From the IMG/VR virus record IMGVR_UViG_3300021425_003554: a stretch of DNA of 64,000 bases. The stretch is one strand, 5' to 3'. Source of the DNA: a virus (taxonomy: Duplodnaviria; Caudoviricetes). Shown in pieces: positions 1 through 64,000 of this stretch. The position numbers and the translations under genes were made by a program. Under the pieces are notes generated by a model, which was not told where the DNA came from, did not search any database, and was given only the letters and a program-made list of their open reading frames with translations. Within the stretch, counting starts at the first letter, position 1. Every line of letters starts with the position of its first letter.

Positions 1-23
1 TCTTAGAGATTTTCCAGACGGAG

Positions 24-52
24 TTGACCAATCTAAATAAACATAGTATTAT
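24..52 (+). promoter_or_regulatory. sigma70-type promoter, putative leaderless transcript for queE
   Basis: TTGACC(24-29)-17 nt-TATTAT(47-52), then 6 nt to ATG at 59; no SD sequence. Confidence 0.6.
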
Positions 53-58
53 TATATA

Positions 59-952
59 ATGGAAAAAAAATATTATTATTCAGAGATATTCTATTCGATA
101 CAAGGCGAAGGACATTATACCGGTATTCCCACTGCTTGGATACGTTTCTTCTTGTGTAATCTACAGTGCAACGGATTTGGACAATTAAATCCAACCAATC
201 CAGACACTTATGAATTGCCATTTGAAGAGTTTGATGTTTCTACTGTGACAAGAGTAGAGGATTTACCTGTATGGAATAAAGGATGTGATTCGTCATATAC
301 TTGGGCAAAAAAATATAAACATTTAATGGGTCAGGCTACTGCATCGGAACTAGCAGACAAAGTCATTGATATATTAAAAAATGATTCTAATCCAACAGGA
401 TCGTTTCTGCATCCTGTGTCTAGGCAACAACAACATCTTTGTATCACAGGTGGGGAACCACTTATGCCTCAGTCTCAAAAAGCATTTATAGAAGTCTACA
501 AAGAACTAGTGAAAAGAAATAACATACCGGAATCTATTACATTTGAAACTAACGGCACACAAAAACTCACAGATGAATTTAAAGAACTTGTTAGAACTAT
601 AGATACAGAGATATTTTTTTCAATATCACCTAAACTATGGACCGTAGCCGGAGAAAAACGAGAAAAAGCAATAAGGCCTGATATAGTCAAGGAATACAGA
701 GAATTATCATTACAAGGACAACTAAAATTTGTTCTAGGCAACAAAGACGAACAATGGAATGAAATGGAAGAGGTTCTGAAACTGTTTAGATCGACAGGTA
801 TCGATTATCCTGTATGGATCATGCCAGTGGGTGCTAGGGAAGAAGAACAGTCAGCAACAGCAGGTGAAGTGGCAAAAAGAGCCTTCCAGAGAGGATATAA
901 TGTGGCGGCAAGAGTACACGTTCACTTGTTTGGTAATGCTATTGGAACATAA
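59..952 (+). CDS. queE: 7-carboxy-7-deazaguanine synthase QueE-like radical SAM enzyme
   Basis: SEIFYSIQGEG N-terminus, CNLQC...GCD cluster motif with a 38-aa insertion, ITGGEP, FETNGT, SISPK, C-terminal RVHVHLFG. Confidence 0.85.
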   Translation: MEKKYYYSEIFYSIQGEGHYTGIPTAWIRFFLCNLQCNGFGQLNPTNPDTYELPFEEFDVSTVTRVEDLPVWNKGCDSSYTWAKKYKHLMGQATASELADKVIDILKNDSNPTGSFLHPVSRQQQHLCITGGEPLMPQSQKAFIEVYKELVKRNNIPESITFETNGTQKLTDEFKELVRTIDTEIFFSISPKLWTVAGEKREKAIRPDIVKEYRELSLQGQLKFVLGNKDEQWNEMEEVLKLFRSTGIDYPVWIMPVGAREEEQSATAGEVAKRAFQRGYNVAARVHVHLFGNAIGT

Positions 953-953
953 T

Positions 954-982
954 TTGACAATAAACAAAAAAATATATATAAT
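954..982 (+). promoter_or_regulatory. consensus sigma70 promoter, leaderless
   Basis: TTGACA(954-959)-17 nt-TATAAT(977-982), then 6 nt to ATG at 989. Confidence 0.8.
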
Positions 983-988
983 ATAGAT

Positions 989-1306
989 ATGAAAGTTAAA
1001 AAAACTACAAAAAGTAAAAAAACTAAAAAAGACAAAAACAAAAGCGAAGAACCATGGGTCAAAGTATTGAACATGAATGTCAATCCGGAGAATCCTAAGA
1101 ATGGTTTTTTCGAGTTGGATTGGAATGACGAATTTGTGAATATGTTGAAGCAGAATGGTTACACAGGAGAATCACAGGAAGAGATAGTAGATCGTTGGTT
1201 TCAATCTCTTTGTAGAACAATCGGCAATGAACAAGGTATGGATATTACCGGAGCCGGATATGTTCAGATCAACAGACGAGACGACGGCAAAACCGAAGTA
1301 TCGTAA
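989..1306 (+). CDS. phage hypothetical protein
   Basis: 105-aa ORF directly behind a consensus promoter; Lys-rich N-terminus, FFELDWNDEF motif. Confidence 0.75.
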   Translation: MKVKKTTKSKKTKKDKNKSEEPWVKVLNMNVNPENPKNGFFELDWNDEFVNMLKQNGYTGESQEEIVDRWFQSLCRTIGNEQGMDITGAGYVQINRRDDGKTEVS

Positions 1307-1307
1307 A

Positions 1308-2249
1308 GTGGATCCACAAGTTTATATCTTTAATAGTGCAGGGTGTCATGGTCATTATTTGACATATCTAATTGATCGTCTGAGTAGGAAAACACCGGAA
1401 CTGAAAGAACTTCCATTTAATAGTTTAGGAAACTCCCATCTCAAAGTAAATTACTCAGGGTTTTCTCAATATGTTGATTCTCATAAACACACTGGGGTTG
1501 GTCTTTCAAATCAAAATATAATAAAACTTGTTTTTACAAATGATGTACTGTATTATGAACGGGCGGCCATGAACAGAGCCGAGGATTCGGATAGAGATAT
1601 CAACAACATAAACAAAGACATATCGTTTTTAAAACAATATAACTTAGAATTTTATAACAAGATTCGTGAACTGTACTCTATAAAAAATGACAACGTGCCC
1701 AAATGGCTGTTGCGTGACGCATTCAAAATAGGATTCTTGGATTGGAAAAGTCAGGGTAGTGTGAAAAGAGATAGAGAACAAATCATATGGATGAATGAAA
1801 ATTTCAAAAATAACAAATTGCACTTTACCCACGTGAATGTATTTTTTAGTTACGAATCTTTAAAAACAGAATTAGAAGAACTAGATAAAAAATTTGATTT
1901 AGATTTAAATTTTGAGGAATTAGAAATGCTCTACAACGAGTTTTCAAAGAGAAATAAAATATTACATTCACATAGAAATACGGACATGGTGTTAAATGCT
2001 GTACGTGATCACAAAGATATTTCCATTCCAAATTTGGATATAATACAACAGGCCTATGTTTATGCCCAACTAGAAAAATTACATAGATTTATAGTGATGC
2101 CAATGACTGACTATTTTTTTACGACTACCGGTGAAATATTGGATTTTGTAAATCTATATCCCCAACACTATAAAGCAATGAACCCTAATTTACCAACATT
2201 CAATAACATACCCAATCCGTTCTTTTTACATAGACAGAATAAAAAATAA
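1308..2249 (+). CDS. hypothetical protein (possible sulfotransferase-like fold)
   Basis: ORF track gives 1227-2249, but a GTG at 1308, just after the upstream stop at 1306, is the likelier start; N-terminal IFNSAGCHGHYL strand-loop-helix; function unsupported. Confidence 0.6.
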   Translation: MDPQVYIFNSAGCHGHYLTYLIDRLSRKTPELKELPFNSLGNSHLKVNYSGFSQYVDSHKHTGVGLSNQNIIKLVFTNDVLYYERAAMNRAEDSDRDINNINKDISFLKQYNLEFYNKIRELYSIKNDNVPKWLLRDAFKIGFLDWKSQGSVKRDREQIIWMNENFKNNKLHFTHVNVFFSYESLKTELEELDKKFDLDLNFEELEMLYNEFSKRNKILHSHRNTDMVLNAVRDHKDISIPNLDIIQQAYVYAQLEKLHRFIVMPMTDYFFTTTGEILDFVNLYPQHYKAMNPNLPTFNNIPNPFFLHRQNKK

Positions 2250-2259
2250 ATGTTATAAT
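2231..2259 (+). promoter_or_regulatory. sigma70-type promoter with extended -10, leaderless
   Basis: TAGACA(2231-2236)-17 nt-TATAAT(2254-2259), TG at 2251-2252, then 6 nt (ACTATT) to ATG at 2266. Confidence 0.7.
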
Positions 2260-2265
2260 ACTATT

Positions 2266-3252
2266 ATGACTCACATATTAGTAGACACTGCCAATACTTT
2301 CTTTAGAGCTCGACACGTTTTCCGTGGAGATACTTCTGAGAAAATTGGTATGGCTATACATATCACATTAAATTCTATCAAAAAAGCATGGAATGATTTT
2401 GATGGTTCTCATCTTATATTTTGCCTGGAAGGACGTAGTTGGCGTAAAGATTATTATCCTCCATACAAAAGAAATAGAAAAGAAACAGTGGATGCGATGT
2501 CTCCTACCGAACAAGAAGAAAATAAAGTGTTCTGGGAATGTTATGATGATTTTTGTGACTTCATAAAAACAAAAACAAATGCAACTGTTTTACAAAACTC
2601 ACAAGTAGAAGCCGACGACTTGATTGCTAGATGGATTGATAGAAATCCTGATAAAAAATGTGTCATAATTAGTACCGACAAAGATCTAAACCAATTAATA
2701 AATCAAAATGTTTCTCAATATAACGGTATCACTGAAGAAACTATGAAGATAGACGGTGTGTTTGATAAAAAAGGAAATCCAGTCATTGACAAGAAAACAA
2801 AACAACCCAAAAAATTAGACGAAAAAGAATGGATGCTATTTCAGAAGGCAATGAGAGGTGACCCATCGGACAATATTTTTTCAGCATATCCTGGTGTACG
2901 TACCAAAGGAACAAAAAACAAAATTGGATTAACGGAAGCATTCGCGGACAGAGAAGCAAAAGGTTATACTTGGAATAATCTAATGTTAAGCAAATGGGTG
3001 GATGCAGACGGCAAAGAACACAGGGTATTAGACGATTACACAAGGAATATGCAACTAGTGGACCTACACGCACAACCTGAAAACATAATACAAGAATTAG
3101 ATCAAACAATAGATCAGGCCAGAGCAGATAATAAACAAATTTCACAAGTAGGAGTACGATTTATGAAATTTTGTGCCAAATACGACCTACAAAAAATTAC
3201 AGAACAAGCACAATTATATGTAGAACCCTTCAACGCGGTGCTCAATGAATAA
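2266..3252 (+). CDS. rnh: T4 RNase H-like 5'-3' exonuclease (FEN family)
   Basis: LVDTAN, EGRSWRKDYYPPYKRNR, EADDLIA, STDKDL and GDPSDNI acidic motifs of the 5' nuclease family. Confidence 0.9.
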   Translation: MTHILVDTANTFFRARHVFRGDTSEKIGMAIHITLNSIKKAWNDFDGSHLIFCLEGRSWRKDYYPPYKRNRKETVDAMSPTEQEENKVFWECYDDFCDFIKTKTNATVLQNSQVEADDLIARWIDRNPDKKCVIISTDKDLNQLINQNVSQYNGITEETMKIDGVFDKKGNPVIDKKTKQPKKLDEKEWMLFQKAMRGDPSDNIFSAYPGVRTKGTKNKIGLTEAFADREAKGYTWNNLMLSKWVDADGKEHRVLDDYTRNMQLVDLHAQPENIIQELDQTIDQARADNKQISQVGVRFMKFCAKYDLQKITEQAQLYVEPFNAVLNE

Positions 3253-3658
3253 TCTATATCTTTTTCCTGCATTGCTATTTCCGGTCATACCGTTGATGAT
3301 GATCAGTTTTGGAAATAGATATACTGCTATGTCCACTCTAATCAGAAAATTACACGACGATTTTATAAAACAGAAAAAGAAATTATCAAAAAAGTCCAAG
3401 GAACGTACATTGGCCGAAATAAAAATACTCACGACCAGATTAAAAATTAATCGTTATGTACAAACCCTGGGAGGATTAGCACTTGCTCTCAATCTCTTGG
3501 CTATTTTTTGTTTATATAAACAAAATGATGAGATGTTCTATTGGGTTTTTGGTACAGCATTAGGATTTTTTACAGTGTCGATACTGTTATTTGTGGCAGA
3601 ATTACAGGTTTCTGTACTTGCTTTGAAAAAACATCTTGAAGATTTAGGAGATTTATAA
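3245..3658 (+). CDS. small membrane protein, DUF2721-like
   Basis: PALLFPVIPLMMISFGNRY N-terminus and three hydrophobic segments; family recognised from memory. Confidence 0.6.
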   Translation: MNNLYLFPALLFPVIPLMMISFGNRYTAMSTLIRKLHDDFIKQKKKLSKKSKERTLAEIKILTTRLKINRYVQTLGGLALALNLLAIFCLYKQNDEMFYWVFGTALGFFTVSILLFVAELQVSVLALKKHLEDLGDL

Positions 3659-3664
3659 TAAAAT
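3636..3664 (+). promoter_or_regulatory. sigma70-type promoter, leaderless
   Basis: TTGAAG(3636-3641)-17 nt-TAAAAT(3659-3664), then 6 nt (ACTATT, same as at 2260-2265) to ATG at 3671. Confidence 0.55.
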
Positions 3665-3670
3665 ACTATT

Positions 3671-4183
3671 ATGACAATTAATGCAAAAACACTGATAAAA
3701 GACAAATTTTGGATCGTGGAAAGCAACGGTCACAAATTGGGCACTTTACAAAAAGAAGACACCAATGGTTGGATATTTCTAGGTAAAAATCAAGGAAAGG
3801 AAGTATTTCATACAAAAGATAGTTTATATAAAAAATTTGGTGAAAAACTTTTTTCCAGTGACATAACAATACCTAGTGATGTTGAATCCGAGAACACTGA
3901 CACAAATTGGGAAGTACACGGATTTCCTGTAAATCAAAAACCTTTCAACCCAATATTTGACGTGCAAAAAAAATTACCAATATATACAAAAGCAAAAAAA
4001 AGTAAAAGCCAATTTTGTGCAGGGTACTACATAATAGACTTTCCTAAAGGATGGCGTAAAGCATACTGTCCAAAATTGATTACATTGCAAAGATATGATT
4101 TTAAAGGACCTATAAAAACAAAAATTGAGATGCAACAGATTTTGAACAATGCAATCAAAGAGAACATATCAGCCAATATTTGA
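3671..4183 (+). CDS. phage hypothetical protein
   Basis: 170-aa ORF; C-terminal SQFCAGYY..F..GW...CPKLITL motif. Confidence 0.75.
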   Translation: MTINAKTLIKDKFWIVESNGHKLGTLQKEDTNGWIFLGKNQGKEVFHTKDSLYKKFGEKLFSSDITIPSDVESENTDTNWEVHGFPVNQKPFNPIFDVQKKLPIYTKAKKSKSQFCAGYYIIDFPKGWRKAYCPKLITLQRYDFKGPIKTKIEMQQILNNAIKENISANI

Positions 4184-4763
4184 TTTTGAATCTGCCCTAG
4201 CAGATTACACAGGTGCTCCTTATGTGGTGGCCACCGATGGATGTACACACTCCATAATGCTCGCAATGAAATTGTATGGTGTTAAAAAATGTGAGTGTAC
4301 AGCATTTACGTATCTTTCAGTTATACAAGCATTACAACACATCCACGTGGACTACACACTGACAGACGAACAATGGATAGGAGAATATCAATTCCATTCC
4401 ACTAACATATGGGATTCTGCTAGAAAATTAGAACCGAAGATGTATAGAAAAAATCAAATACAATGTTTGAGTTTTGGAATAAACAAACCGATGAGTATAG
4501 GAAAAGTTGGTGCTATCTTGCTAGATGATGAAAAAGCATATGTAGAATTGAGTAAGATGAGAGCCGATGGCAGAGATTTGAAAACTTATCCATTGACAGG
4601 AGCAACCGAGTGGAGTGAACAACAACAATTTAAAAACGGTTATCATTTTTGTCCCACACTGGATGATTGCACACGTGGGATAGAAATGCTCAAGTCACAC
4701 AAACCAGAAAGTCAACAAATAATATATCCCGACTGCCGAAAATTAGTGATAAGTACAGAATAA
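4149..4763 (+). CDS. truncated/minimal DegT/DnrJ/EryC1/StrS PLP aminotransferase-like protein
   Basis: FESALADYTGAPYVVATDGCT N-terminus, WDSA (PLP-binding Asp position), SFGINK (Schiff-base Lys); only 204 aa. Confidence 0.7.
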   Translation: MQSKRTYQPIFDFESALADYTGAPYVVATDGCTHSIMLAMKLYGVKKCECTAFTYLSVIQALQHIHVDYTLTDEQWIGEYQFHSTNIWDSARKLEPKMYRKNQIQCLSFGINKPMSIGKVGAILLDDEKAYVELSKMRADGRDLKTYPLTGATEWSEQQQFKNGYHFCPTLDDCTRGIEMLKSHKPESQQIIYPDCRKLVISTE

Positions 4764-4764
4764 T

Positions 4765-5007
4765 ATGTCCAAAATACAAACACAACCCATTGAAGAATTT
4801 ATCAGTAGAGTCAAGAGCTCCAAACAAAGACAAGAAAAAATGCTGTCTCTGTCCCTACAGGATGCCGAACGTTTATCTAACAGTTTAAGCCAGGTCATGA
4901 CACGACTTGTTTCTGTACAAGAAGAGATAATCGAAGCATTAAAGACAGCCAAAGAAGCACAAACCGTTTCGATTGAGATGGACGGCGGAACTTTCGATAA
5001 CAAATAA
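4765..5007 (+). CDS. hypothetical protein, helical
   Basis: 80-aa ORF tightly packed in the operon. Confidence 0.65.
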   Translation: MSKIQTQPIEEFISRVKSSKQRQEKMLSLSLQDAERLSNSLSQVMTRLVSVQEEIIEALKTAKEAQTVSIEMDGGTFDNK

Positions 5008-5059
5008 GCATCTATCAACAATCTGTACTGTATAATTTTTGGTAAATACAGTTACTATT

Positions 5060-5347
5060 ATGAGCAGACCAAAACCCACAGTGCTGTTAACCATCAGCAA
5101 TAAAGAGACCTACAAGCAAGAAGAAGTCCTTGCGGCAGAGGGCATATGGGCAGTGTTTTACGATGGCAAACCGATCAATCTAAAGTCGAGCAGTTTGGTA
5201 TCTAACTACCCAGGTCCCAAGTACAAAAAGGTAAGTTTTTCCAATCCGGGTCATGCAGAGAACTTGGCAAAAAAGTTGAACGCACAGCATAAGACCGACA
5301 AGTTTGGTGTGTATCTATTAAAGACCGGCGAAATATTCAAACGATAA
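5060..5347 (+). CDS. phage hypothetical protein
   Basis: ORF 5039-5347; ATG at 5060 (MSRPKPT) is the likelier start, preceded by GGTAAATA; YPGPKYKKVSFSNPGHA motif. Confidence 0.7.
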   Translation: MSRPKPTVLLTISNKETYKQEEVLAAEGIWAVFYDGKPINLKSSSLVSNYPGPKYKKVSFSNPGHAENLAKKLNAQHKTDKFGVYLLKTGEIFKR

Positions 5348-5355
5348 TTAAGTGT

Positions 5356-5751
5356 ATGGACACTAAGACTGCCTACACTCGCACATTCATGGAACTATTG
5401 AAATTGCCCATGCACGACGAGAGTGTGAAAAATCATTACTACACCTGGTGGCAAAATGTGAGAGAATCCTATCAAGCACGATCTTTGAGGCTCACCAAAG
5501 AAGGTTTAAAAATGCTGGAAAAATTAGACATCAAAACCTACACCATCAAATTCCCCGACAAGATCATATTCACACCACAGACCTATCTTTGGTTGGATGA
5601 ATTCGTAGATTGTCCATATTTTGTTGACAAGAAACAAATACACGTGACCATGGAAAAAATGGCTTTACAACTGATGATGTTCGCTGGAGATATCACCAAA
5701 TATGGTCTTGCCCGTGCAATGAGCAAGATTGACGATCAAAAAAGCCAGTAA
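5356..5751 (+). CDS. hypothetical protein
   Basis: 131-aa ORF in the operon. Confidence 0.7.
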   Translation: MDTKTAYTRTFMELLKLPMHDESVKNHYYTWWQNVRESYQARSLRLTKEGLKMLEKLDIKTYTIKFPDKIIFTPQTYLWLDEFVDCPYFVDKKQIHVTMEKMALQLMMFAGDITKYGLARAMSKIDDQKSQ

Positions 5752-5770
5752 AACTGCGACTTCTGTGCGG

Positions 5771-5798
5771 TTGACCTATAATATATTTCTGTTATAAT
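5771..5798 (+). promoter_or_regulatory. sigma70-type promoter for the AAA/VWA operon
   Basis: TTGACC(5771-5776)-16 nt-TATAAT(5793-5798) with TG extension; AGGAG SD at 5820-5824. Confidence 0.65.
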
Positions 5799-5832
5799 GA
5801 TACTATACAACATTTAAACAGGAGTGTACTAA

Positions 5833-6942
5833 ATGGTAAGACCAAATAAAAACAACAAAGAAGCAACAATAGGCAGTCAAAATAGAACTGTCACACCAAA
5901 CGAGGCAAAAGCGGCATTGTCGCATTGTTTGAAATTACAAAGACCCCTAATGATGTGGGGTGCACCGGGTATTGGTAAATCAGATATCGTTAAACAGATA
6001 GGCCAAGAACAAGATAGGCAAGTAATAGATATCAGATTACCATTATGGGAACCCACAGATATCAAAGGTATTCCTTATTATAACGCCAAAGAAAACAACA
6101 TGGTTTGGGCGGCACCGGCAGAATTGCCCACTGATCCTAAATCTAAAGCAATCATATTTTTAGATGAGTTGAACTCGGCGGCGCCGGCTGTACAGGCGGC
6201 GGCCTATCAATTGATCTTGAACAGAAGAGTAGGACAATACAAGTTACCGGATGGCGTTGCGATCGTTGCCGCGGGTAACAGAGATGCCGACAAGGGTGTC
6301 ACATACAGGATGCCAGCACCGTTGGCAAATAGATTTGTACACGTAGAATTGAGAGTGGATTATGACGATTGGATGACATGGGCCACGAACAACACTGTTC
6401 ATCCAGATGTTGTCGGTTATGTCACATTCGCAAAACAAGATTTATATGACTTTGACCCTAGAGGAGCATCAAGATCGTTCGCTACTCCTAGAAGTTGGAG
6501 TTTTGTATCAGAACTTCTATCTGATGACCTGCCTGAAAGTACGCTCACTGACCTCGTTGCAGGCGCAGTAGGAGAAGGGTTGGCCGTGAAATTTATGAAT
6601 CATCGTAAAATCAGCGGCCAACTACCTAATCCGTCAGATATATTATCAGGTAAAGTAAAAGACTTAAAATGCAAAGAAGTTTCAGCAATGTATTCTTTGA
6701 CTGTGAGTTTGTGTTATGAATTAAGACAGGCACACGAAAAGAAAGACAAGAACTGGAACGAACTAGCAGATAGATTTTTCAACTATATGATGGACAACTT
6801 TGAAACTGAGTTGGTTGTTATGGGTGCCAAGATTGCTCTGACAAACTATCAATTGCCATTCGATCCTAGCAAGTTGAAATCATTCGATAGGTTCCATAAG
6901 AAGTTTGGCAAGTATGTCATAACTGCTATGGAGTCTAAATAA
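5833..6942 (+). CDS. MoxR-family AAA+ ATPase
   Basis: Walker A GAPGIGKS, Walker B IIFLDELN, sensor AAGN, arginine finger PLANRF. Confidence 0.88.
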   Translation: MVRPNKNNKEATIGSQNRTVTPNEAKAALSHCLKLQRPLMMWGAPGIGKSDIVKQIGQEQDRQVIDIRLPLWEPTDIKGIPYYNAKENNMVWAAPAELPTDPKSKAIIFLDELNSAAPAVQAAAYQLILNRRVGQYKLPDGVAIVAAGNRDADKGVTYRMPAPLANRFVHVELRVDYDDWMTWATNNTVHPDVVGYVTFAKQDLYDFDPRGASRSFATPRSWSFVSELLSDDLPESTLTDLVAGAVGEGLAVKFMNHRKISGQLPNPSDILSGKVKDLKCKEVSAMYSLTVSLCYELRQAHEKKDKNWNELADRFFNYMMDNFETELVVMGAKIALTNYQLPFDPSKLKSFDRFHKKFGKYVITAMESK

Positions 6943-8174
6943 TGTCAGACGCAAGAATCATAGACAAACTGGTAACGGCAAGAATCGCTCTGTTATTGAA
7001 GCAACCATTTTTTGGTAATCTTGCCACTAGACTAAAGATAGTCAATGCCGATGACTGGTGCCCGACAGCGGCCACAGATGGTAGATACTTCTACTATAAC
7101 ACTAAATTTATTGATTCGTTGACTCCCAGAGAAACTGAATTTTTATTTGGTCATGAGGTACTTCATTGTGTGTTTGATCATTTTCAATCAAGAGCACAAA
7201 AAAGAGATCCTCAAATTTGGAATATCGCGGCGGATTATGCCGTGAACCAAATTTTAGTTGAAAGTCATATTGGTGAGATGCCCAAAGACACCAAAGGTAA
7301 AGACAAAGGATTCCAAGACGACAAGTACAAAGATTGGCCTGCAGAAAAAATCTACGACGAAATATACAAAAAGGCCAAAAAGAACGGCAAAAAAATGTTA
7401 GAAGAATTAGGACAGTTGTTGGATGAACACATAGACTGGAACAAGGATTCTACCGATGGATCTGGAAAAGAAAACAAAGACAGCAAAGGCAAAGGCAAAG
7501 CACCAAAATATACCAAGGAAGAATTGAAAAAAATCAAAGACGAAATCAAAGAAGCAATGGTGTCGGCCGCACAGTCAACAGGTACAGGTAATCTACCAGG
7601 TGCTTTGCAAAGGTTAATAAAAAATCTTACAGAACCCAAGATGGACTGGAGAGAGATTATACAACAACAGATCGTTAGCACTATGAAATCCGATTACACA
7701 TTCATGAAGCCCAGTAGAAGAAGTTGGCATATGGATGCCGTATTGCCGGGTATGTTAAACACCGATAAGATAGATATATGTTTGGCCATTGATGCTTCTG
7801 GTTCAATATCAGAAGAACAATGTAAAGAATTTTTATCTGAAGTAAAAGGTATAATGGATCAATACAAAGATTTTACAATACATCTTTGGACATTTGACAC
7901 AGAAGTTTTCAATCCAAAGGTGTTCACTCCGGATAACGCAGACGAGATAGAAGACTATGTGTTAGGTTCAGGAGGTGGTACGGAGTTTGAATGTAATTGG
8001 AGATATATGAAGGATGAAGGTATAGAACCTAAAAAATTTATCATGTTCACAGACGGTTGGCCTTTCGATAGTTGGGGCGACGAAGACTACTGTGATACAG
8101 TATTTTTGATCAACAATCCATATGAGAAAAACATCGAGGCTCCTTTCGGACTAACGGTGCAATACAATGATTGA
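6942..8174 (+). CDS. DUF2201-type metallopeptidase-like (HExxH) plus VWA domain protein
   Basis: PTAATDG, GHEVLH zinc motif, WNIAADY, Lys-rich linker, C-terminal MIDAS DASGS...GGGT...FTDG. Confidence 0.85.
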   Translation: MSDARIIDKLVTARIALLLKQPFFGNLATRLKIVNADDWCPTAATDGRYFYYNTKFIDSLTPRETEFLFGHEVLHCVFDHFQSRAQKRDPQIWNIAADYAVNQILVESHIGEMPKDTKGKDKGFQDDKYKDWPAEKIYDEIYKKAKKNGKKMLEELGQLLDEHIDWNKDSTDGSGKENKDSKGKGKAPKYTKEELKKIKDEIKEAMVSAAQSTGTGNLPGALQRLIKNLTEPKMDWREIIQQQIVSTMKSDYTFMKPSRRSWHMDAVLPGMLNTDKIDICLAIDASGSISEEQCKEFLSEVKGIMDQYKDFTIHLWTFDTEVFNPKVFTPDNADEIEDYVLGSGGGTEFECNWRYMKDEGIEPKKFIMFTDGWPFDSWGDEDYCDTVFLINNPYEKNIEAPFGLTVQYND

Positions 8175-8547
8175 TAGCACGATATATAGAATAATACAAT
8201 ATATGTTACCTGAATTGTTTGATGAAAATAAAGCATTTCGAGGTGGGCTACCCAAAGTAACTAGATTTCAAATACTGATGGTGCTGGCGACCATGTGGGC
8301 TTTTATATTTGCCCTAATCACACAGAGTTTCATCAGCATAGGAGTTAATGTGACCACCAGCATTATTGCACACGCATTGGTGATAGGTGGCATCATATTC
8401 ACTAAAAAGAATCTAAATATTGATTACAAATTCGATTCATACCACAGTGTAGGTAGACAGAGAGGTTACGTCTGGGCAAGAGACAAGCAAGGTAGATTAT
8501 ACAAGGTAGCACTAGATCCAACAGATCCCGGAGGAGAACACGAATGA
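8167..8547 (+). CDS. small membrane protein, hypothetical
   Basis: two hydrophobic helices (QILMVLATMWAFIFAL; IIAHALVIGGIIF). Confidence 0.65.
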   Translation: MIDSTIYRIIQYMLPELFDENKAFRGGLPKVTRFQILMVLATMWAFIFALITQSFISIGVNVTTSIIAHALVIGGIIFTKKNLNIDYKFDSYHSVGRQRGYVWARDKQGRLYKVALDPTDPGGEHE

Positions 8548-8807
8548 GGATTAATCCAAAAAATTTTCATCAAAGAAAACTAGATAAAATACCACCGTAT
8601 TTTGTCACATTAAAAATGGATTGGAAAAACGAAGGACAATTGGAGTTTTTATCTAGATGGATTTACCAAAATTGTTTTGGTCGATTTGCTTTCAGTGACA
8701 TATCCGATTATGAAAATTCAAAAGATGAAGTGAAACATCGTACATTGGTTGGTTTTGAAGAACCAAGCGATCTTACCTTATTTGCCTTAAGTGGTAAAAG
8801 CTCGTAA
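8544..8807 (+). CDS. hypothetical protein
   Basis: 87-aa ORF with ATGA overlap on the upstream gene. Confidence 0.65.
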   Translation: MRINPKNFHQRKLDKIPPYFVTLKMDWKNEGQLEFLSRWIYQNCFGRFAFSDISDYENSKDEVKHRTLVGFEEPSDLTLFALSGKSS

Positions 8808-8825
8808 AAAATTTTTCTAACACCG

Positions 8826-8855
8826 TTGACAGTCATAATTACATAATAGTATAAT
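8826..8855 (+). promoter_or_regulatory. sigma70-type promoter
   Basis: TTGACA(8826-8831)-18 nt-TATAAT(8850-8855); AGGAG SD at 8888-8892. Confidence 0.65.
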
Positions 8856-8869
8856 ATACGTATATTATA
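8850..8869. repeat. perfect 20-bp palindrome overlapping the -10 box (operator candidate)
   Basis: TATAATATAC|GTATATTATA read directly from the sequence. Confidence 0.85.
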
Positions 8870-8897
8870 ATATTAATTGCAATTATTAGGAGAACAA

Positions 8898-9212
8898 ATG
8901 GCAAGCAAGAAAAAAGAGAAAAAAGAATCAGTAAAAAAAACAGCGACGGCTGAAACAACTACTGCTTCTGCAACTCCACAAACAGGACAACAACCTGGTA
9001 GTGATTTATCAATATCAGATCTCAAAAACATATCAACTATAATTGATGTGGCTTCTACAAGAGGCGCATTTAGAGCCAATGAGATGGCTACTGTGGGAGT
9101 TATGTTTAACAAGTTATCGGCCTTTTTGGCTAAAGTCGCACCCGAACAAAAACCTGATGTAAATCAACAGGTAGAACAAAATGCGACTGAATCCACAGGT
9201 GCAAAAAAATAG
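8898..9212 (+). CDS. phage hypothetical protein
   Basis: ORF track 8877-9212; ATG at 8898 follows AGGAG; core ISDLKNISTIIDVASTRGAF..NEM motif. Confidence 0.75.
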   Translation: MASKKKEKKESVKKTATAETTTASATPQTGQQPGSDLSISDLKNISTIIDVASTRGAFRANEMATVGVMFNKLSAFLAKVAPEQKPDVNQQVEQNATESTGAKK

Positions 9213-9221
9213 GAGAAACAA

Positions 9222-9740
9222 ATGGTACAACCAATGATGCCTTTAGATGTTAACGACACTGCAAAAACAGTAGAGGCCAATAGACGTAAGATCAAACATA
9301 TTGGAAAATTAAAAGACGGTGGTGCACCAGTAGCCATTGTGTTTAGAACTGTTCCTGGCGAACCTAAAAATTGTCTAGTCGTTGGAACAAAATTTCTAGA
9401 CACAAACTATCAGGATACATTCATGAAGGCCCTGGAAAGTTCCGAAGGACAAAATGCTTTCGAATTAGGACATCATTTAATGAAATCTAGATTTTCAGAC
9501 GGTGTTGAAATTTTACCATTTTTACATAGAAATAATTTTCTTAAAAAATTTTCAACTGATCAAATAATAGTTACATTTGGTTCGGGAAATTCAGACGAAA
9601 TTATTCTCTCTGATTTAAATGAACAAATTGCTAAACAAAAAGGTATCTCTGTAGACGAACTTTCATTATTAGATCAACCTAAAACTTCCGAAAAATCTAC
9701 AGATGAAACAAAAAAGAAAACAACAAAATCCAAGAAATAA
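9222..9740 (+). CDS. phage hypothetical protein
   Basis: GGAG SD upstream; 172 aa. Confidence 0.75.
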   Translation: MVQPMMPLDVNDTAKTVEANRRKIKHIGKLKDGGAPVAIVFRTVPGEPKNCLVVGTKFLDTNYQDTFMKALESSEGQNAFELGHHLMKSRFSDGVEILPFLHRNNFLKKFSTDQIIVTFGSGNSDEIILSDLNEQIAKQKGISVDELSLLDQPKTSEKSTDETKKKTTKSKK

Positions 9741-10062
9741 TCGTACTTGGGTTCAACTCACACAAGAATTTGTTAAGGAATGGCCCGAGGTATTAGACGG
9801 GCTATCCTTTACAAACTTGCCAATTCGTTACGTGAAATGGTGTGATATCATTTTAAGAAATAGAGTAACTATACACGTTGATGTACAGAAAGATTTAAAA
9901 ATTAAATCACAGACCCATGTTGCGAATGCTCTAAGAAAATATATAAACGACAATTATAACAACATACAAACTGTCGATTTAAAATTTGATGTTCCGAGAT
10001 TAAAACAAGATATGGAATCTAAAACATCAAAATTAATGAAAAAAACATTTAAAGAAAATTAA
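9703..10062 (+). CDS. hypothetical protein
   Basis: 119-aa ORF whose stop abuts the stop of the convergent minus-strand operon. Confidence 0.65.
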   Translation: MKQKRKQQNPRNNRTWVQLTQEFVKEWPEVLDGLSFTNLPIRYVKWCDIILRNRVTIHVDVQKDLKIKSQTHVANALRKYINDNYNNIQTVDLKFDVPRLKQDMESKTSKLMKKTFKEN

Positions 10063-11364
10063 TTAGTTGTATCTTTTTTTATAAAAGACATCAACATAGT
10101 CCCATTCATAACTCTTAAAAATAACATCAAAATTATAATTATGAGATTGTACAAATTGTAAGGCATCTTCTCTTGCGGCATTCACATATGAAGCACCCGG
10201 AACAATATCCAAGTCTGACCATTTTTTCAGTATAAAGTTATTCTCAACTGTTGGTTTTAGTTTTTTATTATAAAGCAACTTGACTATTTCGCGAAAAGCA
10301 GTTCTATAACATACTTGTGGATCGGTATAAAAAGTTGTCTCTGCACTCAATAAAGAAATATGGTCGTGCTTCTGTGATAGTGTAAAGTCCAGACCTTTGC
10401 CGTCATTTTCTAATGTAAGTTTTTTATTATAAAGTATGATTGCTTGATGTCCGTAAGTGTAATTGATCACAGGATTAAAACAATCAAAAATATAATGTCT
10501 TGGAGATTTCAATGTGTCTGGCACAAAATCAAAAGCAAAATCCTTGTTTACTTTTAGTTTGGCAAACACGGCATAGAAATATTCTGTTTCACTTGCTCGT
10601 GCGGCAGTTTGGTAGGCTTCCTTACGACCTTTGACTCCTTCGATTATGTGAAGTTTGTTTGGTTTTTTCTTTAGATGTTGTTTTAAAAACATCAAATTTT
10701 CTTGTGCCTGCGGTTCTCCGTTGTGTATATAACAAATATCAAAATTTAATTTTTCACTGGGATTATCCATCAACAATGTGGGAGAATATTCGTACAACTC
10801 TTCTTTCATATCAAATCTCGGTACCAATAAATTTAAACGATTCTTGTCCAACACATATAACTTTTGATCTTCCCAAAAACTTGGTATTATGCTATGCTGT
10901 TTTTTGAAATAATAATTTGCATATCTTGTTTTTTGATTTTTTATTTGTTCTGCCAAATTATCAAATGTAAATTTAAATGACGGCCATTCGTTGTATTCAA
11001 AATTGGTATCATGATAGTTTATATCCTTATAATCTCTCAAAAACTTTATATGATTCATTTGAGATTTAAATTCGTTAGTGGGCAACAACATTATATCTCC
11101 CTCTCTCTGTGATTGAGTATTCCATACATGAATTTGTTGTTGTTGGTGTTGATCGGGAATAAAATTAAAATCAAAATGTTGTAAATTTACAAGATCACTT
11201 GTTAACCAAAAAAAATCAGTTTTTACACCATCAACAAAACTTTTAAGGATGTCAAAGTAACTTCCTACAAACGGAGTCGAAAGAGCATAAGGAAATTTAT
11301 TGAATAAAAACTCCTTGTTTTTTTGATCTTTTTGAAAATCAACAATTACACAATCAAATGCCAT
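10063..11364 (-). CDS. glycosyltransferase-like protein (GT-A-like C-terminal domain, DxD replaced)
   Basis: DICYIHNGEPQAQEN...GVKGRKEAYQTAARASETEYFYAVFAK aligns with the 25163-26050 protein, which has DGD at the FAK position. Confidence 0.6.
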   Translation of the reverse strand: MAFDCVIVDFQKDQKNKEFLFNKFPYALSTPFVGSYFDILKSFVDGVKTDFFWLTSDLVNLQHFDFNFIPDQHQQQQIHVWNTQSQREGDIMLLPTNEFKSQMNHIKFLRDYKDINYHDTNFEYNEWPSFKFTFDNLAEQIKNQKTRYANYYFKKQHSIIPSFWEDQKLYVLDKNRLNLLVPRFDMKEELYEYSPTLLMDNPSEKLNFDICYIHNGEPQAQENLMFLKQHLKKKPNKLHIIEGVKGRKEAYQTAARASETEYFYAVFAKLKVNKDFAFDFVPDTLKSPRHYIFDCFNPVINYTYGHQAIILYNKKLTLENDGKGLDFTLSQKHDHISLLSAETTFYTDPQVCYRTAFREIVKLLYNKKLKPTVENNFILKKWSDLDIVPGASYVNAAREDALQFVQSHNYNFDVIFKSYEWDYVDVFYKKRYN

Positions 11365-12424
11365 TGAATTCTTTTATCCTTTTACAAATATAATCAATTT
11401 CACTATCGGTTAGGTATGGATAGATCGGTAAACTTAATGCACGTTTACAAATTTTTTCAGCATTTGGATAAGACGTAAGCCAACCGTGGTTCAAGGTTTT
11501 TGAATAGTGTATTTTTGTTTCTATCCCGTGCTCCTTGAGATACTTTTGTAAATCATCTCTTTTTTCATGTAGCAACACCAGTTTATGATAACTGCTTATA
11601 GTGTTATTTTTAGATTTTATAAATGATTCAGTAGGTAGATTTTTAAAATACCTTTTGGCCACTTTTTCTCTCATACTTTGCAATGAATCAAACTTATCTA
11701 ATAAAAAATTTAATTGTGCTGAATGATCTTCTGGAATCACACTGTTGTAACCATAATCCATGTTGTTGTGTAAGCCGTGTCTTCTTAAACTGATCAAGTT
11801 TTCGTATACCTGTAAAGAATCGGTTAGTATCATGCCGCCTGATCCAAAGCAAGGCATATTCTTCATAGGATCAAAACTAAAGATCGATATGTCACCCAGT
11901 GTTCCAGATGGAATTTTTTTAAACCAGTTTCCTAAATATGCCCCCTGTGACTGTGCGGCATCCTCTATGAGAAATATTTTATTATCTTCGCAATATTCTT
12001 TTAATCGATTGTAGTCCGCTACATTGCCATATAAATTTACGTAAAGTATGGCATTTGGTTTAGTCTGTAAATTTATACTACCAATATTTCCAATGTCGTC
12101 CACATCAACAAAACGTATTTTTGCACCTAACCTTTTGATTGCTCCCGCGGTGGCCACGTAACTTAATGCCGGACACACTATGGTCGACGACCTGTTTAGT
12201 CCCAGTGCCTTCATTGAAAAGTACAGTCCGTCTGTGGCTGATCCCACTCCGACCGCATATTTTCTTTTATATTTTTTGCAAATGTTATTTTCTAATTTTT
12301 TTAGTTCTGCACCTAACAACACATTTCCAGAGCTCCATACTTTTTTCGCTCTACGAGTCAGCCTCCACGAGTATGCATCATACAATCTGTCGACACCGTT
12401 AAATTTTATTTTGTAGCCACTCAT
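11354..12424 (-). CDS. DegT/DnrJ/EryC1/StrS NDP-sugar aminotransferase
   Basis: AVGVGSATDGL, PALSYVAT, LIEDAAQSQGA, FSFDPMKN (PLP Lys), C-terminal LSLPIYP. Confidence 0.9.
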   Translation of the reverse strand: MSGYKIKFNGVDRLYDAYSWRLTRRAKKVWSSGNVLLGAELKKLENNICKKYKRKYAVGVGSATDGLYFSMKALGLNRSSTIVCPALSYVATAGAIKRLGAKIRFVDVDDIGNIGSINLQTKPNAILYVNLYGNVADYNRLKEYCEDNKIFLIEDAAQSQGAYLGNWFKKIPSGTLGDISIFSFDPMKNMPCFGSGGMILTDSLQVYENLISLRRHGLHNNMDYGYNSVIPEDHSAQLNFLLDKFDSLQSMREKVAKRYFKNLPTESFIKSKNNTISSYHKLVLLHEKRDDLQKYLKEHGIETKIHYSKTLNHGWLTSYPNAEKICKRALSLPIYPYLTDSEIDYICKRIKEFNGI

Positions 12425-13343
12425 AATAGTATTCTAGTCCTTGATCAAAAGTTGTTTCTGGTTGATAATTCAATAATTTTTTGGCTCTGGATATATCCAA
12501 TGTTCCTCTACGAGGATAAAGTTTATGAGCACCTGTATCAACTATATCACTCTTACTGCCTGTGAGTTTTATAATCTTTTCTGCCGCCACACGTAATGAT
12601 GTGGCATTGCCCGCAGTAATATTGAAACTTTGATTGGCTTCGTCTGATAATGTTGCTTTTATGATACCTTCCGCTGTGTCATTGATATAAGTAAAATCTA
12701 CTTTGTTGTCACCATCGTGTACTTCTATTGTTTCGTTATTCATTGCTTTCTGGAAAAATTTACTTAATACCCTGTCTTCCATGTCTCCTGGACCATAGAC
12801 TCCGCTCGGTCTTACTATTGCATAATTTATTTTATGTTGAGCGTGATAATGTTTGACGAATCGTTCCGCAGTTAATTTAGATTCTCCATATAAATTGTTC
12901 GGTTTGGTATCTGCGTCTTCTTTGGTTCCATCGGAGAAGTGTCCGTATATCATTGACGAACTAACAAACACAAACTTTTTCACAGGCATATATTGGCAAT
13001 GAGAAAGAAGATTTACTGTTCCTCCTATAATATTTTGTACTCCCACCCACGGATTATTGTTTACTATTTTTGCTCTAGGATATGATGCTAGGTGTATCAC
13101 ATAATCTGGTCTATTTTTAAAAGCAGACAATACATCATCTTGTTTTGTTACATCTCCATTTTTACAATAAACCTTTTTCCAATTTCTCTGTCTCCAAGAA
13201 TATAATTTTTCGAGATCTTTTTCCGAAATCACTCCGTATGTTTCTTTATTATCCATTACTACAACACTATGGTTCATTTCAATTAATCTTTCAACAATCC
13301 TAGATCCTATAAAACCATAACCTCCTGTGACTAAAATTCTCAT
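12399..13343 (-). CDS. NAD-dependent NDP-sugar epimerase/dehydratase (extended SDR)
   Basis: VTGGYGFIGS, SSS, YGESK (YxxxK), GVYGPG, DFTYIND. Confidence 0.92.
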   Translation of the reverse strand: MRILVTGGYGFIGSRIVERLIEMNHSVVVMDNKETYGVISEKDLEKLYSWRQRNWKKVYCKNGDVTKQDDVLSAFKNRPDYVIHLASYPRAKIVNNNPWVGVQNIIGGTVNLLSHCQYMPVKKFVFVSSSMIYGHFSDGTKEDADTKPNNLYGESKLTAERFVKHYHAQHKINYAIVRPSGVYGPGDMEDRVLSKFFQKAMNNETIEVHDGDNKVDFTYINDTAEGIIKATLSDEANQSFNITAGNATSLRVAAEKIIKLTGSKSDIVDTGAHKLYPRRGTLDISRAKKLLNYQPETTFDQGLEYYYEWLQNKI

Positions 13344-14827
13344 AAAACTTTTACTCCATATTTGTTGGTAAATGCTTTACCATCATCTTTGTCATTTACT
13401 ATAGGTTGTCCTTTTATATTCAAACTGGTGTTAAGCAGTATAGGGCAACCTGTTTTCTTTTTCCATTGCGTAAGCAATTCATAAAACCCTGGATTGTCTG
13501 CTTTAGACACTGTTTGAACCCTACTCGTGTTATCGTAGTGTATTATGGCAGGAAAGTCTTTACCATGCGTACAAACCGCTGTGTGTTGCATATAAGGGGT
13601 GTTTTTAACACCTTTAGGTAGGGTAAAATACTCGTTCACATCCTCTTCTAATATGGCTGGTGCGAATGGTCTAAACTTCTGTCTTTTTTTAATACCATTT
13701 ACCAAATCCTTGATTTTTGATCCTCTAGGATCAGCAAGTAATGATCTATTACCAAGTGCTCTTGGTCCAAACTCCGCCCGACCATTAGCCACTCCCACCA
13801 TTTTATTTTCCAACAATTCCTTTATGAGAGCATCCACAGGATATTCTCCCTCTATGTTCGTGCCCAAAAATGGATGTTTCCAATTTAGGTGTCTGTGCAT
13901 CGAAGCGGCTATACAACCCAACGAACTACCCGCATCTCCGGGGTTGGGCATGATCCATGATTTATCGTATATTTTCTTGTTCATTAAGATTGCATTGGCC
14001 ACACAATTTAATGCCACGCCTCCACCATAACATAAATTACGACTTTCACCATATTTGCTCACAGCACGTTGTCCGTCTGGTATGTAAGTCGTACTCCATT
14101 GCCATATATGAGTGAGTGCTTCTTGTATGACTTTTTGAATGGATGCGGCAAGATCCATGGGATCCGCTTCCGGTAACCAATTTCCTATTCCTCTGTGTAA
14201 ATTTCTTTTTAATTCCAGGGTTCGATAATCTAACAATTCATTGTAGATATTATCTCGGTACTTTGGTGTTCCGTATGCTGACATTCCCATCAATATGTAT
14301 TCTTCCTCTGCGGGTTTCAATCCAACTCTTTGTGTAAAAGCAGAATATAAGATTCCCAGTGAATGAGGATATTCCATGCTTTCCAGTTTTTCTATTTCGT
14401 TGCCTTTGGCTTTCCATATAGTCATAGTTTCCCATTCTCCTATGGCATCCACACACAACACCATGGAATCTGTAAAGGGCGATGTGAAAAAACTTCCGGC
14501 CGCATGCGAATGATGATGATCTACATACTGGTCAATTTTGATTCCAAACTGTTTTAAATGTTCCGATGGCAGATTCTGTGTTGTAAAAACTTCCGACCAT
14601 TGTCCCGCTCTAATCTGTCGTTTCTTTTTTAACCATGGTTTTTCATAATACACCACTTTGTCAAAAGGACCATAACTCATTGCCTCGTTCACTATCCCCC
14701 AGTTCAGGTGATGATCATTTTTTATCTTGCTGTATCTCTCGCTATGTGCGGCCCATAGAATATCTCGGCCGTCAACCACAGCCATGGCGGCATCATGATT
14801 CATACAATTTATTCCTAATATTCTCAT
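13340..14827 (-). CDS. NodU/CmcH-family carbamoyltransferase
   Basis: HDAA, SERYSKIKND, HHHSHAA, DAIGE, GGVALN, PGDAGSSLG, EFGPRALGNRS, RPFAP, LNTSLN. Confidence 0.93.
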   Translation of the reverse strand: MRILGINCMNHDAAMAVVDGRDILWAAHSERYSKIKNDHHLNWGIVNEAMSYGPFDKVVYYEKPWLKKKRQIRAGQWSEVFTTQNLPSEHLKQFGIKIDQYVDHHHSHAAGSFFTSPFTDSMVLCVDAIGEWETMTIWKAKGNEIEKLESMEYPHSLGILYSAFTQRVGLKPAEEEYILMGMSAYGTPKYRDNIYNELLDYRTLELKRNLHRGIGNWLPEADPMDLAASIQKVIQEALTHIWQWSTTYIPDGQRAVSKYGESRNLCYGGGVALNCVANAILMNKKIYDKSWIMPNPGDAGSSLGCIAASMHRHLNWKHPFLGTNIEGEYPVDALIKELLENKMVGVANGRAEFGPRALGNRSLLADPRGSKIKDLVNGIKKRQKFRPFAPAILEEDVNEYFTLPKGVKNTPYMQHTAVCTHGKDFPAIIHYDNTSRVQTVSKADNPGFYELLTQWKKKTGCPILLNTSLNIKGQPIVNDKDDGKAFTNKYGVKVL

Positions 14828-15207
14828 AAAGATTCTATATATTTTTTTAATTCTTTATCCTGCACATCGGTAGGTATTTCATTTTTGTAAAATATCCTAT
14901 AACTATCACTGCCATATTTTCCTATTCCGTGTAGATCCGACGCATCTTCACCATCCCAGGTTAAAAATTGCTCGCTCATTTTTCTCAATCTTTCCGATCT
15001 CACACGCCACATTCCCAAAGGTTTTAATAATTTTTGCTGTGCTGATAATCTACCTTTGAGGTAACTTTTGGCATTCGGATATCGTTTGAATAATTCACTT
15101 AAAACACGTTTGGCTTGTTTTCTGTAAGTTTGATTGAGGCAGATAACACCCACCATGTGTTGCCATTTGTTTTTGACCTGCTGTTGTACCATTAGATCTT
15201 CTCTCAT
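14824..15207 (-). CDS. MBD4-like HhH-GPD DNA glycosylase (stand-alone catalytic domain)
   Basis: W..MV..ICLNQT, LLKPLG, HhH LHGIGKYGSDSYRIF and QDKELKKY parallel the MBD4 motifs LNRT, LLKPLG, LHGIGKYGNDSYRIF and EDHKLNKY. Confidence 0.78.
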   Translation of the reverse strand: MREDLMVQQQVKNKWQHMVGVICLNQTYRKQAKRVLSELFKRYPNAKSYLKGRLSAQQKLLKPLGMWRVRSERLRKMSEQFLTWDGEDASDLHGIGKYGSDSYRIFYKNEIPTDVQDKELKKYIESL

Positions 15208-15569
15208 ATCAGTTCTCCACGATCACGCATCTGTTGTCTTATATTTGTTGCGGATATCTTTTGAGTTTCTTCATCTAACACTATTTCTTCTATTTTGTAA
15301 CCCACACCCCTGCCATAACATATGTTTGTTATGTTGGGTACTAGTATCACTTTGAACTGCCCTTCAAACTCGGGATTGAGCCTTTCCTCAATATTTTTCT
15401 TAACAGTTTCAAAATCAAATGGATTGTCATCAACACCTTGTACATCTCTGACCATTATCAATACCTGCCCTGTTTTTTTGTGTATCTCCTGGAACAATTT
15501 ATAGTGCCCGTCATGGAACGGTTGCCATCTTCCTAGCATTTGTGCTGTTGGTTTTTTATTGTCCCACAT
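15204..15569 (-). CDS. HxGH nucleotidyltransferase (cytidylyltransferase/NadM-like)
   Basis: LGRWQPFHDGH motif and C-terminal ISATNIR. Confidence 0.8.
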   Translation of the reverse strand: MWDNKKPTAQMLGRWQPFHDGHYKLFQEIHKKTGQVLIMVRDVQGVDDNPFDFETVKKNIEERLNPEFEGQFKVILVPNITNICYGRGVGYKIEEIVLDEETQKISATNIRQQMRDRGELI

Positions 15570-15993
15570 TTTTCTTCTCCCATATTATATCTCGTATTTC
15601 CTGTGTTATCAAAAATGCCCAAGTCTCAGCATCTTTTGATGTACATCTAAAATCAAACGTTGTCGGTGGCTGAAAAAGTTTGTTGGTGTCCTCAAATCTA
15701 CCCTCTTTGATTGTGTCCATCCATATCAGATAATCTGCTTTGAATTGTGCTCTTGTTTCTTCAGTGGGGCAAACAAAATCAGCGATCACAACTCTGCCTT
15801 TGTCTAACGCCTCTTCGGCGTACGTCCACATCCTCAGTGCTTGTCTCTTTCTGCCTTCGTCTGAGAAATCCCAATCATTGCATTCTTCTCTTATCTTGTC
15901 AGCATTTAGCCATACAGCATTCAACCTTGGTGCTATCATTTTTGCCAATGTAGTTTTGCCCGATCCGGGTAGTCCCATTATCAATATTTTCAT
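15556..15993 (-). CDS. adenylylsulfate (APS) kinase-like P-loop kinase
   Basis: GLPGSGKTT, LNADKIR, DWDFSDEGRKRQ, ADFVCP. Confidence 0.75.
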   Translation of the reverse strand: MKILIMGLPGSGKTTLAKMIAPRLNAVWLNADKIREECNDWDFSDEGRKRQALRMWTYAEEALDKGRVVIADFVCPTEETRAQFKADYLIWMDTIKEGRFEDTNKLFQPPTTFDFRCTSKDAETWAFLITQEIRDIIWEKKNVGQ

Positions 15994-16553
15994 TTTAGTT
16001 TAAAAAACCCTTTCGCTCTTTCTAAATACTTGTTCCATTGTTCCAGTGTAATGTCATATTCAAAATTTTGTGTTGTGTCGTTGCGTTGTAATAGTTTTGC
16101 TCCGTTCTTTATATGAAACCTTTCGGCCATTTCTGTCAAAGGACTTAAAGTGACTAATCTTTCTATGTGTTGTTCTCTTTTAAATTTTTTAAAAATTTCG
16201 TTTAATATGTGTTTTCCGCCACCTTTCATTTTGGCCCAAACTGTATAAGCAACTGCTATTTTTCCCACTATGCCTGCCCGCAACACTGACGGACCGGCCG
16301 CATCACGACTCAACATATCTAGTTCTTCGACTGTTGTGGGGATTTCATTTGTGAATGCTATGCATATGATTGCCATGATATCACCATTTTTGTTTTTGAG
16401 TCCATAAATTTTTCTTCCGTAGATAGTACGAAATGTGAGAGACAATTCCGGTCTCACCGGATCCTCTGTTATATCTATATCATTCATTTCGATCAAACTA
16501 AATTTAGAATTCTTTCGAAAAATATTGTTTATTTTTTCTTTTAATTTTTCCAT
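15990..16553 (-). CDS. miniature malonyl-CoA decarboxylase-like (GNAT-fold) protein
   Basis: ICIAFTNEIP, AVAYTV, LVTLSP and RFHIKNGA parallel the MCD motifs VAL...I, AIFYSI, TLSP and RFHLxNGA. Confidence 0.55.
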   Translation of the reverse strand: MEKLKEKINNIFRKNSKFSLIEMNDIDITEDPVRPELSLTFRTIYGRKIYGLKNKNGDIMAIICIAFTNEIPTTVEELDMLSRDAAGPSVLRAGIVGKIAVAYTVWAKMKGGGKHILNEIFKKFKREQHIERLVTLSPLTEMAERFHIKNGAKLLQRNDTTQNFEYDITLEQWNKYLERAKGFFKLK

Positions 16554-17203
16554 TTTGTAAAAACTACTTCTTTTTTTCTTGATCTTCCAAATTCTTTATA
16601 TCCCACACTGTCTAAAAACTCTATTATTTGTTTTCCTTTTCTTCTTTGTGCTTCATTTTTATGTTCTATTTCCACGTTCAATACACAGTCATTATTTCGT
16701 AGTGTTTCTTCGCCGCCTAATAAGATGTCGTATTCACTACCTTGTGTATCAATCTTTATTAGATCAACATCGGTAAATTTAAAATCATCTAATTTTTTTA
16801 CTTGTAATTCAGATTTATCAACATTATCTTCAAATATTTGATCTCTAAAAAAACTATGTCCTCCTGATGTTGTAGGACTGATATAAAATTCTTTGACTTC
16901 TTCTTTACTACCTAAACCAACTTCATGTAAAGTGAAGTTTTTATAGGTTTTTAAATTTTCTTTAAGACATTTAATATTTGACGGATCCGGTTCAAAAATT
17001 ATCACTTCATTGAACTTATTACAAAAATCTTTGCTCCAAAATCCAATATTGCCACCTATATCAATTGCTTTTCGAAATTGTTTTACTCTGGCCAATGCAT
17101 ATTCTCGTTGAAGGCGTTGATACGTTGTTTCATTGTTGATACGCATCCATTCTTCATAATGAACATCATAGTCTGGCAAAAACCAATTGTGTACTGTTTT
17201 CAT
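16541..17203 (-). CDS. FkbM-family SAM methyltransferase
   Basis: AIDIGGNIG, IFEP, GLG, LIKIDTQGSE. Confidence 0.88.
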   Translation of the reverse strand: MKTVHNWFLPDYDVHYEEWMRINNETTYQRLQREYALARVKQFRKAIDIGGNIGFWSKDFCNKFNEVIIFEPDPSNIKCLKENLKTYKNFTLHEVGLGSKEEVKEFYISPTTSGGHSFFRDQIFEDNVDKSELQVKKLDDFKFTDVDLIKIDTQGSEYDILLGGEETLRNNDCVLNVEIEHKNEAQRRKGKQIIEFLDSVGYKEFGRSRKKEVVFTKWKN

Positions 17204-17204
17204 T

Positions 17205-17309
17205 TTACTTGTAAATAAAAGGGTCTTTTTTCTTTAATTCTTTTAGTCTTTTTCTATAAGCAATTTGTTGCTTTACTTTATCAATCAAAGACCTAATCCA
17301 TTTGATCAT
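17205..17309 (-). CDS. 34-aa basic microprotein absent from the ORF track
   Basis: hand translation MIKWIRSLIDKVKQQIAYRKRLKELKKKDPFIYK; AGGAG SD 7 nt upstream; TAA lies 1 nt before the FkbM ATG. Confidence 0.75.
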   Translation of the reverse strand: MIKWIRSLIDKVKQQIAYRKRLKELKKKDPFIYK

Positions 17310-18102
17310 TTTTTTCTCCTATTATTTTTTTAAATTCGGGTAACATTAACATTATAGCATCTTTATGTGCTTGGTCAAGCGGATGAGTTGATGCTCTCGG
17401 ATAGTCATTTAAAAGTGCCCATTGGTTAAATCCCATATGCCTGTCTCCAAAAGTGAACCATTTGGTAAAATCTATTTCTTTTAAAAGATTTTTTAATAAT
17501 TTGTCGTTTTGGTATAATAATTCAAATTCTTCCCAGAATAATGTGTTATCGGCGAGTGTAAACATAAATGGTATTTTCTTTTTTTCTAATATATTTTGTA
17601 ACCAAACGATGCTTTTCCAACTTAGATATGTTTCATGATAACGATTTGCCGCATTCTTATAAAGTGAATCGGCAAATGCTGTGACTTTCGCATCAGAAAA
17701 CTCTTTTCTTCTTTTTTTAAAATCTTGTATTACTGAATCATTACCTATCAAAGTTTTTAATACTTCTGCTTCGTTTTCTGTACAGTCCCAGGGGGTTATA
17801 GTGGCCCAACGAGTATCTTCTAATATGTTATGTCTAGGCATCGCCCAATCATAACGTGAAGGAAAAGTCCACATAACAGTCACAGCAACCTTTCTGTTAT
17901 CGTTGTCCGAAACTGCGTTGAACACCCTTCTGGCTATACCGGAGTTCCCTAACCCTCCTTTTGCCGAATTGACAAAATCCATGCCTGTTTGTTGTGACAA
18001 TAATGCCGCCCATGACATTTTTGAAGGATTGATACCATCGTCGTCAGATAATTCGTTACCAAATGTAAAACTACAACCACCTGCTACCAATACGTCACTC
18101 AT
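17293..18102 (-). CDS. SGNH/GDSL-hydrolase-like protein
   Basis: block I GGCSFTFG, block II GG.GNSGI, block V-like STHPLDQAH. Confidence 0.6.
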   Translation of the reverse strand: MSDVLVAGGCSFTFGNELSDDDGINPSKMSWAALLSQQTGMDFVNSAKGGLGNSGIARRVFNAVSDNDNRKVAVTVMWTFPSRYDWAMPRHNILEDTRWATITPWDCTENEAEVLKTLIGNDSVIQDFKKRRKEFSDAKVTAFADSLYKNAANRYHETYLSWKSIVWLQNILEKKKIPFMFTLADNTLFWEEFELLYQNDKLLKNLLKEIDFTKWFTFGDRHMGFNQWALLNDYPRASTHPLDQAHKDAIMLMLPEFKKIIGEKNDQMD

Positions 18103-19294
18103 AAATCTTTAATAGATTATTTAAATCCTTAAAAGTTTCTCCGAAATTTTCTTTCCTGACGGAATCGATTGATTTTATTTTTTCAGTTAATGCTTTTTTC
18201 CAATCCTTAATCTTGTAGTCAGGTTCTCCGTTAATATAGTCAATAGCCGTCTGTATTTCTTGTTGGTATATTTCAGTTTTTCTAAGTTTGTCAATTATCT
18301 GTTGCTTGAGCTCTCTAGGAATCTGTTGTATATCAAACTCCACAGGATGATGCAATATGTTTATGTACCAAAAATCTGGATTCCATTCTTTTACTTTATG
18401 TGCTAACTCGTCAATGTTCCATATGTTAAAAAAATTTAGAGTTGTGCATATCTGCGTAGAAAGATTTTTTAATCCTGAATTTAAAAATCGATTTATGTTT
18501 GAATCAACTTCTGTCCATACAGCAGGATGTCTTTGATACTCAAAACGTTTTTCAATATCGTCAATGCTGAATGCTATTTCTACCCTTTTAAAATGTGGCC
18601 AAATGTCTTTTACTGCTTCTTCCGGATACTGTGTACCATTGGTGTTGTAATGAACTTCTATTTTATCTGCCACTCCTGCTTCCACACACTTACGTAAAAT
18701 TGAAAATTGCTCTTTTATCATTAATGGCTCTCCGCCCGTGATCTCAAAAAATCTTATCGAGTCTATGTGCTTCTCTAGATCTTCATAAAATTTGTTAGGC
18801 TGTCTTGGCCATAATCCATCTCGATTGAATTTTTTCCAATAGTCTTTTCTGTTCGGGTCTATCTTGATCATGTCGTTCGTCCATTGAGAACTTGAGTGAG
18901 GCGAACATATTCTACATTTTAGATTACAAATATTCCCCAACTTTAAATCAATAAACCTAGGCGAAACTATATTTTTTTGTATATGAGTTTGACCTATTAC
19001 TCCTGCCTTTAACCACATATGTTGTCTCTTTGAAGTTTTACCCACTGCTTCTTCTTTCCAACAACTGCTACAACTACTGGGTTTTTCTCCATTTAAAAAT
19101 TGTTTTCTCAAATCATCCATGGCATCGGAATTCATTACTTCCGATATCGAATGTTCGGTTGTATTGTATTTTTTCCCGGAAGTGTCTTTCAATTCTTCCC
19201 TATACAAACAGCAAGGCTTGTACCTGCCATCGGGCCTAGTTTCTAAACTAGTCCATGGAAGATGACACATATTACTTTTTAAATATTTTTCCAC
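18095..19294 (-). CDS. radical SAM protein with N-terminal SPASM/twitch-like domain (type A)
   Basis: CHLPW...PCC...CSSC, then CNLKCRIC (CxxxCxxC), ITGGEP, YNTNGT, FSID. Confidence 0.9.
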   Translation of the reverse strand: MEKYLKSNMCHLPWTSLETRPDGRYKPCCLYREELKDTSGKKYNTTEHSISEVMNSDAMDDLRKQFLNGEKPSSCSSCWKEEAVGKTSKRQHMWLKAGVIGQTHIQKNIVSPRFIDLKLGNICNLKCRICSPHSSSQWTNDMIKIDPNRKDYWKKFNRDGLWPRQPNKFYEDLEKHIDSIRFFEITGGEPLMIKEQFSILRKCVEAGVADKIEVHYNTNGTQYPEEAVKDIWPHFKRVEIAFSIDDIEKRFEYQRHPAVWTEVDSNINRFLNSGLKNLSTQICTTLNFFNIWNIDELAHKVKEWNPDFWYINILHHPVEFDIQQIPRELKQQIIDKLRKTEIYQQEIQTAIDYINGEPDYKIKDWKKALTEKIKSIDSVRKENFGETFKDLNNLLKIYE

Positions 19295-20592
19295 CAGTCT
19301 AATATCCTTTTATCTTTTTCAAGTATTTTTGTTATGTCTTGATTCCTTAATTTATCGATTGATTCTTGTCTGCTCTTGCCACTCTTTTTTCCCCTGAAAG
19401 CATCAAATCCTAAAAACATATCATCGATATTTGCTCTCATCTTTAAATTTTTGAGAGTGTCTATCAATGCCTGTTGTTTTCTGTTTGCCTTTGGTTCCAT
19501 GTATTCTAATGCTTCATCTATAATTTCGCACATGAGTTCTCTAGGCAATGCCAACGGACTCAACACAGCCGATGCACTAAAAGTGAACATCACTTTGGTC
19601 AATATTTCTACATCTAATTCCCGGCTCAGATCAAACATATTTTTTAATTCTAATAATCCTGGCATTGTGATTGTGAAATCTAATCTCATTTCCCTTGATG
19701 TTTTTGCTACCGCCAATCCTTTTTTAAAATTACCTAACCATTCTTTGTAATTCAATCCATCACGTATGTATTCTCCCACATCTCCTGTTCCGTCGATCGA
19801 AGCACATATTTGCCAATCCTGAAACTGTGGCAACAACTTAAAAAGATCAATATTCTTAAATGTTGTTCTACTTAAATTGGTATTATATCTAACATAAACA
19901 TCCTTTGAAAATCCCAAATCAATTATCCTTTGCATACTGTTCCAGTGTATTTCCCACATCAACGGTTCTCCGCCACACCAATATATTTCTTTTATTTTTT
20001 TTGTTTCTATCGCATCAGTAAACTCTTGTACTATTTGTGTGTCTTGAAAATTTTTAATTTGTTCACGCAACGGAGAAGCCATCCATGGTTGAGAATCTTC
20101 GTTCCATGTTTTGTTTTTCCTCGACTCGGCTTCCCAACTGGAACTCAACATATCTCCGCACATTCTACATTTGAAATTACATAGATTATTAAATCTATAA
20201 TCAAAACTTATCGTAGGCATTGTGGTTGCTCCGTTTTCGTCTGTGCTTTCAAATGCTTCGTCTATTTTATTAGCAAAGAGTTTGTTCCAATAAGATCTAT
20301 AGACATTTGTATTCAACAGTTTATGATCACATACCTGGCATTCGGATAATTCTTCTCCGGCTAGCATTCTTCGTCTCACAGAACGCATATGTTCTGAATT
20401 CCAATGTTCTTCTAACGTTAGAGGTTTATACTCATTGGCATCATTTCCTGTATCTATGTACTGCTTAAAACTTTGTGCTGGTTCTCTTGAAGCACAACAC
20501 ATACGCCTTTCTGTTTGTGGAGAAAGGTATGTGTGCGTCCAAGGCGCCATACAAAATGTTTTATTGCCTTCGTTAGGCTTAATTTTTTTCAT
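19279..20592 (-). CDS. radical SAM protein with N-terminal SPASM/twitch-like domain (type A)
   Basis: CMAPW...MCC...CQVC, then CNFKCRMC, CGGEP, YNTN, ASIDG; ATG at 20592 preferred over 20643. Confidence 0.9.
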   Translation of the reverse strand: MKKIKPNEGNKTFCMAPWTHTYLSPQTERRMCCASREPAQSFKQYIDTGNDANEYKPLTLEEHWNSEHMRSVRRRMLAGEELSECQVCDHKLLNTNVYRSYWNKLFANKIDEAFESTDENGATTMPTISFDYRFNNLCNFKCRMCGDMLSSSWEAESRKNKTWNEDSQPWMASPLREQIKNFQDTQIVQEFTDAIETKKIKEIYWCGGEPLMWEIHWNSMQRIIDLGFSKDVYVRYNTNLSRTTFKNIDLFKLLPQFQDWQICASIDGTGDVGEYIRDGLNYKEWLGNFKKGLAVAKTSREMRLDFTITMPGLLELKNMFDLSRELDVEILTKVMFTFSASAVLSPLALPRELMCEIIDEALEYMEPKANRKQQALIDTLKNLKMRANIDDMFLGFDAFRGKKSGKSRQESIDKLRNQDITKILEKDKRILDWWKNI

Positions 20593-21871
20593 ATTTGTCA
20601 AATAACTCTTTCCATTCTGGAAATATTTCAAGAGTATTTTCATTTCTTATCTTATCATATCTCCGTGTATTAACAAAAAATAGATCTAGATGTTTTTGGT
20701 TATCTGTTGAGAACATCCAATCCAATGCAGATTCAAAACCTTTTGTTGCCCTAGTAAGGGAATCCTGGTCCTTCAACCATTTGATGTGTTCATTGTATTT
20801 CTCTTTCACTTGTTCCTTATATTCCGGAGGCAATATGTCCATCCGTTGCCATATAGGATGTTGTAATAAATTAAAATTAAAATCTTGTGGTTTAATCAGA
20901 CCTTGTTCTACCCAACTTTTATGGAAATCAGTGACATGAAGACTGTTTATAAGTCCCACCGTTGAACTGATATAAAAGTCCACTTGCGGACATATTTCCA
21001 TCATACGCTTTCTATTGGCTATTATTTGTTCCCACACTGTGCCTTTACGCATTAATTCTGCTCTAGGACCCTCGGCATCGAGACTGGCTCCAACTGACAC
21101 TGAATCAAATTTATTCCATAATTCAAAAACATCTATGTCCTTAAATGTCGTTCTACTAAAGTTGGTATTGTATATAAGCCTAACATGATACATTTTACGT
21201 TTGTCTAGTTCTTTTAAAATACGATAATGTTCTTCCATTATTATTGGCTCTCCACCAGCAAAATAAAACTGTTCTGTGTGCTCAAACTGTTCTAGCATCT
21301 GTTCCCATAGATCATTTGTGCTTCTACCAACTTTCATTACCTTGGCGTGTGGAGGAGGACTACCTGTAAGTTTTTTGTGATCTTCATACCAGTTACTACT
21401 GAACCATGTTCCGCAACTCCTACAAGCCATGTTACATAAATTTGAAAAACGTATATCCCAATATTTCATAACAAAATCTGCTTTGCCGTCTGGAAGCGTG
21501 TTGTGTACTAACGGAATGTTATGACCAAAATGTTTGTTAGAACTTAGACGTAGGCTAAAAAATCCAGATTTCTCTTGATCGTAACATTTCATACACTCTC
21601 GAGATTTCTGATTGTTCAGCATACGTATTCTCATGTCTTTCATTTTGTCACCGTTGAAAACTTCTTCCATGCTGTTTTCATTTAGATTTCCCACCGGATA
21701 AGGATCAAACGCAAAACAACAAGGATACGCTCTGCCATCAGGATATGCATGAAGATGCATCCAAGGTAGTATACAGAAAGTGTCACTTTCGATCAGTAAC
21801 TCTTTCTCCCTATCGGTCATGTCTTTTATTTTTAATTTTTCAGGCTCTTTGGCCCCGTACTCATATGCCAT
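20579..21871 (-). CDS. radical SAM protein with N-terminal SPASM/twitch-like domain (type A)
   Basis: CILPW...PCC...CMKC, then CNMACRSC, AGGEP, YNTN, ASLD. Confidence 0.9.
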   Translation of the reverse strand: MAYEYGAKEPEKLKIKDMTDREKELLIESDTFCILPWMHLHAYPDGRAYPCCFAFDPYPVGNLNENSMEEVFNGDKMKDMRIRMLNNQKSRECMKCYDQEKSGFFSLRLSSNKHFGHNIPLVHNTLPDGKADFVMKYWDIRFSNLCNMACRSCGTWFSSNWYEDHKKLTGSPPPHAKVMKVGRSTNDLWEQMLEQFEHTEQFYFAGGEPIIMEEHYRILKELDKRKMYHVRLIYNTNFSRTTFKDIDVFELWNKFDSVSVGASLDAEGPRAELMRKGTVWEQIIANRKRMMEICPQVDFYISSTVGLINSLHVTDFHKSWVEQGLIKPQDFNFNLLQHPIWQRMDILPPEYKEQVKEKYNEHIKWLKDQDSLTRATKGFESALDWMFSTDNQKHLDLFFVNTRRYDKIRNENTLEIFPEWKELFDKYEKN

Positions 21872-23204
21872 TGTACCATTCTCCTATAATTGGGAAAGTT
21901 TTTTTGAAATCCTTGCCCCTACGTTTGTCATATTGACTATAAAATGCCTTAAAATCTTTTTGTAATTTATCCTGTGTGGCCGCACCTGCGTGTGGTGTTT
22001 TGACCACATCAAGGTAATCTATTAATCGTGTTGTGTGATTTATTTCCATTTGTTCCAACCATTTTTCGTTGTTCGTTAAAAATTTTTCAATGTCACCTTT
22101 AAATCTGTTTCTTAATTCGTCAGGCAATACTAACGGTGATTGGAAACTAGGAAATCTTAATATGTTGAGTGTGTAATTAATCTTTGGTCCATAGACCTTG
22201 CTAGAATGTTTGAACCAAACAATCTTTTCAAGAAATTCCGGTAACGATTCTAAACACAATGCATTGATTGTACACATATTGTGGATCTCTACCGGCACTT
22301 TATCTACCATCATGTGTAACACTCTGCTGAACCAATCTCCATAATCCAATCCATCTCTGATATATTCTGCTTGTTTAAAAGTTGCTTCATTACTGGTGTA
22401 TAAATGAAAGTTTTTAAATCCTTTTAGTTTAGTTTTAAAATCATCGATTATGCTTTGTTTTGCTCCTAGATTAGAATTGATAGCAATACGCATATCTGGA
22501 TTCATTTTATCACCTTGGGTTTCTATCCAATCTAGCAATCTCCATAGGTGAGGAGACATCATTGGTTCTCCACCTGTTATTCTTAGTTCATCTAAAGTTT
22601 TATGTAGGTCCGAATCCCACCATTTAAAAAATGCTTCCACATACGGATTGGTCTCATTTAATTTATACGGTTGTGATTCTTCATGAGAATGTGTGAAATG
22701 ATTACGTCCGTCTGATTTTAAATCTGTATAGGGTCCTTTTTGTTTGATGTCGTTTGCCCACGTCGACGAAAATGCAGGATTACAGTAAGAACAAGCAAAA
22801 TTACAAGTTCTATCAAATGCAATTTCTAAAGTTTTGAGATTGATATCTTCGGTTATAGGAGTCTGGCTTGCTGTTATCATGTCTGCATTAGAATATATTT
22901 TGCTTTTATATACTCTATCGCTTACAGCATCTCTTTTCATGTCCTCTATCTTCCAACAATATTCACAACCTGCGGGTCTTTCTCCCGCGATCATTTTGGC
23001 ACGATCGTTTTTCTTTTCCGGAGTATTGTGTAACAATTTTGGATTCTGCGTTACTTTAGCAAGATCAACTTTGTGTGCTGGCGGATGGTGGCAACTTGTG
23101 GTCATGCCAGATCCCAGCCATATGGTAGCATTGTACCATTTTGCTCCACAAAACGATGGAGATATCGAATCTAAAAACTGTTTTTTGTAATCTATATCTT
23201 TCAT
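21861..23204 (-). CDS. radical SAM protein with N-terminal auxiliary-cluster domain (type B)
   Basis: CGAKW...SCHHP...CEYC, then CNFACSYC, ITGGEP, INSN. Confidence 0.9.
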   Translation of the reverse strand: MKDIDYKKQFLDSISPSFCGAKWYNATIWLGSGMTTSCHHPPAHKVDLAKVTQNPKLLHNTPEKKNDRAKMIAGERPAGCEYCWKIEDMKRDAVSDRVYKSKIYSNADMITASQTPITEDINLKTLEIAFDRTCNFACSYCNPAFSSTWANDIKQKGPYTDLKSDGRNHFTHSHEESQPYKLNETNPYVEAFFKWWDSDLHKTLDELRITGGEPMMSPHLWRLLDWIETQGDKMNPDMRIAINSNLGAKQSIIDDFKTKLKGFKNFHLYTSNEATFKQAEYIRDGLDYGDWFSRVLHMMVDKVPVEIHNMCTINALCLESLPEFLEKIVWFKHSSKVYGPKINYTLNILRFPSFQSPLVLPDELRNRFKGDIEKFLTNNEKWLEQMEINHTTRLIDYLDVVKTPHAGAATQDKLQKDFKAFYSQYDKRRGKDFKKTFPIIGEWYNGI

Positions 23205-23803
23205 TATATGTACTTAAACACTTTCTCTGCCCACTGTTTATTTTGTTCAATCGTCATATGATTTATTTTTCCTTTGCCCCAATGATCTCGGCCACCACTG
23301 AAACTGAACATACTTTCATCGATGAATATTCCTGTTGTTAATTTTATATTGGCATTTTTGTCTGCCGTTTCAAATGGTTTAAAACTCCACATCTGTATTA
23401 TTTTTTTGTTTTGTAATTTAGATAAAACGTGTTGATCATAATATTTCAAAGCATACTCGTATGCTAATTCGTCCTTGTCATAATTGTGTAAATGTTTCCA
23501 ATAATTTTCCAGTGTTTTATAGATGTCTGGGTCTACTCCTTCCAGTGGTTCTGTGTTGGCACTCAATATCAAATTCGGATGGTATAGTCTATATGGTTCT
23601 GTCCAACAAAATATCGAATAATCCGGAACACGATCTTGTTCTATCAATTTGTTAAACCTAAAAAATACACTCCATATGCTTCTTCCAGGTTCGCCAAACC
23701 ATCGTATACGATCACAACCTAATTTCTCTTGAAGTATATTACACCAACTCTCGGATTGATTGCTGGCACAGAAACTATCTCCAAAAAATCCTATTGTGCT
23801 CAT
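23204..23803 (-). CDS. SGNH/GDSL-hydrolase-like protein
   Basis: IGFFGDSFC (GDS block I), GEPGRS, terminal INH motif. Confidence 0.6.
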   Translation of the reverse strand: MSTIGFFGDSFCASNQSESWCNILQEKLGCDRIRWFGEPGRSIWSVFFRFNKLIEQDRVPDYSIFCWTEPYRLYHPNLILSANTEPLEGVDPDIYKTLENYWKHLHNYDKDELAYEYALKYYDQHVLSKLQNKKIIQMWSFKPFETADKNANIKLTTGIFIDESMFSFSGGRDHWGKGKINHMTIEQNKQWAEKVFKYI

Positions 23804-25170
23804 GAGTTTCTACACTCCTCCCAAAACTCTCGCATTTCAGGAAATATTTTTTCAAAATTTGTTCTTCGTCTACGATCGTGTTCTGTAAAAAATGTGTAAA
23901 AATTCTTTTTTTGTTTTTTATCATCGGTATAATTTTTTTGCCAATAAGAAAGATTACGTTGCATTTTTTGTATTTCAAAATCTTTAAACAACGAAAAATC
24001 TTTTTGATTCTCTCCCGAATTCGATTTCATCCATTCAATATTGTCTTTGTGTATCTCTTGATACGATTCGGGTAATAGTGTTACTTGTTGCCATTCTGGT
24101 TGACGTAGTATGGGTATATCGAACCATACTCGTTGATACGTGGTTGAATGTTTTTCTCGAAGATGCTTGATATCTTCAAGTAACTTTCTTAGACCTGTGA
24201 CACTAAGATTGTTATAGGTTATTATGAAGGTAACTGAATTACGTACAGGAATCATTGTCAAAAAATGATCTACGTTGTCTAACATTTTGTTGTAATCGAG
24301 ACCATTACGAATATATTCTGCTTGTTTACCCCAGGTATCTACAGAGACGAACTGCATGAAATGTTCTACTTTTTCTTCATGGCAAATACGACTAACTGCA
24401 TTAAAATATTTTGTTTTTAACTTGGGATCAGGTGGACACATATTCGAAGTTACATTTAGGTGTAGATCTTTTTTTGGATTATCTATGATGTAATCAAATA
24501 CCTTGTAAGTGTTCACATCCATCATGGGCTCTCCTCCGGTCATTCTAAAATGTTTCAATCCCTTATACAATTCAGGCCACCATTTCCAGAATGCTTCCAC
24601 ATACGGATTAGATTCTCTATTTGGTATGGGTTGTCTTCTTCCTGAGAAATGTGTCGGGTCATTGTGTACAGGTGATGTAGGATATCCACCGTACATATTG
24701 ATTTCTTTACCCCACGTTGTTGAAAATTGAGGAGAACAATAGGAACAAGCAAAATTACAGGCATTGTTAAAATTGACTTCTACATAACGAGGAGTATGTG
24801 TTGTATTAAAAGGATCTTGCTTAATTTTATCAAAATCCTCCATGGCCCATGGCTCACCAGAACGATAGTGTCGGTCACTCATTTCGCCAGTGTCTTCCAT
24901 TTTCCAACAGTAAGAGCAACCTGCAGGTCGTTCACCTGCGATCATTTGTTTTCGTTGTCGAATTTTTTCTTCGGTGTTGTGCAATGCCGCTGGATTTGAT
25001 GCCAGCGAATCTTTATCAATCTCATGCAGTGGAGGATGATAACATGAATTGGTTAATCCAGTGGGTAGATGTAAAGACACCTGATTCCATTTTGCTAGAC
25101 ACATCGTAGGCGAAATTGAAAGTAATTTTTCCTTGGCTTTCTCGGCATCTGATTTGTAAACACTACTCAC
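23800..25170 (-). CDS. radical SAM protein with N-terminal auxiliary-cluster domain (type B)
   Basis: CLAKW...SCYHP...CSYC, then CNFACSYC, MTGGEP, VTSN; ORF track start 25236, GTG at 25170 overlapping the upstream stop is likelier. Confidence 0.9.
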   Translation of the reverse strand: MSSVYKSDAEKAKEKLLSISPTMCLAKWNQVSLHLPTGLTNSCYHPPLHEIDKDSLASNPAALHNTEEKIRQRKQMIAGERPAGCSYCWKMEDTGEMSDRHYRSGEPWAMEDFDKIKQDPFNTTHTPRYVEVNFNNACNFACSYCSPQFSTTWGKEINMYGGYPTSPVHNDPTHFSGRRQPIPNRESNPYVEAFWKWWPELYKGLKHFRMTGGEPMMDVNTYKVFDYIIDNPKKDLHLNVTSNMCPPDPKLKTKYFNAVSRICHEEKVEHFMQFVSVDTWGKQAEYIRNGLDYNKMLDNVDHFLTMIPVRNSVTFIITYNNLSVTGLRKLLEDIKHLREKHSTTYQRVWFDIPILRQPEWQQVTLLPESYQEIHKDNIEWMKSNSGENQKDFSLFKDFEIQKMQRNLSYWQKNYTDDKKQKKNFYTFFTEHDRRRRTNFEKIFPEMREFWEECRNS

Positions 25171-26050
25171 GATCCTGCACTCCTTTATTAACATAAGGTT
25201 TTTGACAAAATTTAAAAAAACGACTGCCTTCGGCATTAAAAGTGCTGATTGGAATATCTAATTTTTGTTTCAGACTATTTCCGTACATTTCTATATCTTC
25301 ATCCAAATCATTGATTGCATGAAAAAAACTTTTACAACTGTCTAAGTTTCTAACATTTTCTAAATTAAAATTACTTTTTATGGTTGCTTGATAACAACCA
25401 ACTCTTGCACCTAACATGGCGTATTTTCCATATTCAACATCTGCCCCGATGCTTTGCCATATGGACAGTATTCGTAAATTGTGTTGATGTATCTTATTTG
25501 AAAAATCCAAAGGTGAAATTCTATTACCTTGATCTAAACTCATCTTTACACCTTCTCGAAATCCGGCAACAAATGCCTGCTCCGGTGAAAAGTTGATTAC
25601 TGTATTACTATAAACATTATGTAAATTTTCATGAGGTACTGTCCAACAAAAATCTATTTTGGCTTTTTCGTCCTCTGCATTTTCATGGGTTTTCATTTTC
25701 AAACAGGTTTCTTTATCCCATCCAACGACTCCTCCGTTGCCATATATCAATCCGTTTATTGAATTTTTTGCTTTCCATCTGTGTACTGCTTTTTTATTAG
25801 TTTTCGTCCAATCTAATTTTTGTAATAAAAATGAAGGATCAATAACATTGTCTCCGTCTATGGATATAAAAAAATCTGTTTCTGCGATCTCTGCCGCGGC
25901 TTTGTGTGCATTATCAAAACCTTTGACTCCATCCACACGTTTTGCCCAAGGCACGATGTTTAATAGATTAGCATAATTTTCTTCCTTGTTGGGTTCATAA
26001 AAAGATATGAACACAAAATCTAAATCACTTATTCTAACGGTGTCTGCCAT
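25163..26050 (-). CDS. GT-A-fold glycosyltransferase-like protein
   Basis: DFVFISFYEP..EEN, GVKG, FFISIDGDN (DxD); start at ATG 26050 preferred over 26083. Confidence 0.7.
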   Translation of the reverse strand: MADTVRISDLDFVFISFYEPNKEENYANLLNIVPWAKRVDGVKGFDNAHKAAAEIAETDFFISIDGDNVIDPSFLLQKLDWTKTNKKAVHRWKAKNSINGLIYGNGGVVGWDKETCLKMKTHENAEDEKAKIDFCWTVPHENLHNVYSNTVINFSPEQAFVAGFREGVKMSLDQGNRISPLDFSNKIHQHNLRILSIWQSIGADVEYGKYAMLGARVGCYQATIKSNFNLENVRNLDSCKSFFHAINDLDEDIEMYGNSLKQKLDIPISTFNAEGSRFFKFCQKPYVNKGVQDRE

Positions 26051-26334
26051 GTGTACCCCCCTTCCTTGAATCCTACGGGCCAATATGGATCTCCATCTAA
26101 GAACACATATCCTTCTTTTGATTTTTTAAGTTCATTAAATATTCTGCCGGTCTTTTTGATAGGTTTTTTTACAATCTTGCCATCACTGTCCAACATCCAT
26201 TGTTCTATTCCTGATTTTTGTATTTCTAACATTGTTTCGTGAGACACTTCCATAATTTTTCCATCTATGGTCACCAGATCTGGTTTTCTTTTCCTAGGCT
26301 TGAAATTACCTAATGCGTTAAAAAATTCGGTCAT
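26029..26334 (-). CDS. hypothetical protein
   Basis: 101-aa ORF with GGAG SD, overlapping both neighbours. Confidence 0.65.
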   Translation of the reverse strand: MTEFFNALGNFKPRKRKPDLVTIDGKIMEVSHETMLEIQKSGIEQWMLDSDGKIVKKPIKKTGRIFNELKKSKEGYVFLDGDPYWPVGFKEGGYTWQTPLE

Positions 26335-27124
26335 TCAATAACTCCGTTGTGTCTTTTTGATAATAATGCCATACCCTGTTTAATCTCTTACCTCCCAGAT
26401 ACATCCTATCAGCGAGTCGTGTTGGATAAAGATAATTGTGTTGATCCATGACACTTTCTGTGTTGTTTATTCCAGGTTTATTATGTATAAATTTAAACCA
26501 TGGATAGTCTACTAATAATTGATTCGTGGGATCTAAAATTCTCAATGAAAGAGCATAAACTACATCTGTTGTCGGTACGTCGTCATGACAATTAATCAAC
26601 ATTTCATCTCTTACTGTGCTCCAATTTAGTGTAATTGTTTTGCAAATATCAAAAAATTTTTTAGATAAAACACTTTTTCTAAAATAAAACATTCCGTTAT
26701 AAACATCTGCCAATAAATTTTTATTAAATATTTTTCTATAAGGACTATTATTAATAATTTCATCTTTATAATTTCTACAATTGATCGAGAACACCATGTC
26801 GTGCTGTCCTAAATGATTCCACCATTCGTCAGTGCAGGATGTGAATAACATATCGGCTTCTAATTTAATTGTATGTGTAAACGGTGTCAAACCAAATGCT
26901 TTGTATTCGTTTGAAAATTTGTTTGAATGCTTCTCGCTGTTGTCATCTTTTAAAACAACAACATAATCTATATAATCGCTATTAATTTTTGTCAGTTTAT
27001 CCGTGACAACACATATTAGGTTTTCATTATTGTGTTGTTTAATAGATTTTGCCAACTCGATACTTAATTTAGCATAATCTGTTTTTTCGTTGTTCTGTGC
27101 AAACCATAGAAAACCTTTAGACAT
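26318..27124 (-). CDS. glycosyltransferase-like protein (GT8-like)
   Basis: DYAKLSIELAKSIK, TPFTHTIKLEAD (E/DxD), YNGMFYF; paralogous to 27117-27866. Confidence 0.6.
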   Translation of the reverse strand: MSKGFLWFAQNNEKTDYAKLSIELAKSIKQHNNENLICVVTDKLTKINSDYIDYVVVLKDDNSEKHSNKFSNEYKAFGLTPFTHTIKLEADMLFTSCTDEWWNHLGQHDMVFSINCRNYKDEIINNSPYRKIFNKNLLADVYNGMFYFRKSVLSKKFFDICKTITLNWSTVRDEMLINCHDDVPTTDVVYALSLRILDPTNQLLVDYPWFKFIHNKPGINNTESVMDQHNYLYPTRLADRMYLGGKRLNRVWHYYQKDTTELLNDRIF

Positions 27125-27866
27125 CGATTGGTATCTCCTTGTTTAGAATGTGTACATCTTGTTTTTCCGTCATACCAACACAATCAGCATATCGGAACTT
27201 AATTGAAGAATCATTAATTTCTAATATGTCAACATCTGTGGGTAACATACTCATTTTAACCGGTATGTAATTTTTGATGTTCAGTTGATGCATAGCAATC
27301 GCAAAAGCATAATCATTGCGGAAGTTCTTAAAATCTATCCTGTATAGATTACAAAAATAATTGTAATTGTGTTGTATGTGTTGTATCAATCGAAATATGT
27401 TTTCGGTTGTTTTATTTTTTTTAAAAATAGTCACTGTTGCCCAAACAATAGGTAACATACTTAACGAACTGTATTCGAATTTATTTCTACCGGTTAGGTC
27501 ATGTACTTTGTTGTGTAATAAAAAATCATAACCAGTATCAACAAATTGTAACAAATTATCTGTGTAAACAAAATAGTCGGCATCTAATAGTATTGTTGTG
27601 TCATAGGGAGTGTACTCATAGGATTTTGCTCTTTCTAAATTGAACCAATCCACAGTTTTATTTTTATAAACTCTTTTATTTCCTGACTTATTTTCTATGA
27701 CCACTGTGCTGTCAACATCCTTTAAAAATTTTTTTGTCGATTCATTAGTGACCACTGTCACGGGAAGATTTAAATGTTTTTTGATCTGCTGAATGCAGAA
27801 ATTAGTAACTGTATGATATTTGATTTTTTCCGAATCAAAACAGTAGATTAATACACCTGCTGACAT
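27117..27866 (-). CDS. glycosyltransferase-like protein (GT8-like)
   Basis: TPYDTTILLDADY (DxD), WATVTIF, RNDYAFAIA. Confidence 0.65.
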   Translation of the reverse strand: MSAGVLIYCFDSEKIKYHTVTNFCIQQIKKHLNLPVTVVTNESTKKFLKDVDSTVVIENKSGNKRVYKNKTVDWFNLERAKSYEYTPYDTTILLDADYFVYTDNLLQFVDTGYDFLLHNKVHDLTGRNKFEYSSLSMLPIVWATVTIFKKNKTTENIFRLIQHIQHNYNYFCNLYRIDFKNFRNDYAFAIAMHQLNIKNYIPVKMSMLPTDVDILEINDSSIKFRYADCVGMTEKQDVHILNKEIPIDV

Positions 27867-27867
27867 A

Positions 27868-28182
27868 TCAAACCCTTTTTTTTAATTGATTATATAATTG
27901 ATGATATTCGTTTAGTGCTTCTTGATTTCGTTTTAACAGTGTTTCTAAAAATTCTTCTGGGTTGGTTATTTCGCAGGGATTTTCGTTGCTGTCTAGAATG
28001 AAAAATGTTTTGTGTGTTTTTTTTAATGTGTCAACTAGGTTGATGGTATCGGCATCCGCAGAAAATATAGAACCGTTATAAGCAACAACTTGTCTGGACC
28101 TTGCTCTTTCCAGAGCATTCCTTTTGGCCGTTGCTACTTCGAAACTTAGATCCGATTGTTTTTTTAAGTCAGATAATTCCAT
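27868..28182 (-). CDS. hypothetical protein, first gene of the modification operon
   Basis: 104-aa ORF starting 6 nt after a -10 box. Confidence 0.7.
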   Translation of the reverse strand: MELSDLKKQSDLSFEVATAKRNALERARSRQVVAYNGSIFSADADTINLVDTLKKTHKTFFILDSNENPCEITNPEEFLETLLKRNQEALNEYHQLYNQLKKRV

Positions 28183-28188
28183 ACCACA

Positions 28189-28217
28189 ATTATAACATAA
28201 TTATGGCTAGAACTCAA
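28189..28217 (-). promoter_or_regulatory. sigma70-type promoter of the modification operon, leaderless
   Basis: minus strand TTGAGT(28217-28212)-17 nt-TATAAT(28194-28189), then 6 nt to ATG at 28182. Confidence 0.65.
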
Positions 28218-28234
28218 CCTGGTAAAATTAATTA

Positions 28235-29206
28235 CTAGGCAGTACTGTTTGATGTTACCGCAGTCGAAGACGGAACATACGCTGTTGTTAAACCGTTTGT
28301 TGTGTTAGGGTTTAAAGTCAACAATGTGTGTCTTGTCTGACCAATGAAGTTGGCATATTGATCAACACCTGAAGTGTTACCAGATGTAAATGTGCCATCT
28401 CCGCCGTCTGGATCATTGAACTCTACTCTCACTGTGATCGCTGTTGCTGTTCCCACTGCACCATTCAATTTTGCTTGTATGTCTAGGTACATTGAAGTGT
28501 AACTGCCACCATCTTGTGTGAGTCTAAGTATTGTTTGATAAGACGTTGTTAGGTCATGATAACCAAGAGCAAGTCCGTTTGTACTTACTGTTTCAGTTGA
28601 ACCTGATCTTGTAGATAATTGTGAACCAATCGCAAGTCTTCCCAACCCAGTTACCAATTCGCTGAGTGAGTTGTCTTTTGATGTTGCTGAAGAACCACCA
28701 TTACCTATTCTTGATGTGTCTATTTGAATTTTTCCGCCAGCGTTAAAGAACCATCTCATTTCATTACCACTTGAAAAGTTTGTAGTAAGTTCTGATACAT
28801 GGCTACCTGTCCATCTTGTGCTGGAGTCTGCATTTTGTAATGCACCTGACTGAGTCAATCCTCCTGATGCTGATGGGCATCCTGCCGCAACCGCTGTGGC
28901 TAGATTTGCCAAGTCAGTTTGTAATGCTGAAATAATCGCAACATTATCACCTGCCGCTTTTGCTGTTGTTGATGTTAATGAAACTTCTGCATGGTTGGCA
29001 AGGTTGTCCATGGCACCGAATAGTGAGTTCCATTGGGCCGCTGTTACCGTGTTACCTGCTGTTACTGTTGAAATTGTCGTTTGTCCTAAACCATACGCAC
29101 CTGATCCTGTTCCGATCATGTGGTTGATTCCGTAAGGTGATGAGCTACTCGCCGCGAACGAGTTATATTCATCATCTAAAATTGTGTCACCTGCTGTATA
29201 CGCCAT
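28235..29206 (-). CDS. virion structural protein (tail-fibre/baseplate associated)
   Basis: Ser/Thr/Gly-rich; MAYTAGDTI N-terminus; last gene of the structural operon; AGGAG SD. Confidence 0.6.
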   Translation of the reverse strand: MAYTAGDTILDDEYNSFAASSSSPYGINHMIGTGSGAYGLGQTTISTVTAGNTVTAAQWNSLFGAMDNLANHAEVSLTSTTAKAAGDNVAIISALQTDLANLATAVAAGCPSASGGLTQSGALQNADSSTRWTGSHVSELTTNFSSGNEMRWFFNAGGKIQIDTSRIGNGGSSATSKDNSLSELVTGLGRLAIGSQLSTRSGSTETVSTNGLALGYHDLTTSYQTILRLTQDGGSYTSMYLDIQAKLNGAVGTATAITVRVEFNDPDGGDGTFTSGNTSGVDQYANFIGQTRHTLLTLNPNTTNGLTTAYVPSSTAVTSNSTA

Positions 29207-29207
29207 G

Positions 29208-30818
29208 TTATTTAACTCCTATTGCACATTGTACTAATTGTGTTATCTTTGTATATTTATCTACTAACAGTCTTCCTAGCACGTTAAACGGTGTACAATC
29301 GTCTAATTGTGCTACTTTTGCCACTCCAGGGGTGCTACTGCTAACAATACGATCACCTTTTTTGCCTGTGCCCGTAACTTTTACATCTACCCTGCCTTTT
29401 AGAGCAATCATTGGGTGCGAATCGTTGTTTCCGGCATCTTTGTTCATTAAAAATGCTGGTTTTTCCGAAACAACACCAAATACTTGATTAGATAATTCCT
29501 CTTTGCAAATCGTCACTTCTTTTTCACCACCCAATATCACAACATCTCCGGGCTCTGTTGCCATATCTGCTTCGTACCTTTCCGCCAAATCTGCGTATTG
29601 TGCCGATGTTGATGTTGCGTGTACTATGTTGGCTCTGATGTCTGTCAGTGTCGGTGCACTTAAATTATCTGTGGATGATCTGAATGCAGTCCAGGCACCA
29701 CCGGCGTTGCCATAAATTGTGCTTCCGTCGTCTGCAAATGTTTCATCCCATACCCAATATAAATCTTCTTCCACAGGAGATGTTCCCACACCCCTATTGA
29801 CTTTTAATCCTGTATGATTCGGCATACTGGCATTGTTGGATATATTTCTATTCAACTCGATAATGTTGTCCTCTACCGATAAAGTAGTTGTATTGATAAT
29901 GGTCTGTGAACCTTCAACTGTCAATGTTCCTTTGACTCGTAGATCTCTTGGAATGATAACTGATGCTGTTCCACCATCTATTGTCAATGCATTAGTTGAC
30001 AACACACTGCCCGAATTGACATTTAATTTTATGTCTCCATTATTGATATTGTTTTCTAATATCAAATCATCTGCTATCATTGATAGAGATCCGTTAAGGC
30101 TTGCTCCAACAGATATTCCGTTTGTTATTGATAAACTTCCAGTTATGGCACCACCTGTTGTTTCTATGTAGGCGCTAGCCGATGTGCCATCTAACGCATC
30201 GGAGTTAGTTGATGTACCGTGTAATTTTGCTCCGGAAAGAGATGTTGAGTTCAATGTGATCCCAACAAAAATTGTTGAGAATCCAGAAATTGTTGTTTTT
30301 GGTACAAACTGTACTTGACTGACTATTGCCACTATGATATCGTTTGTGATCATTTTTAAAATCGATCTATTAACACCCACACTATCTTCCACTGTGTCTG
30401 AAACTATTTGTGTGACTCCAGAACCAGATACTGACGTTGGGCCGATCAATGTCCAACCTGAACCGTTGTACACATACAATTGATTGTTTGTTGTATCAAA
30501 CCAAGTATCACCTAGGTTTCCTGATGTGGGTTGTGTAGAAGAATTTCGACTGCTACCCACCGGTTTAAATTCTGTTCCATTATAAACATTGACTTGGTTG
30601 TTTAAAGAATCGTACCATAACTGTCCTTTGATTTTATTTGCAGGAGCAGTGGTGTTAGAAAAATTTTCTAACATCTTGACAAAGTTCTCATTCAATCTTT
30701 CACCGAAGCCGGCATACCCTTTACCAAAAAGTGCTAGATCAGTTGATGCAAGATCAATTGTTCCATCTTGTAACACAATTAATGTTGTACCGTCTGTTTT
30801 GTTTACTGTATATGCCAT
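29208..30818 (-). CDS. tail-fibre-like protein with C-terminal intramolecular chaperone/autocleavage (peptidase G2-like) domain
   Basis: MAYTVNKTDGT...GKGYAGFGE.LNENF...GQLWYD N-terminal module; YADLAE...GVVS..PAFLMN...ALKGRV.VKV C-terminus. Confidence 0.75.
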   Translation of the reverse strand: MAYTVNKTDGTTLIVLQDGTIDLASTDLALFGKGYAGFGERLNENFVKMLENFSNTTAPANKIKGQLWYDSLNNQVNVYNGTEFKPVGSSRNSSTQPTSGNLGDTWFDTTNNQLYVYNGSGWTLIGPTSVSGSGVTQIVSDTVEDSVGVNRSILKMITNDIIVAIVSQVQFVPKTTISGFSTIFVGITLNSTSLSGAKLHGTSTNSDALDGTSASAYIETTGGAITGSLSITNGISVGASLNGSLSMIADDLILENNINNGDIKLNVNSGSVLSTNALTIDGGTASVIIPRDLRVKGTLTVEGSQTIINTTTLSVEDNIIELNRNISNNASMPNHTGLKVNRGVGTSPVEEDLYWVWDETFADDGSTIYGNAGGAWTAFRSSTDNLSAPTLTDIRANIVHATSTSAQYADLAERYEADMATEPGDVVILGGEKEVTICKEELSNQVFGVVSEKPAFLMNKDAGNNDSHPMIALKGRVDVKVTGTGKKGDRIVSSSTPGVAKVAQLDDCTPFNVLGRLLVDKYTKITQLVQCAIGVK

Positions 30819-30822
30819 AATA

Positions 30823-30990
30823 TTAGTTGTCTCTTATCTCTGTTAAAAATGCAACATCTCCCAATAATTTAATTAAGATTGTTGCAATCTCTGGTGTGAT
30901 CACTCCAAGAAGAATTTCTTTTTCGCTTTCACTCAATACTTCATGTATATTTAAATTTATATAATCTGCTGTTTGTTGTTTAGTGATCAT
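30823..30990 (-). CDS. 55-aa microprotein (paralog B), absent from the ORF track
   Basis: hand translation MITKQQTADYINLNIHEVLSESEKEILLGVITPEIATILIKLLGDVAFLTEIRDN; fills the gap with 1-nt and 4-nt spacers. Confidence 0.75.
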   Translation of the reverse strand: MITKQQTADYINLNIHEVLSESEKEILLGVITPEIATILIKLLGDVAFLTEIRDN

Positions 30991-30991
30991 T

Positions 30992-31168
30992 TTAATTACT
31001 TTTATTACCCGCTACTTCTTTTAAAAATTCTACCTCGCCAACAACCTTGATTAATATGTCTGCGATTTCAGGATTAAGCATGGCATCTATTTTTGACTCT
31101 TCATCACTAGTCCATGCTTCAGACCAGGTTGAATCAATATATGCTGTTACTTCTGCTTTTGTTGTCAT
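30992..31168 (-). CDS. 58-aa microprotein (paralog A), absent from the ORF track
   Basis: hand translation MTTKAEVTAYIDSTWSEAWTSDEESKIDAMLNPEIADILIKVVGEVEFLKEVAGNKSN; AAGGA SD and AATAAATA upstream. Confidence 0.75.
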   Translation of the reverse strand: MTTKAEVTAYIDSTWSEAWTSDEESKIDAMLNPEIADILIKVVGEVEFLKEVAGNKSN

Positions 31169-31188
31169 TTTTTATAGTATCCTTACTG

Positions 31189-31659
31189 CTATTTATTAGA
31201 ATAACGTTTGCTTATTTGCTCATCATCCTGTATCCAATCCAATTTTTTATAGGTGTTACCTTTAAGGTCTTTAAGATAGGTTTTGACTGCATTTTCAGTT
31301 AATTCCATGCCATGATATTTGGTATATCTTTTCTGTAATGCTTCTTGTCCGGTGGTTGTAAACACTAAATCCATTCCTTTGTCCTTTGCCAATTGAAATA
31401 AGGAGTCGATACAGAGTTTGAGACCTGTGTGTAGATCTCTTTTATTCGCTTCTTTGTTTCCTACTACCCATTCCATGAAGGCAAATCTCGTACCTTTACC
31501 TATGTACAAACCACCTGCACAAATCGGAACCCCGTCTTTTTCAATCATTATTCCGTCCGGGGGTAAAACTTCTTGAGGTACCACTCCAAACTCATGTTGA
31601 TTCCACCATTTGACCAGTGTTTCGTAGTCTTTTTTTCTATGCCATTTTCTACTTTTCAT
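31189..31659 (-). CDS. GNAT-like hypothetical protein
   Basis: DYETLVKWW, PICAGGLY, EWVVGN...LCIDSLFQLAKDKG pattern resembles an acetyltransferase fold. Confidence 0.5.
   Translation of the reverse strand: MKSRKWHRKKDYETLVKWWNQHEFGVVPQEVLPPDGIMIEKDGVPICAGGLYIGKGTRFAFMEWVVGNKEANKRDLHTGLKLCIDSLFQLAKDKGMDLVFTTTGQEALQKRYTKYHGMELTENAVKTYLKDLKGNTYKKLDWIQDDEQISKRYSNK
31190..31197 (-). promoter_or_regulatory. T4-like late promoter candidate (AATAAATA)
   Basis: one mismatch to TATAAATA; overlaps the upstream stop codon and precedes the microprotein pair. Confidence 0.45.
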
Positions 31660-32233
31660 ATTTCTGAATCACTATTTTGTTTATGTTATATTTGTTTGTT
31701 GAAAAAACCAAGTCAACACATTCTGCCACATCTGTTGCTTTTAGTTTGGGATAATCTTCCCACAGTCCTTTTGACATTTCTGTTCTTACTGTATCTGGGC
31801 ATATGTCATGTACCGACATTGTTCCTGGTTGTAACAATTCCTGTTGTAATTCTGATATATAACCTATCAATTGTTTTTTCATTTTACAATACTCTATATA
31901 AGTTTTAGTTGTGTGTTCGGAATCTTGACCTGCTGATGTTCCTGATGTGCTTGTGATCACAGCAACTTTTTTGTTCGAATATAGATATTTTCCATAAATT
32001 CTTTTTAATAACTCTAGTTGTCCTTTTTTGGCGTATGCATTGATGACGATCAAACGACAATCATCTAATTTTTCTAATATTTCATTCTGTTGTTTTTCTA
32101 GATCAAAACCGTTGCTTCGGCTAAATCCAACGACAGTATAATTTTTTTTCTTGTATAAATCAGAGATGGCTTTACCAATTCCCTTGGTGTGACCCACTAT
32201 TGCTATCTTATTTTTGATTTTTTCTGTCCTCAT
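31649..32233 (-). CDS. short-chain dehydrogenase/reductase
   Basis: GHTKGIG Rossmann motif, INA, TS, YCKMK (YxxxK), PDTVRT. Confidence 0.82.
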   Translation of the reverse strand: MRTEKIKNKIAIVGHTKGIGKAISDLYKKKNYTVVGFSRSNGFDLEKQQNEILEKLDDCRLIVINAYAKKGQLELLKRIYGKYLYSNKKVAVITSTSGTSAGQDSEHTTKTYIEYCKMKKQLIGYISELQQELLQPGTMSVHDICPDTVRTEMSKGLWEDYPKLKATDVAECVDLVFSTNKYNINKIVIQKYEK

Positions 32234-32885
32234 AAACTTTTACCAAATTGTCTAAACCCTCAAAACATTCTGAATAATTTTGATAATATTCATCAAATTT
32301 TTCTTTAGTGTATTGCGATTCTTTATAAAAGTCAATGAGTAATGTGGTTCTATGTCCTGGATTGTTGTTGAATCCATTATGTAACTGCAATCCGGGTTGA
32401 AAAACATATGCTTCACCTGTTTTCCATGTGTATAGTTCTTGTTTATTGGTTTTTAAATTTGTTACCCACATACCACTATCGGAACCTCCACCGTCATCGA
32501 TACACAATTGATATCTCCATCCTCCCTCGTTGTCTGTATGATTACCAATTTTGGTGTTTGGTCCAACTGTCATAAATGCCACATTTGTTTTATAGGGAAA
32601 TTTTCTTAGTATCGAATACAACATAGGATAGTCGTTGTATTCCTGTCCTTCATGCTCACCTGATTGTATTCCTAATGCTTTCCATTCCCCGTGAACATAA
32701 TCCCCGGGCCTGTCTGTGTCGGAAAAATCTTCCGGCAATCCCCTAACACCATCTGAGAAATCTTCAGGATCTAAAAAAACTTTGTTGGGCTGTGACTCAA
32801 ATTCGTATTTGATTTCTTGAAAATGTTTTTCTAATTTTTTAAAACATTCTCCTTGTTCGCCGTGGTAAAAACTTTTATCAAGCAT
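32208..32885 (-). CDS. aspartyl/asparaginyl beta-hydroxylase-like Fe(II)/2OG oxygenase
   Basis: GEWKALG, HTD (HxD), RYQL, LHNGFN distal His, RTTLLIDF. Confidence 0.8.
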   Translation of the reverse strand: MLDKSFYHGEQGECFKKLEKHFQEIKYEFESQPNKVFLDPEDFSDGVRGLPEDFSDTDRPGDYVHGEWKALGIQSGEHEGQEYNDYPMLYSILRKFPYKTNVAFMTVGPNTKIGNHTDNEGGWRYQLCIDDGGGSDSGMWVTNLKTNKQELYTWKTGEAYVFQPGLQLHNGFNNNPGHRTTLLIDFYKESQYTKEKFDEYYQNYSECFEGLDNLVKVYEDRKNQK

Positions 32886-34293
32886 TTAGTATATTAACAT
32901 TTTTATCATGTATTTGTCTATCATGATTTTGCCAATTACTGAATATTCCTTCGCCGTGATTTATTAATTCTTGCTGTTCGCTTAATTCGAAGTAGTCGGT
33001 AAATTCTATACCATTAATAATTATTCTTCTATTTTCTGATCCAAACACATAAACTATATGCTCGTCATCACCTAGAGATACTCCGTGTTTGCTGTTTTCA
33101 ACCCTTGTCCATTTACCGTCTTCTTTGACCATGTGTGTGCCTGCAACCTTGATTCCTTTGTAATCGTATAAATTATCAACCAAGAATTTACCAGTGGCAA
33201 AAACAAATCCTCCTACTGCTACTTCGTCTTTGATATCTACCTGTTCGACTGGTTTGAATGACCCATCTGCCATTGTGATCATTGTGCCTGCCAAGAAACA
33301 ACCACCGCCACCAGATCCTGATGAAGCCGATGTAGAATTACCTGTTGAATCTCCAAAATCTGCCGAAGTGGGAGAAAATGTAACTCCCGAATTGAACATT
33401 GCTTTCCATATTCCACCAACTTTTGTGTAAGCGGCAGTTATGGTCTTCCAGGCACCGTCAACCTTTGTGTACATTTCGTTAATTTTTTTCCAGTCTCCGC
33501 CAACTTTTGTGTGTGCGTCAACATTGATATTAAAAGTTATTCTTACTAGACCGTTTCCTCCTGATCCTCCACGACCTCCACCGTATGCTATAGACGAAGG
33601 ATAGTATGGTGATCCTGTGCCACCTGGAGTTGTTCCAGAAGCCAATGTTACTGTTCCTCCCGCACTGGTTCCTGTGTAACCACCTTGACCACCTGTGTCA
33701 CCACTTGCTCCTGCTCCACCTCGGCCTCCATTGGCTCCACCGCCTCCGGCTCCACCACCACCTCCGTCTCCAGAGTGTCCGGCACCGTTTTCTCCCAATG
33801 TTCCGGGTGTTCCTGCTGTGGCCGATGTTGATCCTGTTGCTGACGCTCCTATGCCGTGGTTTCCACCACCGCCACCAGCACCACCACCGCCTGCTACTGC
33901 TATTTGTGTTCCACCGATAGTGATCACAGAGGCTCCGCCTCCTCCACCACCAGCACCTGACGAACCTGCTGGTCCAGAATTACCACCTCTGCCGCCTGAA
34001 TATCCTGTTAAACTTTTTCCATTGGTACCACCTGCCGCGTTACCTCCACCGGAACCGCCAGCACCTCCACCACCAACTCCGATTTTTATCGTCTGTCCGA
34101 CCAACGCACTTACGTCTATACCTGTTGCCACAACATAAGATCCACCGGCACCCGTGCCTCCGGGATTTCGATCGGCTCCACCGCCGCCTCCACCGCCGCC
34201 CCAAAGTTCAACGTCTATCGTGGATGTACCTGGCAACACTGTTGCCTGTTGTGTAGTACCTGTGTATGAAAATGTTTTGGTTATAGTTGGCAT
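32878..34293 (-). CDS. glycine-rich virion/adhesin protein with C-terminal Hint domain
   Basis: ELWGGGGGGGG polyglycine domain, three TKV.G.WK repeats, then GGG|CFLAGTMITMADG...GTH Hint signature. Confidence 0.8.
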   Translation of the reverse strand: MPTITKTFSYTGTTQQATVLPGTSTIDVELWGGGGGGGGADRNPGGTGAGGSYVVATGIDVSALVGQTIKIGVGGGGAGGSGGGNAAGGTNGKSLTGYSGGRGGNSGPAGSSGAGGGGGGASVITIGGTQIAVAGGGGAGGGGGNHGIGASATGSTSATAGTPGTLGENGAGHSGDGGGGGAGGGGANGGRGGAGASGDTGGQGGYTGTSAGGTVTLASGTTPGGTGSPYYPSSIAYGGGRGGSGGNGLVRITFNINVDAHTKVGGDWKKINEMYTKVDGAWKTITAAYTKVGGIWKAMFNSGVTFSPTSADFGDSTGNSTSASSGSGGGGCFLAGTMITMADGSFKPVEQVDIKDEVAVGGFVFATGKFLVDNLYDYKGIKVAGTHMVKEDGKWTRVENSKHGVSLGDDEHIVYVFGSENRRIIINGIEFTDYFELSEQQELINHGEGIFSNWQNHDRQIHDKNVNILNA

Positions 34294-34297
34294 TGTA

Positions 34298-35800
34298 TTA
34301 TGCCTCCCTTACAAACCAAATGTCTCCGTCTGAAGTTCCGGCATCGTTTACGCCGGCTGACGGTGCCACTAAACCAATGTATCGTTTTCCAGCAATGTTA
34401 TTACTTGCATCTGTATCTGCTCCACCGCCTGTAGTAACAGATCCGCCCCATCTGCCAATTGATTCAGCAACTTGTCCTGTGGTAGGAACGTTTAAATTTG
34501 ATGTATCTGTTGTGGAGATATTAGAACCAACAGCACCCAACTGTAAAGTTGTGACTTTTACAAGTCCTGCTGATGTGGTCTTTAAAACTCTCTCTCGGTT
34601 AGAATGTCCATCTGTGACTGCGTCAGTCAATGTGATGAGTTGTGAATATATTCCTCCTTCACCTGCTACCCAATTGTTATCTGACACTCTGTAAAATAAT
34701 CTGGCATCGTCGGTGTCTGATGTTTCTACAATGATTCCAGCATCTGCTTCTGCATTTCCTGAATTCAATTTAATGAAAGCATTTTCTACCAAATTGATTT
34801 GTGATGATAATTGTTCGTATTCGCCTGTGATACTTAAATTTCCTGTGATTTTAACATTACCTGTTATATCAAGATCCGCTGTTGGCGCCGATGTATGAAT
34901 TCCCACTCTGTTGTTTGTTCCGTCCAGTGTGATTGGTGTTTTATCACCACTTGAATGTTTTACACCTAAATTTAAAAATCCACCTTGTGACTTGTTGGCA
35001 ATTGTGTTATTGATACCTGTTATAGACATCTCTAATCCACCTGCAGGACTAGATACATCCGACACCAGTGTAATTGATGTTTCTGCTGTTAGTCTACCAT
35101 CTAGTGTTTGATCGGTGTCTTTTCTCATCATGTTGCCACCAGCAATGATTGTCGCTGAAGCATTGGTTGTATCTGATATATCCACTGCCGATGCTGATGT
35201 TGTTGATCCGGCAAATGATGCTCCCAGTGTACTGTTTAATGTTAATCCTGCTGTTATTGAGGCAAATCCTGTTATGGCCACCTGAGGTGTAAATGTCACA
35301 TTTGATAATATTGCAACTCTGATTGCTCCGTTGTAAAGAGAAGATATAACTCTTGCAACTCCACCGTTGTCGTTGATCGTTTCAATTTTAAATCCTGATT
35401 GTCCTTGACCTGATGAATAAACTGGTCCTACCAACACCCAAGCACTGCCTGAGTAGACATAAACTTGATCTGTTGTTGAATTGTGCCATAGGTCACCTGC
35501 TGATGGTGACGATGGTTGTGTTGTCGTGGTTCTGGCACCCCCTGATGGTTTAAATGATGTTCCGTCGTAAACTTTTAATGAATTACTGACAGTGTCAAAC
35601 CATAACTCTCCTTTTAGAGGAGCAGTTGGAGCCGATGTAGATGCTGAATTTTCTAATAATTTTACAAGGTTTTCGTTTAATAATTCACCAAAACCCGAAT
35701 AACTTTTTCCAAATAGTGTTAGTGATGTTGTGTTATCAATCGTGCTGTCTACGATTGTAGTTACTACTGTACCATCTGTTTTGTTAACTATGTATGCCAT
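34298..35800 (-). CDS. tail-fibre-like protein (MAYxVNKT family)
   Basis: same N-terminal module as 29208-30818 and 35811-37337; ends in DGDIWF. Confidence 0.72.
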   Translation of the reverse strand: MAYIVNKTDGTVVTTIVDSTIDNTTSLTLFGKSYSGFGELLNENLVKLLENSASTSAPTAPLKGELWFDTVSNSLKVYDGTSFKPSGGARTTTTQPSSPSAGDLWHNSTTDQVYVYSGSAWVLVGPVYSSGQGQSGFKIETINDNGGVARVISSLYNGAIRVAILSNVTFTPQVAITGFASITAGLTLNSTLGASFAGSTTSASAVDISDTTNASATIIAGGNMMRKDTDQTLDGRLTAETSITLVSDVSSPAGGLEMSITGINNTIANKSQGGFLNLGVKHSSGDKTPITLDGTNNRVGIHTSAPTADLDITGNVKITGNLSITGEYEQLSSQINLVENAFIKLNSGNAEADAGIIVETSDTDDARLFYRVSDNNWVAGEGGIYSQLITLTDAVTDGHSNRERVLKTTSAGLVKVTTLQLGAVGSNISTTDTSNLNVPTTGQVAESIGRWGGSVTTGGGADTDASNNIAGKRYIGLVAPSAGVNDAGTSDGDIWFVREA

Positions 35801-35810
35801 TTGTTTATAT

Positions 35811-37337
35811 TTAGCACCTTCCTACTACAATATTAATTGCGCCTATTTCTGCGGAATCGTAATCTTCTAATGCTTTTCCTATGATTGTTCCAGGGTTGGG
35901 CGAAGATATTTTTTTAGCCACACCAGGTAATGTGTTGTGTGTTCCTAACATATCACCTTTTCTAATGAATCCCTGTACTTTACATTTGACTTTTCCTAAC
36001 AATGCCACTGCTTGGCCTGTAGCATTTGAATTCATTAGATAAGCAGGATTTTCACTGATTACCCCTGCCACTCTAGTATCATTTCCTCCATTACATTGAG
36101 TAATTTCTTTGTCTCCACCAAATATTACAACAGTTCCTGGCTCGTACTCGGCATCTGATTCGTATATCTCTGCCAAGTCAGCGTACTGCGCCGCCGCCGC
36201 TGTTGTTGTGAGAATATTTGTTGATGGATTATAACTTAGACCACTATCTGTATATAGACTTTGCGATCCTGTTCCTGTAACAAAGGTCGGATATACTGTT
36301 GTATTTTCTGTGTTCTTTGCCGTGACGGTGACCGCATTTGCCGTTGATGCTGTTCCTGTTAAATTTCCTGTGACGTTACCTGTTATTGTACCTGTTGATG
36401 TTATTGTACCTTTGACATCAATGGAACTAGGATATGTCGTTGTTCCTACTTCAACTATATTTTCTGCCGCATTTAAAGTCAATATTGGTTTTATGATACC
36501 ACCATCTGTGATTTTAAAAATTATATCTTTGTTGTTTTCGATGTTACTGATAACACCTTCGTATGTTGCCTGTGATGTAAATTTGAAATTGTTCTGACCT
36601 CCAACTGTCAATCCTGTTGTATCCAAAGTTACCCCGGCAGGTTTTAAAACAAAATCAGACGCTTGATAATTACCCACTGAATCAGCATTTGTTGCCGTGC
36701 CATAAAATTTATATGTGGACGATTTAGGTAAAGATGTGCCAGGCACATATTCTGTTCCTGGTCTGTTTATTGTGATACCTTTATAGATTGTATGAAATCC
36801 TGCTATCGAAGTTTTTGGTTGGTAGTTGTCCTCTTTGCTGAATACTGCAATAGTTGTGGCATTGTCTTTGAGTTGTTGCAATTGAACATCCGAATCATCT
36901 GATGCTTTTTTTATATCATTGAAAAACAAACCCGATGCTGTTGTAGAAGCCGGGCCTACTAAAACGTGTTCGACCCCGTTGTTAAAATATAATTGTTGTG
37001 TTGATTCTTTTACCCAAAGGTCTCCTGCTGTTGCCTGAGATGGTTCTGTGTTTTGATATGTGGCACCGCCCGCAGGTTGAAAAGATGTTCCTGCATATAC
37101 TTTTAATTTACCTGAGGTTTCATCGAACCAAAGTTGTCCTTTTACTGGTTTTGTGGGTGCTGTTGTGTTTGAAAAATTTTCTAGCAAGTGTAAAAAATTT
37201 TCAGCAATGACCTCTCCGTAACCGGAATAACCTTTTCCTACTAACCTTAAATCTGTCTGATTGTTTACTGTTCCGTCTGACACCACAAACTGATTTGGTG
37301 AAGCAGAACTATTTGTTTTGTTTACTATGTAAGCCAT
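35811..37337 (-). CDS. tail-fibre-like protein with C-terminal chaperone/autocleavage domain
   Basis: MAYIVNKT...GKGYSGYGE...ENF...GQLWFD; C-terminal YADLAE...GVIS.NPAYLMN...ALLGKV.CKV. Confidence 0.75.
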   Translation of the reverse strand: MAYIVNKTNSSASPNQFVVSDGTVNNQTDLRLVGKGYSGYGEVIAENFLHLLENFSNTTAPTKPVKGQLWFDETSGKLKVYAGTSFQPAGGATYQNTEPSQATAGDLWVKESTQQLYFNNGVEHVLVGPASTTASGLFFNDIKKASDDSDVQLQQLKDNATTIAVFSKEDNYQPKTSIAGFHTIYKGITINRPGTEYVPGTSLPKSSTYKFYGTATNADSVGNYQASDFVLKPAGVTLDTTGLTVGGQNNFKFTSQATYEGVISNIENNKDIIFKITDGGIIKPILTLNAAENIVEVGTTTYPSSIDVKGTITSTGTITGNVTGNLTGTASTANAVTVTAKNTENTTVYPTFVTGTGSQSLYTDSGLSYNPSTNILTTTAAAAQYADLAEIYESDAEYEPGTVVIFGGDKEITQCNGGNDTRVAGVISENPAYLMNSNATGQAVALLGKVKCKVQGFIRKGDMLGTHNTLPGVAKKISSPNPGTIIGKALEDYDSAEIGAINIVVGRC

Positions 37338-37342
37338 TTATC

Positions 37343-37999
37343 TTATTCCGTAAATGTTGTTAATGACTGAATTCTCAATGTGTAGTCAATTTGTATTAGC
37401 CTATTCAAAGATTTTTGTACAGGGTGGAATATGACATGAGTCAATAATTTGTTTGTTGTTCCATTTTCTGTACCTTCCCAACTTACTAATCCTAACTCAT
37501 CAAACACATAATCACCATTAAAATTTGTTGTGTTATCAAATGCGGCTTGACCTGTTGGTTCTCCATAATCCAGTGTACAAGTCACCACTATGTCTGTGTA
37601 CTTGTTTCCTGCTGTATGTCTTGTTTCAATTTTATTTCTCGTTGTGTCTTTATTCGATGTTGAATTATCATCGATTACTTTATAATAAGTTTTGTTATAC
37701 AATGATGCATTTGTTCCTGTGGTATTTGGTGTTAGATACGTGATTATTCCTGTTTCGTCCACTGATGTTCCTCCATTACCAAATGCCATCTCGTGTATGA
37801 ATCCTGTGCTTTTGTTGGCCAAACTTTTTGCAAGAGATATACTCATATTTTCATAATGGATTGCATTTCTTTTATCCACAATCACTTCGCCGGATGTTGG
37901 ATCCCAAATTTTAATATGCCCTTCCATTTTGATACCACTCTTGTCTTGAGGCTTTTTTTCTTCTATTTTTATGTTTTTAGTATTTTCTTGATCAGTCAT
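37343..37999 (-). CDS. virion structural protein (baseplate-fibre region)
   Basis: EGHIKIWDP, MAFGNGG, DELGL, THVIFHPVQKSLNR; ATG at 37999 preferred over 38023. Confidence 0.65.
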   Translation of the reverse strand: MTDQENTKNIKIEEKKPQDKSGIKMEGHIKIWDPTSGEVIVDKRNAIHYENMSISLAKSLANKSTGFIHEMAFGNGGTSVDETGIITYLTPNTTGTNASLYNKTYYKVIDDNSTSNKDTTRNKIETRHTAGNKYTDIVVTCTLDYGEPTGQAAFDNTTNFNGDYVFDELGLVSWEGTENGTTNKLLTHVIFHPVQKSLNRLIQIDYTLRIQSLTTFTE

Positions 38000-38006
38000 C
38001 TTATTG

Positions 38007-38014
38007 TATTTATT
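38007..38014 (-). promoter_or_regulatory. T4-like late promoter candidate (AATAAATA)
   Basis: 7 nt upstream of ATG 37999; overlaps the stop codon of the giant ORF. Confidence 0.45.
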
Positions 38015-41000
38015 CAGGTGCATTTGTTGGTTCTCCGTCTATGAATTTAGCCTGTATTGTTGTAGCATTTTGTAAACCCGTTCCATCAGAAGCAGAGTTT
38101 TCGCCCTGTGCATACCATACTTGACCACGTTTTTGTAATATTTTTACCTGTGTTCCAGATGCAGGTGCTGACGATAAAGTCACTGATGCTGTTGATCCGT
38201 CCACAGTGTAATTAGTTGTGCTACCATCTTCGCCAGTGATTAACAATCGTTGACCACCAATGAATATGTCTAATTCGCTGGCAGAAGATGGTGCATATGT
38301 TGTGGTAAATGTAACTGTGCTACCGTCACCTGTGTATGTTTTGATGTGTATAGCATCAGCATAAGGCACCGTTTGTTGGGCTCCTGCGTCTACCACTTTT
38401 GCGCCGGAGGCATGTGCCTTAATTCCTGTTCCGAGTGTTCCTCTACGTAAATTTCCTAATACATTTCCATTCTTGTAAAAATATTCAATTCTTTCTTTGA
38501 CTATGAACACCACTCCCGGTTTCAATGTACTACCATCGACCGGATTCAACCTGCTACCTTCCTCAACTGTTATGGTTTCATCACCAATATCTAATGGTAA
38601 CGACAGTTTTGTCGTGTGTGTTTGACTTATTCTTTTGTAGAACGTTCTGTTCAACATATCTTTAAAAATTCTATAGCCAACAGCATTGATCGCCGAAACT
38701 GCCTTGAAGTACATCACATCTATCCTGTCTGTGAGTAGTATGTTTCTTGAATAAATCTTAATCCTATTTCCTTCCACTAGATAATCATGTCCTGCTACCA
38801 AGGTCTCGCCATTTAACCAAACAAAAACATAATCACTCTTTGTGGGAGTATTTTCTAAATAAAACTCGCCGGAGTATACTCCTTCAAAAACTTCTCTCTG
38901 TTGAGTTGCTCCCAAGGCATTGTTAAATGTCGTGACTGTCAGAGTACTATTTTGTGTCAATGATAACCCGTCGGTTGCGATTTGTGTAGGATCTAGTATT
39001 ATGTCAGATCCTTCGTTGTAATAATGATTACCTATCAAGGTTGTGATGGCTATACTATCTGTCGATAACGGAACTGATAACATTTCTACACTCTGTGTGG
39101 CAGTGTTTATTCTATAATCCGAATATAATACTTTTTGTCTGCCATTTACGTAAACTTTGATTTTTGTTAAATCATTAATCGATGACGTTGAAGGAGATAT
39201 TAATACTCCAAATCTATAAACACTTACAGAAGTGTTCGAACCCGCATTTGATGATGCTTTCAAAGATAATGTGTTTCCAGTAATGCTGGATGAAAAGTTT
39301 AACTGATTTGTTCCGCCACTTGTTGTTATTGAAGGATCAGCATTCAAATAAACATTATTACTTCCGTTGTGTATCAAATTGACTTGATGAATCGATGATT
39401 CTCCTGTGTCGGTATTTTTACTAACAATCACATAAAATCCAGCATAGTAATTAGTAATCAAGAAACTATCAATAGTTTGTTCTGCAGATCCAATAACAAC
39501 AGATCCACGATTGTTGGTACCATCTGATATTTCATCATGTTTCAATAATATTCTATAAGCACGAATCTCTAAACCAGGTTCGTGTCCTGTAACTCGCAAT
39601 CTCACATCTGTTCCTGAAATGTCTGCATCAACGCTGACAAGATCATTACTACCTGTATTCACGTTATTAAACTCACTAACAAAAGCATCAACGTCATTAT
39701 GAACTGCTAATACTTCCAAATTAGAATATTCAGATTTACTAGAATTTTTAACTGATATGAAATATTTTGCTCCTCTGTATGTGCTTTTATTCCAACTGTC
39801 AAATGTTATTGTAGAACTATCAGTGGTTGATCCAGTGATCGTGGATTCTGTACCCAACGCCGATGATGATGTGCTGGTACCTAATCCTATACGAATGAAT
39901 GACGAAGTGTTCGAATCACTACTACCTGTTCCGTAAACTTCTAAATTCGATCCATTGATGCCAGTGCTGTACGTTGTATGACTGCTAGATCCAGTGTTGA
40001 CTCTGAACGCATCTGATATTACTGCGATTGTGCCGTTGTGTGTGACGGACATCACTGATGTTTCGTAATCACCGGAAACTATATTTTTATTCACTGTCAG
40101 ATACCAAGCACCATCGTAAGTTGATGTTGGTATGGAATCCACTACTGTTTGTAAAGTACTGATATTTTCTTTTGATCCTGTTGAAACTGTTTCATAACCA
40201 GAAGAACTTACTGACAATCCACTTGTAGAAAATCCTCTGTAAGAAAAATTCGATGTCGACCCATCTCCTATGTAATATCTGTTATCCGGACCTCTCAATA
40301 TTTTTCCGTCTAACTCCACCATTGTTAAACTGTCATAAGGTCCTACTGCCCCTGGTGGATAAGTCAATCCAAGTCTCACTGTGCTTCCGTCATATGTCAA
40401 TGACTGTGTTCGTAATTCGTAATATGCTCTACCCGATGTTGATGGTTTGTTGAATGACGCTATCTGTACCAATTTTCCAGATGCAGGTGGATTTGCTGTT
40501 GATCCATCACCACTATGTAAATCAACTGTTATCAATTTATTATTAACAGTTGTAGTGAAATTTGTTGTTGGTGTTCCGTCTATCGTAACATATAACTGGC
40601 TGGTCGTTGCACTGACTGATTGTCGTATGATGATGCTGGCACCATCAGACGGTGCGTCTTTTAGTGTAACAAACGATGTTGTTCCATCAACTGTGTAATT
40701 TATTGTGGCTCCGTTGACTCTATCTAATATCACACCATCTATGAAAATTGTCAAATCACTGGCATATTGTGGTGCACTGACGTCTGGACTTGTTGCGAAA
40801 ACTTTTGTGCTACCGTCACCTGTGTGTGACGTATTATATTGTATTTCTTTGGATTCGAAATCATTTCTCGTTGATGTTGAAAAACTAGATGTTGATCCGT
40901 CACCAGTGAAAGTGTCCAGCACCATGTAGTTCACTCCAGAAATAGCAAAACTTCTGATACTGATCGTTTCACCATTGTTGGGTGTTGAATTTAAAGTTAT

Positions 41001-44000
41001 TGTTTTGTTTCCCACGTCAACTGTGTAATCCGTTCCAAGTCTTTTTACCACACCGTTTATAGATACTATAACCGAATCTTGTGTACCCGGATATTGTCCT
41101 ATATCGAATGTGTTTGTTGTTCCGTTCGCGATGTAATTTTTTTGCATCACAAAAGGCACACCTGATTCTGGTGCTGTGTAAACTTTGATGTCTACTGTAT
41201 CAAAAATACTACCTGGTAAATTTTCTTCTGGTGCGTAACTGGTTTCCGGAGTTATGAAAGCATCGCCTTCTAGGATTATGTCACTAGGCGATTGGCCCAA
41301 TACCGATTTTAAATTTCCGCCTGACACTATGCTGTCTAATGTGTCATCGTCTGTGGGAGTTAACACTCCATCCGAATCAAAAGGAATCAACTCGATCAAA
41401 GTATCTGCACTTGCTGGCAAGCCGTCATCGCCTCTAATTGTAAATGATGTTGTTGAACCATCACCTCTGATCACTGTCTTGAATTGTCTCACACGTTTTT
41501 TATTTGCTTGAGCAATAATAGAACCAGTTCCCACTGTGGAATCACTGATGTCAGTGAAATACACCGTGTAGACATCGGTTGGTTTAGGAGCACTTGAAAT
41601 AGTATTAACTTGTTGTATAACAACAATATTTGCACCATTTGCCGGTGCATCTTTGAATACTACGTATGGTGTTGTACCATTAACAGTATAGTTTAATGTA
41701 CTACCATCGATGGATACAGGATCTAATCTAACATTATTAATAAAGATTTTTAAATCATAGATAGTTCTTGGTGCATTAGTTGTTGTACTAGTTGAAAATA
41801 CTTTAGTACTACCATCACCGGTGTGTGTAAATTCTACTTCTTTAGGTTCAAAATTGAATACTATTGTACTGCCATCACCGTAGAATCTAACACTCTGTGC
41901 CAATCCGTAAGTGTCCCAGGTTTGATTATACCAGTCGTCAACGTCCCATCCTTGTGATTTGTCAAATGCTAAACCTGTGACCATCACTCCACCATAATCC
42001 ACTCCAGTCATGACCTGAGATAACTCGTTTCCTGGCATTCCTGATTGTGGTGCGTATAGACCTAATGTTCTTTCTGCCGCTGTGATGTATGATTCATCTC
42101 CTCTGAGTTTTATTAAGTTGTTTAATCCTTCGCTAAATTTTATAGAACTTGTAAAGGCTGTTTCAACTTTGTAAAAATCATTCTCATACCTTAATAGATC
42201 ACCAACAGAATAACTTGTATCCTTGGTCCAAATCAAAACATTTCCTGTTCTTTGTACCCTGTCAAATTTAATTGTTGTTTCTATATCTCTCACTGCATCA
42301 TTTTTTAATACTGCATATGCTTTTGCTGATGATGACGGAGTGTTGTTGTTCGTGCCGCCGCCGGTGATCACCACTGTTGGTGTTGCTGTGTAATTTGATC
42401 CCGGTGTTAAAACATCGATCCTTATCACTTTTCCTCCGGATATGACTGCCCTAGCAGTCGCTTGTAGTGTGTCCGCTGTCGCATATGTGTTGTATAAAGA
42501 ACTCGCTGATGCCTGTGAAACCGATCGACCAGTTTGAGGAATGTAAAATTTTATACCTGGGTATTCCTGGAATGTAAATTCATCACTTAATCCTGTACCA
42601 CCCGATTGTGAGTCTGCTAGATTGGCATCTGCCACCGCGGTATAGGCCGGATAGAAATATCCCGATGTTCCTGATGTTGGTCCTGACAGGCTCAATCCGT
42701 TCACTTGGAAAGGTCCTGTAGTTGTTGTCGCGCCGCCCACCAATGTGATTGTTGGGGCAGTTATATAACCCGAACCGCCATTGATAACTCTTATAGAACT
42801 GACATATTTTTTATAATTGTTTTTCCATTCGTTGTATGGATAAGAATTTAACAATGTCAGATCTGCTTCATTTGTCAATGATAAGTTTCTTATGACAGAA
42901 CCATCATAAATTGCTGGTAAATCAAAGTCGGTATTTGTTCCTTGTTGTGTGTCTAACTTTGTGTAACCCAATTTATATTCTCGAATTTTTGTGTGGAAAG
43001 GTTTGACTTCATTGATGTATGATTCCACATAATTCTCTGTTCCAATTTTGTAAGTTTTTCTTTGATCTAACGGTCTTAAAAAGTTAGTTACATTTATAAA
43101 TGATGTTTTTGCCAACCAATCAACATATATTTGTTCTTCTAAAACTTTTCTTAAACCTATAAAAAATATGTTATTGTACTCAACTAGTAAATCACCTATG
43201 AAAATATCATCTCTCAATGCCTGTAATATTTTTCTTAATTCTATTGTTGGTTCATCGTCAAAGAAGTTTCCATCATATGTGTCCAAACCAGCAAATCCCG
43301 ATGCTTCAACTGTGTAGTCATACAGAGCTCTAGAAAATTGTATTGTTCCGTTTTGGGTGGCGATATTATCCCATCCTGTATTTGTTTTTACAAAAAGTTT
43401 CCATCCTCCGGTATCTGCTAGAGTGACTTTAATAATTTTTCCCACATCTACCGATAGAGTGTCTAATTGATATTGATACGTGACAGTTTGATCAATAATG
43501 CTATCAACCGAATAACCAGAAGCATACCAATCTACATAACTGTAATAGTTGCTTGTTTTATAAGTTTGAACTTTGTTTCTGTTCCACTCAGTTCCCGACC
43601 ATTGATAAACCGCCCAAAGATTTTTACTGTTGACTTCATCGCTTCTTACCAACACATTCAATACTCCGCTGATGTCATTGGTATTGATGTAAGTTAAATC
43701 TGCATATGTATCGACTGCCGTATCCCATTCTCCCGAAGTACTAGTAGGTTCCGGATCTTGCGAATCTAGATTTTTATAATTGATACTGTTGGCAATTTGA
43801 TATTGTGTTAATATTGAATTTGTATATTGTATTATTTCCTGCACAGCATTTAATCTGTTGACATACCAACTTTGTCTAGGTCTTATAGAATTTCCGTATC
43901 TCTGACTCAAAGGTAACGATAGATCAGGAATTTGGTTTCCATAGATATCAGATCCTGTTAAACTATCCCACCATTTTCTTTCAATTTCCTCTGTTGGTCT

Positions 44001-47000
44001 ATCTAATTTATCTCCCTCTTTAAATAGTTTCCATACCGTGTGATTGTCTCCATCATTTAAATTATTTTTATAATTGATGTTCAAGACTGTGTTATTAAGT
44101 ACCAGACTGTTTTTTACGTTCAAAGTAACCAACGAGTTGGAAGAAGTTATTCCAAAATATTTTATTCCAGATGATAAAGGATCTGCTATGACTCTCGAAA
44201 TATATGCTGTTGAATTTTTTCTTTCCGTGACCTGTTTGTTTAACTCTGGTAAAAATACCGAATTCCTTACCCAATAATAATAATAGTTCACAAAAGTTTC
44301 TGACTGAGGATTGTATTTTTGTTTCAAAGTCACACGCTGGTCATTGTTATCTAAAGGCTGTCCTGATATGCCCAATGCCAAGCCTGCTGGTGTGTCTGCT
44401 CTTACAGACCATTCCGATGGTAACAATGTTGACTCTACCCATTCGTAAATATCAATACTGCTGTTCGGAAACATTCTTCCCCAGTTTTTAGATTTATATT
44501 CCTGGCTACCTTGCTCGTACCATATCCATCTTACTTTAGATAAATCCCACCATACTTCGCCTATGTGTTCTTCTCCCCATGCTTGTTTCCTATCAACACT
44601 AATCAATTGTTCTGTTGATTCAATATTATATGTTGCTGGATCCCATTCAGATTTGAAATTTATTTCTCTGTCGGCGACACCTAGAATTCTGCCTTTTACC
44701 GGATCATAGTAATTCAAATAATCAATTATTTTGTTTGTGGAACTATCAAAAATAAAAGACGATTGTATTTTTCTATTATCTATGAGTGTGCTTTCTGTTT
44801 CTAAAACTTTCCAAGCGTAAGATCCCTTGGTTTTATAATCGTAAACTGTTACTGTACCTCTATCAACTTGTACCGTTGAACCATCTGTCGATAATGCATC
44901 ATCATGAGAAGATCCAACCAAAATTACATTGTCGTTTATGACCAATCCACTGCCAAAACGATCATCACTGCTCAATGTTGTGGTCGTTAATTTATCATCA
45001 ATAACAAATTCCGAATCATATTTTGTTGCCGTAAATGTTGCTCCGGATGATCTATTCTTTTCAACGATGGCCGTGTCCTGTAAATCAAATGTAGTTGCAC
45101 CAAAATCAAATTTCATTTCAGTGGGTGTACTAAAACTTTCAGCACCAATCAATAATCGGTCACCTGTTTTATTGATTTTAACAGTTGATCCAAAACTCAC
45201 ATTGTTTATACCTGTGTTAGGCAATTTAATGGTTTGTTTTAAAGTATAAGTTTCTGATGACGACTGATCGTTCCATTTATAATAATAAACTGCGCCTGTG
45301 TTTGCCACAACACCATCGTCTATGCCAGGAGCCGACACAATCAAAGTAGTCCCGTCACTGCTCATCTCCAACGAATCTCCAAATTGAGTATCATTACTGC
45401 TACCGTCAGCACTGACTCCTGTCAATGTTTGTCTATGAATAAATGTATTTTCTGAAGTTCTTTTGAATATTTCAACTTTACCTGCAGTTTCTGGATTTTT
45501 AGATCCTATAGCAATTATGTCGGCATTGTCGTTTACCGCAATACTGTGTCCAAATCTTTGGCCTGCATCGGCATCTGTACTGGTTAATGTTGTTGTTAAT
45601 GTCCATGAGGTGCTGTCATCTGTGTTTTGCCATTTATATAAAAATACTGATCCTGTGTCAAGGTCATGCCCTGGAACAGTTACAAAAAGATATTTAGGAG
45701 TTGTTGATAACGTAGAATTTTCTATCGGTTCTGCCAATGCTGTTGCCCAACCAAAATTCCAATTGGCAATGCTGGTGCTACCTTCTTGCTCCGGTGTTAT
45801 CGTTAATTGTTCTTCGTATACTTTTGTTGTTGTGTTCCAATTATAAATTGATATTAATCCAGCATCATTATAAATGCTACTGTCACTTATGTGTCTAATA
45901 TTGGCTTGTGGTGCACCTGCGACAACAAAGTTCTCATCAGAACTCATAGTTAAACTATCACCCAGCCTTGTGGTATTATCTGCACCTCGTGTCGTTGTAA
46001 AACTACTTGTTAAATTAAACGTCGACGTAGAATTTGATTCTCTTCTCACAAAGAAATTCACAGTACCTTGTCCGGATTGAGGAGCAGACACGGCAATATA
46101 TCTTCCATCTTCACGTGAAACTATTCTGTGGCCGAACTCCTGATTTGCTGACACTGTCGGTGATGATAAAACATTCGAATTGTAAGGATCAGTTTTTTCA
46201 TATATTTTCCATTTTGAATTTTCGTTGTCTACGAATACAATGTCGCCTGATCGTTCGTTTGTCACATCATCGTCTCTGTATTCATCATAAGAGATCAACG
46301 AGTTAACATTGTCCATGCTTGATATTCTGACACTGATAAATTTATAAACAAGTCCAAAAATTGACAACGTTGATTCGTCTGCCAATATATCTGTAGATAT
46401 AAATTGTTCAGGAGTATCGAATGCAAAAGTTAGTTTATTATTTGCTGGAATTGTGGACACAGCATAGATACCATTCATTGTGTCACGTGAACTGTTTTTG
46501 ATGGCCAGTATGTCATTCACGCTAAATGTATGAGTTTTATCAAACGTTATTTCTAATTCTGTATTATCATTGACTGCTCTGACTGCCACTATTTTTAGAT
46601 TTGCGAAAGTAATTCGTTGTACGTCCCAATCGTTGTTTTGTTTTTTCGCTATCCAAACCAAATCATTGTTGTTGATTTGTGTTATATCCAGATTAAAAAG
46701 ATCGTTTATGCTAAAAGCAGTATGTTGCACATCGGACAATCTAGGAAATCCTGCAACTGGAAATTTTTGTACTGTTTTTCTGTCGTAACCTTCTTGATTG
46801 TAATCGAAATAATCAAATGTGTTTGCTACCTCGTACTCTATAGGAGTAGAATAAAACTCATTTCTATTTACTCTGGCAGATTTAGTCCAGTTCAGGTTTT
46901 CTAAACTGTTATTTGTGAACTCTATACTTTGTATGTTATTTTTAAATGTATTTTGTGGCATTGAGATCTGCAAACTTTGTGTCGCATTAAGATTACCAAA

Positions 47001-50000
47001 TTCTCCAGACTTGATCATCCATTCCGGATACACATTTAGATCAATATTTTCATCATAAAACTTCGCCTTTGTTAATTTATTGATTGCGTTTTGTGTACCT
47101 TTTTCTTTGATGAACCCTTGATAAAATTTATATTGTGAGATATCGTTTGTGAATAGATTGTCTAGATACGTTCTTGATTGATATCCTATTAAGTGTTGTG
47201 CCAATCCCTGTTGTGACTCATCAAAATTGTTTGTTTCCAAATTATAGAAGTCGTTAAATTGAGAAATTTTATAATCAAAGTTGGGAATTAATTGTGGAGC
47301 AGGTTTTTCATCTTTTTTGATCCAATACTCTGCTGTGAATTCATTACCTGCATTATGATTGCTCTTGGCAACATAGAAGCCTGCATTGTACTCGACAGTG
47401 TCTCCGATTTGATAATCGGTATTTGCTGTCCACATACTTACATAGGCCTCATCAAAAACAAACCCTGGTGCGTAATAATCTCCATTCCAATTGGCTGTTT
47501 TCCAACCAATTAATTTTAAACGCTGTTGTCGGAAACCTGTTTGTAGTTGAAAAATTATATCAGAAAATACTGTAATGTTATCAAACAACAGTATGTGTTC
47601 TTTCTGAACAGCATTCATAGACACATTGTATATTCCATCTAACGTTCCTTTTGTTGACATTTCAAATGTGTTACCTATACGTTTTGTACTGATAAATGAT
47701 TTTGGTATTTTCTTACCAGCAGAATTCAATACACTGTATTCTCCAGTGGTGTCGTTTAATTTGTTGATTACGCTGTTGTTGGTTTCGAGGCTGAAACCGT
47801 CTGCTCCCGGACTTAATGTGATGGCAGAACCGGGTGCCCATCCTTGCGTGGTCCAATATAAAAATTCTTTTGCCGATAATTCCCAATTGGATATCTCTTT
47901 TAATTCATTTGAAAACTTATCAAAAATAAATCCTCGAGACTCTAAATATTTTCCATATCCTAATAAAAAATCAACAACTTCTTGTTTGTTTTTGAACACT
48001 GTTCCGTAAGGTATGATAGTTTTCTTATTATCGAATATCTGATAGGCAACCACTTGTTCATTTTCAGACGATAATAAATATTTTTTGCCATTTTTTACCG
48101 GAAGAAAAACATCGAAGTACGGTTTGGCAGTATTGTAACCTATAACTTTATACCCCCCTTCGAGTGTGCTTCCGTCAATGCCTGTTGCACTATTGAGTTC
48201 CACAAGAACGCCTGAATAATCATAGGACTCTACCGGATTACTGGATCTAAACAAGAGTTTATAGTTTTCCTCAGGTATAAACTGAGACCCCGCAGTTGAT
48301 CCTGGACTTATACTGTCTGTCAATATTTTTAAATTATCTTTGTCAGTGAATCCTCCTAGTTTGTATCCTAACTGAACATTTAAGTTTTTCATTTTATCAT
48401 AAAAGAACTTTGCAGGGTCTAAATTTTGACTAATCAAATAGTTTACGACAAGAGGTTGATAACCAGCCGTGCTATATCTTGTCGTGGTTCCAGTTATCGT
48501 ATCTGTAATTGTTTCTAAATGATATTTTACATTTTTAAGAGTTTGGATTGTTTCTGTTTCGGAATTATATAAATTACCTTCCACTGTGGTGATTAATCTA
48601 CTGTTGTCTAAATAATTTCCAAAAAATTTAGCAGGTTTTGTCAATGCCAACATTTTTATAATAGAGAAAGGATACTGAGAACTTCTTCTCCATGCTGTTT
48701 CTCCAGGGCCCTGGTCACCAAATTTCCATTTGGAAGTTGTTCCGTTGTAGGTATACCCAGAAACTAATCCTATAGCGACTGGAGATTTTAATGCTCCAGT
48801 ATCATCGACCGGTAGATAATTTAACAAGTTAGATCTAATAAATCGAGCATTCGCGGAACTGTTCGAATTGTCAAACCCGTTTGCTAGGTCGGTCCACAGC
48901 AATGTATTTCCTGATGTATATGGTGCTGGTCCATATGTTTCTTCCCACCACGTAGGTTTTTCACTGTAACCCAACATTTCCCATGGAGCAATATGTGGTC
49001 TATCTGTGTCATAAAATAGTTTGAAAATACCTCTCCAGTGTCCTGGAAGAAATTGTTCATTGATTGTATCTTTCGACTGACTGTAATTCCATGTAAATTG
49101 ATTTGAATTGTCGTAAAAATTATTTTTTTGATAATCAACTGAATTTTTACCTGCCCAAGCAAAAAAATCTCTGCTCATGATATCATTAATTTCTTTTGTG
49201 GTATATTCACTAGTTGACATAAAGGCCGAAGGCCTTACATCTGTTTCTTTAAGTAAATTATTATTGTGATTTATTTTGCAATTATTGTATATTCTTTTTT
49301 CTAGTTCTAGCAAAATATCATCTCTGTAATCATTATAAGCAATAGTTTTTGAACCATCATGTCCCACTATCACATTTTTTGTTTCAATATATGTGTTATC
49401 TTGTATGATCTCTGGTTTGTATTTTGGATACATTCCAAGTTTTGTCGGTGTTGGAGGTATAAAACTTCCTGTTGTATCAGTGTAATCTTTTATTTTGATA
49501 ACATCACCTGTTGAAAGTGTTGTTAAAATTTTAACACTATCGTCGGTTGTGCTGAAAGTGTAGTCTGTTCCCACTAATAATTGTGTATCATTTTTATACA
49601 GATACACTGCCCTATTACTAGTTTTTGAAATATCAAAAAGAGAATCAATGGCGTAATCCACAATTGTGGGATCGTTGACTGTATAAGTTCTTGTTGAAAC
49701 ATTTGCTCCATAACCCACCATGTCCTCATAAAAGAAAGGAAACGAATTGTTTTTTTCGCCGGCCATCCCTTTTAAAATTTCATCTACTCTATCTGCGGCA
49801 TTTTGATTATATGTTGTTCCAACATTGAATGTAAGAAAATTTTCTTTGAAACTTTGATATTCTCGAGAACAATATTCTATGGCTCTGATAGCGTTTGAGT
49901 TTTCGTCTATGAGAGAAAAGACAGCCTGCGGCAAAGGCGATTGGTGTTGGATAATCGATCCTCCCAACGCTCTAAAACCTGGAAGATCTCTAAGATTGCT

Positions 50001-52457
50001 CGATCCCGGAGTTTGTCCAATGATCTCATTATTTTTTTCATTTATATCATTTAAATGATATAATATCTGTCCGTATGTAAAATCAGATATCTGCTCGTTG
50101 AGTGGATTTATCGAAATATTTTCGGGAATCTCATATAAACCTTTTCCATCAATTTTTTTTGCTGAGCTCGACGCATGAACCAACACGATATCGTTCACAT
50201 TCAAAGCATTGTTGAATTTAATATATTTGTTTGTTGTACCATTTACCAAAGTGAAATCAGATGTTATTTTTTTAACATTGTTATTCACTGAGACTGTGAC
50301 TTCAAGGTCGACTAACGAATTACTATTCTTGTAAAAATCTATAGGAAAGAAAACTTTTTCTTCCGGTGTCACTACAAAAGTTCTCACCACACGCTGTTTA
50401 CTTTTTGCTTTTAATTTCTTCCAATTGGTTTGACTACGATGTTTGTTATATTCGTTCTGTACGTGTGTGTGTCCTGTCTTAAAAGATTTAGTGTAAATTG
50501 TGTTGTTTATATTGTAATCAAAACTATTAGTCGCTATATCTGATGTGAAAAGTATGTCTCCGACATTGTTAATTGTTTTGTATTTTACTTTTAATCCCAG
50601 CACAGAATCCAACACCGCAGAATCACTTGTTTTATAAGAAAATAATGTTGCACCAGAAAATGTTGAATTGGGATATGTTGTTGTGTTCGAAAAAGAAACA
50701 TGATTACTATCATAGAGGTCAAACAAAGGAGATTGATTTAATTTGGTTTTGTTTTGTCCAGTTTGCCATTTTTTCGTTGAACTGCTATAAAAAAATGTTT
50801 TTCCTTGATGGTTTCTGCCATACTCGGCTGTTACTGCTTCACCGTCGATAGGATTTGTGTCTGAATCTTCGGTTAAATTTAAACTGGTCACGTCTTGACC
50901 TTGTACTTTCACGAATGAAACTTTGTAAATCTTGTTATTAATTAAGGGATCTTTATCATTGGCTATCAGTATTCTCATTCCTTCCTGTATCTCTACACCG
51001 TCGATGACATATCCTAATTTGTTAACTATCTCTGAAAACACGTCAGTTGTCACTGTGTCGACCAACGAAACCGATTTTTTTGCTTTGGTTCCATGGTTAT
51101 ATAAAATCAATCCCGAGTCGAACTCTATGATTGGTCTTTTTGCTCTGCTATCTTGATCTAGAGATGCTGTATAACCCAATGCAGTGGCCGTGTCTTCTAT
51201 GACAGATTTATGGAACCATCTGTTGTATCTGGACCACGAGTTGCCGTCAATGGAACTTCTTTTGATTGTTATATAATCTGGAGTTTCTGCTCTAAAAAAA
51301 CTTACCGCATACGGTCTATCTGCATATGCAACTTCATCATACAACTCTGTCACTTCAGAAGAATAAGAACCTGTTGGCAATAAGTCTGTGGTGTCTGTTA
51401 GTGTGATAGACTGTCCTACTCCTTCAACATAAAATTCTCTATTGGCATACGGTTTTAAAGTAGTGTCAATCACATTGCTACCAAACTTAATTTTCATTCC
51501 ATTTGATAATTTTACATTCGAATGTGTTGTATAATTTTTTGTACCTATGATCTCTTTTTCCGGATCTATTTTAGTTGTTTCCTCTACTGCCTGAATTTTT
51601 ATAATGCCATGCATGGCACTGTGATTTCCACACTGATAATGTAAGATATCTGGTGCATTAGAAGGAATAGTAAATGTCAATGTTCCGGCATCTATGCCGT
51701 TATTTCCAACTCCATTGTTATAAAGTAGAGAAGTGCTACCGTCTACTGAGATTCCTCCCTTGAAAGGTTCGGTCATTATGTAAAAAGGATGACCCGGATT
51801 ATCCACATGAAACTTATAGGTATTACCCTTATACAATGTTATTGTTGGATTTAGTTCTGTATCTGAAAGATTTTGAAATACAAAACCCGATTTTCCATTT
51901 CGAGATACTATTAGATCTATAACTGCATTTGGTCCGGTGGTTGATATTGTGATTGGATTTGGTCCTTCGGGCAACCAATAATACTCTCTGTAATTGATAA
52001 GTTTATCATAGTCAATTGCTGGATTCCATGCATACACATCCTCACTGTTTAGTCTGCTATGATCTGAAGTATTTCCACCTAGATATTTTATTTGATTAAT
52101 ATAATCGTCATATGTTCCAGTAAATTTTACTTGATCCTCTGGATTGATAGATGATGTATCTTTATCTGTGTATGTTACTGTTGGTTCAAGTTGATAATTT
52201 TGTCTATCGTTGCTTGATGCTTCTATATAACTGTCCGTTGCTTCTCTGGTATATGAATAATCTCTTCCGATAAAACCGTCGAGCCTTTCAAGTTTTCCTG
52301 GCTGTATTAATTGATCAACTGTGCTAGATAAAAATCTATGGTTTGTGTCTGTTCTATAAAATGCTGGAAGATGAGCAATAGATCTTCTATAACTGATGCC
52401 TTGTTTGTCAACAACAACTTCAGAATTTTTTACACTATTAATTGGAGAATCTGCCAT
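38010..52457 (-). CDS. giant (4815 aa) baseplate wedge/fibre-attachment structural protein
   Basis: uninterrupted 14.4-kb ORF directly after the gp6-like gene (the T4 gp7 position); contains a cupredoxin-like motif, FG-GAP repeats and GDGST beta repeats. Confidence 0.8.
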   Translation of the reverse strand: MADSPINSVKNSEVVVDKQGISYRRSIAHLPAFYRTDTNHRFLSSTVDQLIQPGKLERLDGFIGRDYSYTREATDSYIEASSNDRQNYQLEPTVTYTDKDTSSINPEDQVKFTGTYDDYINQIKYLGGNTSDHSRLNSEDVYAWNPAIDYDKLINYREYYWLPEGPNPITISTTGPNAVIDLIVSRNGKSGFVFQNLSDTELNPTITLYKGNTYKFHVDNPGHPFYIMTEPFKGGISVDGSTSLLYNNGVGNNGIDAGTLTFTIPSNAPDILHYQCGNHSAMHGIIKIQAVEETTKIDPEKEIIGTKNYTTHSNVKLSNGMKIKFGSNVIDTTLKPYANREFYVEGVGQSITLTDTTDLLPTGSYSSEVTELYDEVAYADRPYAVSFFRAETPDYITIKRSSIDGNSWSRYNRWFHKSVIEDTATALGYTASLDQDSRAKRPIIEFDSGLILYNHGTKAKKSVSLVDTVTTDVFSEIVNKLGYVIDGVEIQEGMRILIANDKDPLINNKIYKVSFVKVQGQDVTSLNLTEDSDTNPIDGEAVTAEYGRNHQGKTFFYSSSTKKWQTGQNKTKLNQSPLFDLYDSNHVSFSNTTTYPNSTFSGATLFSYKTSDSAVLDSVLGLKVKYKTINNVGDILFTSDIATNSFDYNINNTIYTKSFKTGHTHVQNEYNKHRSQTNWKKLKAKSKQRVVRTFVVTPEEKVFFPIDFYKNSNSLVDLEVTVSVNNNVKKITSDFTLVNGTTNKYIKFNNALNVNDIVLVHASSSAKKIDGKGLYEIPENISINPLNEQISDFTYGQILYHLNDINEKNNEIIGQTPGSSNLRDLPGFRALGGSIIQHQSPLPQAVFSLIDENSNAIRAIEYCSREYQSFKENFLTFNVGTTYNQNAADRVDEILKGMAGEKNNSFPFFYEDMVGYGANVSTRTYTVNDPTIVDYAIDSLFDISKTSNRAVYLYKNDTQLLVGTDYTFSTTDDSVKILTTLSTGDVIKIKDYTDTTGSFIPPTPTKLGMYPKYKPEIIQDNTYIETKNVIVGHDGSKTIAYNDYRDDILLELEKRIYNNCKINHNNNLLKETDVRPSAFMSTSEYTTKEINDIMSRDFFAWAGKNSVDYQKNNFYDNSNQFTWNYSQSKDTINEQFLPGHWRGIFKLFYDTDRPHIAPWEMLGYSEKPTWWEETYGPAPYTSGNTLLWTDLANGFDNSNSSANARFIRSNLLNYLPVDDTGALKSPVAIGLVSGYTYNGTTSKWKFGDQGPGETAWRRSSQYPFSIIKMLALTKPAKFFGNYLDNSRLITTVEGNLYNSETETIQTLKNVKYHLETITDTITGTTTRYSTAGYQPLVVNYLISQNLDPAKFFYDKMKNLNVQLGYKLGGFTDKDNLKILTDSISPGSTAGSQFIPEENYKLLFRSSNPVESYDYSGVLVELNSATGIDGSTLEGGYKVIGYNTAKPYFDVFLPVKNGKKYLLSSENEQVVAYQIFDNKKTIIPYGTVFKNKQEVVDFLLGYGKYLESRGFIFDKFSNELKEISNWELSAKEFLYWTTQGWAPGSAITLSPGADGFSLETNNSVINKLNDTTGEYSVLNSAGKKIPKSFISTKRIGNTFEMSTKGTLDGIYNVSMNAVQKEHILLFDNITVFSDIIFQLQTGFRQQRLKLIGWKTANWNGDYYAPGFVFDEAYVSMWTANTDYQIGDTVEYNAGFYVAKSNHNAGNEFTAEYWIKKDEKPAPQLIPNFDYKISQFNDFYNLETNNFDESQQGLAQHLIGYQSRTYLDNLFTNDISQYKFYQGFIKEKGTQNAINKLTKAKFYDENIDLNVYPEWMIKSGEFGNLNATQSLQISMPQNTFKNNIQSIEFTNNSLENLNWTKSARVNRNEFYSTPIEYEVANTFDYFDYNQEGYDRKTVQKFPVAGFPRLSDVQHTAFSINDLFNLDITQINNNDLVWIAKKQNNDWDVQRITFANLKIVAVRAVNDNTELEITFDKTHTFSVNDILAIKNSSRDTMNGIYAVSTIPANNKLTFAFDTPEQFISTDILADESTLSIFGLVYKFISVRISSMDNVNSLISYDEYRDDDVTNERSGDIVFVDNENSKWKIYEKTDPYNSNVLSSPTVSANQEFGHRIVSREDGRYIAVSAPQSGQGTVNFFVRRESNSTSTFNLTSSFTTTRGADNTTRLGDSLTMSSDENFVVAGAPQANIRHISDSSIYNDAGLISIYNWNTTTKVYEEQLTITPEQEGSTSIANWNFGWATALAEPIENSTLSTTPKYLFVTVPGHDLDTGSVFLYKWQNTDDSTSWTLTTTLTSTDADAGQRFGHSIAVNDNADIIAIGSKNPETAGKVEIFKRTSENTFIHRQTLTGVSADGSSNDTQFGDSLEMSSDGTTLIVSAPGIDDGVVANTGAVYYYKWNDQSSSETYTLKQTIKLPNTGINNVSFGSTVKINKTGDRLLIGAESFSTPTEMKFDFGATTFDLQDTAIVEKNRSSGATFTATKYDSEFVIDDKLTTTTLSSDDRFGSGLVINDNVILVGSSHDDALSTDGSTVQVDRGTVTVYDYKTKGSYAWKVLETESTLIDNRKIQSSFIFDSSTNKIIDYLNYYDPVKGRILGVADREINFKSEWDPATYNIESTEQLISVDRKQAWGEEHIGEVWWDLSKVRWIWYEQGSQEYKSKNWGRMFPNSSIDIYEWVESTLLPSEWSVRADTPAGLALGISGQPLDNNDQRVTLKQKYNPQSETFVNYYYYWVRNSVFLPELNKQVTERKNSTAYISRVIADPLSSGIKYFGITSSNSLVTLNVKNSLVLNNTVLNINYKNNLNDGDNHTVWKLFKEGDKLDRPTEEIERKWWDSLTGSDIYGNQIPDLSLPLSQRYGNSIRPRQSWYVNRLNAVQEIIQYTNSILTQYQIANSINYKNLDSQDPEPTSTSGEWDTAVDTYADLTYINTNDISGVLNVLVRSDEVNSKNLWAVYQWSGTEWNRNKVQTYKTSNYYSYVDWYASGYSVDSIIDQTVTYQYQLDTLSVDVGKIIKVTLADTGGWKLFVKTNTGWDNIATQNGTIQFSRALYDYTVEASGFAGLDTYDGNFFDDEPTIELRKILQALRDDIFIGDLLVEYNNIFFIGLRKVLEEQIYVDWLAKTSFINVTNFLRPLDQRKTYKIGTENYVESYINEVKPFHTKIREYKLGYTKLDTQQGTNTDFDLPAIYDGSVIRNLSLTNEADLTLLNSYPYNEWKNNYKKYVSSIRVINGGSGYITAPTITLVGGATTTTGPFQVNGLSLSGPTSGTSGYFYPAYTAVADANLADSQSGGTGLSDEFTFQEYPGIKFYIPQTGRSVSQASASSLYNTYATADTLQATARAVISGGKVIRIDVLTPGSNYTATPTVVITGGGTNNNTPSSSAKAYAVLKNDAVRDIETTIKFDRVQRTGNVLIWTKDTSYSVGDLLRYENDFYKVETAFTSSIKFSEGLNNLIKLRGDESYITAAERTLGLYAPQSGMPGNELSQVMTGVDYGGVMVTGLAFDKSQGWDVDDWYNQTWDTYGLAQSVRFYGDGSTIVFNFEPKEVEFTHTGDGSTKVFSTSTTTNAPRTIYDLKIFINNVRLDPVSIDGSTLNYTVNGTTPYVVFKDAPANGANIVVIQQVNTISSAPKPTDVYTVYFTDISDSTVGTGSIIAQANKKRVRQFKTVIRGDGSTTSFTIRGDDGLPASADTLIELIPFDSDGVLTPTDDDTLDSIVSGGNLKSVLGQSPSDIILEGDAFITPETSYAPEENLPGSIFDTVDIKVYTAPESGVPFVMQKNYIANGTTNTFDIGQYPGTQDSVIVSINGVVKRLGTDYTVDVGNKTITLNSTPNNGETISIRSFAISGVNYMVLDTFTGDGSTSSFSTSTRNDFESKEIQYNTSHTGDGSTKVFATSPDVSAPQYASDLTIFIDGVILDRVNGATINYTVDGTTSFVTLKDAPSDGASIIIRQSVSATTSQLYVTIDGTPTTNFTTTVNNKLITVDLHSGDGSTANPPASGKLVQIASFNKPSTSGRAYYELRTQSLTYDGSTVRLGLTYPPGAVGPYDSLTMVELDGKILRGPDNRYYIGDGSTSNFSYRGFSTSGLSVSSSGYETVSTGSKENISTLQTVVDSIPTSTYDGAWYLTVNKNIVSGDYETSVMSVTHNGTIAVISDAFRVNTGSSSHTTYSTGINGSNLEVYGTGSSDSNTSSFIRIGLGTSTSSSALGTESTITGSTTDSSTITFDSWNKSTYRGAKYFISVKNSSKSEYSNLEVLAVHNDVDAFVSEFNNVNTGSNDLVSVDADISGTDVRLRVTGHEPGLEIRAYRILLKHDEISDGTNNRGSVVIGSAEQTIDSFLITNYYAGFYVIVSKNTDTGESSIHQVNLIHNGSNNVYLNADPSITTSGGTNQLNFSSSITGNTLSLKASSNAGSNTSVSVYRFGVLISPSTSSINDLTKIKVYVNGRQKVLYSDYRINTATQSVEMLSVPLSTDSIAITTLIGNHYYNEGSDIILDPTQIATDGLSLTQNSTLTVTTFNNALGATQQREVFEGVYSGEFYLENTPTKSDYVFVWLNGETLVAGHDYLVEGNRIKIYSRNILLTDRIDVMYFKAVSAINAVGYRIFKDMLNRTFYKRISQTHTTKLSLPLDIGDETITVEEGSRLNPVDGSTLKPGVVFIVKERIEYFYKNGNVLGNLRRGTLGTGIKAHASGAKVVDAGAQQTVPYADAIHIKTYTGDGSTVTFTTTYAPSSASELDIFIGGQRLLITGEDGSTTNYTVDGSTASVTLSSAPASGTQVKILQKRGQVWYAQGENSASDGTGLQNATTIQAKFIDGEPTNAPE
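38135..41825 (-). repeat. internal protein repeats (TGDGSTxxF...NYTVxG...APxxG) in the giant protein
   Basis: three ~70-aa copies at about 41610-41825, 40615-40828 and 38135-38338, plus further partial GDGST copies. Confidence 0.8.
44840..46160 (-). repeat. about seven FG-GAP-like repeats (beta-propeller) in the giant protein
   Basis: EFGHRI..AVSAP, LGDSL..VAGAP, FGWAT, RFGHSI..AIGS, QFGDSL..IVSAP, SFGSTV..LIGA, RFGSGL..LVGS. Confidence 0.75.
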
Positions 52458-52459
52458 CT

Positions 52460-55400
52460 TTAGTACCCTGTGCCACTACCCGAACTGCCAGTACCTGAGG
52501 TCGAAGTAGTAACTGAGGTTACTGCCGATGTTGAATTACCGCTGGTGGTTGTTCCGGTAGTGCTAGTGACAACTGTTCCAGATGCTGATATTTGATTTGC
52601 TCCTATGGCATCAATTATAACCACATCATCCACTGTTGCTCCGCTTATAAAAATTTCGTCGGACGCTCCGCTAATTTGAAATAAAGATCCAAACGATTGT
52701 CCTGCTTGATTTGGAACTATGATAACTGTTAATAAATCTGGAGCGAGTTGATTGTGTATGTAAGCCGCTAATTCTGTAAAATAAAAAGTGTCGCCAAAAT
52801 CAAAATTATTTAAAGCAAAAAATTCATTGATTGCTTGTATAACTTTGGTTTTGATTATGGCATTTGTAATGTTTGAACTTGCATTCTTGACCACTTTAAA
52901 TGTTGCTTGGAAGGCCTCATCTGCTTGTGATCCAAATAAAATTTTATATTTGACCGGGTGATAAATTATTTGATCAGATAATCCTTTCAACGAATTAAGT
53001 GAATTCGAATAAGAAATTCGTAATTGGTCTGATGTTGAAGGTTTTGGTTGTGTTCCACCTTCTCTTAACCATGTTCTAAATAATTGATCATACGATCTCT
53101 CCAACAAATAGATATCCATAATATTTGTTTGTGCAGGATCTACTCTAGTTGACTGTCCAACAAAATGTTTGTATTGGAATTCTATAGAACTTCTTCCAAT
53201 TCTCGCAATATAATTTGTGTTCGTTACCAAAGATGTCGTTGCTGAATCGAAATGTTTAATCGAGTCATTGGAATAAAAATAAAATAACTGTTTGTCTGCG
53301 TAATTTCCAGGTAATATTATGCTTGATTCGTTTTCCGTCACAATAAAACTGGTTGCATCTTTAGGTCTGTATCTTTCAATATTATCATAACTGATATATT
53401 TTTCAAAAAATACATACTTGGAAGCAACATTTTGTGATGGTTCCACAATAATATCAAAAATTTCCGGATTATCAACTACCCCATCGTCGTCTTGATCAAA
53501 AAAACCAACCTTAACTTTTCTATTATCTTGATAACCATCCGATTCGGTGATTGTGTCAACCACTTGCCAATTGATTGGATAACCTATCACTGTACCGGAA
53601 CTTGGAACAGTATTACTTTTAAGAATTTTTACTGTATCTTTTACTGTTTGTCCTGAAACATAATCGTAGATTTTATCTGTTTTATCATAATGAAATTTAT
53701 TTTCCGATACCGATTCAAAAATATAATCCAATGATCTATACTGCACGGTATAAGTGTTACCATCGTTAGTAAGTTTAAACCACCAACTATCATCTGAATT
53801 GGTCAATGTGTTTGTGCCCGCATTGTTTAAAGAGAATGTGTTGGATGAACCTAAATTTGACGAAGTAATTACTTTCCATTCTCCGTCTTGTTCGTCGAAC
53901 CTTAATCCAAACTCTTCGTAGGTTTCAATTCTATTCTGTATGTCTTCTTTCAACTCTGTAGGTAACAGGGTTGTGAAAGGAGGAATCACTGCTGATAAAA
54001 CTGCATTCGAAGGAATGATATCATTTAACGTTATAGGTCCAACTCCTGATTCTAAATTTCCTAGACCGGAATTTGCACCATCTCCCACCACATTCGAAAT
54101 CTTTGCCCATGCCCTATCTTCTGCTACATCGGTCGTCGACGATACCAATACACCATTTAAAAATTTTCTTGTGTCGGGTGAAACAAATTTTATCAATGCT
54201 CCCGGTTTTGCGTGTTTCAAGTTACTGGTTGAAAATGATCCCACGGTCAATGGACCACCTGCTACAAAATATCCAGTATTTGTATTAGTGCTGGTTGTTG
54301 TTGATACCCAACTTGCCGATAATGTTGATAACTCTTGTGTTCCATATTTTTGATAATAAAACTGTCGAGAATATGCATCAGATAATTTGCTTTCAATTTT
54401 GCTATTGATCACATCTAAAATTTCGTTCCTGTTGGTAAATGTAAAAGTAAATTGTGGTATGGACTCTTCTCTATAAATTATTCCGTCATCAGCAAAAGTT
54501 GACACATTGGAGTACGCACCCGTTGGATCAATCACTTCCTTTGTTCTAGATATACCAGATGCAGATCTGTTGACTGATTTTACTTTTATAATTTCCTGTG
54601 ATACTGATAAAGGTACAACATTGTAATCTTCTGCTGTTATCATTCTGTTTTGAGAATAATAAACTTGCGATGCTTTTTGTTTGATAGAATCATTCGATTC
54701 TGTTGCTGATGCATTGTAAATGCTTTGTTGTAACGAAGCCGTCACAGTTAATAACTGATTAGCACCAAACTGATCAACATATGGAATTGAAAAAGATATG
54801 TCTGCCATATCATTTGGTTGTATGTTGTATCTCGCATTGTCCGATGTTCTATAATAACATCTAAATGCTCCCGATGGAATATTAGAAAAGTTTCCGTCAC
54901 CAAATACCAAATCAATCTGATCATTATTTTTTGTAATGACATTGTAGATATTTCTAATATCTTTTGATAAACTGTTGTAGATTACATTGTTTCCTGTCAA
55001 CGAAGGTATCTGTGTCCACAATGATTCCAATTGATTGAAATCATCTAATTTATATAACCACACGTCATCGTTGTTTATGTTGTTTGTTGCAATCGTTTTT
55101 ACAAAATTAGTTGTTGGTTGTGAAATTGTAAACTGTTCGCTGGCCAATGTGCCCTGTTTGAATAAACAAAAAAATCCAGTGTTGGGACTGTTGTCGCCAG
55201 CACCATCGTTTCTATAAACATATCTAAATCCTGTTCCCGGTGTTGGTGGAAATTCATAAATGGCTTCCTGTCCTGAAATCGTTGCTGGAACAATCTCAAA
55301 ATTTCTTGATACTCCACTCACTGCTCTGTTAAACGTAAAAATTGGTAAGTCATTATTTGATGAATTAACTACATAAACTTCAGTTTTGATTCCTCCCACA

Positions 55401-55933
55401 TTATCTGATTCCAACGGTTTGCCAAACTTTTGTGAAGACTGATTGACTGCACTTAATATTGCGGTGAACTGTTCTTTGAAATTAGGATTGGTAGCATCGT
55501 TCCATCCAACTGTGACATTAGACAAACTGTTTCCTGCACTGTCTCTGATATCTTGTGTCGTTGACACTGATGTATATTTTAATAATCCAATCGCAGATTT
55601 GTTTCGTTTGGCATTGTAGTTGATCAATCTCGCTAATCTTAAAACTGAATTTCTTCTGCTGGCCGTTTCAAGAAAGTTTTCTCGAGCATTTAAGTCAACT
55701 CTAAAACTTAAACTCTGTGCGATATAGGCAATTAAATCAATTAGTGCGATATATTCCGATGATTCAACAAAATCATTAAAATCATCTGGATAATTTTCTT
55801 TGAGATAAGAAACCATTGTTCTACGCAATGTCTCAAAATCATACGATTTAAAATCTGCCTGTTGAAAAGCCGTATAGATCTTTGTCCAATCTTCCGCAAC
55901 GAGTAATCTGTTTTGTCTATCTGTAGTGGCCAT
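52460..55933 (-). CDS. baseplate wedge subunit, T4 gp6-like
   Basis: DFKSYDFETLR, FNDFVESSE, ENFLETA.RRNSVLRLA, QNRMITAEDY. Confidence 0.85.
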   Translation of the reverse strand: MATTDRQNRLLVAEDWTKIYTAFQQADFKSYDFETLRRTMVSYLKENYPDDFNDFVESSEYIALIDLIAYIAQSLSFRVDLNARENFLETASRRNSVLRLARLINYNAKRNKSAIGLLKYTSVSTTQDIRDSAGNSLSNVTVGWNDATNPNFKEQFTAILSAVNQSSQKFGKPLESDNVGGIKTEVYVVNSSNNDLPIFTFNRAVSGVSRNFEIVPATISGQEAIYEFPPTPGTGFRYVYRNDGAGDNSPNTGFFCLFKQGTLASEQFTISQPTTNFVKTIATNNINNDDVWLYKLDDFNQLESLWTQIPSLTGNNVIYNSLSKDIRNIYNVITKNNDQIDLVFGDGNFSNIPSGAFRCYYRTSDNARYNIQPNDMADISFSIPYVDQFGANQLLTVTASLQQSIYNASATESNDSIKQKASQVYYSQNRMITAEDYNVVPLSVSQEIIKVKSVNRSASGISRTKEVIDPTGAYSNVSTFADDGIIYREESIPQFTFTFTNRNEILDVINSKIESKLSDAYSRQFYYQKYGTQELSTLSASWVSTTTSTNTNTGYFVAGGPLTVGSFSTSNLKHAKPGALIKFVSPDTRKFLNGVLVSSTTDVAEDRAWAKISNVVGDGANSGLGNLESGVGPITLNDIIPSNAVLSAVIPPFTTLLPTELKEDIQNRIETYEEFGLRFDEQDGEWKVITSSNLGSSNTFSLNNAGTNTLTNSDDSWWFKLTNDGNTYTVQYRSLDYIFESVSENKFHYDKTDKIYDYVSGQTVKDTVKILKSNTVPSSGTVIGYPINWQVVDTITESDGYQDNRKVKVGFFDQDDDGVVDNPEIFDIIVEPSQNVASKYVFFEKYISYDNIERYRPKDATSFIVTENESSIILPGNYADKQLFYFYSNDSIKHFDSATTSLVTNTNYIARIGRSSIEFQYKHFVGQSTRVDPAQTNIMDIYLLERSYDQLFRTWLREGGTQPKPSTSDQLRISYSNSLNSLKGLSDQIIYHPVKYKILFGSQADEAFQATFKVVKNASSNITNAIIKTKVIQAINEFFALNNFDFGDTFYFTELAAYIHNQLAPDLLTVIIVPNQAGQSFGSLFQISGASDEIFISGATVDDVVIIDAIGANQISASGTVVTSTTGTTTSGNSTSAVTSVTTSTSGTGSSGSGTGY

Positions 55934-55949
55934 ACATTTATATTACGAG

Positions 55950-55957
55950 TATTTATT
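55950..55957 (-). promoter_or_regulatory. T4-like late promoter candidate (AATAAATA)
   Basis: in the 44-nt intergenic gap upstream of the gp6-like gene. Confidence 0.55.
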
Positions 55958-55977
55958 GTTTTAATTATGTACGTATA

Positions 55978-56388
55978 TTAAGAAAGATTAAATGTTGAAT
56001 TTTGATCAAAATTAAAAGACAATTTCTCGGTAATATTATATGGTATGTATGTTAGTGTTGCTTGTACACTTATTCCTTGCCCGTTTTCGCTTACAACTAT
56101 GTCGGATGTGCTCACTCTAGGATCTGCGTTTAAATTTTCGGATATATCGTTGGCAATCAATTCTTTTGTGGCATTTGTTAGAGGTTCAAACAACATATCG
56201 TATATAATTGTGCCAAATTCTGGATTTTCCACACGCTCGCCTTTTCTGATCGACAATCTATTCATAAGATTTTGTTTGATCAAAGCAAAATCATATAATT
56301 TATAATTGCTCTGCTCTGCTTTAGAACTAAAACCCTTGAACAGAGTTTGATTTTGTTGTTTGTTTGATGGGTTATTTGAGTATGCCAT
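55978..56388 (-). CDS. baseplate wedge subunit, T4 gp25-like
   Basis: LIKQNLMNRL..RKGERVENPEFG...LFEP. Confidence 0.88.
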   Translation of the reverse strand: MAYSNNPSNKQQNQTLFKGFSSKAEQSNYKLYDFALIKQNLMNRLSIRKGERVENPEFGTIIYDMLFEPLTNATKELIANDISENLNADPRVSTSDIVVSENGQGISVQATLTYIPYNITEKLSFNFDQNSTFNLS

Positions 56389-56390
56389 AT

Positions 56391-58523
56391 TTAAAATTTA
56401 AATTTAAATTTATCTCCTATGCTTCTCGCCACGGAAGCAATTTTGTTTCCAATATTACTTATTACATCAGAAACCTGGGTGACTTGGGTGACTTGGCTAC
56501 CGATGACATTTGTGTAAGTTTCAGTTATTTTACTCACCGACTTGATTGCTGTATCCACTTGGTTGACCGAATCTATTGCACTGTTGACTGTGTTCAATAC
56601 AGAACCTGCTGATTTTATCACTGTTTGTGCTTTACCCAATGCACCTTTTGTTGCTTTGTCAATCACAGAAACCGCGGCTTCGGTTCCTTTGGCATATATT
56701 ATACCGGAAGAAGTTGCGAGCACCTGTCTTATATTGCCTGTGTTTGTGACTCCTGTTGATTCTACTAATCTGTTAAACAATTCCATCTCACCCTTTCCCA
56801 AAGATTTGTAATCATTGAAAACTCCAGTTATGGAATCCGGCAATCCAATTTTTTTAGAATAATCTGCTTTAAAAATATTTGCTATTGAATTGATCGGTGT
56901 TGTTATATTTTTTTCTATTTCGGCATTTAGATCTGCTTCCGCTTGTGCAAATCTTATCGAAAATAAATTAGAATTTCTATTGGCGTTTTCTAATGCTCCC
57001 ACTGTTCCTGTGGCTGTTGATGCTCCGCCAACAGAACTAAAGATCGGGGTCCTGTCTAGATGTCCCCAATATGGCTCGTGAGTTGGAACTCTCATTCCAG
57101 TCAGTCCTGTAAGTTCTCTGTCAATCTTGTGCATCTCTCCTATAAATCTAGGAGTGACATCTTGATGTCCTACTGTTTGTGTTCCTGTGCCTGTGGGTTG
57201 TGCAAAACTTGTTCTGGTTAATCCTGGGACTAGATCAGTTTTTCCAATACTGTTAAAATGTATTTGATCTCCCACTAGATCCACCCTTCCTGCGGCTTGA
57301 TGTATTTGATTTCCTTGTACTGATTGTGTCAATAAACTATGTTTGGCTCTCAAGGTTAAAATACCCTCGTCTGAATCCAGTTGCACTGCACTTCTACCTA
57401 TTCCCCTTAACACATCAGCGTCCAGCGATAACCTACCTGTTTTTTCGTTGGCTTTTATCTTGATGTTGTTGTTGGCATACATATTGATATCGCCCTCTGC
57501 GTGAAAATTTATGTTTCCGCCTGACCTTATGTTATATCCTAATTGAGCATAAATGTCGACCATACCAGATTTAGAAAATTCCATCCATACACTTCCGTCG
57601 GCATTGGCCAGGTATACCACGCCTGCCGTGTCGTTCATTAATAATTGATGACCTGATGCCGATCTTAATCGTACTAATTGATTGTTTCCATCTACATCTC
57701 CGTCATCTAAGACAAAAGTGTGTCCGGGTCCTCTTGCTAATTGCTTAATTTCTTTTTTGTCCGAAGGACCTACTGGAGTTTTTTTACCTTTAGATCGCTG
57801 ATTGACTCTACCCGGAGTGCTGATACCAAACACACTGCTGGGTGATTCTCTTCTGACAGTTGATGTGGTTGTTCCCCTGACAGTATCCTGTGTCAGTCCT
57901 TGTTTCCTTAAAATATCTGCAAAAGGATGCATTGGTTTTTTTAATTTATCTATACCCAACGCCGATGCAGATGCAAAGTCTCCCCTGTTGGCTTCTCCTG
58001 TAGGAAGCACATCTGTTCCGTAATCTCGTATACGATTAAATCCTCCTGTTTGGCTAGGAGTTCCTGATAACTCATTTGCTTGTACTTCATCATAAGTTTT
58101 GTCCGCGGCAATACCCGGAATCATATTGTTCATATAAGGTTCCGGAACACATCCTATCCAATATCCTTCAGAAACATTTCCTTCAACAAATATGACCATT
58201 ACCCTTGTGTCGATGTCTGGTGGATTCATCCACATTCCATAAGAATGTTGAGAAGAATCATATTTTGTTATATCGGTAGCATCAACACCGTTTGTACTTT
58301 TTATACCATAGAAATGAGGTAGATATTTTACAATGTATAATTGATCCGTTGAAGGGTTGTTTGTGTTCGACAATGAAGGGATAGCCACTTTTAAAGTTCC
58401 CATTCGAGAAGGATCATCGTTTGATTTTATTATACCTATGTAAGGTCCCGGATTTATCTGTGTATAAGATGTACTGTTGATGTGTAAATTAGGAGTAGAA
58501 GTATCACCTTGATTGAATGCCAT
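56391..58523 (-). CDS. baseplate hub/spike, gp5/VgrG-like (OB fold plus beta-helix, no lysozyme domain seen)
   Basis: GPYIG..DP.RMG.LKV, SYGMWM.PPD..T.V, GH.FVLDDG, SGHQ; start at ATG 58523 preferred over 58556. Confidence 0.78.
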   Translation of the reverse strand: MAFNQGDTSTPNLHINSTSYTQINPGPYIGIIKSNDDPSRMGTLKVAIPSLSNTNNPSTDQLYIVKYLPHFYGIKSTNGVDATDITKYDSSQHSYGMWMNPPDIDTRVMVIFVEGNVSEGYWIGCVPEPYMNNMIPGIAADKTYDEVQANELSGTPSQTGGFNRIRDYGTDVLPTGEANRGDFASASALGIDKLKKPMHPFADILRKQGLTQDTVRGTTTSTVRRESPSSVFGISTPGRVNQRSKGKKTPVGPSDKKEIKQLARGPGHTFVLDDGDVDGNNQLVRLRSASGHQLLMNDTAGVVYLANADGSVWMEFSKSGMVDIYAQLGYNIRSGGNINFHAEGDINMYANNNIKIKANEKTGRLSLDADVLRGIGRSAVQLDSDEGILTLRAKHSLLTQSVQGNQIHQAAGRVDLVGDQIHFNSIGKTDLVPGLTRTSFAQPTGTGTQTVGHQDVTPRFIGEMHKIDRELTGLTGMRVPTHEPYWGHLDRTPIFSSVGGASTATGTVGALENANRNSNLFSIRFAQAEADLNAEIEKNITTPINSIANIFKADYSKKIGLPDSITGVFNDYKSLGKGEMELFNRLVESTGVTNTGNIRQVLATSSGIIYAKGTEAAVSVIDKATKGALGKAQTVIKSAGSVLNTVNSAIDSVNQVDTAIKSVSKITETYTNVIGSQVTQVTQVSDVISNIGNKIASVARSIGDKFKFKF

Positions 58524-58527
58524 AATT

Positions 58528-60747
58528 TTATGCGGCTCCCTCTCCGTAGTTGCCACCGTCTTTTGGTAAGTCTATCGGGGCGTAATCAATTGTATTTTTA
58601 TTGGTTTTTTTATCTTCCGTTAATTCTGCTTTTGTTGGCACTTTGATCTCCATTCCTTGATTATTTAAACGAACGCAAGTGAGCTCTTGAGTAAACTGGC
58701 CTTTTTCAAAAGTACTGACAACACGAGGCACTTTATATAATCCGGTGAACTGTATATTTTCTAAATTGGAAAAATCCATTACTCCTTTTATTTCATTGAT
58801 ATCTGTTGGAAATCTAAAATTGAGATTCATTAATGCCTCTGCCTGATCAAAATTAAAACATTGTCTTTTTTCGTCCCATGCATAATTGCCTAGACTACCT
58901 ACCATTTCGTAAGAATCAAGACCGGATCTTTTGACTGGTAAAAAATGATCTTGTCCGCACCATGCTGGATCTCCCATTATCTTTAAATTTACGTTTACCA
59001 TATCTCCTCTGGGATTTGTTAGATATTCAAAGTATTCGTCCAATACCGGAGAACCATCGAGGTCACGCTGATAACCTTTCGCTGAAGATTGTATTGACGG
59101 ATAACTTCTCAAGGGTAAAAGGCCATCCGGATACGGTGTGTTAGACTGAGCTACCAGTCTTGCAAATTTATCACCTATGCTGAGATTCATTTTATCTTGT
59201 GCCACACCCGGCAAATTATTTGATAGTCTTGCTTGAAAATATCCGTATTTGTAATCTATCGATAAATCTAAAACTTCTGTGTTGTTGCCTGTGAATACAT
59301 AGTCGTAAACTTTTTTTACTCTCGCAAATTTTGCCAATGGCAAACTCATTCCAGGTATAACAAAATTCATAACATGAACTTTGAAAGGCACCACGTGGAA
59401 CTCTATAATTTTTGGATGCATCTTGGTTATTGAATCTAATTGATTGTTTAATGTTCTCACATTTGTGATGACCTTGAACCAAGGAACCATGAAATCTGTA
59501 TCTGCGGTATCTCCTGTATCAACATTTGTTGTGGTTTTCCATTTTCTCAAAACAAGATCTGTTATGTTTTTATAGTAGTCGGCCTGTTTTACTAAATCGG
59601 TAATAATTTTTGCTATACTCATGCCAGGCCTTACTGTTGCTTTGAATCCGCCTGTTTGATTTATATTATAATTAGAACTTCCTTGATTCTTTAAAGGTGT
59701 ACCATCTTCCGGATTGGCCACGCGTGGATCGATTTTAATAACATATGCATCTCTTGTTGCTCTAAGTTGTTTTTCTATTTCGTCATCTTGTGCCACTGTC
59801 AATTGATTTGCAAGGTGATCCAGTGCTGACTGTAACGTCGGATGTGCGGCCGAAAAAAAGTTTTTAATTTTGTCCACTATTGTGTATGTGCTTCTAGTAT
59901 ATAAAAACCTATCGGTCATGGCGAACTCTGTCCACGGCACAGCCGTTAAATTGTAACTAGTGACTCCATTATTAAAAGTCATGGGTGCATTTGTGATCTT
60001 TATTGGCATTACTCTTTTGCTATCAGGTATAGATATTTCTCTACCTAACTCATCTGTGCCTTTGAATTCTAATGTCAACAGGTACGGAGCATCTATATGA
60101 TCCTGAAACCCGTTATTCCAAGAAGCCGCTTTTAATTTTTCAAAAAGTGTTATGCCGTGGGGTTCAACTAACTCTATTTCAATTTTATTGTAGTTCATTA
60201 ATTTTCTTTGCTCGTTTGGTCTATTTGTGCTGTCTATGATCACCCTTTCAAAAAATATATCGTGTCCCCTTCTTAATACATTATCCGACTGTCTGAGTCC
60301 ATCTAGTAACCCTTCTGTTTCACTTTCGCTAAATTTTCTTGTTGTAATTTTTCCATCTATGTTTCTAATCGAATCGGGTGTGCTCGTTTTAAATGCTGTG
60401 AAAGATTCTTTGTCCCCTATTCCACCCGATCTAGCAATAACATCATGTGGAGAATTTGTTAAAATATCTTCGGGATTTTCTAAATCACTTGAAGATAAAG
60501 CAGACAAAGTGAAAAGGTAATTGTATGTTGCAAATTTGTTTAACGTGTTAGGAGAAGGCAATTCGTATTCTGTGCCTTGCCCTGATTGTTTGTTGTAGTT
60601 TAGTGATGTAATTTTTTGTGTTACCCCGTCCATTGCGGAATTTTTTAAAAAACTTTCCACGTCTAAATATTCTCCATCGTTCCCTCTGGCATTGTAATTC
60701 CTAGACGCCCTTATAGTGATAGGTTTTCCTTTGGTTATCTTAGCCAT
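58528..60747 (-). CDS. baseplate hub protein (gp27/late control D-like)
   Basis: position between the gp53-like and gp5-like genes; NKFATYNYLFTL, I.GDP.W, FTQEL. Confidence 0.65.
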   Translation of the reverse strand: MAKITKGKPITIRASRNYNARGNDGEYLDVESFLKNSAMDGVTQKITSLNYNKQSGQGTEYELPSPNTLNKFATYNYLFTLSALSSSDLENPEDILTNSPHDVIARSGGIGDKESFTAFKTSTPDSIRNIDGKITTRKFSESETEGLLDGLRQSDNVLRRGHDIFFERVIIDSTNRPNEQRKLMNYNKIEIELVEPHGITLFEKLKAASWNNGFQDHIDAPYLLTLEFKGTDELGREISIPDSKRVMPIKITNAPMTFNNGVTSYNLTAVPWTEFAMTDRFLYTRSTYTIVDKIKNFFSAAHPTLQSALDHLANQLTVAQDDEIEKQLRATRDAYVIKIDPRVANPEDGTPLKNQGSSNYNINQTGGFKATVRPGMSIAKIITDLVKQADYYKNITDLVLRKWKTTTNVDTGDTADTDFMVPWFKVITNVRTLNNQLDSITKMHPKIIEFHVVPFKVHVMNFVIPGMSLPLAKFARVKKVYDYVFTGNNTEVLDLSIDYKYGYFQARLSNNLPGVAQDKMNLSIGDKFARLVAQSNTPYPDGLLPLRSYPSIQSSAKGYQRDLDGSPVLDEYFEYLTNPRGDMVNVNLKIMGDPAWCGQDHFLPVKRSGLDSYEMVGSLGNYAWDEKRQCFNFDQAEALMNLNFRFPTDINEIKGVMDFSNLENIQFTGLYKVPRVVSTFEKGQFTQELTCVRLNNQGMEIKVPTKAELTEDKKTNKNTIDYAPIDLPKDGGNYGEGAA

Positions 60748-60748
60748 G

Positions 60749-61048
60749 TTATAACCCTAGGTCAGTTTTAAGATTGCTTAACTTCGGCAATCGAATCGTA
60801 ACTCCTGGAGCAAAATCATAAATTGGGTCTTCGATGTAATCTGGATTTCTTTGAGCAAACACCCACCATAGTCGAGGAGTACCGTATAAGTCATATGCCA
60901 ACAAGTCTGGACGATATGCATATATTCTATCAATTGTATATTCTATATCGTCTTGTTCGGCTGTGATTGCTCTCGCAACAAGAAAATCTAAACTTATATT
61001 ATTTTCAGGTGTTGCGAAATAAGGTGATGTTGTACTATATTTTGCCAT
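60749..61048 (-). CDS. baseplate protein, gp53/LysM(tail X)-like
   Basis: YAYRPDLLAYDLYG...LWWVF..RNP...DPIYDF. Confidence 0.8.
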   Translation of the reverse strand: MAKYSTTSPYFATPENNISLDFLVARAITAEQDDIEYTIDRIYAYRPDLLAYDLYGTPRLWWVFAQRNPDYIEDPIYDFAPGVTIRLPKLSNLKTDLGL

Positions 61049-61049
61049 A

Positions 61050-61952
61050 TTAAATATATCCTATTCCTGAACCATTGTTTCCGTTTAGGTTACCGTTCAC
61101 AAAGTCTTTCATATTAAATTTCTTCACAGACTCTCTAGAATAAACAGGTTGTAATTGTAGTGTTACCTGTGACAGCGTAGGTGCCCACGATTTATTAGAA
61201 CTTGGATCTACTACCGTTGATGATGTTGGCAACAGTCCTCTTCTATCCGTTTGTTGTTCGGTACAAATATAATCAACATCGTTTCTTAGATCGACAGTAA
61301 AGTTTGTGACTACAACAGGTATTTTGTTGAAGACATAATTTCCATATCCATTCAATTGTAATATCGGTGGAGGATTTCCTCTCATTCCGTCTGTTTTTCC
61401 TGTGTCATCAACACTGTCTCCAAAAAACATTTTTGTCGCTGATCTGAAGAAATGTAGCATGGCTATCCAATACTGAGCATCTGTTTGATTCTGTACAGGA
61501 AATTCGCCAACCAAGGTAAAACTTGGTAACTCACTGTTTTGATATGCGTAAAAAGGATAATTGCTATGAGTGGCTGTCATTGGATTGTAATTTGCTGTAT
61601 GGCTGATAATCACCGACGGTGTTAAAGGAAAAATAACTCCCCCTTCATTTGCCAAGGGTGCCAAAATATTATTTGTCGATGCATTAAAGGCTCCGGCCGG
61701 GTCGCCCGGATCTACCTGTATTGCATTTTGTTGCTGTACTCCGAAAAATTTTTCATATACGATACTGCCGGGAGGTAAAATTACCTTAATACGCTGATCT
61801 GCCGCTTTGTCCCTTACCGACCACGAAGCATTAGATCTAAGTTTGTTGTTGGCTTCTGCTCCTGCACGTAATCCTGCACCGGTCAGTCTACCCAGAGTTT
61901 TATTGAAAATAGTGGTGCCTATTTTTTTACCTGTTTCTATAATTCCAGCCAT
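61050..61952 (-). CDS. tail tube initiator, gp48/gp54-like
   Basis: GVIFPLTP, HSNYPFY.YQNS, GNPPP...GYG..VF.KIPVVV. Confidence 0.72.
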   Translation of the reverse strand: MAGIIETGKKIGTTIFNKTLGRLTGAGLRAGAEANNKLRSNASWSVRDKAADQRIKVILPPGSIVYEKFFGVQQQNAIQVDPGDPAGAFNASTNNILAPLANEGGVIFPLTPSVIISHTANYNPMTATHSNYPFYAYQNSELPSFTLVGEFPVQNQTDAQYWIAMLHFFRSATKMFFGDSVDDTGKTDGMRGNPPPILQLNGYGNYVFNKIPVVVTNFTVDLRNDVDYICTEQQTDRRGLLPTSSTVVDPSSNKSWAPTLSQVTLQLQPVYSRESVKKFNMKDFVNGNLNGNNGSGIGYI

Positions 61953-61996
61953 TTTATTTGGTTGCTCTTCCTTTAAATTTCTTGTATACTAAACAA

Positions 61997-62004
61997 TATT
62001 TATA
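61997..62004 (-). promoter_or_regulatory. T4 consensus late promoter TATAAATA heading the baseplate operon
   Basis: perfect TATAAATA on the minus strand in the divergent intergenic region, 44 nt upstream of ATG 61952. Confidence 0.75.
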
Positions 62005-62085
62005 GGCATTTTAATAGGCGCATATTATTCACATACGGCAAGATTTTGCATCAATTTACGTTAATTAATTAGTTAGGAGAATTTA

Positions 62086-63093
62086 GTGGTTAAAAGAGTA
62101 AACTACCTGAACAACAAAGATCTGTTGAGTGAGATACACAAGAGCAAAAATAGTTACTGTTCGTATGTGTCCCCCGATGATAGCAACTACGATATAATCG
62201 TGTCTGACATCAAAAAAATCAACGGTGCCAACATCGCAAAGGCCCGTAAGGCCAAAGCAAAAAGACTGACACAGGAAGCCTGGGAACAGGCCAAGTCTGG
62301 TGGAAACAAGAGAATTAAGATGAGCGACTTTGAAGTTTCTCCTAGAAAAATTTCCAAGACAGATATTGTTTTTCGTGTGATGACCTTTGAACACATACCC
62401 GAAGACTTGCAAAGAAAAAAGAGACCGAAGACCGAGGCAGACAATCATACGAAAATTAATTTTCCACCTTTTCAACACTACAGGATCGACGAAAAAGGCA
62501 AACCAAAATGTGTTGGAAAAAGTCACTGGACTGGCGGAATGGTTAACGGACAGTTTTCAATAGATCATGGAAAAATGACCAACAAGTTGGCTTTGATGTA
62601 CATGAAACTGTGTGAAAGATATGGTACAAGAAGCAACTGGAGAGGTTACACTTACAATGATGAGATGCAGTCACAGGCATTGATGCAACTATCACAGATA
62701 GGATTACAATTCGACGAGGTCAAATCAGACAATCCTTTTGCTTATTACACCGCGGCCATAACAAACTCATTCACTCGTATATTAAACATCGAGAAAAAAA
62801 ATCAAAATATTCGAGATGACATAATGGAACTGAATAACTTGATGCCTAGTTATACTAGACAATCAAAAAACGAAGAAATTGCAAAATCCGAGAGAGAAGA
62901 CAGAGAAAATGCTTTAAAGAAAAAGAAAATAAAGAAAAGTTATTACATTACCAGCAACGGAGATAAGATAGAAAGAACAGTTGAACCTTCTCCGGTAACA
63001 GTGTATACTAAAAAAGCAATTGCTGAACTAAACAAGAAAATGAAAAAGTCGGGTACACTGACTGCGAAAGATTTTGAAAAAGTAAGAAAGTAA
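62086..63093 (+). CDS. late-transcription sigma factor, T4 gp55-like
   Basis: NYLNNKDLL, RSNWRGYTYNDEM, KSDNPFAYYT...NSF.R.LN.EKK; GTG start with AGGAGA SD; precedes gp47 as in T4-like phages. Confidence 0.8.
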   Translation: MVKRVNYLNNKDLLSEIHKSKNSYCSYVSPDDSNYDIIVSDIKKINGANIAKARKAKAKRLTQEAWEQAKSGGNKRIKMSDFEVSPRKISKTDIVFRVMTFEHIPEDLQRKKRPKTEADNHTKINFPPFQHYRIDEKGKPKCVGKSHWTGGMVNGQFSIDHGKMTNKLALMYMKLCERYGTRSNWRGYTYNDEMQSQALMQLSQIGLQFDEVKSDNPFAYYTAAITNSFTRILNIEKKNQNIRDDIMELNNLMPSYTRQSKNEEIAKSEREDRENALKKKKIKKSYYITSNGDKIERTVEPSPVTVYTKKAIAELNKKMKKSGTLTAKDFEKVRK

Positions 63094-63096
63094 CAC

Positions 63097-64000
63097 ATGA
63101 CAACATTTAAAAAAGTGGCCTGTTTTACGGACATACACTTTGGCCTTAAAGGAAATTCCAGAATACACAACGACGACTGTGAAGAATTCATCTATTGGTT
63201 TATAGAAACAGCAAAAGAAAACAACTGTGAAACTTGTATCTTTTTAGGTGATTGGCATCATCATAGAAGTTCTACCAATGTCAGTACCATGAATTATACT
63301 GTTTCTAACATCGAGCGATTGGGTAAGGCATTTGAAAAAGTGTATGTGATCATGGGCAACCACGATTTATTCTATAGAGAAAAAAGAGAAATCAACTCCA
63401 TGGAGTTCGCAAGAAATATTCCCAACGTACATCTAGTAAACAGTTGGATCGAAAACGATGATGTAGCAATCATTCCATGGTTAGAACCGGAAGAGTATCT
63501 AAAAATTCCAAATATGAAACAAAAATATATATTTGGTCATTTTGAAATTCCTTATTTTAAAATGAATGCCATGGTCGATATGCCCGATGTTGGAGGAATT
63601 AAAGCAGAACACTTTGTTCATCAGCAATTTGTTTTTTCAGGTCATTTTCATAAAAGACAGGTTAGAAACAATATACATTATATCGGTAATGCTTTTCCTC
63701 ACAACTACGCAGATGCCGGCGATGACGAAAGAGGAATGATGATATTGGAACACGGCGGAAAACCACAATACATAAACTGGCCAAATATGCCTGTTTATCG
63801 TCATTATAAAATTTCACAACTATTAGAGAACGCAGATGCATTATTGAAGGAAAAAATGTATGTGCGTGTTGGTTTGGATATAAAAATTTCTTACGAAGAA
63901 GCAAATTTCATTAGAGAAACATTTTTAGAGAAATATAAATTGAGAGAATTACAATTAATACCGGAACAACTAGACACTGTTGATCAACCAACAGTACACA
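63097..64000 (+). CDS. Mre11/SbcD-like recombination endonuclease, T4 gp47-like (3' end outside window; absent from the ORF track)
   Basis: hand translation MTTFKKVACFTDIHFG...FLGDWHH...MGNHD...FGHFE...FSGHFH metallophosphoesterase motifs. Confidence 0.9.
   Translation, partial: MTTFKKVACFTDIHFGLKGNSRIHNDDCEEFIYWFIETAKENNCETCIFLGDWHHHRSSTNVSTMNYTVSNIERLGKAFEKVYVIMGNHDLFYREKREINSMEFARNIPNVHLVNSWIENDDVAIIPWLEPEEYLKIPNMKQKYIFGHFEIPYFKMNAMVDMPDVGGIKAEHFVHQQFVFSGHFHKRQVRNNIHYIGNAFPHNYADAGDDERGMMILEHGGKPQYINWPNMPVYRHYKISQLLENADALLKEKMYVRVGLDIKISYEEANFIRETFLEKYKLRELQLIPEQLDTVDQPTVH

Follow-up and report, generated by a model that had tools for sequence, protein, structure and literature searches.

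The stretch analysed here, a window of 64,000 nucleotides, carried an operon of 22 head-to-tail genes on the minus strand, running from 28182 to 10063 and comprising 21 open reading frames of at least 100 amino acids and one of 34 amino acids in the ORF list. All of its junctions (21/21) were overlaps or gaps of no more than 1 nt. The single, co-oriented and mostly overlapping operon of the preliminary description was retained with 22 genes in place of about 23, and the tail-fibre genes placed directly ahead of it were found immediately upstream. The features were as follows.

29208..30818, minus strand: tail-fibre-like protein; Peptidase_G2/intramolecular-chaperone region at the C-terminus
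28235..29206, minus strand: fibre-like protein, 323 aa, 27% Ser+Thr, conserved directly 5' of the promoter; candidate glycan acceptor
28189..28217, minus strand: sigma70-like promoter, TTGAGT / 17 nt / TATAAT, extended -10, TGTTATAAT
27868..28182, minus strand: first gene, 104 aa; weak, sub-threshold DUF1577 match
27117..27866, minus strand: phrog_1903 protein, paralogue of 26318-27124; GT-A-like as a language-model lead
26318..27124, minus strand: phrog_1903 protein; language-model lead to nucleotide-diphospho-sugar transferases, candidate
26029..26334, minus strand: 101-aa ORF conserved in the close group; no function assigned
25163..26083, minus strand: GT-A fold (GT2-like) glycosyltransferase, invariant D-G-D motif in the alignment
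23800..25236, minus strand: radical SAM 1, N_Twi_rSAM, NF033640 327 bits
23204..23803, minus strand: SGNH-like protein, N-terminal FFGDSF block with GDS motif; variable among relatives
21861..23204, minus strand: radical SAM 2, N_Twi_rSAM, NF033640 299 bits
20579..21871, minus strand: radical SAM 3, N_Twi_rSAM, NF033640 399 bits
19279..20643, minus strand: radical SAM 4, N_Twi_rSAM, NF033640 316 bits
18095..19294, minus strand: radical SAM 5, N_Twi_rSAM, NF033640 361 bits
17293..18102, minus strand: SGNH/DUF6071-like protein
17205..17309, minus strand: basic micropeptide, 34 aa; C-terminal tail near-invariant, ending DPFIYK
16541..17203, minus strand: FkbM-family methyltransferase, accessory
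15990..16553, minus strand: 187-aa ORF, accessory; no function assigned
15556..15993, minus strand: P-loop kinase, APS-kinase-like, accessory
15204..15569, minus strand: small HIGH-type nucleotidyltransferase, accessory
14824..15207, minus strand: MBD4-like HhH-GPD DNA glycosylase, rare accessory
13340..14827, minus strand: NodU/CmcH/TobZ-type O-carbamoyltransferase, core
12399..13343, minus strand: SDR NDP-sugar 4,6-dehydratase/epimerase, accessory
11354..12424, minus strand: DegT/PseC-like NDP-4-keto-sugar aminotransferase, accessory
10063..11364, minus strand: GT-A paralogue, 433 aa, extended at the C-terminus, accessory; last operon gene

The host-type, sigma70-type promoter proposed ahead of the operon was recovered within the sole true upstream intergenic gap (28183-28234). 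Promoter-like matches across the region were not above chance (75 versus 79 in shuffles); the site itself was kept in at least 20 related loci and was identical at every base in relatives whose proteins were only 50-65% identical. A GC hairpin (terminator hairpin) lay just 5' of the promoter in distant loci. The ATG of the first gene began 6 nt past the -10 element, so this gene, with 48-65% identical orthologues in the close group, is probably leaderless. Contigs from four salt-marsh RNA libraries, which may include DNA carry-over, covered the operon, and in these libraries the depth of 28235-29206 was 3-10x that of the operon, with the same possible carry-over.

The operon was common to hundreds of uncultured aquatic jumbo phages. 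Across 80 IMG/VR loci the conserved core consisted of the glycosyltransferase-like genes, five radical SAM genes, SGNH-like genes, the 34-aa peptide and the carbamoyltransferase, of which the radical SAM enzymes, the carbamoyltransferase and the peptide were the invariant parts. FkbM, the kinase and nucleotidyltransferase, the glycosylase, SDR and DegT were variable accessories. The synteny survey called for in the preliminary description revealed conserved clustering adjoining fibre genes, and the order of fibre gene, ORF 28235-29206 and operon was kept in every locus with enough flank.

Five radical SAM enzymes had been reported from the sequence, and all five were full-length members of NF033640 (N_Twi_rSAM), with scores of 299-399 bits where the cut-off is 170 bits. 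The set is anciently diverged, with an N-terminal twitch-type auxiliary cluster; pairwise identity was only 20-28%, and CX3CX2C, GGEP and four N-terminal Cys were retained in each. Every related locus carried a separate orthologue for each of the five, and the orthologue of radical SAM 1 was found in all loci compared. Radical SAM 2, with 462 viral relatives, was the paralogue common to Ralstonia phage RsoM2USA (53% identity to RsoM2USA_202), and radical SAM 3 had 6438 database relatives. The nearest folds to the model of radical SAM 2 were peptide/protein-modifying SPASM/twitch enzymes (SkfB, anSME, SuiB and CteB), with weak matches at TM ~0.35; equally weak neighbours (TM ~0.35) included the sugar- or nucleotide-acting DesII, BlsE, viperin and MoaA. 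One relative encoded about 14 radical SAM copies together with a SAM synthetase of its own, which fits heavy SAM use; its other N_Twi_rSAM copies lay amid replication and packaging genes, without the peptide. In a literature search, no paper was found naming NF033640 or N_Twi_rSAM.

The four glycosyltransferase-like proteins reported earlier fared unequally. The predicted structure of 25163-26083 (pLDDT 85) matched BcsA, TarP, TarS, RmlT and PBCV-1 A64R in Foldseek, which upheld a GT-A fold; its orthologues were about 298 aa, so that its true start is probably 3' of the listed TTG. The product of 10063-11364 gave no family match in profile searches and was tied to 25163-26083 as a paralogue via cross-matches among loci. 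The other two, 27117-27866 and 26318-27124, stayed leads, as neither hhalign nor Pfam scans run on 17 orthologues supported a glycosyltransferase identity. No flippase, polymerase, initiating phosphoglycosyltransferase, exporter or lipid-carrier gene was found in Pfam scans of the operon genes, and cytoplasmic glycosylation is plausible on that account.

Every locus with sufficient flank retained the carbamoyltransferase, a full homologue of NovN, GdmN and TobZ (PDB matches down to E 2e-77). Family matches were likewise obtained for the FkbM methyltransferase, SDR epimerase, DegT aminotransferase, kinase and nucleotidyltransferase named in the preliminary description, and SDR and DegT form a genuine NDP-4-keto/4-amino-6-deoxyhexose branch. 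The MBD4-like assignment held across the entire glycosylase domain (E 2.4e-19), while the "MCD-like" label was unsupported, ORF 15990-16553 having no family match in profile searches. The glycosylase was seen in 2 further loci; its tally among close relatives was 3 of about 20, with the kinase/nucleotidyltransferase pair in a minority, and the pair recurred adjoining peptide and carbamoyltransferase modules. Both SGNH-like proteins were also recovered: 17293-18102, and 23204-23803 with its GDS motif, which had a counterpart in loci L015, L018, L019 and L021 and a DUF6071 protein at the equivalent position in at least one relative.

The 34-aa peptide was the most conserved element of the cluster. 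Of 88 loci, 70 encoded it, among them loci with enzymes only 40-60% identical, and Y18, R19, L25, K27, D29, P30, F31 and Y33 were invariant across 34 variants. Variation was 0.37 at third codon positions, compared with 0.13-0.17 at the first and second, and each of the three stop codons occurred; this synonymous variation indicated that selection acts on the protein. A separate, independent scan with the peptide as its sole anchor retrieved at least 120 viral stretches. A carbamoyltransferase gene lay downstream on the same strand in 58 of the 80 loci examined for one, and in none on the opposite strand. Among 162 distinct peptide junctions, the next ORF started inside AAATGA in 81 and at -4 to +12 nt in 118, and the peptide is usually translationally coupled to the following gene. 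The same peptide was encoded, unannotated, by the soil Ralstonia phage RsoM2USA in a minimal version of the cluster, with one radical SAM enzyme, three DUF6071 proteins (neighbours _200, _201 and _203 match PF19547), the peptide and a carbamoyltransferase; no homologue of the operon's glycosyltransferase-like genes was found in the 40 kb compared. Many peptide and carbamoyltransferase modules had no homologue of the operon's glycosyltransferase-like or radical SAM genes within 6 kb. A 70-aa Cys-rich protein bore the same tail, with no carbamoyltransferase within 6 kb. The tail contained Asp-Pro and a polybasic run and was free of Ser, Thr and Cys, so its glycosylation would need Tyr, Lys, Arg or a radical-installed group. 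The peptide had played no part in the earlier reading of this DNA.

Since the operon encodes a tiny, near-invariant peptide alongside five unusual radical SAM enzymes, sugar enzymes and a carbamoyltransferase, its product is probably a modified glycoconjugate or peptide of a kind undescribed for viruses. Which molecule is modified, and what role the product has, we infer. The best reading, to be taken as tentative in all its parts together, was a cytoplasmic, peptide-centred pathway of carbamoylation, radical and glycosyl tailoring, encoded in a single biosynthetic operon that is transcribed from the host-type promoter apart from the fibre genes beside it; the source is an uncultured jumbo phage, T4-related and aquatic (salt-marsh or marine). 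The evolutionary heart of the operon would be a two-part module of the basic, about 34-aa DPFIYK peptide and the NodU/TobZ-type carbamoyltransferase encoded downstream. In this lineage the module would have been extended with five radical SAM enzymes, SGNH/DUF6071-like proteins, and glycosyltransferase-like proteins (one verified, up to three more); in the source phage the NDP-4-amino-6-deoxyhexose branch (SDR and DegT), the methyltransferase and the kinase/nucleotidyltransferase pair may provide further supply. The peptide tail may serve as substrate or covalent handle, and the carbamoyltransferase could O- or N-carbamoylate it, by analogy with HypF on the C-terminal residue of HypE, after which the carbamoylated tail would be modified by radical chemistry and glycosylation. 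The overall logic would be akin to a RiPP or carrier-peptide pathway such as mycofactocin (MftA/MftC/MftF). Several observations argued against a peptide-centred pathway: RiPPs do not usually pair an invariant core with tailoring sets as variable as these, the conserved tail offers no Ser, Thr or Cys, the weak radical SAM folds include sugar- and nucleotide-acting enzymes, and the relative's additional radical SAM copies stand without the peptide. Neither a RiPP recognition element nor a leader peptidase or exporter was found.

The main rival, which we regard as unlikely, is essentially the principal reading of the preliminary description: the glycosyltransferases would glycosylate Ser/Thr-rich fibre-like or other virion proteins, the radical SAM, SGNH, FkbM and carbamoyltransferase proteins would tailor the sugars, and the peptide would be a minor partner or regulator of the carbamoyltransferase. 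The conserved fibre-gene adjacency favours such a virion target, as do the Ser+Thr content of 28235-29206 and its highest RNA-library depth, the GT-A fold with DxD and its match to a PBCV-1 capsid glycosyltransferase, the sugar-nucleotide branch, the lack of export and lipid-carrier genes in the Pfam scans, the DesII and BlsE neighbours, and the sugar or small-molecule hydroxyls targeted by the nearest solved carbamoyltransferase homologues. This rival, however, leaves the top conservation of the peptide unexplained, two of its four glycosyltransferases are leads only, and the promoter is distinct from the late fibre genes. The peptide and carbamoyltransferase also occur in many modules with no glycosyltransferase-like or radical SAM homologue within 6 kb, and in RsoM2USA with no glycosyltransferase-like homologue in the 40 kb compared. 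Of the modified glycan that the operon was said to build, the SDR and DegT branch and at least one GT-A enzyme stood, whereas epimerase, DegT, FkbM, kinase/nucleotidyltransferase and MBD4-like genes proved to be variable accessories and not core.

Tight coupling and a conserved C-terminus also fit a small subunit of the carbamoyltransferase or a ribosome-arrest leader peptide. The 34-aa ORF would then set translation of the carbamoyltransferase and downstream genes, and the operon would yield a soluble small molecule or alter a glycan of the host cell as an auxiliary metabolic function. This seems improbable. The peptide is always co-directional with and 5' of the carbamoyltransferase, its conserved C-terminal part is about the length of the ribosomal exit tunnel with a variable N-terminus, the Asp-Pro and polybasic run suit arrest, the next start overlaps the stop in half of the junctions, and the invariant codons exclude Shine-Dalgarno room. 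Yet FkbM, the 187-aa ORF, kinase and nucleotidyltransferase are inserted between peptide and carbamoyltransferase here and in close relatives, nearly all operon genes overlap regardless, and neither a known arrest motif nor a conserved RNA element was found; the Cys-rich protein with the same tail also speaks against it. Still less probable is DNA hypermodification, the other branch of the preliminary reading, in which kinase, nucleotidyltransferase, MBD4-like glycosylase and carbamoyltransferase would have modified bases as their substrates and might, for instance, carbamoylate or glycosylate 5-hydroxymethyl pyrimidines, with the basic peptide aiding DNA binding. It draws on a published phage carbamoyltransferase that makes 5-carbamoyloxymethylcytosine (PMC8670742), the intact glycosylase translationally coupled to the carbamoyltransferase, the P-loop kinase in the same block, the strongly basic peptide, and the DNA-metabolism genes around the relative's other radical SAM copies. 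The 5hmC type was disfavoured by the absence of a ThyA-family hydroxymethylase from the genome searched, that of a 95%-complete, core-bearing relative, by ThyA in only 3 of 40 peptide and carbamoyltransferase contigs, where the E-values were of the kind that ordinary thymidylate synthase gives, and by the scarcity of the glycosylase and kinase/nucleotidyltransferase genes. No Tet_JBP match was found in five records, in a search that matched no control genome either.

Mycofactocin is made from the MftA peptide by the radical SAM/SPASM enzyme MftC, the GT2 enzyme MftF and a methyltransferase. The operon resembles it in its short peptide, whose C-terminal aromatics are the site of chemistry in mycofactocin, its auxiliary-cluster radical SAM enzymes, GT-A glycosyltransferase and methyltransferase in one operon, and its cytoplasmic setting without exporter. 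It differs in lacking any sequence relationship, in the N-terminal position of the auxiliary-cluster domain, in its five radical SAM enzymes and carbamoyltransferase, in its phage host and in a peptide that is a putative substrate; no MftB-like chaperone (RRE), MftE peptidase or MftD was found here. With HypF-HypE it shares a YrdC/Kae1-type carbamoyltransferase, whose profile retrieves HypF (E 1.4e-4), and a proposed target at the extreme C-terminal residue of a partner. HypF, however, carbamoylates the C-terminal Cys thiol of a 35-kDa protein, whereas the putative partner here is a 34-aa peptide ending Tyr-Lys, and the operon enzyme is far closer to NovN, GdmN and TobZ. Mycobacteriophages glycosylate capsid and tail proteins with virus-encoded enzymes, and chlorovirus PBCV-1 A64R, one of the fold matches, is a virus-encoded cytoplasmic GT-A enzyme without lipid-carrier or export machinery; unlike the operon, neither system is known to contain radical SAM enzymes, a carbamoyltransferase or a conserved micropeptide. 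In the MetaGPA study, phage 5-hydroxymethylcytosine carbamoyltransferases, which are NodU/TobZ-family enzymes abundant in environmental viromes like the one described here, specifically co-occurred with a ThyA-like dCMP hydroxymethylase, and also with dCMP deaminase and MazG-like genes (PMC8670742), whereas the operon clade co-occurs with the DPFIYK peptide and not with these genes. As for NF033640, its members form a conserved five-gene tandem array here, and the one bacterial copy examined lay between metH and metF, an unrelated context.

The operon occupied the minus strand from 28182 to 10063, where 21 ORFs, each 100 aa or longer, were arranged head to tail, and the sole apparent hole among them was filled by a 34-aa ORF. 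All 21 junctions overlapped or had a gap of at most 1 nt, so the one co-oriented, mostly overlapping operon proposed in the preliminary description was borne out, with 22 genes (21 plus the 34-aa ORF). The main features of the operon and its upstream flank were as follows:

52460-55933, minus strand, baseplate wedge gene (phrog_10646, E 1.8e-292)
38010-52457, minus strand, 4815-aa ORF, lying between the baseplate wedge gene (upstream of it) and the fibre genes (downstream)
29208-30818 and 35811-37337, minus strand, tail-fibre-like proteins with Peptidase_G2/intramolecular-chaperone ends, upstream of the operon
28235-29206, minus strand, Ser/Thr-rich protein of 323 aa (27% Ser+Thr), no detectable family
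27117-27866 and 26318-27124, minus strand, phrog_1903 pair
23800-25236, 21861-23204, 20579-21871, 19279-20643 and 18095-19294, minus strand, radical SAM enzymes (rSAMs) 1 to 5
17205-17309, minus strand, 34-aa peptide with the tail DPFIYK
13340-14827, minus strand, carbamoyltransferase (CT)

No other element of the cluster was as conserved as the 34-aa peptide, which was found in 70 of 88 loci, those of a distant group among them. Its ORF was also predicted by a gene caller in a Tara relative, and none of the Pfam-like or PHROG families covered it. Residues Y18, R19, L25, K27, D29, P30, F31 and Y33 were invariant in 34 distinct variants, and the tail was unchanged from marine to soil phages; the N-terminal half was variable, yet amphipathic throughout. 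Across 159 distinct 54-nt tails, variation at the third codon position reached 0.37 compared with 0.13-0.17 at the first two, and every Pro codon, every Ile codon and each of the three stop codons was in use. Because of this third-position variation and synonymous codon usage, the gene was taken to be translated and under strong selection at the protein level.

The association of the peptide with the CT was evaluated by scanning IMG/VR with the back-translated [K/R]DPFIYK-stop as the sole anchor, and at least 120 stretches were recovered. In 58 of the 80 fetched peptide-anchored loci, a CT homologue followed the peptide on the same strand; no locus had one upstream or on the opposite strand, and most of the remaining loci had a downstream flank too short for the CT to be judged. 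Within 6 kb, an rSAM was found in merely 17/80 of these loci and a kinase in 6/80, five of the latter with the nucleotidyltransferase. Since the rSAM was so seldom nearby, the peptide and CT constitute the primary module, and the rSAM/glycosyltransferase (GT) array is a lineage-specific extension. The start of the next ORF lay inside AAATGA at 81 of 162 distinct junctions and within -4 to +12 nt at 118 of them. According to CheckV completeness, nearly all peptide contigs were fragments of genomes of ~350 kb.

The same peptide was detected in the cultured Ralstonia jumbo phage RsoM2USA, where the gene is unannotated and fills the gap between RsoM2USA_201 and _200:

MG752970.1, about 125,891-126,001 (about 20892-21002 of fetched locus L001), RsoM2USA peptide

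This copy surfaced only by a local relaxed search, the tblastn of the peptide against cultured phages having given no match because the query was too short. The minimal module of RsoM2USA consisted of three DUF6071 proteins, one rSAM (53% identical to rSAM 2), the peptide and a CT (45% identical). No such peptide was found with the cyanophage and pelagiphage CTs (27-36% identity). In the window, the short peptide gene was co-located and co-oriented with modifying enzymes, as is expected of a RiPP locus; no RRE, leader peptidase or exporter was matched in any operon gene by Pfam, NCBIfam or PHROG. The complex prediction for the peptide, rSAM 2 and CT had a score of 0.00 and was counted neither way.

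The conservation survey was carried out by tblastn with all operon proteins over 80 fetched loci. A fixed core was revealed, comprising the fibre gene, ORF 28235-29206, the two phrog_1903 genes, the GT-A gene, five orthologous rSAMs and the CT, and it persisted in contigs of 190-330 kb whose proteins were just 30-60% identical to those of the window. Two of the five rSAMs exchanged order in the distant group. The variable genes were FkbM, a 187-aa ORF, the kinase and nucleotidyltransferase, the MBD4-like gene, the SDR, DegT and the second GT-A-like gene. The conserved clustering in related genomes, whose absence would have told against the preliminary reading, was thus clearly found.

All five rSAMs matched NF033640 (N_Twi_rSAM) over model positions 1-398 with 299, 316, 327, 361 and 399 bits, compared with the curated cut-off of 170 bits. 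The C146-x3-C150-x2-C153 and G206-G207-E208-P209 motifs and C33, C52, C93 and C96 were invariant across the five paralogues, and a Pfam SPASM match was detected at the N-terminus of three of them. Since the CX3CX2C and GGEP motifs and the four N-terminal Cys residues were kept at a pairwise identity of 20-28%, all five look active and anciently diverged. The model of rSAM 2 (pLDDT 80) had SkfB, anSME, SuiB and CteB as its closest solved folds, followed by MoaA, DesII, EpeE, viperin and BlsE, with a TM of ~0.35. SkfB, anSME, SuiB and CteB all act on peptides or proteins, and the fold neighbours of the predicted structure therefore lean toward a peptide or protein substrate, a lean rather than a result.

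Clustered at 50% identity, the N_Twi_rSAM family comprised 18,752 representative clusters, with many fused doubles among them, and no paper naming NF033640 or N_Twi_rSAM was found in the literature. For rSAM 2, 462 relatives were present in IMG/VR, and for rSAM 3 more than 6,400 in a large protein collection, where Tara and other marine samples were the main source. One related genome, G003 (IMGVR_UViG_3300023174_000039; 331,654 bp, ~95% complete), carried ~14 N_Twi_rSAM genes above the cut-off in at least six separate places (loci L221-L224), and several of these copies had terminase, RecA-like and helicase genes around them. The genome also encoded an S-adenosylmethionine synthetase of its own (L221:14043-15143), ~450 nt downstream of one rSAM. 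Besides three mis-binned phage contigs, the genome scan for bacterial N_Twi_rSAM genes yielded one locus from Chitinophaga. In this locus (L085, from MAG G002), a gene 40% identical to rSAM 3 was placed between metH and metF after two small ORFs; the MAG held at least four copies above the cut-off, and this single bacterial context offered no substrate clue. The three contigs (L082, NHDJ01000025.1; L083, NHCU01000062.1; L084, NZIN01000062.1) were Mediterranean contigs in Verrucomicrobia, Betaproteobacteria and Rickettsiales MAGs (TMED/MED) and held the phage cluster at ~75% protein identity. Because the cluster adjoins a fibre gene there, these contigs almost certainly represent jumbo-phage DNA that was binned in error.

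The CT contained Carbam_trans_N and Carbam_trans_C (150.6 and 179 bits), which placed it in the NodU/CmcH/TobZ family, and its solved homologues were NovN (E 2e-77), GdmN (E 7e-73) and TobZ (E 4e-51). Most of the other enzyme names in the preliminary description were likewise upheld by family matches: the five full-length rSAMs, the FkbM methyltransferase, the kinase as an APS-kinase-like P-loop kinase, the nucleotidyltransferase as a 121-aa HIGH-type protein, the NDP-sugar epimerase as an SDR 4,6-dehydratase/epimerase, and DegT as a DegT/PseC-like aminotransferase. The two SGNH-like proteins also stood, ORF 17293-18102 being DUF6071/GDSL-like and ORF 23204-23803 beginning with an FFGDSF block. 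The MBD4-like assignment was retained as well, since residues 12-124 of the HhH-GPD protein aligned with 20-133 of 4ew4 (MBD4) at E 2.4e-19 over the whole glycosylase domain. Its helix-hairpin-helix LHGIGKYG was identical to that of MBD4, and the Asp of QDKELKKY aligned with the Asp of PEDHKLNKY, which we take to be the catalytic Asp of MBD4. The "MCD-like" label for ORF 15990-16553 had no match in any family library and found no support.

The count of four GT-like proteins was upheld in half. ORF 25163-26083 had a predicted GT-A fold (pLDDT 85) with a Foldseek probability of 0.94-0.99 to BcsA, TarP, TarS and RmlT, also matched the PBCV-1 capsid GT, and was the only ORF in which a GT-A fold with a DxD motif (invariant D76-G-D78) was found; ORF 10063-11364 is its paralogue. 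A protein-language-model (Atlas) lead alone pointed to the phrog_1903 pair as GT-A; the PDB profile search gave no match for it, nor did Pfam scans of 17 orthologues or an hhalign comparison with the verified GT-A family. By sequence, PDB profile searches with ORFs 25163-26083, 26318-27124 and 28235-29206 returned nothing. The sugar branch is genuine but optional. Among the family matches of the 22 genes (Pfam, NCBIfam and PHROG, several ORFs being without a family), there was no initiating phosphoglycosyltransferase, Wzx/Wzy, flippase, polymerase or ABC exporter, and these matches did not make up an O-antigen or capsule-type polysaccharide locus. The operon products look cytoplasmic.

Upstream of the operon, the 52-nt gap at 28183-28234 contained TTGAGT, a 17-nt spacer and TATAAT with an extended -10. 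Such a match by itself carries little weight, because promoter-like matches across 20 kb (75) were as frequent as in shuffles (79.4). The order of TTTACCAGGTTGA, a conserved spacer, TGTATAAT, six bases and ATG was kept in ~20 relatives with proteins 50-65% identical, and distant loci had a GC-rich hairpin and T-run immediately ahead of it. On these two grounds the sigma70-type element named in the preliminary description was accepted as a real host-type promoter that sets the operon apart from the fibre genes. Given that the ATG lies only 6 nt past the -10 element, the mRNA of the first gene is probably leaderless. The T4-type late promoter TATAAATA occurred once in the window compared with 6.3 expected sites, the Rfam scan of the window detected no RNA family, and further copies of the operon promoter motif were not above chance with a search pattern one base out of register with the real site. 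In four salt-marsh metatranscriptome libraries, contigs covered the operon in many short pieces at a depth of 2-10, and the contig over ORF 28235-29206 had a depth of 14-47 (3-10 times the operon) and ended near 28130. These depths fit a division into separate units and high expression of the fibre-like gene, with the qualification that the contigs give no strand or transcript ends and that DNA carry-over is possible.

T4-type baseplate genes were also present upstream on the same strand, and the baseplate wedge protein grouped the phage with the T4-related jumbo phages Rak2, PA5oct, Atu_ph07 and SCTP-2 at 32-38% identity. The near-identity DNA search of the phage collection gave no match, no cultured phage being close at the DNA level, and the nearest record (G001) was a 34-kb fragment. 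Between the fibre genes, a minus-strand block (31189-32885) contained an Asp/Arg beta-hydroxylase-like gene (32208-32885), a short-chain dehydrogenase fragment-like gene (31649-32233) and a 156-aa ORF; it was conserved in relatives at 49-81% identity and may encode protein-modifying enzymes for fibres. A 471-aa protein (32878-34293, minus strand) among the fibre genes matched Hom_end-associated Hint at residues 332-358, though weakly and below the threshold (E 0.0028).

The peptide C-terminal tail is preferred here as the thing worked on, because this is the simplest mechanism that uses the cytoplasmic look of the products, the optional sugars, the pairing of peptide and CT, and the invariant tail. 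The tail would be carbamoylated on Tyr33 or Lys34 and, in the lineage of the window, would then be altered by radical chemistry and glycosyl transfer. HypF, which acts on the C-terminus of HypE, is a precedent for such carbamoylation, and the logic is close to that of mycofactocin, in which a peptide with a C-terminal Tyr is combined with an rSAM/SPASM enzyme, a GT2 and a methyltransferase. Tailoring centred on the peptide tail by carbamoylation, radical and glycosyl steps is plausible, held at somewhat less than even confidence. The fuller proposal, that the tail is a substrate or covalent carrier for a dedicated CT, and in this lineage also for the five rSAMs and GTs, in a hitherto unrecognised RiPP or carrier-peptide natural-product pathway of jumbo phages whose product, a carbamoylated, cross-linked or glycosylated peptide or a molecule derived from it, is made during infection, is put forward as a tentative possibility. 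The main rival is the virion glycan of the preliminary description, with the peptide as a partner of the CT; the operon is invariably adjacent to the fibre genes, and the highly expressed, Ser/Thr-rich ORF 28235-29206 is a candidate acceptor for the glycan and may represent a major component of the virion or its fibres, but the genes that carry the glycan argument were accessory ones and not part of the core. This rival was regarded as rather doubtful. It is unlikely that the peptide is an arrest or leader peptide or a small subunit, with a small molecule or host glycan as the product.

The preliminary description had also offered DNA hypermodification, for which the MBD4-like glycosylase and the kinase could be considered. 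The published phage CT for 5-carbamoyloxymethylcytosine co-occurs with ThyA-like dCMP hydroxymethylase, dCMP deaminase and MazG-like genes, and CTs in unmodified contigs adjoin GTs (PMC8670742). No ThyA-family gene was found in G003, which has the core. As regards the thymidine hypermodification pathway (5-HMUDK kinase and aGPT-Pplase, with a 5-hmdU source), the operon kinase had generic P-loop kinase matches only, and a ThyA-like hydroxymethylase was missing from G003. ThyA was present in 3/40 contigs with peptide and CT, with E-values typical of ordinary thymidylate synthase, and the co-occurrence of CT and 5hmC source that marks the published system was not seen in the relatives searched. 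Tet_JBP had no match in G003-G006 and RsoM2USA (five records), the control genomes being equally without a match, and the glycosylase occurred in just 3 of ~20 close relatives. From the missing ThyA and Tet_JBP matches and the rarity of the glycosylase, DNA modification was disfavoured and is rated very unlikely, a judgement that rests on relatives rather than on the window's own complete genome.

All the enzyme families, phage glycosylation islands and phage CTs are already known, so the finding is not categorically new. Three features were undescribed in the literature searched: the conserved array of five N-twitch rSAM genes, the scale on which it occurs (viral contigs in the hundreds, and as many as ~14 copies with metK per genome) and the invariant micropeptide coupled to a CT. 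Together they form a specific, testable hypothesis on a large orphan enzyme family. If true, the N_Twi_rSAM family, so far uncharacterised, would gain its first defined role or substrate, and a new class of virus-encoded chemistry, post-translational or on glycoconjugates, would be added in a phage lineage that abounds in marine and salt-marsh metagenomes. The hypothesis would also imply a widespread viral RiPP or carrier-peptide system, with a two-gene module of micropeptide and CT wholly missed by current annotation. If this reading holds, phage CTs adjacent to ThyA act on DNA, whereas the peptide marks the present clade instead. As a cultured system with the minimal module and the peptide, RsoM2USA is usable for separating these readings and is a tractable laboratory entry point.

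The tail sequence was also seen in another protein. At four loci (L100, L107, L131 and L164) with no CT within 6 kb, a Cys-rich (Zn-ribbon-like) protein of 70-72 aa ended in KKDPFIYK, an architecture reminiscent of LysW and other amino-group carrier proteins.

Follow-up and report, generated by a model that had tools for sequence, protein, structure and literature searches.

A stand-alone MBD4-type DNA glycosylase domain encoded within a sugar-tailoring cassette of an uncultured giant phage

MBD4 is the eukaryotic guardian of methylated CpG sites, and its glycosylase domain acts on T, U or 5hmU paired with G and does not excise 5mC. A comparable task, the removal of T or U opposite G, falls to MIG, which in Methanothermobacter occurs alongside a C5-methyltransferase. 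Enzymes of the HhH-GPD type change substrate through small alterations of the pocket, and bifunctional members have a lyase lysine at the position of MBD4 Tyr540. Among phages, Xp12 has DNA with 5mC in place of C (PMC7653180; bioRxiv 10.1101/2024.12.05.627091). By MetaGPA, a 5hmC carbamoyltransferase has been linked to a ThyA-homologue dCMP hydroxymethylase, with or without a dCMP deaminase or MazG-like gene, and the DNA-associated carbamoyltransferase clade has been given diagnostic residues at TobZ positions W408, G421 and R423 (PMC8670742). Our literature search found no paper describing or assaying stand-alone viral MBD4-type enzymes; annotation pipelines already name some family members MBD4 or endonuclease III, and the homologues in the Xp12 group and S-TIM54 carry the labels hypothetical, ENDO3c or endonuclease III.

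Here, we analyze such a gene, P0001, in a 64,000-nucleotide stretch of DNA from an uncultured coastal giant phage (IMG/VR record IMGVR_UViG_3300021425_003554; hereafter the window). The phage occurs in coastal or salt-marsh samples, and CheckV figures put its full genome at about 360 kb. The gene is a single open reading frame (ORF) on the minus strand with an ATG start, encoding 127 aa, and its translation contains the segments LHGIGKYGSDSYRIF (residues 92–106) and QDKELKKY (residues 116–123). The features of the locus are as follows, in window coordinates.

13340..14827, minus strand: NodU/TobZ-type O-carbamoyltransferase, 495 aa, downstream neighbour (Pfam Carbam_trans_N and Carbam_trans_C; PHROG 1601)
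14824..15207, minus strand: MBD4-type HhH-GPD glycosylase gene P0001, stop codon included (ORF and translation, Pfam, PDB phmmer, AF2, Foldseek)
14857..14859, minus strand: Asp117 codon GAT, aligned with catalytic Asp560 of human MBD4
14911..14934, minus strand: HhH motif LHGIGKYG, residues 92–99, including Tyr98 (alignment to MBD4 chains; conservation)
15130..15132, minus strand: Gln26 codon, at the position of the DNA-inserting Arg468 of human MBD4 (LN-R-T to LN-Q-T)
15184..15186, minus strand: Gln8 codon, aligned with base-contacting Gln449 of human MBD4
15204..15569, minus strand: HxGH nucleotidyltransferase-like protein, 121 aa, upstream neighbour (Pfam CTP_transf_like; C-terminal half of PHROG 10255)
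15215..15218, minus strand: GGAG, a Shine-Dalgarno-like element 7 nt 5' of the P0001 ATG, within the end of the upstream gene (sequence reading)
15556..15993, minus strand: APS-kinase-like P-loop kinase, 145 aa (Pfam APS_kinase and AAA_33; N-terminal half of PHROG 10255)

Sequence, predicted structure and residue conservation agree in supporting P0001 as a stand-alone MBD4-type HhH-GPD glycosylase domain, as the original prediction had proposed. A phmmer search of all PDB chains returned MBD4 glycosylase domains at E values of 2.4e-19 to 5e-18 over residues 11–124, with endonuclease III (EndoIII) as the next-best family at 3e-4, and the Pfam HhH-GPD profile (PF00730) matches residues 19–116 at 29.5 bits (gathering cut-off 26.2). 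As expected for this superfamily, in which a helix-hairpin-helix (HhH) precedes a Gly/Pro-rich loop and a conserved catalytic Asp, LHGIGKYG and Asp117 align with the HhH and Asp560 of MBD4. The AF2 model (pLDDT 96.1, pTM 0.89) has an all-helical, two-lobe fold, for which Foldseek ranks 1–16 are all MBD4 glycosylase-domain structures (TM 0.80–0.85, 34–38% identity). MIG, EndoIII and MutY rank behind them. By sequence and structure alike, P0001 is closer to MBD4 than to EndoIII, MutY, MIG, OGG or AlkA. In the Swiss-Prot AFDB set, mouse and human MBD4 and then Arabidopsis MBD4L take ranks 1–3. Overall identity to MBD4 is 34–38%, and the resemblance is far beyond chance. The two diagnostic motifs had been described as nearly identical to those of MBD4; this holds for the HhH segment, which equals human and mouse MBD4 at 14 of 15 positions, but not for the Asp segment, in which QDKELKKY and EDHKLNKY (MBD4) match at only four of eight. 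The sole cysteine among the 127 residues is C23, hence there is no [4Fe-4S] loop, and the protein stops 10 residues past the Asp motif. Pfam finds no methyl-CpG-binding domain in P0001: the ORF consists of the glycosylase domain only, and its 5' extent is limited by the overlapping upstream gene.

The active site is conserved and the gene is under purifying selection, with a median pairwise dN/dS of 0.115 among relatives. In an alignment of 64 diverse family members, which includes eukaryote-type C-terminal domains, D117 is invariant and Q8, R70, G94, G96, K97 and Y98 are nearly so. Across 41 ungapped marine homologues, Q8, N25, M66, R70, G94, G96, K97, Y98, D101 and D117 are all invariant. 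Gln8 and Tyr98 align with Gln449 and Tyr540 of human MBD4, its base-pocket residues, and the Tyr98 position corresponds to Lys120 of EndoIII; with Tyr instead of Lys at the lyase-lysine position, P0001 has the monofunctional signature. The DNA-inserting pair Arg468/Leu508 of MBD4 is not kept, the equivalents in P0001 being Gln26 and Met66, and the position of MBD4 Lys562 is Glu119. Position 26 is Leu in 22 and Gln in 19 members of the marine clade, and the column is variable in the 64-sequence alignment. The Gln or Leu at the Arg468 position means that mismatch or sequence-context specificity may differ from that of MBD4. Taken together, we consider it probable, with real room for doubt, that P0001 is an active, monofunctional, cluster-free MBD4-type DNA glycosylase that repairs cytosine-deamination mispairs and takes no part in the pathway of the surrounding cassette.

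The strongest competitor, although an unlikely one, is that a viral clade that has lost the Arg finger keeps the fold and acts on another lesion, such as oxidised or alkylated pyrimidines, uracil in any context, or mispairs opposite 7-deazaguanine in G-modifying phages. The Gln or Leu at position 26 would fit such a shift, Gln being the plug residue of endonuclease III, as would the ease with which small pocket changes alter substrate in these enzymes. A 7-deazaguanine connection could be read from a QueE-like radical SAM gene at window positions 59-952 and from a large group of homologues that lies 0.7 kb from a PTPS/QueD-like gene. However, the residues that form the pocket for the flipped pyrimidine in MBD4 (Gln449 and Tyr540) are conserved, the QueE-like match falls far under family cut-offs, and five related contigs contain no TGT/DpdA or QueC homologue.

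P0001 is tightly packed between its neighbours. Its TGA (14826-14824) overlaps the ATG of the carbamoyltransferase (14827-14825) in an ATGA, so the overlap reported in the original prediction is real, and a second ATGA at the 5' end joins the TGA of the 121-aa gene (15206-15204) to the ATG of P0001 (15207-15205). Metatranscriptome contigs from three studies cover P0001 and bridge both gene junctions, although they hold no strand or level information and DNA carry-over is possible. A promoter and terminator scan gave no more sites than shuffled sequence, and no PHROGs family matches P0001. The closest solved structures to the carbamoyltransferase are NovN, GdmN and TobZ, all small-molecule O-carbamoyltransferases, and the cassette also holds an NDP-sugar epimerase, a DegT aminotransferase, an FkbM methyltransferase and radical SAM enzymes. 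The APS-kinase-like gene occupies the same variable slot of the cassette as P0001, and its position beside the glycosylase varies among relatives.

This adjacency is nevertheless an optional insertion and not the mark of a common pathway, and the proposed coupling of the glycosylase to the carbamoyltransferase is not supported. A carbamoyltransferase lies near the gene in 9 of 80 IMG/VR loci that carry the glycosylase (fetched flanks of up to 10 kb per side). Conversely, the glycosylase is present in 8 of 30 otherwise equivalent cassettes and absent from 22, and it occurs in none of 42 more distant carbamoyltransferase loci. The 22 glycosylase-free contigs have no copy elsewhere, which says little given that each contig covers only 3–29% of the estimated genome. 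In the gene tree, cassette and uvsW contexts interleave, and well-supported branches require at least four changes. In phages that have the cassette, the gene is always directly upstream of the carbamoyltransferase or at most 1.8 kb from it, and a local reason, functional or regulatory, could underlie this constant closeness. For this window, the glycosylase should not be taken as a sign that the neighbouring tailoring cassette modifies DNA.

Outside the cassette, the stand-alone MBD4-type family is large (1,323 clusters at 50% identity, with thousands of marine sequences) and mostly viral, and the Atlas clusters nearest to P0001 are all viral. In 21 loci the gene lies downstream of uvsX-uvsY-uvsW, and in divergent phage contigs it stands beside RecA-like, Fpg/Nei or dCMP deaminase genes. 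We considered a conserved partner gene, but the direct upstream genes of the three main contexts (the unk187 family, c32 and c2) are mutually non-homologous. The window was also considered as a uvsW-downstream locus with an inserted island, and uvsX, uvsY, uvsW and the flanking proteins all lack a match in it. The only cultured cyanophage with a homologue is S-TIM54, in which UYE97365.1 (63% identity to P0001) follows a helicase gene. The Xp12 group (Xp12, AXL_1, DoCa6 and FMYAK-P1) has homologues with about 30% identity to P0001. In Xp12 itself, QNN97216.1 comes after DNA polymerase and helicase genes and directly upstream of genes for a HAD hydrolase, a ThyA homologue and a dCMP deaminase. 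For both the Xp12-group and S-TIM54 homologues the best PDB match is MBD4, at an E value of about 1e-14 for the Xp12-like proteins.

These cultured phages give an indirect merit to a second idea, that P0001 protects modified cytosine. In its specific form, the phage would replace or decorate cytosine (as 5mC, 5hmC or, through the neighbouring carbamoyltransferase, 5-carbamoyloxymethyl-C) and the glycosylase would remove the deamination products opposite G, which we regard as improbable. The same low probability attaches to its substrate claim, by which T, 5hmU and derivatives opposite G would be the products that ordinary uracil glycosylases miss. A phage carbamoyltransferase acting on 5hmC in DNA is documented (PMC8670742), and cassette copies of the glycosylase gene are always near a carbamoyltransferase. 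The Xp12-like phages, with 5mC instead of C, bear MBD4-type homologues, in Xp12 beside the 5mdCMP module; S-TIM54 encodes a C5-methylase, ThyA and ThyX, and its group carries a DNA alpha-glucosyltransferase annotation (PMC10087341).

For the phage studied here, the suggestion in the original prediction that it carries modified cytosine is not supported. Twenty related carrier contigs, about 1.2 Mb in total and each estimated at 3–56% of a genome, yielded neither a C5-methyltransferase (PF00145) nor an above-cut-off ThyA match (PF00303); all are fragments, so the absence of cytosine-modification genes is weak evidence. ThyX is encoded by 3 of the 20, a sign that dTMP is made in the ordinary way. 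Carbamoyltransferases that modify DNA are found together with ThyA homologues and dCMP deaminases (PMC8670742), whereas here the neighbours are sugar-tailoring genes, and the cassette in the window has no ThyA-homologue dCMP hydroxymethylase, dCMP deaminase or MazG-like gene. The 22 of 30 equivalent cassettes that lack the glycosylase also count against this idea. A wider version would make the guarding of base-modified phage genomes from deamination decay (5mC in Xp12-like phages, modified C or G in marine giants) the primary role of this large, mostly viral family; we give it little credence as well. If it were true, the copy in the window would mark a further cytosine modification, for example carbamoylated 5hmC, in this uncultured giant phage, and the catalytic domain of eukaryotic MBD4 could descend from a phage or prokaryote pool.

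It is less likely still, to the point of being quite improbable, that the enzyme is directed against the DNA of the host or of competitors, such as deaminated or unmodified DNA, for host shutdown or phage exclusion. Like many anti-host genes, this one is accessory and moves between phage loci, and phages with modified DNA, such as T4, encode nucleases against unmodified DNA. But MBD4-type enzymes require a mismatch or a deaminated base and no DNA deaminase is encoded nearby in the window; in other contexts, the genes that keep turning up beside it serve recombination, repair and replication. Strong purifying selection and the unchanging repair-type active site are neutral on this reading and lend it no weight. 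The particular form put forward earlier, an attack on methylated host DNA, finds no support, given that MBD4 acts on T, U or 5hmU opposite G and excision of 5mC would need a prior deaminase. That the fold has been reused as a catalytically silent DNA-binding or regulatory factor of the cassette is highly implausible: the protein is very small and its gene sits amid a non-DNA operon, but across the family, under purifying selection, neither the catalytic Asp nor the pocket residues vary, and the cassette usually lacks the gene.

We return to repair of cytosine deamination as the preferred function of P0001, for which the following mechanism can be proposed. The protein would grip duplex DNA through its helix-hairpin-helix, flip a pyrimidine into the pocket lined by Gln8 and Tyr98, and plug the gap in the helix with Gln26 and Met66, while Asp117 would serve to cut the N-glycosidic bond. 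A host AP endonuclease would process the resulting abasic site, together with polymerase, flap nuclease and ligase of phage or host origin. Most likely, P0001 would excise uracil and thymine (or 5-substituted uracils) opposite guanine, which arise by cytosine deamination, and the benefit would be fewer C-to-T mutations in a phage genome that is both very large and AT-rich. The gene appears, in this lineage, to have landed in the variable slot of a sugar-tailoring (glycan) cassette, where it would be co-transcribed and translationally coupled with its neighbours, outside their pathway.

The MBD4 catalytic domain thus exists as a bare 127-aa protein within a very large, mostly viral family. This family offers small, easily expressed candidate T:G and U:G glycosylases that vary naturally at the helix-inserting residue, with candidate uses in enzymology and in methylation or deamination sequencing chemistry. 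For Xp12 it provides a testable idea of how all-5mC genomes limit C-to-T decay.

Compared with known systems, P0001 is closest to the glycosylase domain of mammalian MBD4/MED1 (human residues about 426–580; PDB 4DK9, 4E9G, 4EVV, 6VJW and 7KZ0). They share the compact cluster-free HhH-GPD fold and a near-identical HhH segment; both have the catalytic Asp, a Gln/Tyr base pocket and a Tyr where the lyase Lys would be. Unlike MBD4, P0001 is 127 aa in its entirety and lacks the linker and the N-terminal methyl-CpG-binding domain; it replaces Arg468 by Gln (Leu or Gln in the clade), Leu508 by Met and Lys562 by Glu; and it is a predicted enzyme, encoded by a phage within a sugar-tailoring operon. Arabidopsis MBD4L (Q0IGK1; TM 0.80, 29% identity) likewise has an MBD4-type domain and no functional methyl-CpG-binding domain, but in contrast to the bare domain of P0001 it is a 445-aa protein that acts in the nucleus and has a long N-terminal region. 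MIG/Pa-TDG (PDB 1KEA; Q7LX22, P29588) and endonuclease III/MutY belong to the same HhH-GPD superfamily with much weaker similarity (E about 1e-4, TM 0.73, 14–24% identity) and have a C-terminal [4Fe-4S] cluster loop that P0001 lacks; the pairing of MIG with a C5-methyltransferase is a functional analogy. The homologues of the Xp12 group and S-TIM54 are, like P0001, stand-alone MBD4-type domains in phages, but cytosine is modified, or probably so, in those phages, and in Xp12 the gene is part of a nucleotide-modification module whereas P0001 lies in a glycan cassette. The uncultured coastal giant phage studied here carries a viral addition to a known kind of enzyme.

The glycosylase gene (P0001) lies on the minus strand and overlaps the genes on both sides:

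13340-14827, minus strand, carbamoyltransferase gene; its ATG is overlapped by the glycosylase TGA (ATGA)
14824-15207, minus strand, P0001 gene, 127 aa (ORF listing)
15204-15569, minus strand, upstream 121-aa nucleotidyltransferase-like gene; its TGA overlaps the glycosylase ATG (ATGA)

The P0001 translation holds both LHGIGKYGSDSYRIF and QDKELKKY, and the 127-aa ORF, two motifs and stop/start overlap of the original prediction are thus present in the sequence. The start codon is preceded by GGAG at a distance of 7 nt. A consensus scan of the 10-29.5 kb block found promoter- and terminator-like sites at no excess over shuffled sequence, so the gene is most simply read as internal to a long minus-strand operon.

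The assignment of P0001 to the MBD4-type HhH-GPD fold and family is essentially certain. P0001 scores above the gathering threshold of Pfam HhH-GPD, and in a search of all PDB chains the glycosylase domain of MBD4 fills the first 15 places (E 2.4e-19 to 5e-18, residues 11-124), the next families being endonuclease III (E 3e-4) and MIG (E 0.33). An AlphaFold2 model built from the 64-sequence family alignment (A1; pLDDT 96.1, pTM 0.89) has MBD4 structures as its top 16 Foldseek matches (TM 0.80-0.85, 34-38% identity, rmsd about 2.1-2.3 Å for most), with MIG, EndoIII and MutY ranked below all of them, and the top three structural matches in Swiss-Prot AFDB are mouse MBD4, human MBD4 and Arabidopsis MBD4L. 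The claim of a stand-alone MBD4-like glycosylase is therefore borne out by all three rankings, and MBD4 is nearer than MutY, EndoIII or MIG in both sequence and structure. P0001 contains a single Cys and hence no Fe-S cluster.

The human MBD4 residue numbers agree with the PDB-chain alignment:

Human MBD4 Gln449, P0001 Gln8
Human MBD4 Arg468, P0001 Gln26
Human MBD4 Leu508, P0001 Met66
Human MBD4 Tyr540, P0001 Tyr98
Human MBD4 Asp560, P0001 Asp117
Human MBD4 Lys562, P0001 Glu119

In A1, which combines stand-alone proteins with C-terminal domains of the eukaryote type, N25, G65, G96, D117 and L120 are invariant, conservation is 90% or higher for Q8, W15, L24, P44, R70, G94, Y98 and F106, and the Arg468 column is variable; position 26 is Leu in 22 and Gln in 19 of 41 ungapped IMG/VR homologues. 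Catalytic and pocket residues are unchanged across these 41 and the median pairwise dN/dS is 0.115, which argues for a maintained enzyme gene rather than a relic. Tyr98 stands at the position of the lyase Lys, and from this P0001 is predicted to be monofunctional. Its catalytic competence is likely.

The neighbours of the glycosylase are sugar-pathway enzymes: carbamoyltransferase, NDP-sugar epimerase/dehydratase and DegT aminotransferase downstream, and HxGH nucleotidyltransferase-like, APS-kinase-like, FkbM methyltransferase and an array of radical SAM/SPASM enzymes upstream. The closest solved structures to the carbamoyltransferase are NovN, GdmN and TobZ, small-molecule O-carbamoyltransferases. 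The proposed coupling of glycosylase and carbamoyltransferase is not supported from either direction. Starting from the glycosylase (80 IMG/VR loci, 65-99% identity, flanks up to 10 kb), a carbamoyltransferase is near in 9 loci, 39 have a CHASE2-cyclase, Rv2179c-like exonuclease, HIT protein and PTPS-like gene context, 21 lie downstream of uvsX-uvsY-uvsW, and 12 have another context or are too short. Starting from the carbamoyltransferase, the glycosylase occurs in 8 of 30 same-type cassettes (sugar-tailoring gene blocks with ≥65% identity and ≥2.5 kb upstream available) and in 0 of 42 more distant loci. Cassette and uvsW contexts are intermingled in the tree of the glycosylase, where well-supported branches force a minimum of four changes of the cassette label. 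The cassette works without the glycosylase and the glycosylase without the cassette, so the ATGA overlap is a matter of tight packing in the operon and not of a common pathway, with the caveat that the gene has landed repeatedly beside the carbamoyltransferase.

In cassettes that carry it, the glycosylase gene lies in the slot bounded by the unk187 and carbamoyltransferase genes; the content of this slot varies, while the rest of the block is conserved (window 14824-17203, minus strand; loci L003, L008, L027, L038, L074 and L108-L137). Other optional genes of the slot are APS-kinase-like, HxGH nucleotidyltransferase-like, pyridine-nucleotide oxidoreductase and FkbM, in subsets that differ between relatives. 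The product of unk187 (187 aa, window 15990-16553, minus strand) has no family match, with a weak Pfam hint (E 0.027) of a malonyl-CoA decarboxylase C-terminal domain; it is kept (44-66% identity) in nearly all same-type cassettes, most often immediately preceding the carbamoyltransferase or glycosylase. The 39-locus block, as in L055:1446-3371 and neighbours (IMG/VR contig 3300026136_000413), comprises a CHASE2-domain adenylate/guanylate cyclase (641 aa), Rv2179c-like 3'-5' exoribonuclease, HIT, PTPS/QueD-like and Fe-S assembly proteins; a sensor cyclase is unusual in a phage. In the 21 uvsW-type loci, as in L031:5017-10384, the order is uvsX, uvsY, uvsW, two small conserved ORFs, then glycosylase, which makes the enzyme part of the recombination/repair module in T4-like marine phages.

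At 90% identity, a word-indexed search gave 3983 clusters; most are marine, and JGI labels some as 'methyl-CpG-binding domain protein 4' or 'endonuclease III'. An exhaustive HMMER search gave 1323 clusters at 50% identity (375 with E ≤ 1e-10), a mix of stand-alone proteins of 120-210 aa and long proteins with a C-terminal domain. The closest ESM Atlas clusters are viral without exception. Among cultured phages, tblastn matched cyanophage S-TIM54 (63%), the Xp12 group of Xanthomonas and Stenotrophomonas phages (about 30%), one Janthinobacterium phage and one Aeropyrum virus. A literature search found no published description of phage MBD4-type enzymes. A phage-like contig (L103:5342-7441, JGI contig Ga0642624_01666) carries an Fpg/Nei-type gene (Fapy_DNA_glyco and H2TH domains) and, ~0.8 kb downstream of it, a divergent stand-alone gene of the MBD4 type; the pair would be a two-glycosylase repair cluster.

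Modified cytosine, also suggested originally, finds no support in the window lineage: in about 1.2 Mb of related carrier contigs (20, all fragments) there is no C5-methyltransferase and no ThyA homologue above cut-off, and ThyX occurs in three. The association is a family-level lead. In Xp12 DNA, 5mC replaces C and a ThyA homologue makes 5mdCMP (bioRxiv 10.1101/2024.12.05.627091). Its MBD4-type homologue QNN97216.1 (L002:5875-6357, MT664984.1 46973-47455; E 5e-14 to MBD4), annotated as hypothetical, follows DNA polymerase and helicase genes and lies directly upstream of an adjoining HAD hydrolase gene, then ThyA homologue, dCMP deaminase and DHFR. QNN97216.1 is a candidate for T:G repair in the all-5mC genome, and a literature search found no paper on it. 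S-TIM54 (OP053362.1), the sole cultured cyanophage match, encodes a C5 DNA methylase (142150-143367), ThyA (145397-146239) and ThyX; its MBD4-type gene (L001:4277-4663; L096 is the same phage) follows a helicase gene in a group of small ORFs, with no carbamoyltransferase nearby. PMC10087341 draws the S-TIM54 group with a DNA alpha-glucosyltransferase. Separately, a 297-aa radical SAM protein (window 59-952, plus strand), two genes upstream of RNase H, has only QueE (7-carboxy-7-deazaguanine synthase) as best NCBIfam matches (E 4e-12, far below cut-offs) and may hint at a deazaguanine pathway; TGT/DpdA and QueC are absent from the five related contigs searched.

The window also encodes a T4-type RNase H, a MoxR/DUF2201 pair, tail-fibre-like genes and a 4815-aa ORF. 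Completeness ratings of near-identical IMG/VR contigs (84 kb, 23%; 172 kb, 47%) imply a phage genome of roughly 360 kb. Metagenomes from many studies, of seawater, estuary, salt-marsh and coastal samples, contain DNA near-identical to window 13300-16600 (82-99% of sampled words). Operon contigs are present in salt-marsh and aquatic metatranscriptome libraries, and metatranscriptome contigs from three studies span the glycosylase gene and both junctions, with DNA carry-over possible.

On the best reading, P0001 is a monofunctional mismatch glycosylase of the MBD4 type with which the phage initiates base excision repair where cytosines of its DNA have deaminated; in the window lineage the gene is read as a passenger that the glycan-tailoring operon may or may not carry. 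We infer its substrate and benefit: as phage cytosines deaminate, P0001 would excise the deaminated base and base excision repair would begin. A 5hmC-modifying DNA carbamoyltransferase exists, of a type that co-occurs with ThyA homologues and deaminases (PMC8670742), whereas these are not seen with the window enzyme. Unlike MBD4, P0001 is too short to hold a methyl-CpG-binding domain; the enzyme kind is known, and what is new here is a member of it that is viral, stands alone and differs in its helix-inserting residue.

Follow-up and report, generated by a model that had tools for sequence, protein, structure and literature searches.

What does a phage gain from a 187-residue protein whose motifs recall malonyl-CoA decarboxylase (MCD), an enzyme more than twice its size, and does such a protein still do the work of MCD? 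The question is raised by one gene in the 64,000-nucleotide stretch of viral DNA that we analysed (the window; IMG/VR record IMGVR_UViG_3300021425_003554), which comes from a marine phage and has genes for virion proteins, an exonuclease and a T4-type baseplate hub/lysozyme. A preliminary description, made from the letters alone, had read the gene product as a miniature MCD-like decarboxylase or acyltransferase that serves the surrounding operon. Our analysis suggests that the gene probably encodes a stand-alone minimal MCD, which keeps the Ser-His-Tyr machinery of the enzyme and dispenses with its N-terminal domain and its β5-β6 insert.

Translation of the gene (Table 1) yields the five motifs first noted by eye, all of them in the order claimed: ICIAFTNEIP at residues 63-72, AVAYTV at 100-105, the GGGKHILNEIFKK loop and helix at 111-123, LVTLSP at 133-138 and RFHIKNGA at 145-152. 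The gap between the catalytic motifs, put at about seven residues from the letters alone, is indeed short: LSP and RFH have six residues between them, which sets Ser137 and His147 10 positions apart, a spacing that recurs in every intact member spanning this region among the 150 representatives listed. Across 62 diverse members of the family, down to 30% identity, D31, R34, C64, Y103, T135, S137, A143, F146, H147, N150, G151, A152 and Y166 are invariant, and G111 and G113 are conserved in 59 and 60 of the sequences, respectively; the loop G111-K114 is GNAT motif A, the predicted binder of the CoA pyrophosphate. The gene is tightly packed among its neighbours: it overlaps at its start codon with the 3' end of the FkbM methyltransferase gene upstream, and at its stop with the start of a downstream kinase-like gene.

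Table 1. Position of the mini-MCD gene and of its candidate functional residues in the window
Feature	Position	Strand	Description	Basis
mini-MCD gene	15990..16553	minus	187-aa stand-alone MCD-type GNAT domain (P0001)	translation, AF2 fold, hhalign to MCD, homologue set
Ser137 codon	16143..16145	minus	AGT; TLSP motif, end of strand β5; counterpart of human MCD Ser329 / CurA Thr355	alignment
His147 codon	16113..16115	minus	CAT; FHxxNGA motif, helix α4; counterpart of human MCD His423 / CurA His389 and of the general-acid Tyr of ordinary GNATs	aligned across the MCD insert
Tyr166 codon	16056..16058	minus	NFEY motif, last β strand; proposed counterpart of human MCD Tyr456	global hhalign, QNFEY = MCD VNYLY
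Gly-rich loop G111-K114	16212..16223	minus	between β4 and α3; aligned with the MCD loop preceding that enzyme's helix α4	
Cys64 codon	16362..16364	minus	strand β3; invariant in the mini family, aligned with a variable MCD position	

The relationship of this protein to MCD is visible with Pfam's broader model, with a reverse HMM search and with profile-profile comparison only. In Pfam, MCD is the sole family matched by the window protein (E = 0.027, 14.6 bits); the score lies below the gathering threshold of 23.2, unlike that of MCD itself, and 13 of 32 close homologues give the same match. Alignment of the mini-family profile with 30 Pfam-verified MCDs by hhalign gave a probability of 97.5% (E = 4.9e-12) for an alignment reaching TLSP; without realignment it spans the MCD insert and equates RFHIKNGA with RFHLGNGA (98.3%, E = 2e-14), and in global mode (99.1%) it also pairs QNFEY with VNYLY of MCD. 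In the reverse direction, the sole match of the mini-family HMM was the canonical MCD in four genomes (three SAR11 and one Rhodobacteraceae). The proposed homology to the MCD catalytic domain is thus borne out, and the residues proposed as the catalytic Ser and His are Ser137 and His147, which stand at the positions aligned with the MCD dyad; the same alignment would place the two next to each other in space. Simpler searches gave less: an HMM built from 30 proteobacterial MCDs had no direct match to the window ORF, a PDB sequence search with the single window protein had none, the same search with a 32-sequence profile returned chance-level matches only (TCP-1 gamma and TdcF, E 0.03-0.25), and searches of PHROGs and NCBIfam found no meaningful family for the window protein.

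The catalytic domain of MCD has a GNAT fold, for which CurA is the nearest relative; its dyad is His423 and Ser329 (His389 and Thr355 in CurA), Tyr456 holds the His through a hydrogen bond, and a poorly conserved insert of three to five helices separates β5 from β6 (Froese et al., PMC3701320). The likeness between MCD (MatA; EC 4.1.1.9; PF05292 and PF17408; PDB 2ygw, 4f0x, 4ksa, 4ksf and 4ks9) and the mini protein lies in this GNAT catalytic core, throughout which the two share ordered motifs: R..R, an (I/V)P strand and helix, AxxY(S/T), the Gly-rich CoA loop, TLSP, RFHxxNGA and N(F/Y)xY. Ser137, His147 and Tyr166, the counterparts of the dyad and of Tyr456, stand at aligned positions and belong to the invariant set given above. 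The two differ in size (140-190 residues for the mini protein vs. 400-500 for MCD), and the difference falls in two places. The N-terminal helical oligomerisation domain of MCD (PF17408) is absent, as only about 16 residues precede the GNAT core; the mini protein has no Pfam match to MCD_N, and an HMM of the MCD N-terminal part, run at E = 10 over all six reading frames of the window, finds none. Also missing is the helical β5-β6 insert. As a comparison set for the latter, genome contigs were scanned for back-translated TLSPIPGF, which gave about 120 loci and about 100 complete ORFs (three of the ORFs were verified as Pfam MCD plus MCD_N, E 1e-88 to 1e-94); in these complete ORFs the distance from Ser to FHxxNGA is 48-112 residues, mostly 73-91, compared with 10 between Ser and His in the mini protein. 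The preliminary description, which put this gap at roughly 90 residues in cellular MCDs, is therefore correct in detail as an observation.

An AF2 model of the 187-residue protein, computed with 62 diverse homologues as input, reached a pLDDT of 90.7 and a pTM of 0.83 and has GNAT topology, with a single helix (residues 141-149) between β5 and β6. When the model was compared with the PDB by Foldseek, the top 17 matches were all MCD chains (E 4.7e-7 to 1.8e-5); the first non-MCD match followed at E 5.3e-5, where ordinary acetyltransferases begin. A VIA search, which is independent of Foldseek, ranked four GNAT-fold decarboxylases first: the SxtA decarboxylase (Z 14.1, rmsd 2.8, 157 residues aligned), human MCD (Z 13.6, rmsd 4.0, 159 aligned), the GphF GNAT-like decarboxylase (Z 13.5, rmsd 2.4, 139 aligned) and CurA GNAT_L (Z 13.4, rmsd 2.7, 143 aligned). 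The GNAT/MCD fold that the preliminary reading predicted is hence recovered by both searches. Ordinary N-acetyltransferases reach Z values of up to 12.9, within 1 unit of the decarboxylases, and the modelled fold by itself would say GNAT, leaning to the thioester decarboxylases; it is the comparison of sequence profiles that, beyond the fold, ties the protein specifically to MCD.

The protein belongs to a large family: clustering at 90% identity gives at least 8000 groups, and at 50% there are 621 representatives. Its named members are all annotated "hypothetical protein", as had been guessed for the window gene, NCBIfam has no model for it, and we found no description of a small form of MCD in the literature searched. 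At least 583 viral contigs in IMG/VR encode relatives; the GenBank phage collection contains no nucleotide match to the window gene and a single protein match, in Pelagibacter phage Mosig (49% identity). Three very divergent representatives sit on contigs of 0.5-2 kb, which give no informative gene context. The mini form is also found in 158 of 301 sampled Pelagibacterales genomes, one copy each (E 1e-45 to 1e-52), and is absent from all 401 genomes of a phylum-wide sample. A quick maximum-likelihood tree joins the phage and SAR11 copies in a single group (SH-aLRT support 98%).

The distribution of the gene in SAR11 is the strongest functional evidence for the mini protein short of an assay. 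Among the 301 Pelagibacterales genomes, 157 carry the mini form only, 80 carry canonical MCD only (81 carry it in total), one carries both and 63 carry neither; the exclusion has a Fisher's exact p of 6e-32, a value uncorrected for phylogeny that could reflect a few clade-level events. Where the two co-occur, in a single genome, a frameshift in an A8 run splits the mini gene; this copy is either a pseudogene or the product of a sequencing error. Canonical MCD in SAR11 is encoded in an operon that runs CoA-transferase III (divergent), DctP, DctQ, DctM, MCD and Dus, probably a unit for the uptake, activation and decarboxylation of a dicarboxylate, presumably malonate. Of the 128 genomes with an orthologue of the CoA-transferase (74-100% identity), 76 encode canonical MCD and 47 the mini form, which leaves only 5 without either. 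The operon was compared in 12 mini-type genomes; in each it is otherwise intact (62-92% protein identity) and DctM is followed directly by Dus, with no remnant of MCD between them. Such a pattern, an either/or distribution together with an operon kept without its MCD, is expected if the mini protein takes over the function of MCD. An in-place swap was considered and rejected: the mini gene never occupies the exact slot of MCD; in 7 of the 12 genomes it is on the same strand, one to three genes further downstream, and in the other 5 it is elsewhere. In one of the SAR11 contexts outside the operon, it adjoins genes for the short-chain acyl-CoA regulator ScfR and isocitrate lyase. As 111 genomes with the mini form have no CoA-transferase operon, the use of exogenous malonate is not the sole role of the family.

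These data also bear on the substrate. The mini protein might run the same decarboxylase chemistry on another thioester, such as malonyl-ACP (the type of substrate used by GNAT-like domains in PKS loading modules), methylmalonyl-CoA or a further β-carboxyacyl thioester, a reading that we regard as unlikely. CurA GNAT_L (2ree), GphF (6mfc) and SxtA (7uci) are likewise compact GNAT-fold thioester decarboxylases with a His-Thr/Ser dyad, and in structure these enzymes, which act on carrier-bound malonyl, match the mini protein as well as MCD does (Z 13.4-14.1). They are, however, domains within megasynthases, whereas the mini protein is a free protein; no gene for a carrier protein, ketosynthase or PKS was found in a Pfam scan of the 20 neighbouring ORFs, which encode sugar-modifying, radical SAM and unassigned proteins; and the mini protein has Ser, as does MCD, rather than Thr. 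Its TLSP, RFHxxNGA and NYxY motifs fit MCD itself and not these domains, and the profile alignment to MCD reaches 98-99%. In MCD, the strictly conserved Phe288 of β4 may cradle the departing CO2 (PMC3701320); its counterpart is not conserved in the mini family, being Ala102 in the window protein, Ala in 32 of 32 close relatives and Phe in 31 of 62 diverse members. Moreover, the family has an invariant DPxRP motif and Cys64 of its own, and D31, R34 and C64, none of which has a counterpart in MCD, suggest an altered substrate pocket. The many SAR11 genomes that carry the mini gene apart from the CoA-transferase/TRAP operon would also suit a different substrate, but where that operon is present, the mini gene takes the place of canonical MCD in the genome, which implies a CoA thioester.

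The neighbourhood of the gene in phages is relevant to the role proposed in the operon. The window shares with 33 of the 80 best viral loci a sugar/radical-SAM cluster around the mini gene, composed of four radical SAM/SPASM proteins, a 269-residue protein (read as SGNH-like from its N-terminal GGCSFT motif), a conserved 34-residue ORF, a carbamoyltransferase, an epimerase/dehydratase and a DegT aminotransferase. Radical SAM genes alone accompany it in 8 of the 80 loci, and in the remaining 39 the contexts are unrelated; thyX and a gp59-like gene flank it in phage Mosig. One recurring viral context of another kind holds a HAD-like gene, lipoproteins and a putative 2OG oxygenase, labels read from the ORF sequences only. 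Relatives of the cluster were also collected through the neighbouring 269-residue gene: the mini gene is present in 24 of the 29 informative clusters and absent from 5, in which the 34-residue ORF is followed directly by the carbamoyltransferase gene and DegT is kept. We therefore reject the mini protein as an obligatory step of the sugar/radical-SAM pathway; its absence from these clusters, its unrelated viral loci and the context in Mosig indicate that the gene is a mobile, self-contained module, accessory to the cluster. Of the preliminary description, the MCD-type homology, the dyad, the fold and the hypothetical label stand, and the role tied to the operon is not supported: besides the evidence from phages, the SAR11 copies lie in metabolic contexts.

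The same neighbourhood bears on the possibility that the protein is an acyltransferase of the sugar/peptide cluster, which would N-acylate the DegT-made amino sugar or the 34-residue peptide, possibly with malonyl-CoA as a masked acetyl donor. Amino-sugar pathways of such clusters usually need an N-acyltransferase, and the mini gene is not only frequent in the related clusters but translationally coupled within the group of dehydratase/epimerase, DegT, carbamoyltransferase and FkbM genes in the window. Canonical GNAT N-acetyltransferases (PseH, 4ri1; RimI, 5isv; AANAT, 1kuv) share the fold and the CoA loop and are of similar size (Z 11-12.9), the sugar N-acetyltransferase PseH being among the matches at Z 11.0, and in some Atlas clusters of more distant relatives Acetyltransf_1 is matched by 31-60% of the members. 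Nevertheless, we judge this reading improbable: clusters without the mini gene retain DegT; no such cluster surrounds the SAR11 copies or about half of those in viruses; no acetyltransferase Pfam family matches the window protein, even at E = 10, or its 31 close relatives (to E = 1); and the replacement of MCD in SAR11 is left unexplained. The active site argues in the same direction. The general-acid Tyr of canonical GNATs, in the helix after β5, is His in 62 of 62 members of the mini family, as in CurA, and the conserved Ser ends β5; in MCD, too, the Tyr of true acetyltransferases is replaced by His (PMC3701320). That the protein descends from MCD but binds acyl-CoA or acts as a regulator, with no catalysis, would accord with the missing oligomerisation domain and with the ScfR gene adjoining the mini gene in some SAR11 genomes, but is very improbable, since Ser, His and Tyr are strictly invariant down to 30% identity, which is not expected of a mere binder.

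We thus return to a minimal MCD as the probable function. Homology, fold, the conserved dyad and the distribution and synteny of the gene are what the data show; which substrate is used, by what chemistry and to what benefit for the phage is what we infer, the mechanism by homology with MCD. The Gly-rich loop would hold the pyrophosphate of CoA; Ser137 and His147 would polarise the thioester carbonyl and stabilise the enolate as CO2 departs, with Tyr166 positioning the catalytic His; and Ser137 would then protonate the carbanion to give acetyl-CoA. The replacement of Phe288 by Ala102 counts against this reading, as do the family-specific D31, R34 and C64, which could point to another substrate or to an acceptor site. 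Malonyl-CoA is the committed precursor of fatty acids. In the phage, the gene would act as a free-standing auxiliary metabolic gene, held in common with SAR11 bacteria, whose product would convert host malonyl-CoA to acetyl-CoA in the infected cell, such that fatty-acid synthesis is shut off and carbon is recovered.

Taken to its full extent, the proposal has three parts: that the protein is the smallest known cofactor-free malonyl-CoA decarboxylase; that it is the true MCD of about half of SAR11, the "habitat-specific" pattern of mlycd being partly an annotation gap; and that it is a new kind of auxiliary metabolic gene of marine myophages, which during infection depletes host malonyl-CoA, so that fatty-acid synthesis halts and acetyl-CoA is regained. 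We hold this combination tentatively, at somewhat less than an even chance. New here are the either/or distribution with canonical MCD, the evidence from the SAR11 operon and the accessory status of the gene in the phage sugar/radical-SAM cluster.

If the mini protein is active, a GNAT core of about 140 residues suffices for the MCD reaction, and the protein would be a compact enzyme for engineering and for the study of mechanism. SAR11 are the most abundant marine bacteria, and a gap in their metabolic map would be filled, in that genomes scored as lacking MCD carry an unannotated substitute; the CoA-transferase/TRAP operon, presumably for malonate, then makes sense in the genomes with the mini form. 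Canonical mlycd has been treated as habitat-discriminating and as differentially distributed among Pelagibacteraceae genera, in a study whose passage on this gene mentions no substitute (PMC12636525); this reading would need revisiting. If the proposal holds for the phage as well, control of malonyl-CoA, and with it of the precursors of fatty acids, joins the host pathways that are targeted by phage auxiliary metabolic genes.

The sugar/radical-SAM cluster of the window contains a conserved 34-aa ORF. Because four radical SAM/SPASM genes adjoin it, its product is a candidate peptide substrate and may be a RiPP-like precursor; a Tyr close to its C-terminus is conserved. The C-terminal 17 residues of the 34-aa product (YRKRLKELKKKDPFIYK) are invariant among relatives at 65-76% identity, and the ORF is present in 29 of 30 related clusters. 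There is tight linkage between the neighbouring 269-aa gene and the 34-aa ORF. A Pfam scan of the 269-aa protein gave no match; its N-terminal motif is similar to that of SGNH/GDSL hydrolases.

Positions of the features discussed (window positions, except for the SAR11 operon)
Feature	Position	Strand	Remark
127-aa HhH-GPD protein, DNA glycosylase-type	14824-15207	-	within the sugar-modification cluster
145-aa P-loop protein (APS-kinase-like) overlapping 121-aa HxGH protein (cytidylyltransferase-like)	15204-15993	-	immediately downstream of the mini-MCD gene
34-aa ORF, conserved	17205-17309	-	269-aa gene on one side, FkbM gene on the other
269-aa protein	17293-18102	-	N-terminal GGCSFTFGNELSDD motif
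Four paralogous radical SAM proteins	18095-25236	-	Pfam domain matches
Single 4815-aa ORF	38010-52457	-	
1157-aa ORF	52460-55933		comes after the 4815-aa ORF
Canonical MCD operon (CoA-transferase III / TRAP DctPQM / MCD / Dus)	L270, genome G027, contig C1, 279500-294000		

The domain order within the radical SAM block is unusual: in three of the four paralogues (18095-19294, 19279-20643 and 20579-21871) the SPASM domain is N-terminal and precedes the radical SAM core, and the fourth (23800-25236) has a radical SAM match only. Unassigned ORFs of 447 aa and 199 aa are interspersed among these genes in the window, and the block is kept in 41 of the 80 best viral loci carrying mini-MCD relatives. 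In L007, a viral locus related to the window's cluster, an alternative-oxidase (AOX/PTOX) gene (3995-4609) sits amid the radical SAM genes; PTOX is elsewhere typical of cyanophages.

Downstream of the mini-MCD gene, the APS-kinase-like and cytidylyltransferase-like genes occur in only a minority of related clusters (9/80 and 4/80, respectively). The HhH-GPD protein is an odd companion among sugar enzymes. The two giant ORFs of the window presumably encode fibre or structural proteins.

Among the 301 sampled Pelagibacterales (SAR11) genomes, only G140 carries a canonical MCD plus a mini-MCD (L278/L281, contig C1, 1307933-1308356). A frameshift in an A8 run splits its mini-MCD gene, which also has substitutions at positions otherwise conserved (DPDRP, NFGY); the split reflects either decay of this copy or a mistake in the assembly. 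The canonical MCD operon of SAR11 looks like a malonate-utilisation unit in which a CoA-transferase takes the place of MatB (malonyl-CoA synthetase).

Follow-up and report, generated by a model that had tools for sequence, protein, structure and literature searches.

The window, that is, the whole 64,000-nt stretch of DNA that was analysed, comes from an uncultured marine phage and carries five intact radical SAM genes on its minus strand, spanning positions 18095-25170 in the open reading frame (ORF) listing, with neighbouring gene ends that overlap or abut (Table 1). The longest ORF for rS5 is 23800-25236; judged from the sequence, its start is most likely the GTG at 25170, which has an AAGGAG Shine-Dalgarno (SD) sequence 9 nt upstream and yields a product as long as most homologues, so that the array end given in the first-pass annotation was exact. 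The start of rS2 may lie a few codons further downstream. The tandem array described there does comprise five enzymes with motifs kept in every copy, but it is not strictly uninterrupted, because a 199-aa ORF is interposed between rS5 and rS4. This ORF has no match in Pfam, NCBIfam, PHROG or PDB, and among the related cassettes compared only L006 has a homologue at the same array position. L001 has a different, 243-aa ORF between its rS5 and rS4 counterparts (weak DUF6071 match), and L024 and L025 have no ORF in this slot; the 199-aa ORF is a variable filler of the array.

Table 1. Features of the radical SAM array and its surroundings. Positions are those of the window.
Feature	Position	Strand	Description
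104-aa ORF and fibre-like genes (323, 536 aa)	27868..30818	-	Directly upstream of enzyme block
Two paralogous GT-A/GT8-like ORFs (268 and 249 aa)	26318..27866	-	phrog_1903
306-aa ORF	25163..26083	-	DGDN motif; conserved upstream partner of rS5
rS5	23800..25170	-	Type-B N-terminal-twitch radical SAM, 456 aa, probable start GTG 25170
199-aa ORF	23204..23803	-	Between rS5 and rS4; N-terminal FFGDS motif
rS4	21861..23204	-	Type-B N-terminal-twitch radical SAM, 447 aa
rS3	20579..21871	-	Type-A N-terminal-twitch radical SAM, 430 aa
rS2	19279..20643	-	Type-A N-terminal-twitch radical SAM, 454 aa
rS1	18095..19294	-	Type-A N-terminal-twitch radical SAM, 399 aa, GTG start
269-aa ORF	17293..18102	-	GGCSFTFG (GDS-like) N-terminal motif; conserved downstream partner of array
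34-aa micro-ORF	17205..17309	-	C-terminus ...KELKKKDPFIYK
Downstream sugar-tailoring genes	10063..17203	-	Assigned with Pfam and NCBIfam

Among the genes upstream of the array, the 536-aa protein has PHROG matches to virion structural and tail fibre entries, and the order fibre-like gene, 104-aa ORF, two GT-like ORFs, 306-aa ORF, type-B radical SAM gene is kept in RsoM2USA_355 to _349 of the soil Ralstonia jumbo phage RsoM2USA. The 306-aa ORF is syntenic in all cassettes (43-67% identity), with RsoM2USA_350 (42%) directly before the rS5 orthologue; it has no Pfam match, and Atlas gives only weak GT2/GT92 leads (0.83-0.87). The GT-A/GT8-like pair is conserved in all cassettes and as RsoM2USA_352/_353. 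Its profile retrieves only glycogenin from the PDB (E 0.3-0.9) and aligns to a Pfam-verified GT8 of Vibrio phage K566 with an hhalign E of 0.001 and a probability of 22%; the window's own GT-like ORFs have no Pfam match, and we call the pair glycosyltransferases only tentatively. Downstream, the 269-aa ORF has orthologues at 56-60% identity in L001, L006, L011, and L012 and at 30-34% in L021 and L025. Pfam, NCBIfam, and a further family search returned no match for it, and its motif makes it a candidate SGNH protein.

The sugar-tailoring block contains an FkbM methyltransferase, a 187-aa ORF, a P-loop kinase, a nucleotidyltransferase-like gene, an HhH-GPD gene, a carbamoyltransferase, an NAD epimerase/dehydratase, a DegT aminotransferase, and a 433-aa ORF. 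The carbamoyltransferase, epimerase, and DegT genes are syntenic in L001, L006, L021, L024, and L025, and the FkbM and HhH-GPD genes are specific to the window, being absent from every related cassette examined. GFO/IDH/MocA genes also occur among the sugar genes of the window and its relatives, and the window has a QueE-like radical SAM gene as well. Two papers mention radical SAM gene cassettes in marine phage genomes (Nishimura et al. 2017, PMC5332604; Zaragoza-Solas et al. 2020, PMC7029224), without family assignment, architecture, orthology, or function. We could not tie the window to the phage groups of those papers; its structural genes match only PA5oct-like jumbo phages, at 22% identity.

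All five proteins have the CxxxCxxC motif and GGEP, with four invariant cysteines ahead: in the alignment of the five, C46, C65, C107, and C110 lie upstream of C160-x3-C164-x2-C167, and GGEP is invariant. The superfamily features CxxxCxxC, the GGE SAM-binding motif, and a partial TIM barrel (in AF2 models) are thus present; no B12-binding domain (PF02310) was matched in any of the five with Pfam. The four N-terminal cysteines are nearly invariant over 97 members of the NCBIfam family NF033640, and CxxxCxxC with 4-7 upstream cysteines is kept in all related arrays examined. The auxiliary spacing in rS5 is C-x18-C-x41-C-x2-C, and the presence of only four conserved cysteines fits one fully ligated cluster. 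Full SPASM enzymes (anSME, PqqE, AlbA, MftC), in contrast, have a seven-Cys motif and two auxiliary clusters; in the five-protein alignment and the 97 members we saw no conserved cysteine at +5 or +3 after the CxxC, and no seventh.

The whole Pfam SPASM profile matches ahead of Radical_SAM in rS1 (residues 10-79), rS2 (31-106), and rS3 (33-97; E 2.5e-13), and by Pfam and alignment the auxiliary domain occupies residues about 30-100, before the barrel, in all five. In partial NCBIfam matches, rS3 residues 40-102 align with SPASM regions that are C-terminal in StsB (333-391 of 466) and DynA (257-312 of 356). The domain order is therefore truly reversed, as the first-pass annotation had proposed. 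In canonical twitch enzymes (BtrN, MoaA, SkfB, BlsE type) the auxiliary domain follows the barrel as a C-terminal extension (PMC9012708), whereas all five array enzymes have it upstream. As a novelty, however, the permuted architecture does not hold up, since it is already curated as NF033640 (N_Twi_rSAM) and many cellular AlphaFold DB clusters share the whole fold (TM 0.6-0.8). By profile score all five are members of this family of twitch domain-containing radical SAM proteins (rS1 361.1, rS2 316.1, rS3 399.4, rS4 299.1, and rS5 327.1 bits; curated cut-off 170 bits), each covering about 1-398 of the 398 profile positions, so that an N-terminal four-Cys twitch module followed by a CxxxCxxC barrel is common to them end to end. 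A search with rS3 returned 9,847 50%-identity clusters at E<=1e-3. NF033640 is defined by bioinformatics and carries no assigned function: we found no solved structure, Swiss-Prot entry, or characterising paper for it, and no characterised function for such phage arrays, as had been stated from the sequence alone. What the locus adds to a known architecture is five old, diverged, non-redundant paralogues kept as a fixed set in a phage sugar-tailoring block by tail-fibre genes.

The AF2 models of rS3 (pLDDT 94.9, pTM 0.92) and rS5 (pLDDT 92.2, pTM 0.91) are confident single compact proteins. The nearest solved structures match the generic barrel only (Foldseek TM 0.34-0.39; Z 12-13 over about 225 residues), with Z 8-13 for the AF2 barrel against radical SAM structures. 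For rS3 the best neighbours are tied at Z 12.9: BlsE (7VOB; cytosylglucuronate decarboxylase, blasticidin S) and anSME (4K36; anaerobic sulfatase maturase), with 221-225 aligned residues, rmsd 3.4-3.8, and 14-17% identity. Both belong to the SPASM/twitch branch, like the array enzymes, but only their barrel aligns and their own auxiliary domains are C-terminal. MftC is the top Swiss-Prot structural match, over the core only. NCBIfam scores fall far below the respective cut-offs (anSME 40 vs. 441 bits; BlsE 17 vs. 400; MftC 16.6 vs. 265). BtrN (4M7T; 2-deoxy-scyllo-inosamine dehydrogenase, butirosin) is a twitch radical SAM enzyme with one four-Cys auxiliary [4Fe-4S] cluster in a half-SPASM domain; it acts on an amino-cyclitol/sugar in a pathway with a PLP aminotransferase, and the array cassette also has one, DegT. 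Its twitch domain, however, is C-terminal, and it shows no significant sequence similarity to the array enzymes and is absent from the top 50 structural matches. The auxiliary cluster of BtrN is the proposed electron acceptor in a two-electron oxidation, and the four-Cys twitch/SPASM clusters of BtrN, PqqE, and SuiB accompany such oxidations (PMC9012708).

Two subfamilies had been proposed, and they are borne out: rS5 and rS4 (type B) are 37% identical, vs. about 21% for either against rS1-3 (type A), and the types form separate clades. Pairwise identity among the five copies ranges from 21 to 37%. In the tree each copy belongs to an orthogroup of its own (100/100 support for the five), to which the cassettes of seven phage contigs contribute a single member each; purifying selection acts on all five (pN 0.08-0.39 vs. 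a saturated pS of 0.64-0.79; dN/dS about 0.11 for rS4). The most conserved copy, rS3, is closest to bacterial members and sister to Chitinophaga and other bacterial sequences; the fastest-evolving is rS1 (44-46% identical to its orthologues). RsoM2USA encodes separate orthologues of rS4 (RsoM2USA_202, 53% identity, within the rS4 orthogroup) and rS5 (RsoM2USA_349, 35%). The term "duplicated family" is right in that these are paralogues of one family, but "anciently diverged paralogues" is better, as that phage has a distinct orthologue for each of rS4 and rS5. Tandem paralogues could be recent, redundant, or decaying duplicates without distinct roles; the chance of this is practically nil, given their low identity, the five separately conserved orthogroups, strong purifying selection, motifs intact in every copy of every cassette, and two orthologues in a distant soil phage, and we rejected it.

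Elsewhere, the family recurs among carbohydrate genes. In phage K566, two Pfam-verified GT8 genes and a GT4-like gene are interspersed among four members. The bacterial MAG GCA_035533295.1 has GT2, GT4, GT2, and GT2 genes, a Sel1-fused member, GDSL genes, and B12-radical SAM genes; in GCA_027401895.1 a sugar nucleotidyltransferase is followed by about ten radical SAM genes, and the protein P0320 is a GT2-N-twitch fusion. With the window and its relatives, these are five independent settings, which favours a sugar substrate. Of the earlier options of "sugar, base or peptide", sugar is thus the best supported by gene context. True GDSL-family genes flank NF033640 members in bacterial clusters, and B12-radical SAM genes are neighbours only there. 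One bacterial member, between metH and metF, has no sugar genes nearby.

We favour, with moderate confidence, the reading that five functionally distinct NF033640 enzymes belong to a phage cassette that would make and transfer a modified amino or deoxy sugar and would carry out radical chemistry on it. In this cassette an SDR epimerase/dehydratase and a DegT aminotransferase accompany a carbamoyltransferase and a methyltransferase, alongside a paired kinase and nucleotidyltransferase and three or four GT-like proteins. Each radical SAM enzyme is predicted to hold a SAM-cleaving [4Fe-4S] cluster on CxxxCxxC and a second cluster, ligated by four cysteines, on the twitch (half-SPASM) domain before the barrel. 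For each enzyme, hydrogen abstraction would take place at a different site or intermediate of the sugar, as an NDP-sugar or an already transferred glycan, and the result would be oxidation, epimerisation, dehydration, decarboxylation, or a new C-C bond; the four-Cys cluster may conduct electrons, in the role proposed for that of BtrN. The most likely activity overall is radical chemistry, independent of oxygen, on an unusual sugar decoration, and BlsE, a twitch sugar-nucleoside decarboxylase, is among the tied neighbours; against this, protein-modifying enzymes tie with it, over the barrel only. The cassette is co-oriented with the tail-fibre-like genes and directly follows them; from this context we infer virion fibres as the most likely site of the finished decoration, with the host envelope as a possible alternative. 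Mycobacteriophage glycosyltransferases are cited as decorating virion proteins, from genes that adjoin structural genes (Freeman et al. 2023, as cited in PMC12619734). As cited, those systems involve glycosyltransferases only, with no radical SAM tailoring known; for the window, virion glycosylation is a prediction from the genes.

The substrate might instead be a protein, either one of the Ser/Thr/Gly-rich fibre-like proteins encoded next door or some other protein of the phage or host. Its side chains or backbone would be altered (by epimerisation, cross-linking, or Ser/Cys oxidation), and the glycosyltransferases would act on that protein too. The anSME, SkfB, CteB, and SuiB structures that tie with BlsE, together with MftC, agree with this, as does the place of the cassette after fibre-like genes, in an order kept in RsoM2USA, and most SPASM-domain radical SAM enzymes reviewed are peptide maturases (PMC9012708). 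We nevertheless regard protein modification as unlikely: the structural matches are limited to the common barrel, with Pfam, NCBIfam, and PHROG neither the five enzymes nor the adjoining genes gave a match to RRE/PqqD or another peptide-binding domain, and the family sits in K566 and bacterial clusters rich in GT and sugar-nucleotide genes, once fused to GT2. Fusions of bacterial members to TPR, Sel1, or ankyrin repeats are frequent and suggest protein partners, but TPR fusions are common on glycan-handling enzymes too.

A diffusible product is quite improbable, be it an aminoglycoside- or nucleoside-like metabolite or a glycosylated peptide-derived cofactor akin to mycofactocin or PQQ, for which the micro-ORF would supply the precursor. 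Twitch radical SAM enzymes combined with a PLP aminotransferase and a carbamoyltransferase do recall aminoglycoside pathways, and MftC is the top Swiss-Prot match, if on the core only. The micro-ORF is truly coding: it has an SD sequence, its C-terminus is identical in six cassettes despite synonymous codon changes, and the invariant ...DPFIYK end is under selection. It occurs at more than 120 IMG/VR loci, but 16 of the 36 with at least 7 kb of upstream sequence lack an N-twitch radical SAM gene, the carbamoyltransferase is its immediate downstream neighbour in 48/100 loci, and it is absent beside the arrays of L024, K566, RsoM2USA, and bacteria. The micro-ORF thus tracks the carbamoyltransferase rather than the array, often without such a radical SAM gene, which makes the 34-aa peptide, earlier named as a possible substrate, a poor candidate. 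Its longer variants have a hydrophobic, membrane-helix-like N-terminus unlike RiPP leaders, the array lacks the RiPP-maturase hallmarks (RRE/PqqD, co-inherited precursor peptide), and a location among structural (fibre) genes is easier to reconcile with a product meant for the virion. Highly improbable, too, is hypermodification of phage DNA, with the radical SAM enzymes acting on a DNA-linked group, either a tailored glycan on hydroxymethylated bases or a remodelled base side chain. Kinases, PLP enzymes, and a radical SAM enzyme take part in thymidine hypermodification, and the window has a kinase, a PLP enzyme, the QueE-like protein, and the HhH-GPD glycosylase-like ORF. Phage glycosyltransferases are also cited as placing diverse glycans on DNA as a hypermodification (Pyle et al. 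2024, as cited in PMC12619734). The HhH-GPD and FkbM genes, however, are not core to the cassette; we saw no hydroxymethylase within the 64,000 nt, which are part of a genome; and bacterial GT2/GT4/TPR/GDSL clusters, which do not act on phage DNA, contain the same radical SAM family. The cassette itself lies in a fibre gene block, not in a nucleotide-metabolism block.

The first-pass annotation had described five intact CxxxCxxC enzymes between 18095 and 25170, and both the ORF listing and a motif alignment confirm them. The five minus-strand radical SAM ORFs of the window (rS1–rS5) have overlapping or abutting ends. The true start of rS5 is most likely the GTG at 25170, which has an AAGGAG Shine-Dalgarno sequence 9 nt upstream and gives a product of 456 aa, the commonest length among homologues; the array end coordinate of 25170 is therefore exact.

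Features of the radical SAM array and its neighborhood in the window. The array genes and the flanking genes on either side are listed from upstream to downstream.
Feature	Coordinates	Strand	Position or source
Two paralogous 249/268-aa ORFs, 104-aa ORF, fibre-like structural genes			upstream of array
306-aa ORF, DGDN motif	25163-26083	-	upstream of array
rS5	23800-25236 (longest ORF); 23800-25170 (from GTG)	-	ORF listing
199-aa ORF between rS5 and rS4	23204-23803	-	ORF listing
rS4	21861-23204	-	ORF listing
rS3	20579-21871	-	ORF listing
rS2	19279-20643	-	ORF listing
rS1	18095-19294	-	ORF listing
269-aa ORF, GDS-like motif			downstream of array
34-aa micro-ORF	17205-17309	-	downstream of array
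FkbM methyltransferase	16541-17203	-	downstream of array; Pfam/NCBIfam
P-loop kinase + nucleotidyltransferase-like protein, 15204-15993			downstream of array
HhH-GPD glycosylase-like ORF	14824-15207	-	downstream of array
NodU/CmcH-type carbamoyltransferase, 13340-14827			downstream of array
SDR epimerase/dehydratase, 12399-13343			downstream of array
DegT aminotransferase, 11354-12424			downstream of array

Alignment of the five proteins gives invariant C46, C65, C107 and C110, followed by C160-x3-C164-x2-C167 and GGEP. rS5 and rS4 share 37% identity, compared to about 21% between each of them and rS1–rS3, which bears out the proposed split into two subtypes (B, rS5 and rS4; A, rS1–rS3). The claim that an auxiliary Cys module precedes the radical SAM barrel also holds: rS1–rS3 have a whole-profile Pfam SPASM match at the N-terminus, ahead of the Radical_SAM match, and residues 40–102 of rS3 align to the C-terminal SPASM regions of StsB and DynA (partial NCBIfam matches). 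PMC9012708 describes SPASM and twitch domains as extensions at the C-terminus, so that the N-terminal position is unusual among studied enzymes. The reversed domain order is real, yet it belongs to a recognised family, and the architecture itself is no discovery. Each of the five aligns over its full length to NF033640 (N_Twi_rSAM, “twitch domain-containing radical SAM protein”), scoring 299–399 bits where the cut-off is 170 bits; this family is catalogued, but its function is not characterised. Conservation in the N-terminal module is limited to four Cys, and this is by sequence the twitch (one-cluster) pattern and not the seven-Cys SPASM pattern. The auxiliary site of BtrN likewise has four Cys ligands, unlike that of MoaA, in which there are three Cys and one iron site is left open (PMC9012708).

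N_Twi_rSAM is very large, with roughly 9,800 clusters at 50% identity, and its members occur on marine metagenome contigs in the thousands. When rS3 served as the query of an exhaustive phmmer search, 9,847 such clusters passed E ≤ 1e-3, and the number at E ≤ 1e-30 was 1,306; word-indexed searches found thousands of marine metagenome proteins 75–89% identical to rS3 and rS5. Confident AlphaFold2 models were obtained for rS3 (pLDDT 94.9, pTM 0.92) and rS5 (pLDDT 92.2, pTM 0.91). Beyond the common barrel, no matching solved structure or Swiss-Prot entry was found by Foldseek against the PDB (generic radical SAM matches, TM 0.34–0.39), VIA-align/VIA-wide, the Swiss-Prot AFDB (generic radical SAM matches, TM ≤ 0.39) or a PDB profile search (best E 0.0025, barrel only). 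The VIA-align Z scores were 12.9 for BlsE and anSME, 12.2 for SkfB, and 11.8 for CteB, viperin and SuiB. The whole fold is common to AlphaFold DB clusters of uncharacterised cellular proteins (TM 0.6–0.8). A full-text literature search for “N_Twi_rSAM,” “N-terminal twitch” or “N-terminal SPASM” found no paper, and we found neither a substrate nor a solved structure for the family. The earlier statement that no characterised function is known for such phage arrays stands as far as the full-text literature, PDB and Swiss-Prot are concerned. Many radical SAM genes or “cassettes” have been mentioned, unanalysed, in large marine myophage genomes (PMC5332604; PMC7029224).

A megablast search of 50,697 phage records gave no nucleotide relatives of the 7-kb region; the nearest virus record, a 34-kb fragment, has the same five genes. 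We built a maximum-likelihood tree from all family members of the window, six related cassettes (L001, L006, L012, L021, L024 and L025), two cultured phages and two bacterial loci. The tree separates into five orthogroups, all supported at 100/100, to each of which every cassette contributes exactly one member; some cassettes have one or two further copies that are very divergent, giving totals of seven in L021 and six in L025. RsoM2USA_202, from a Ralstonia phage, falls inside the rS4 group (53% identity) and RsoM2USA_349 beside the rS5 group (35% identity), while the bacterial members are sister to the rS3 group. Comparing the window with L001 or L006, pN was 0.08–0.39 and pS 0.64–0.79, with synonymous sites saturated, and the Cys motifs are intact in every copy of every cassette. 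The possibility that the copies are redundant or degenerate is therefore refuted. All five add to a family that is known but uncharacterised, and together they make up a conserved set of five enzymes.

The same layout is found, in synteny, on 157–181 kb metagenome contigs and also in cassettes that are more distant. RsoM2USA, a soil Ralstonia phage of 344 kb, keeps the order fibre-like gene, 104-aa ORF, two 249/268-like ORFs, 306-like ORF and type-B radical SAM gene, and its rS4 orthologue adjoins two DUF6071 proteins and a carbamoyltransferase. These genes of the cultured phage (MG752970; _348-_355 and _199-_202) form two sub-modules of the marine cassette, the first also with a 306-like paralogue, and all are annotated “hypothetical protein.” HhH-GPD and FkbM have counterparts in no related cassette examined; they are recent insertions and not core parts. 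For the GT-like 249/268-aa ORFs of the window a glycosyltransferase assignment is weak: matches to glycogenin were sub-significant, and the hhalign match was weak. An SGNH identity for the 269-aa and 199-aa ORFs is a motif-level guess, with no support in Pfam, NCBIfam, PHROG or PDB, and a relationship between these two ORFs was not detectable. The 306-aa family has no PDB match and no relation to the 249/268 family. The 306-aa ORF is paralogous to the C-terminal half of a 433-aa ORF (10063-11364, minus strand) and to RsoM2USA_348 (tblastn, 24–36%); this family, for which there is no Pfam model, flanks the enzyme block on both sides.

Other contexts of N_Twi_rSAM give clearer evidence for a carbohydrate substrate than the GT-like ORFs of the window do. 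In Vibrio phage K566, two GT8 genes verified by Pfam and one GT4-like gene are interspersed among four family members; in the bacterial MAG GCA_035533295.1, a Sel1-fused member lies among GT2, GT4, GT2, GT2, GDSL and B12-rSAM genes; and in GCA_027401895.1 a sugar nucleotidyltransferase is followed by about 10 radical SAM genes, including a tandem-fused double member. One family representative is a GT2-N-twitch fusion. Alternatively, the enzymes could act with or on protein rather than sugar: TPR, Sel1 and ankyrin fusions suggest protein partners, and protein-modifying enzymes tie with BlsE as structural neighbors. Counted against carbohydrate is also a Chitinophaga member that adjoins no sugar context, lying between metH and metF.

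The 34-aa peptide, which the first-pass annotation listed among the substrates to assay, is not a likely one. Its micro-ORF is a genuine coding sequence: six cassettes share the C-terminus ...KEL(K/R)K(K/R)DPFIYK without change although 5 of the 6 last codons differ synonymously, and a Shine-Dalgarno sequence is present. A degenerate pattern of this C-terminus occurs at more than 120 IMG/VR loci at the least. Among the matches listed, the gene directly after the micro-ORF encodes the carbamoyltransferase in 48 of 100 loci, and any N-twitch radical SAM gene is found in only 20 of the 36 with ≥7 kb upstream. On this co-occurrence the micro-ORF belongs with the carbamoyltransferase, and we rejected it as a precursor peptide of the array. 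The micro-protein could be a membrane tether, partner subunit or regulatory uORF of the phage “Nol-like” carbamoyltransferase. Across phages, in which it is widespread, this family is 32–50 aa long. Its basic C-terminus is invariant, whereas the N-terminus varies and is hydrophobic or amphipathic; in longer variants it is hydrophobic. The original interpretation is supported in part.

For a sugar substrate, we infer the following mechanism and target. Each enzyme would cleave SAM at the CxxxCxxC cluster and abstract hydrogen from a sugar intermediate or transferred glycan, and the fully ligated N-terminal cluster would shuttle an electron, as proposed for BtrN, PqqE and SuiB (PMC9012708). Such a shuttling cluster would favor net two-electron oxidations or redox-neutral rearrangements with internal electron transfer, and with five separately conserved orthogroups one would expect as many distinct steps or substrates. 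In BtrN and anSME, the clusters lie about 12–16 Å apart. The cassette runs in the same direction as the fibre genes and directly adjoins them, an arrangement that favors a virion-directed product; the host envelope is a possible target. That five different, undescribed radical reactions occur on a sugar ending on the phage's own fibres, as a radical-SAM-tailored virion glycan of abundant ocean phages, is a tentative proposal and, taken whole, somewhat unlikely.

If true, the virion-glycan reading would give the first function for a family of about 10,000 clusters with an N-terminally permuted auxiliary domain. A reaction assigned to even one member would allow much phage and bacterial “dark matter” to be annotated and show what abundant ocean phages put on fibres or hosts, and it could reveal new oxygen-independent sugar reactions. 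The cost would be about ten predicted Fe-S clusters per enzyme set, in iron-poor water. The locus and its six syntenic cassettes form a defined, testable system of five non-redundant paralogues and fixed partner genes, made tractable by the orthologues or family members in the cultured phages RsoM2USA (Ralstonia) and K566 (Vibrio).

The window may come from a jumbo phage of the sea and not from a T4-like pelagimyophage. Its structural proteins (baseplate and others, 52460-60747, minus strand) match only PA5oct-like jumbo phages, at 22% identity, and proteins nearly identical to rS3 occur on contigs of up to 295 kb; for these reasons we did not make a pelagimyophage or T4-like assignment. PA5oct-like Pseudomonas jumbo phages are also the best cultured match of an HNH/hydrolase-like gene (6942-8174, plus strand; 44% identity). 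The published description of the host-recognition cluster of pelagimyophages fits the window layout.

Several smaller observations concern bacterial members and the rest of the window. In GCA_027401895.1 (DAHZHQ010000006.1), two of the roughly 10 consecutive radical SAM genes are B12-binding, a 1,106-aa protein consists of two N-twitch units joined by TPR repeats, two further N-twitch members are present, and a GDSL-like gene and an asparagine synthase follow the array. The Chitinophaga member (within 4998-12304 of L013) is 40% identical to rS3 and is flanked by B12-dependent methionine synthase and methylenetetrahydrofolate reductase; in this genome, 4 copies exceed the family cut-off and another 4 fall just short of it, scattered over several contigs. 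A promoter and terminator scan found sites no more frequent than in shuffled sequence; one near-consensus sigma-70-like site (17351-17378, minus strand; TTGACC, 16 nt, TG-TATAAT, 11/12) is about 40 nt upstream of the micro-ORF, within the end of the 269-aa gene. The window has one more radical SAM gene, its sixth, which differs in kind from the array: it is QueE-like (59-952, plus strand; phrog_2076, E 4e-54) and suggests a 7-deazaguanine pathway elsewhere in the window's phage.
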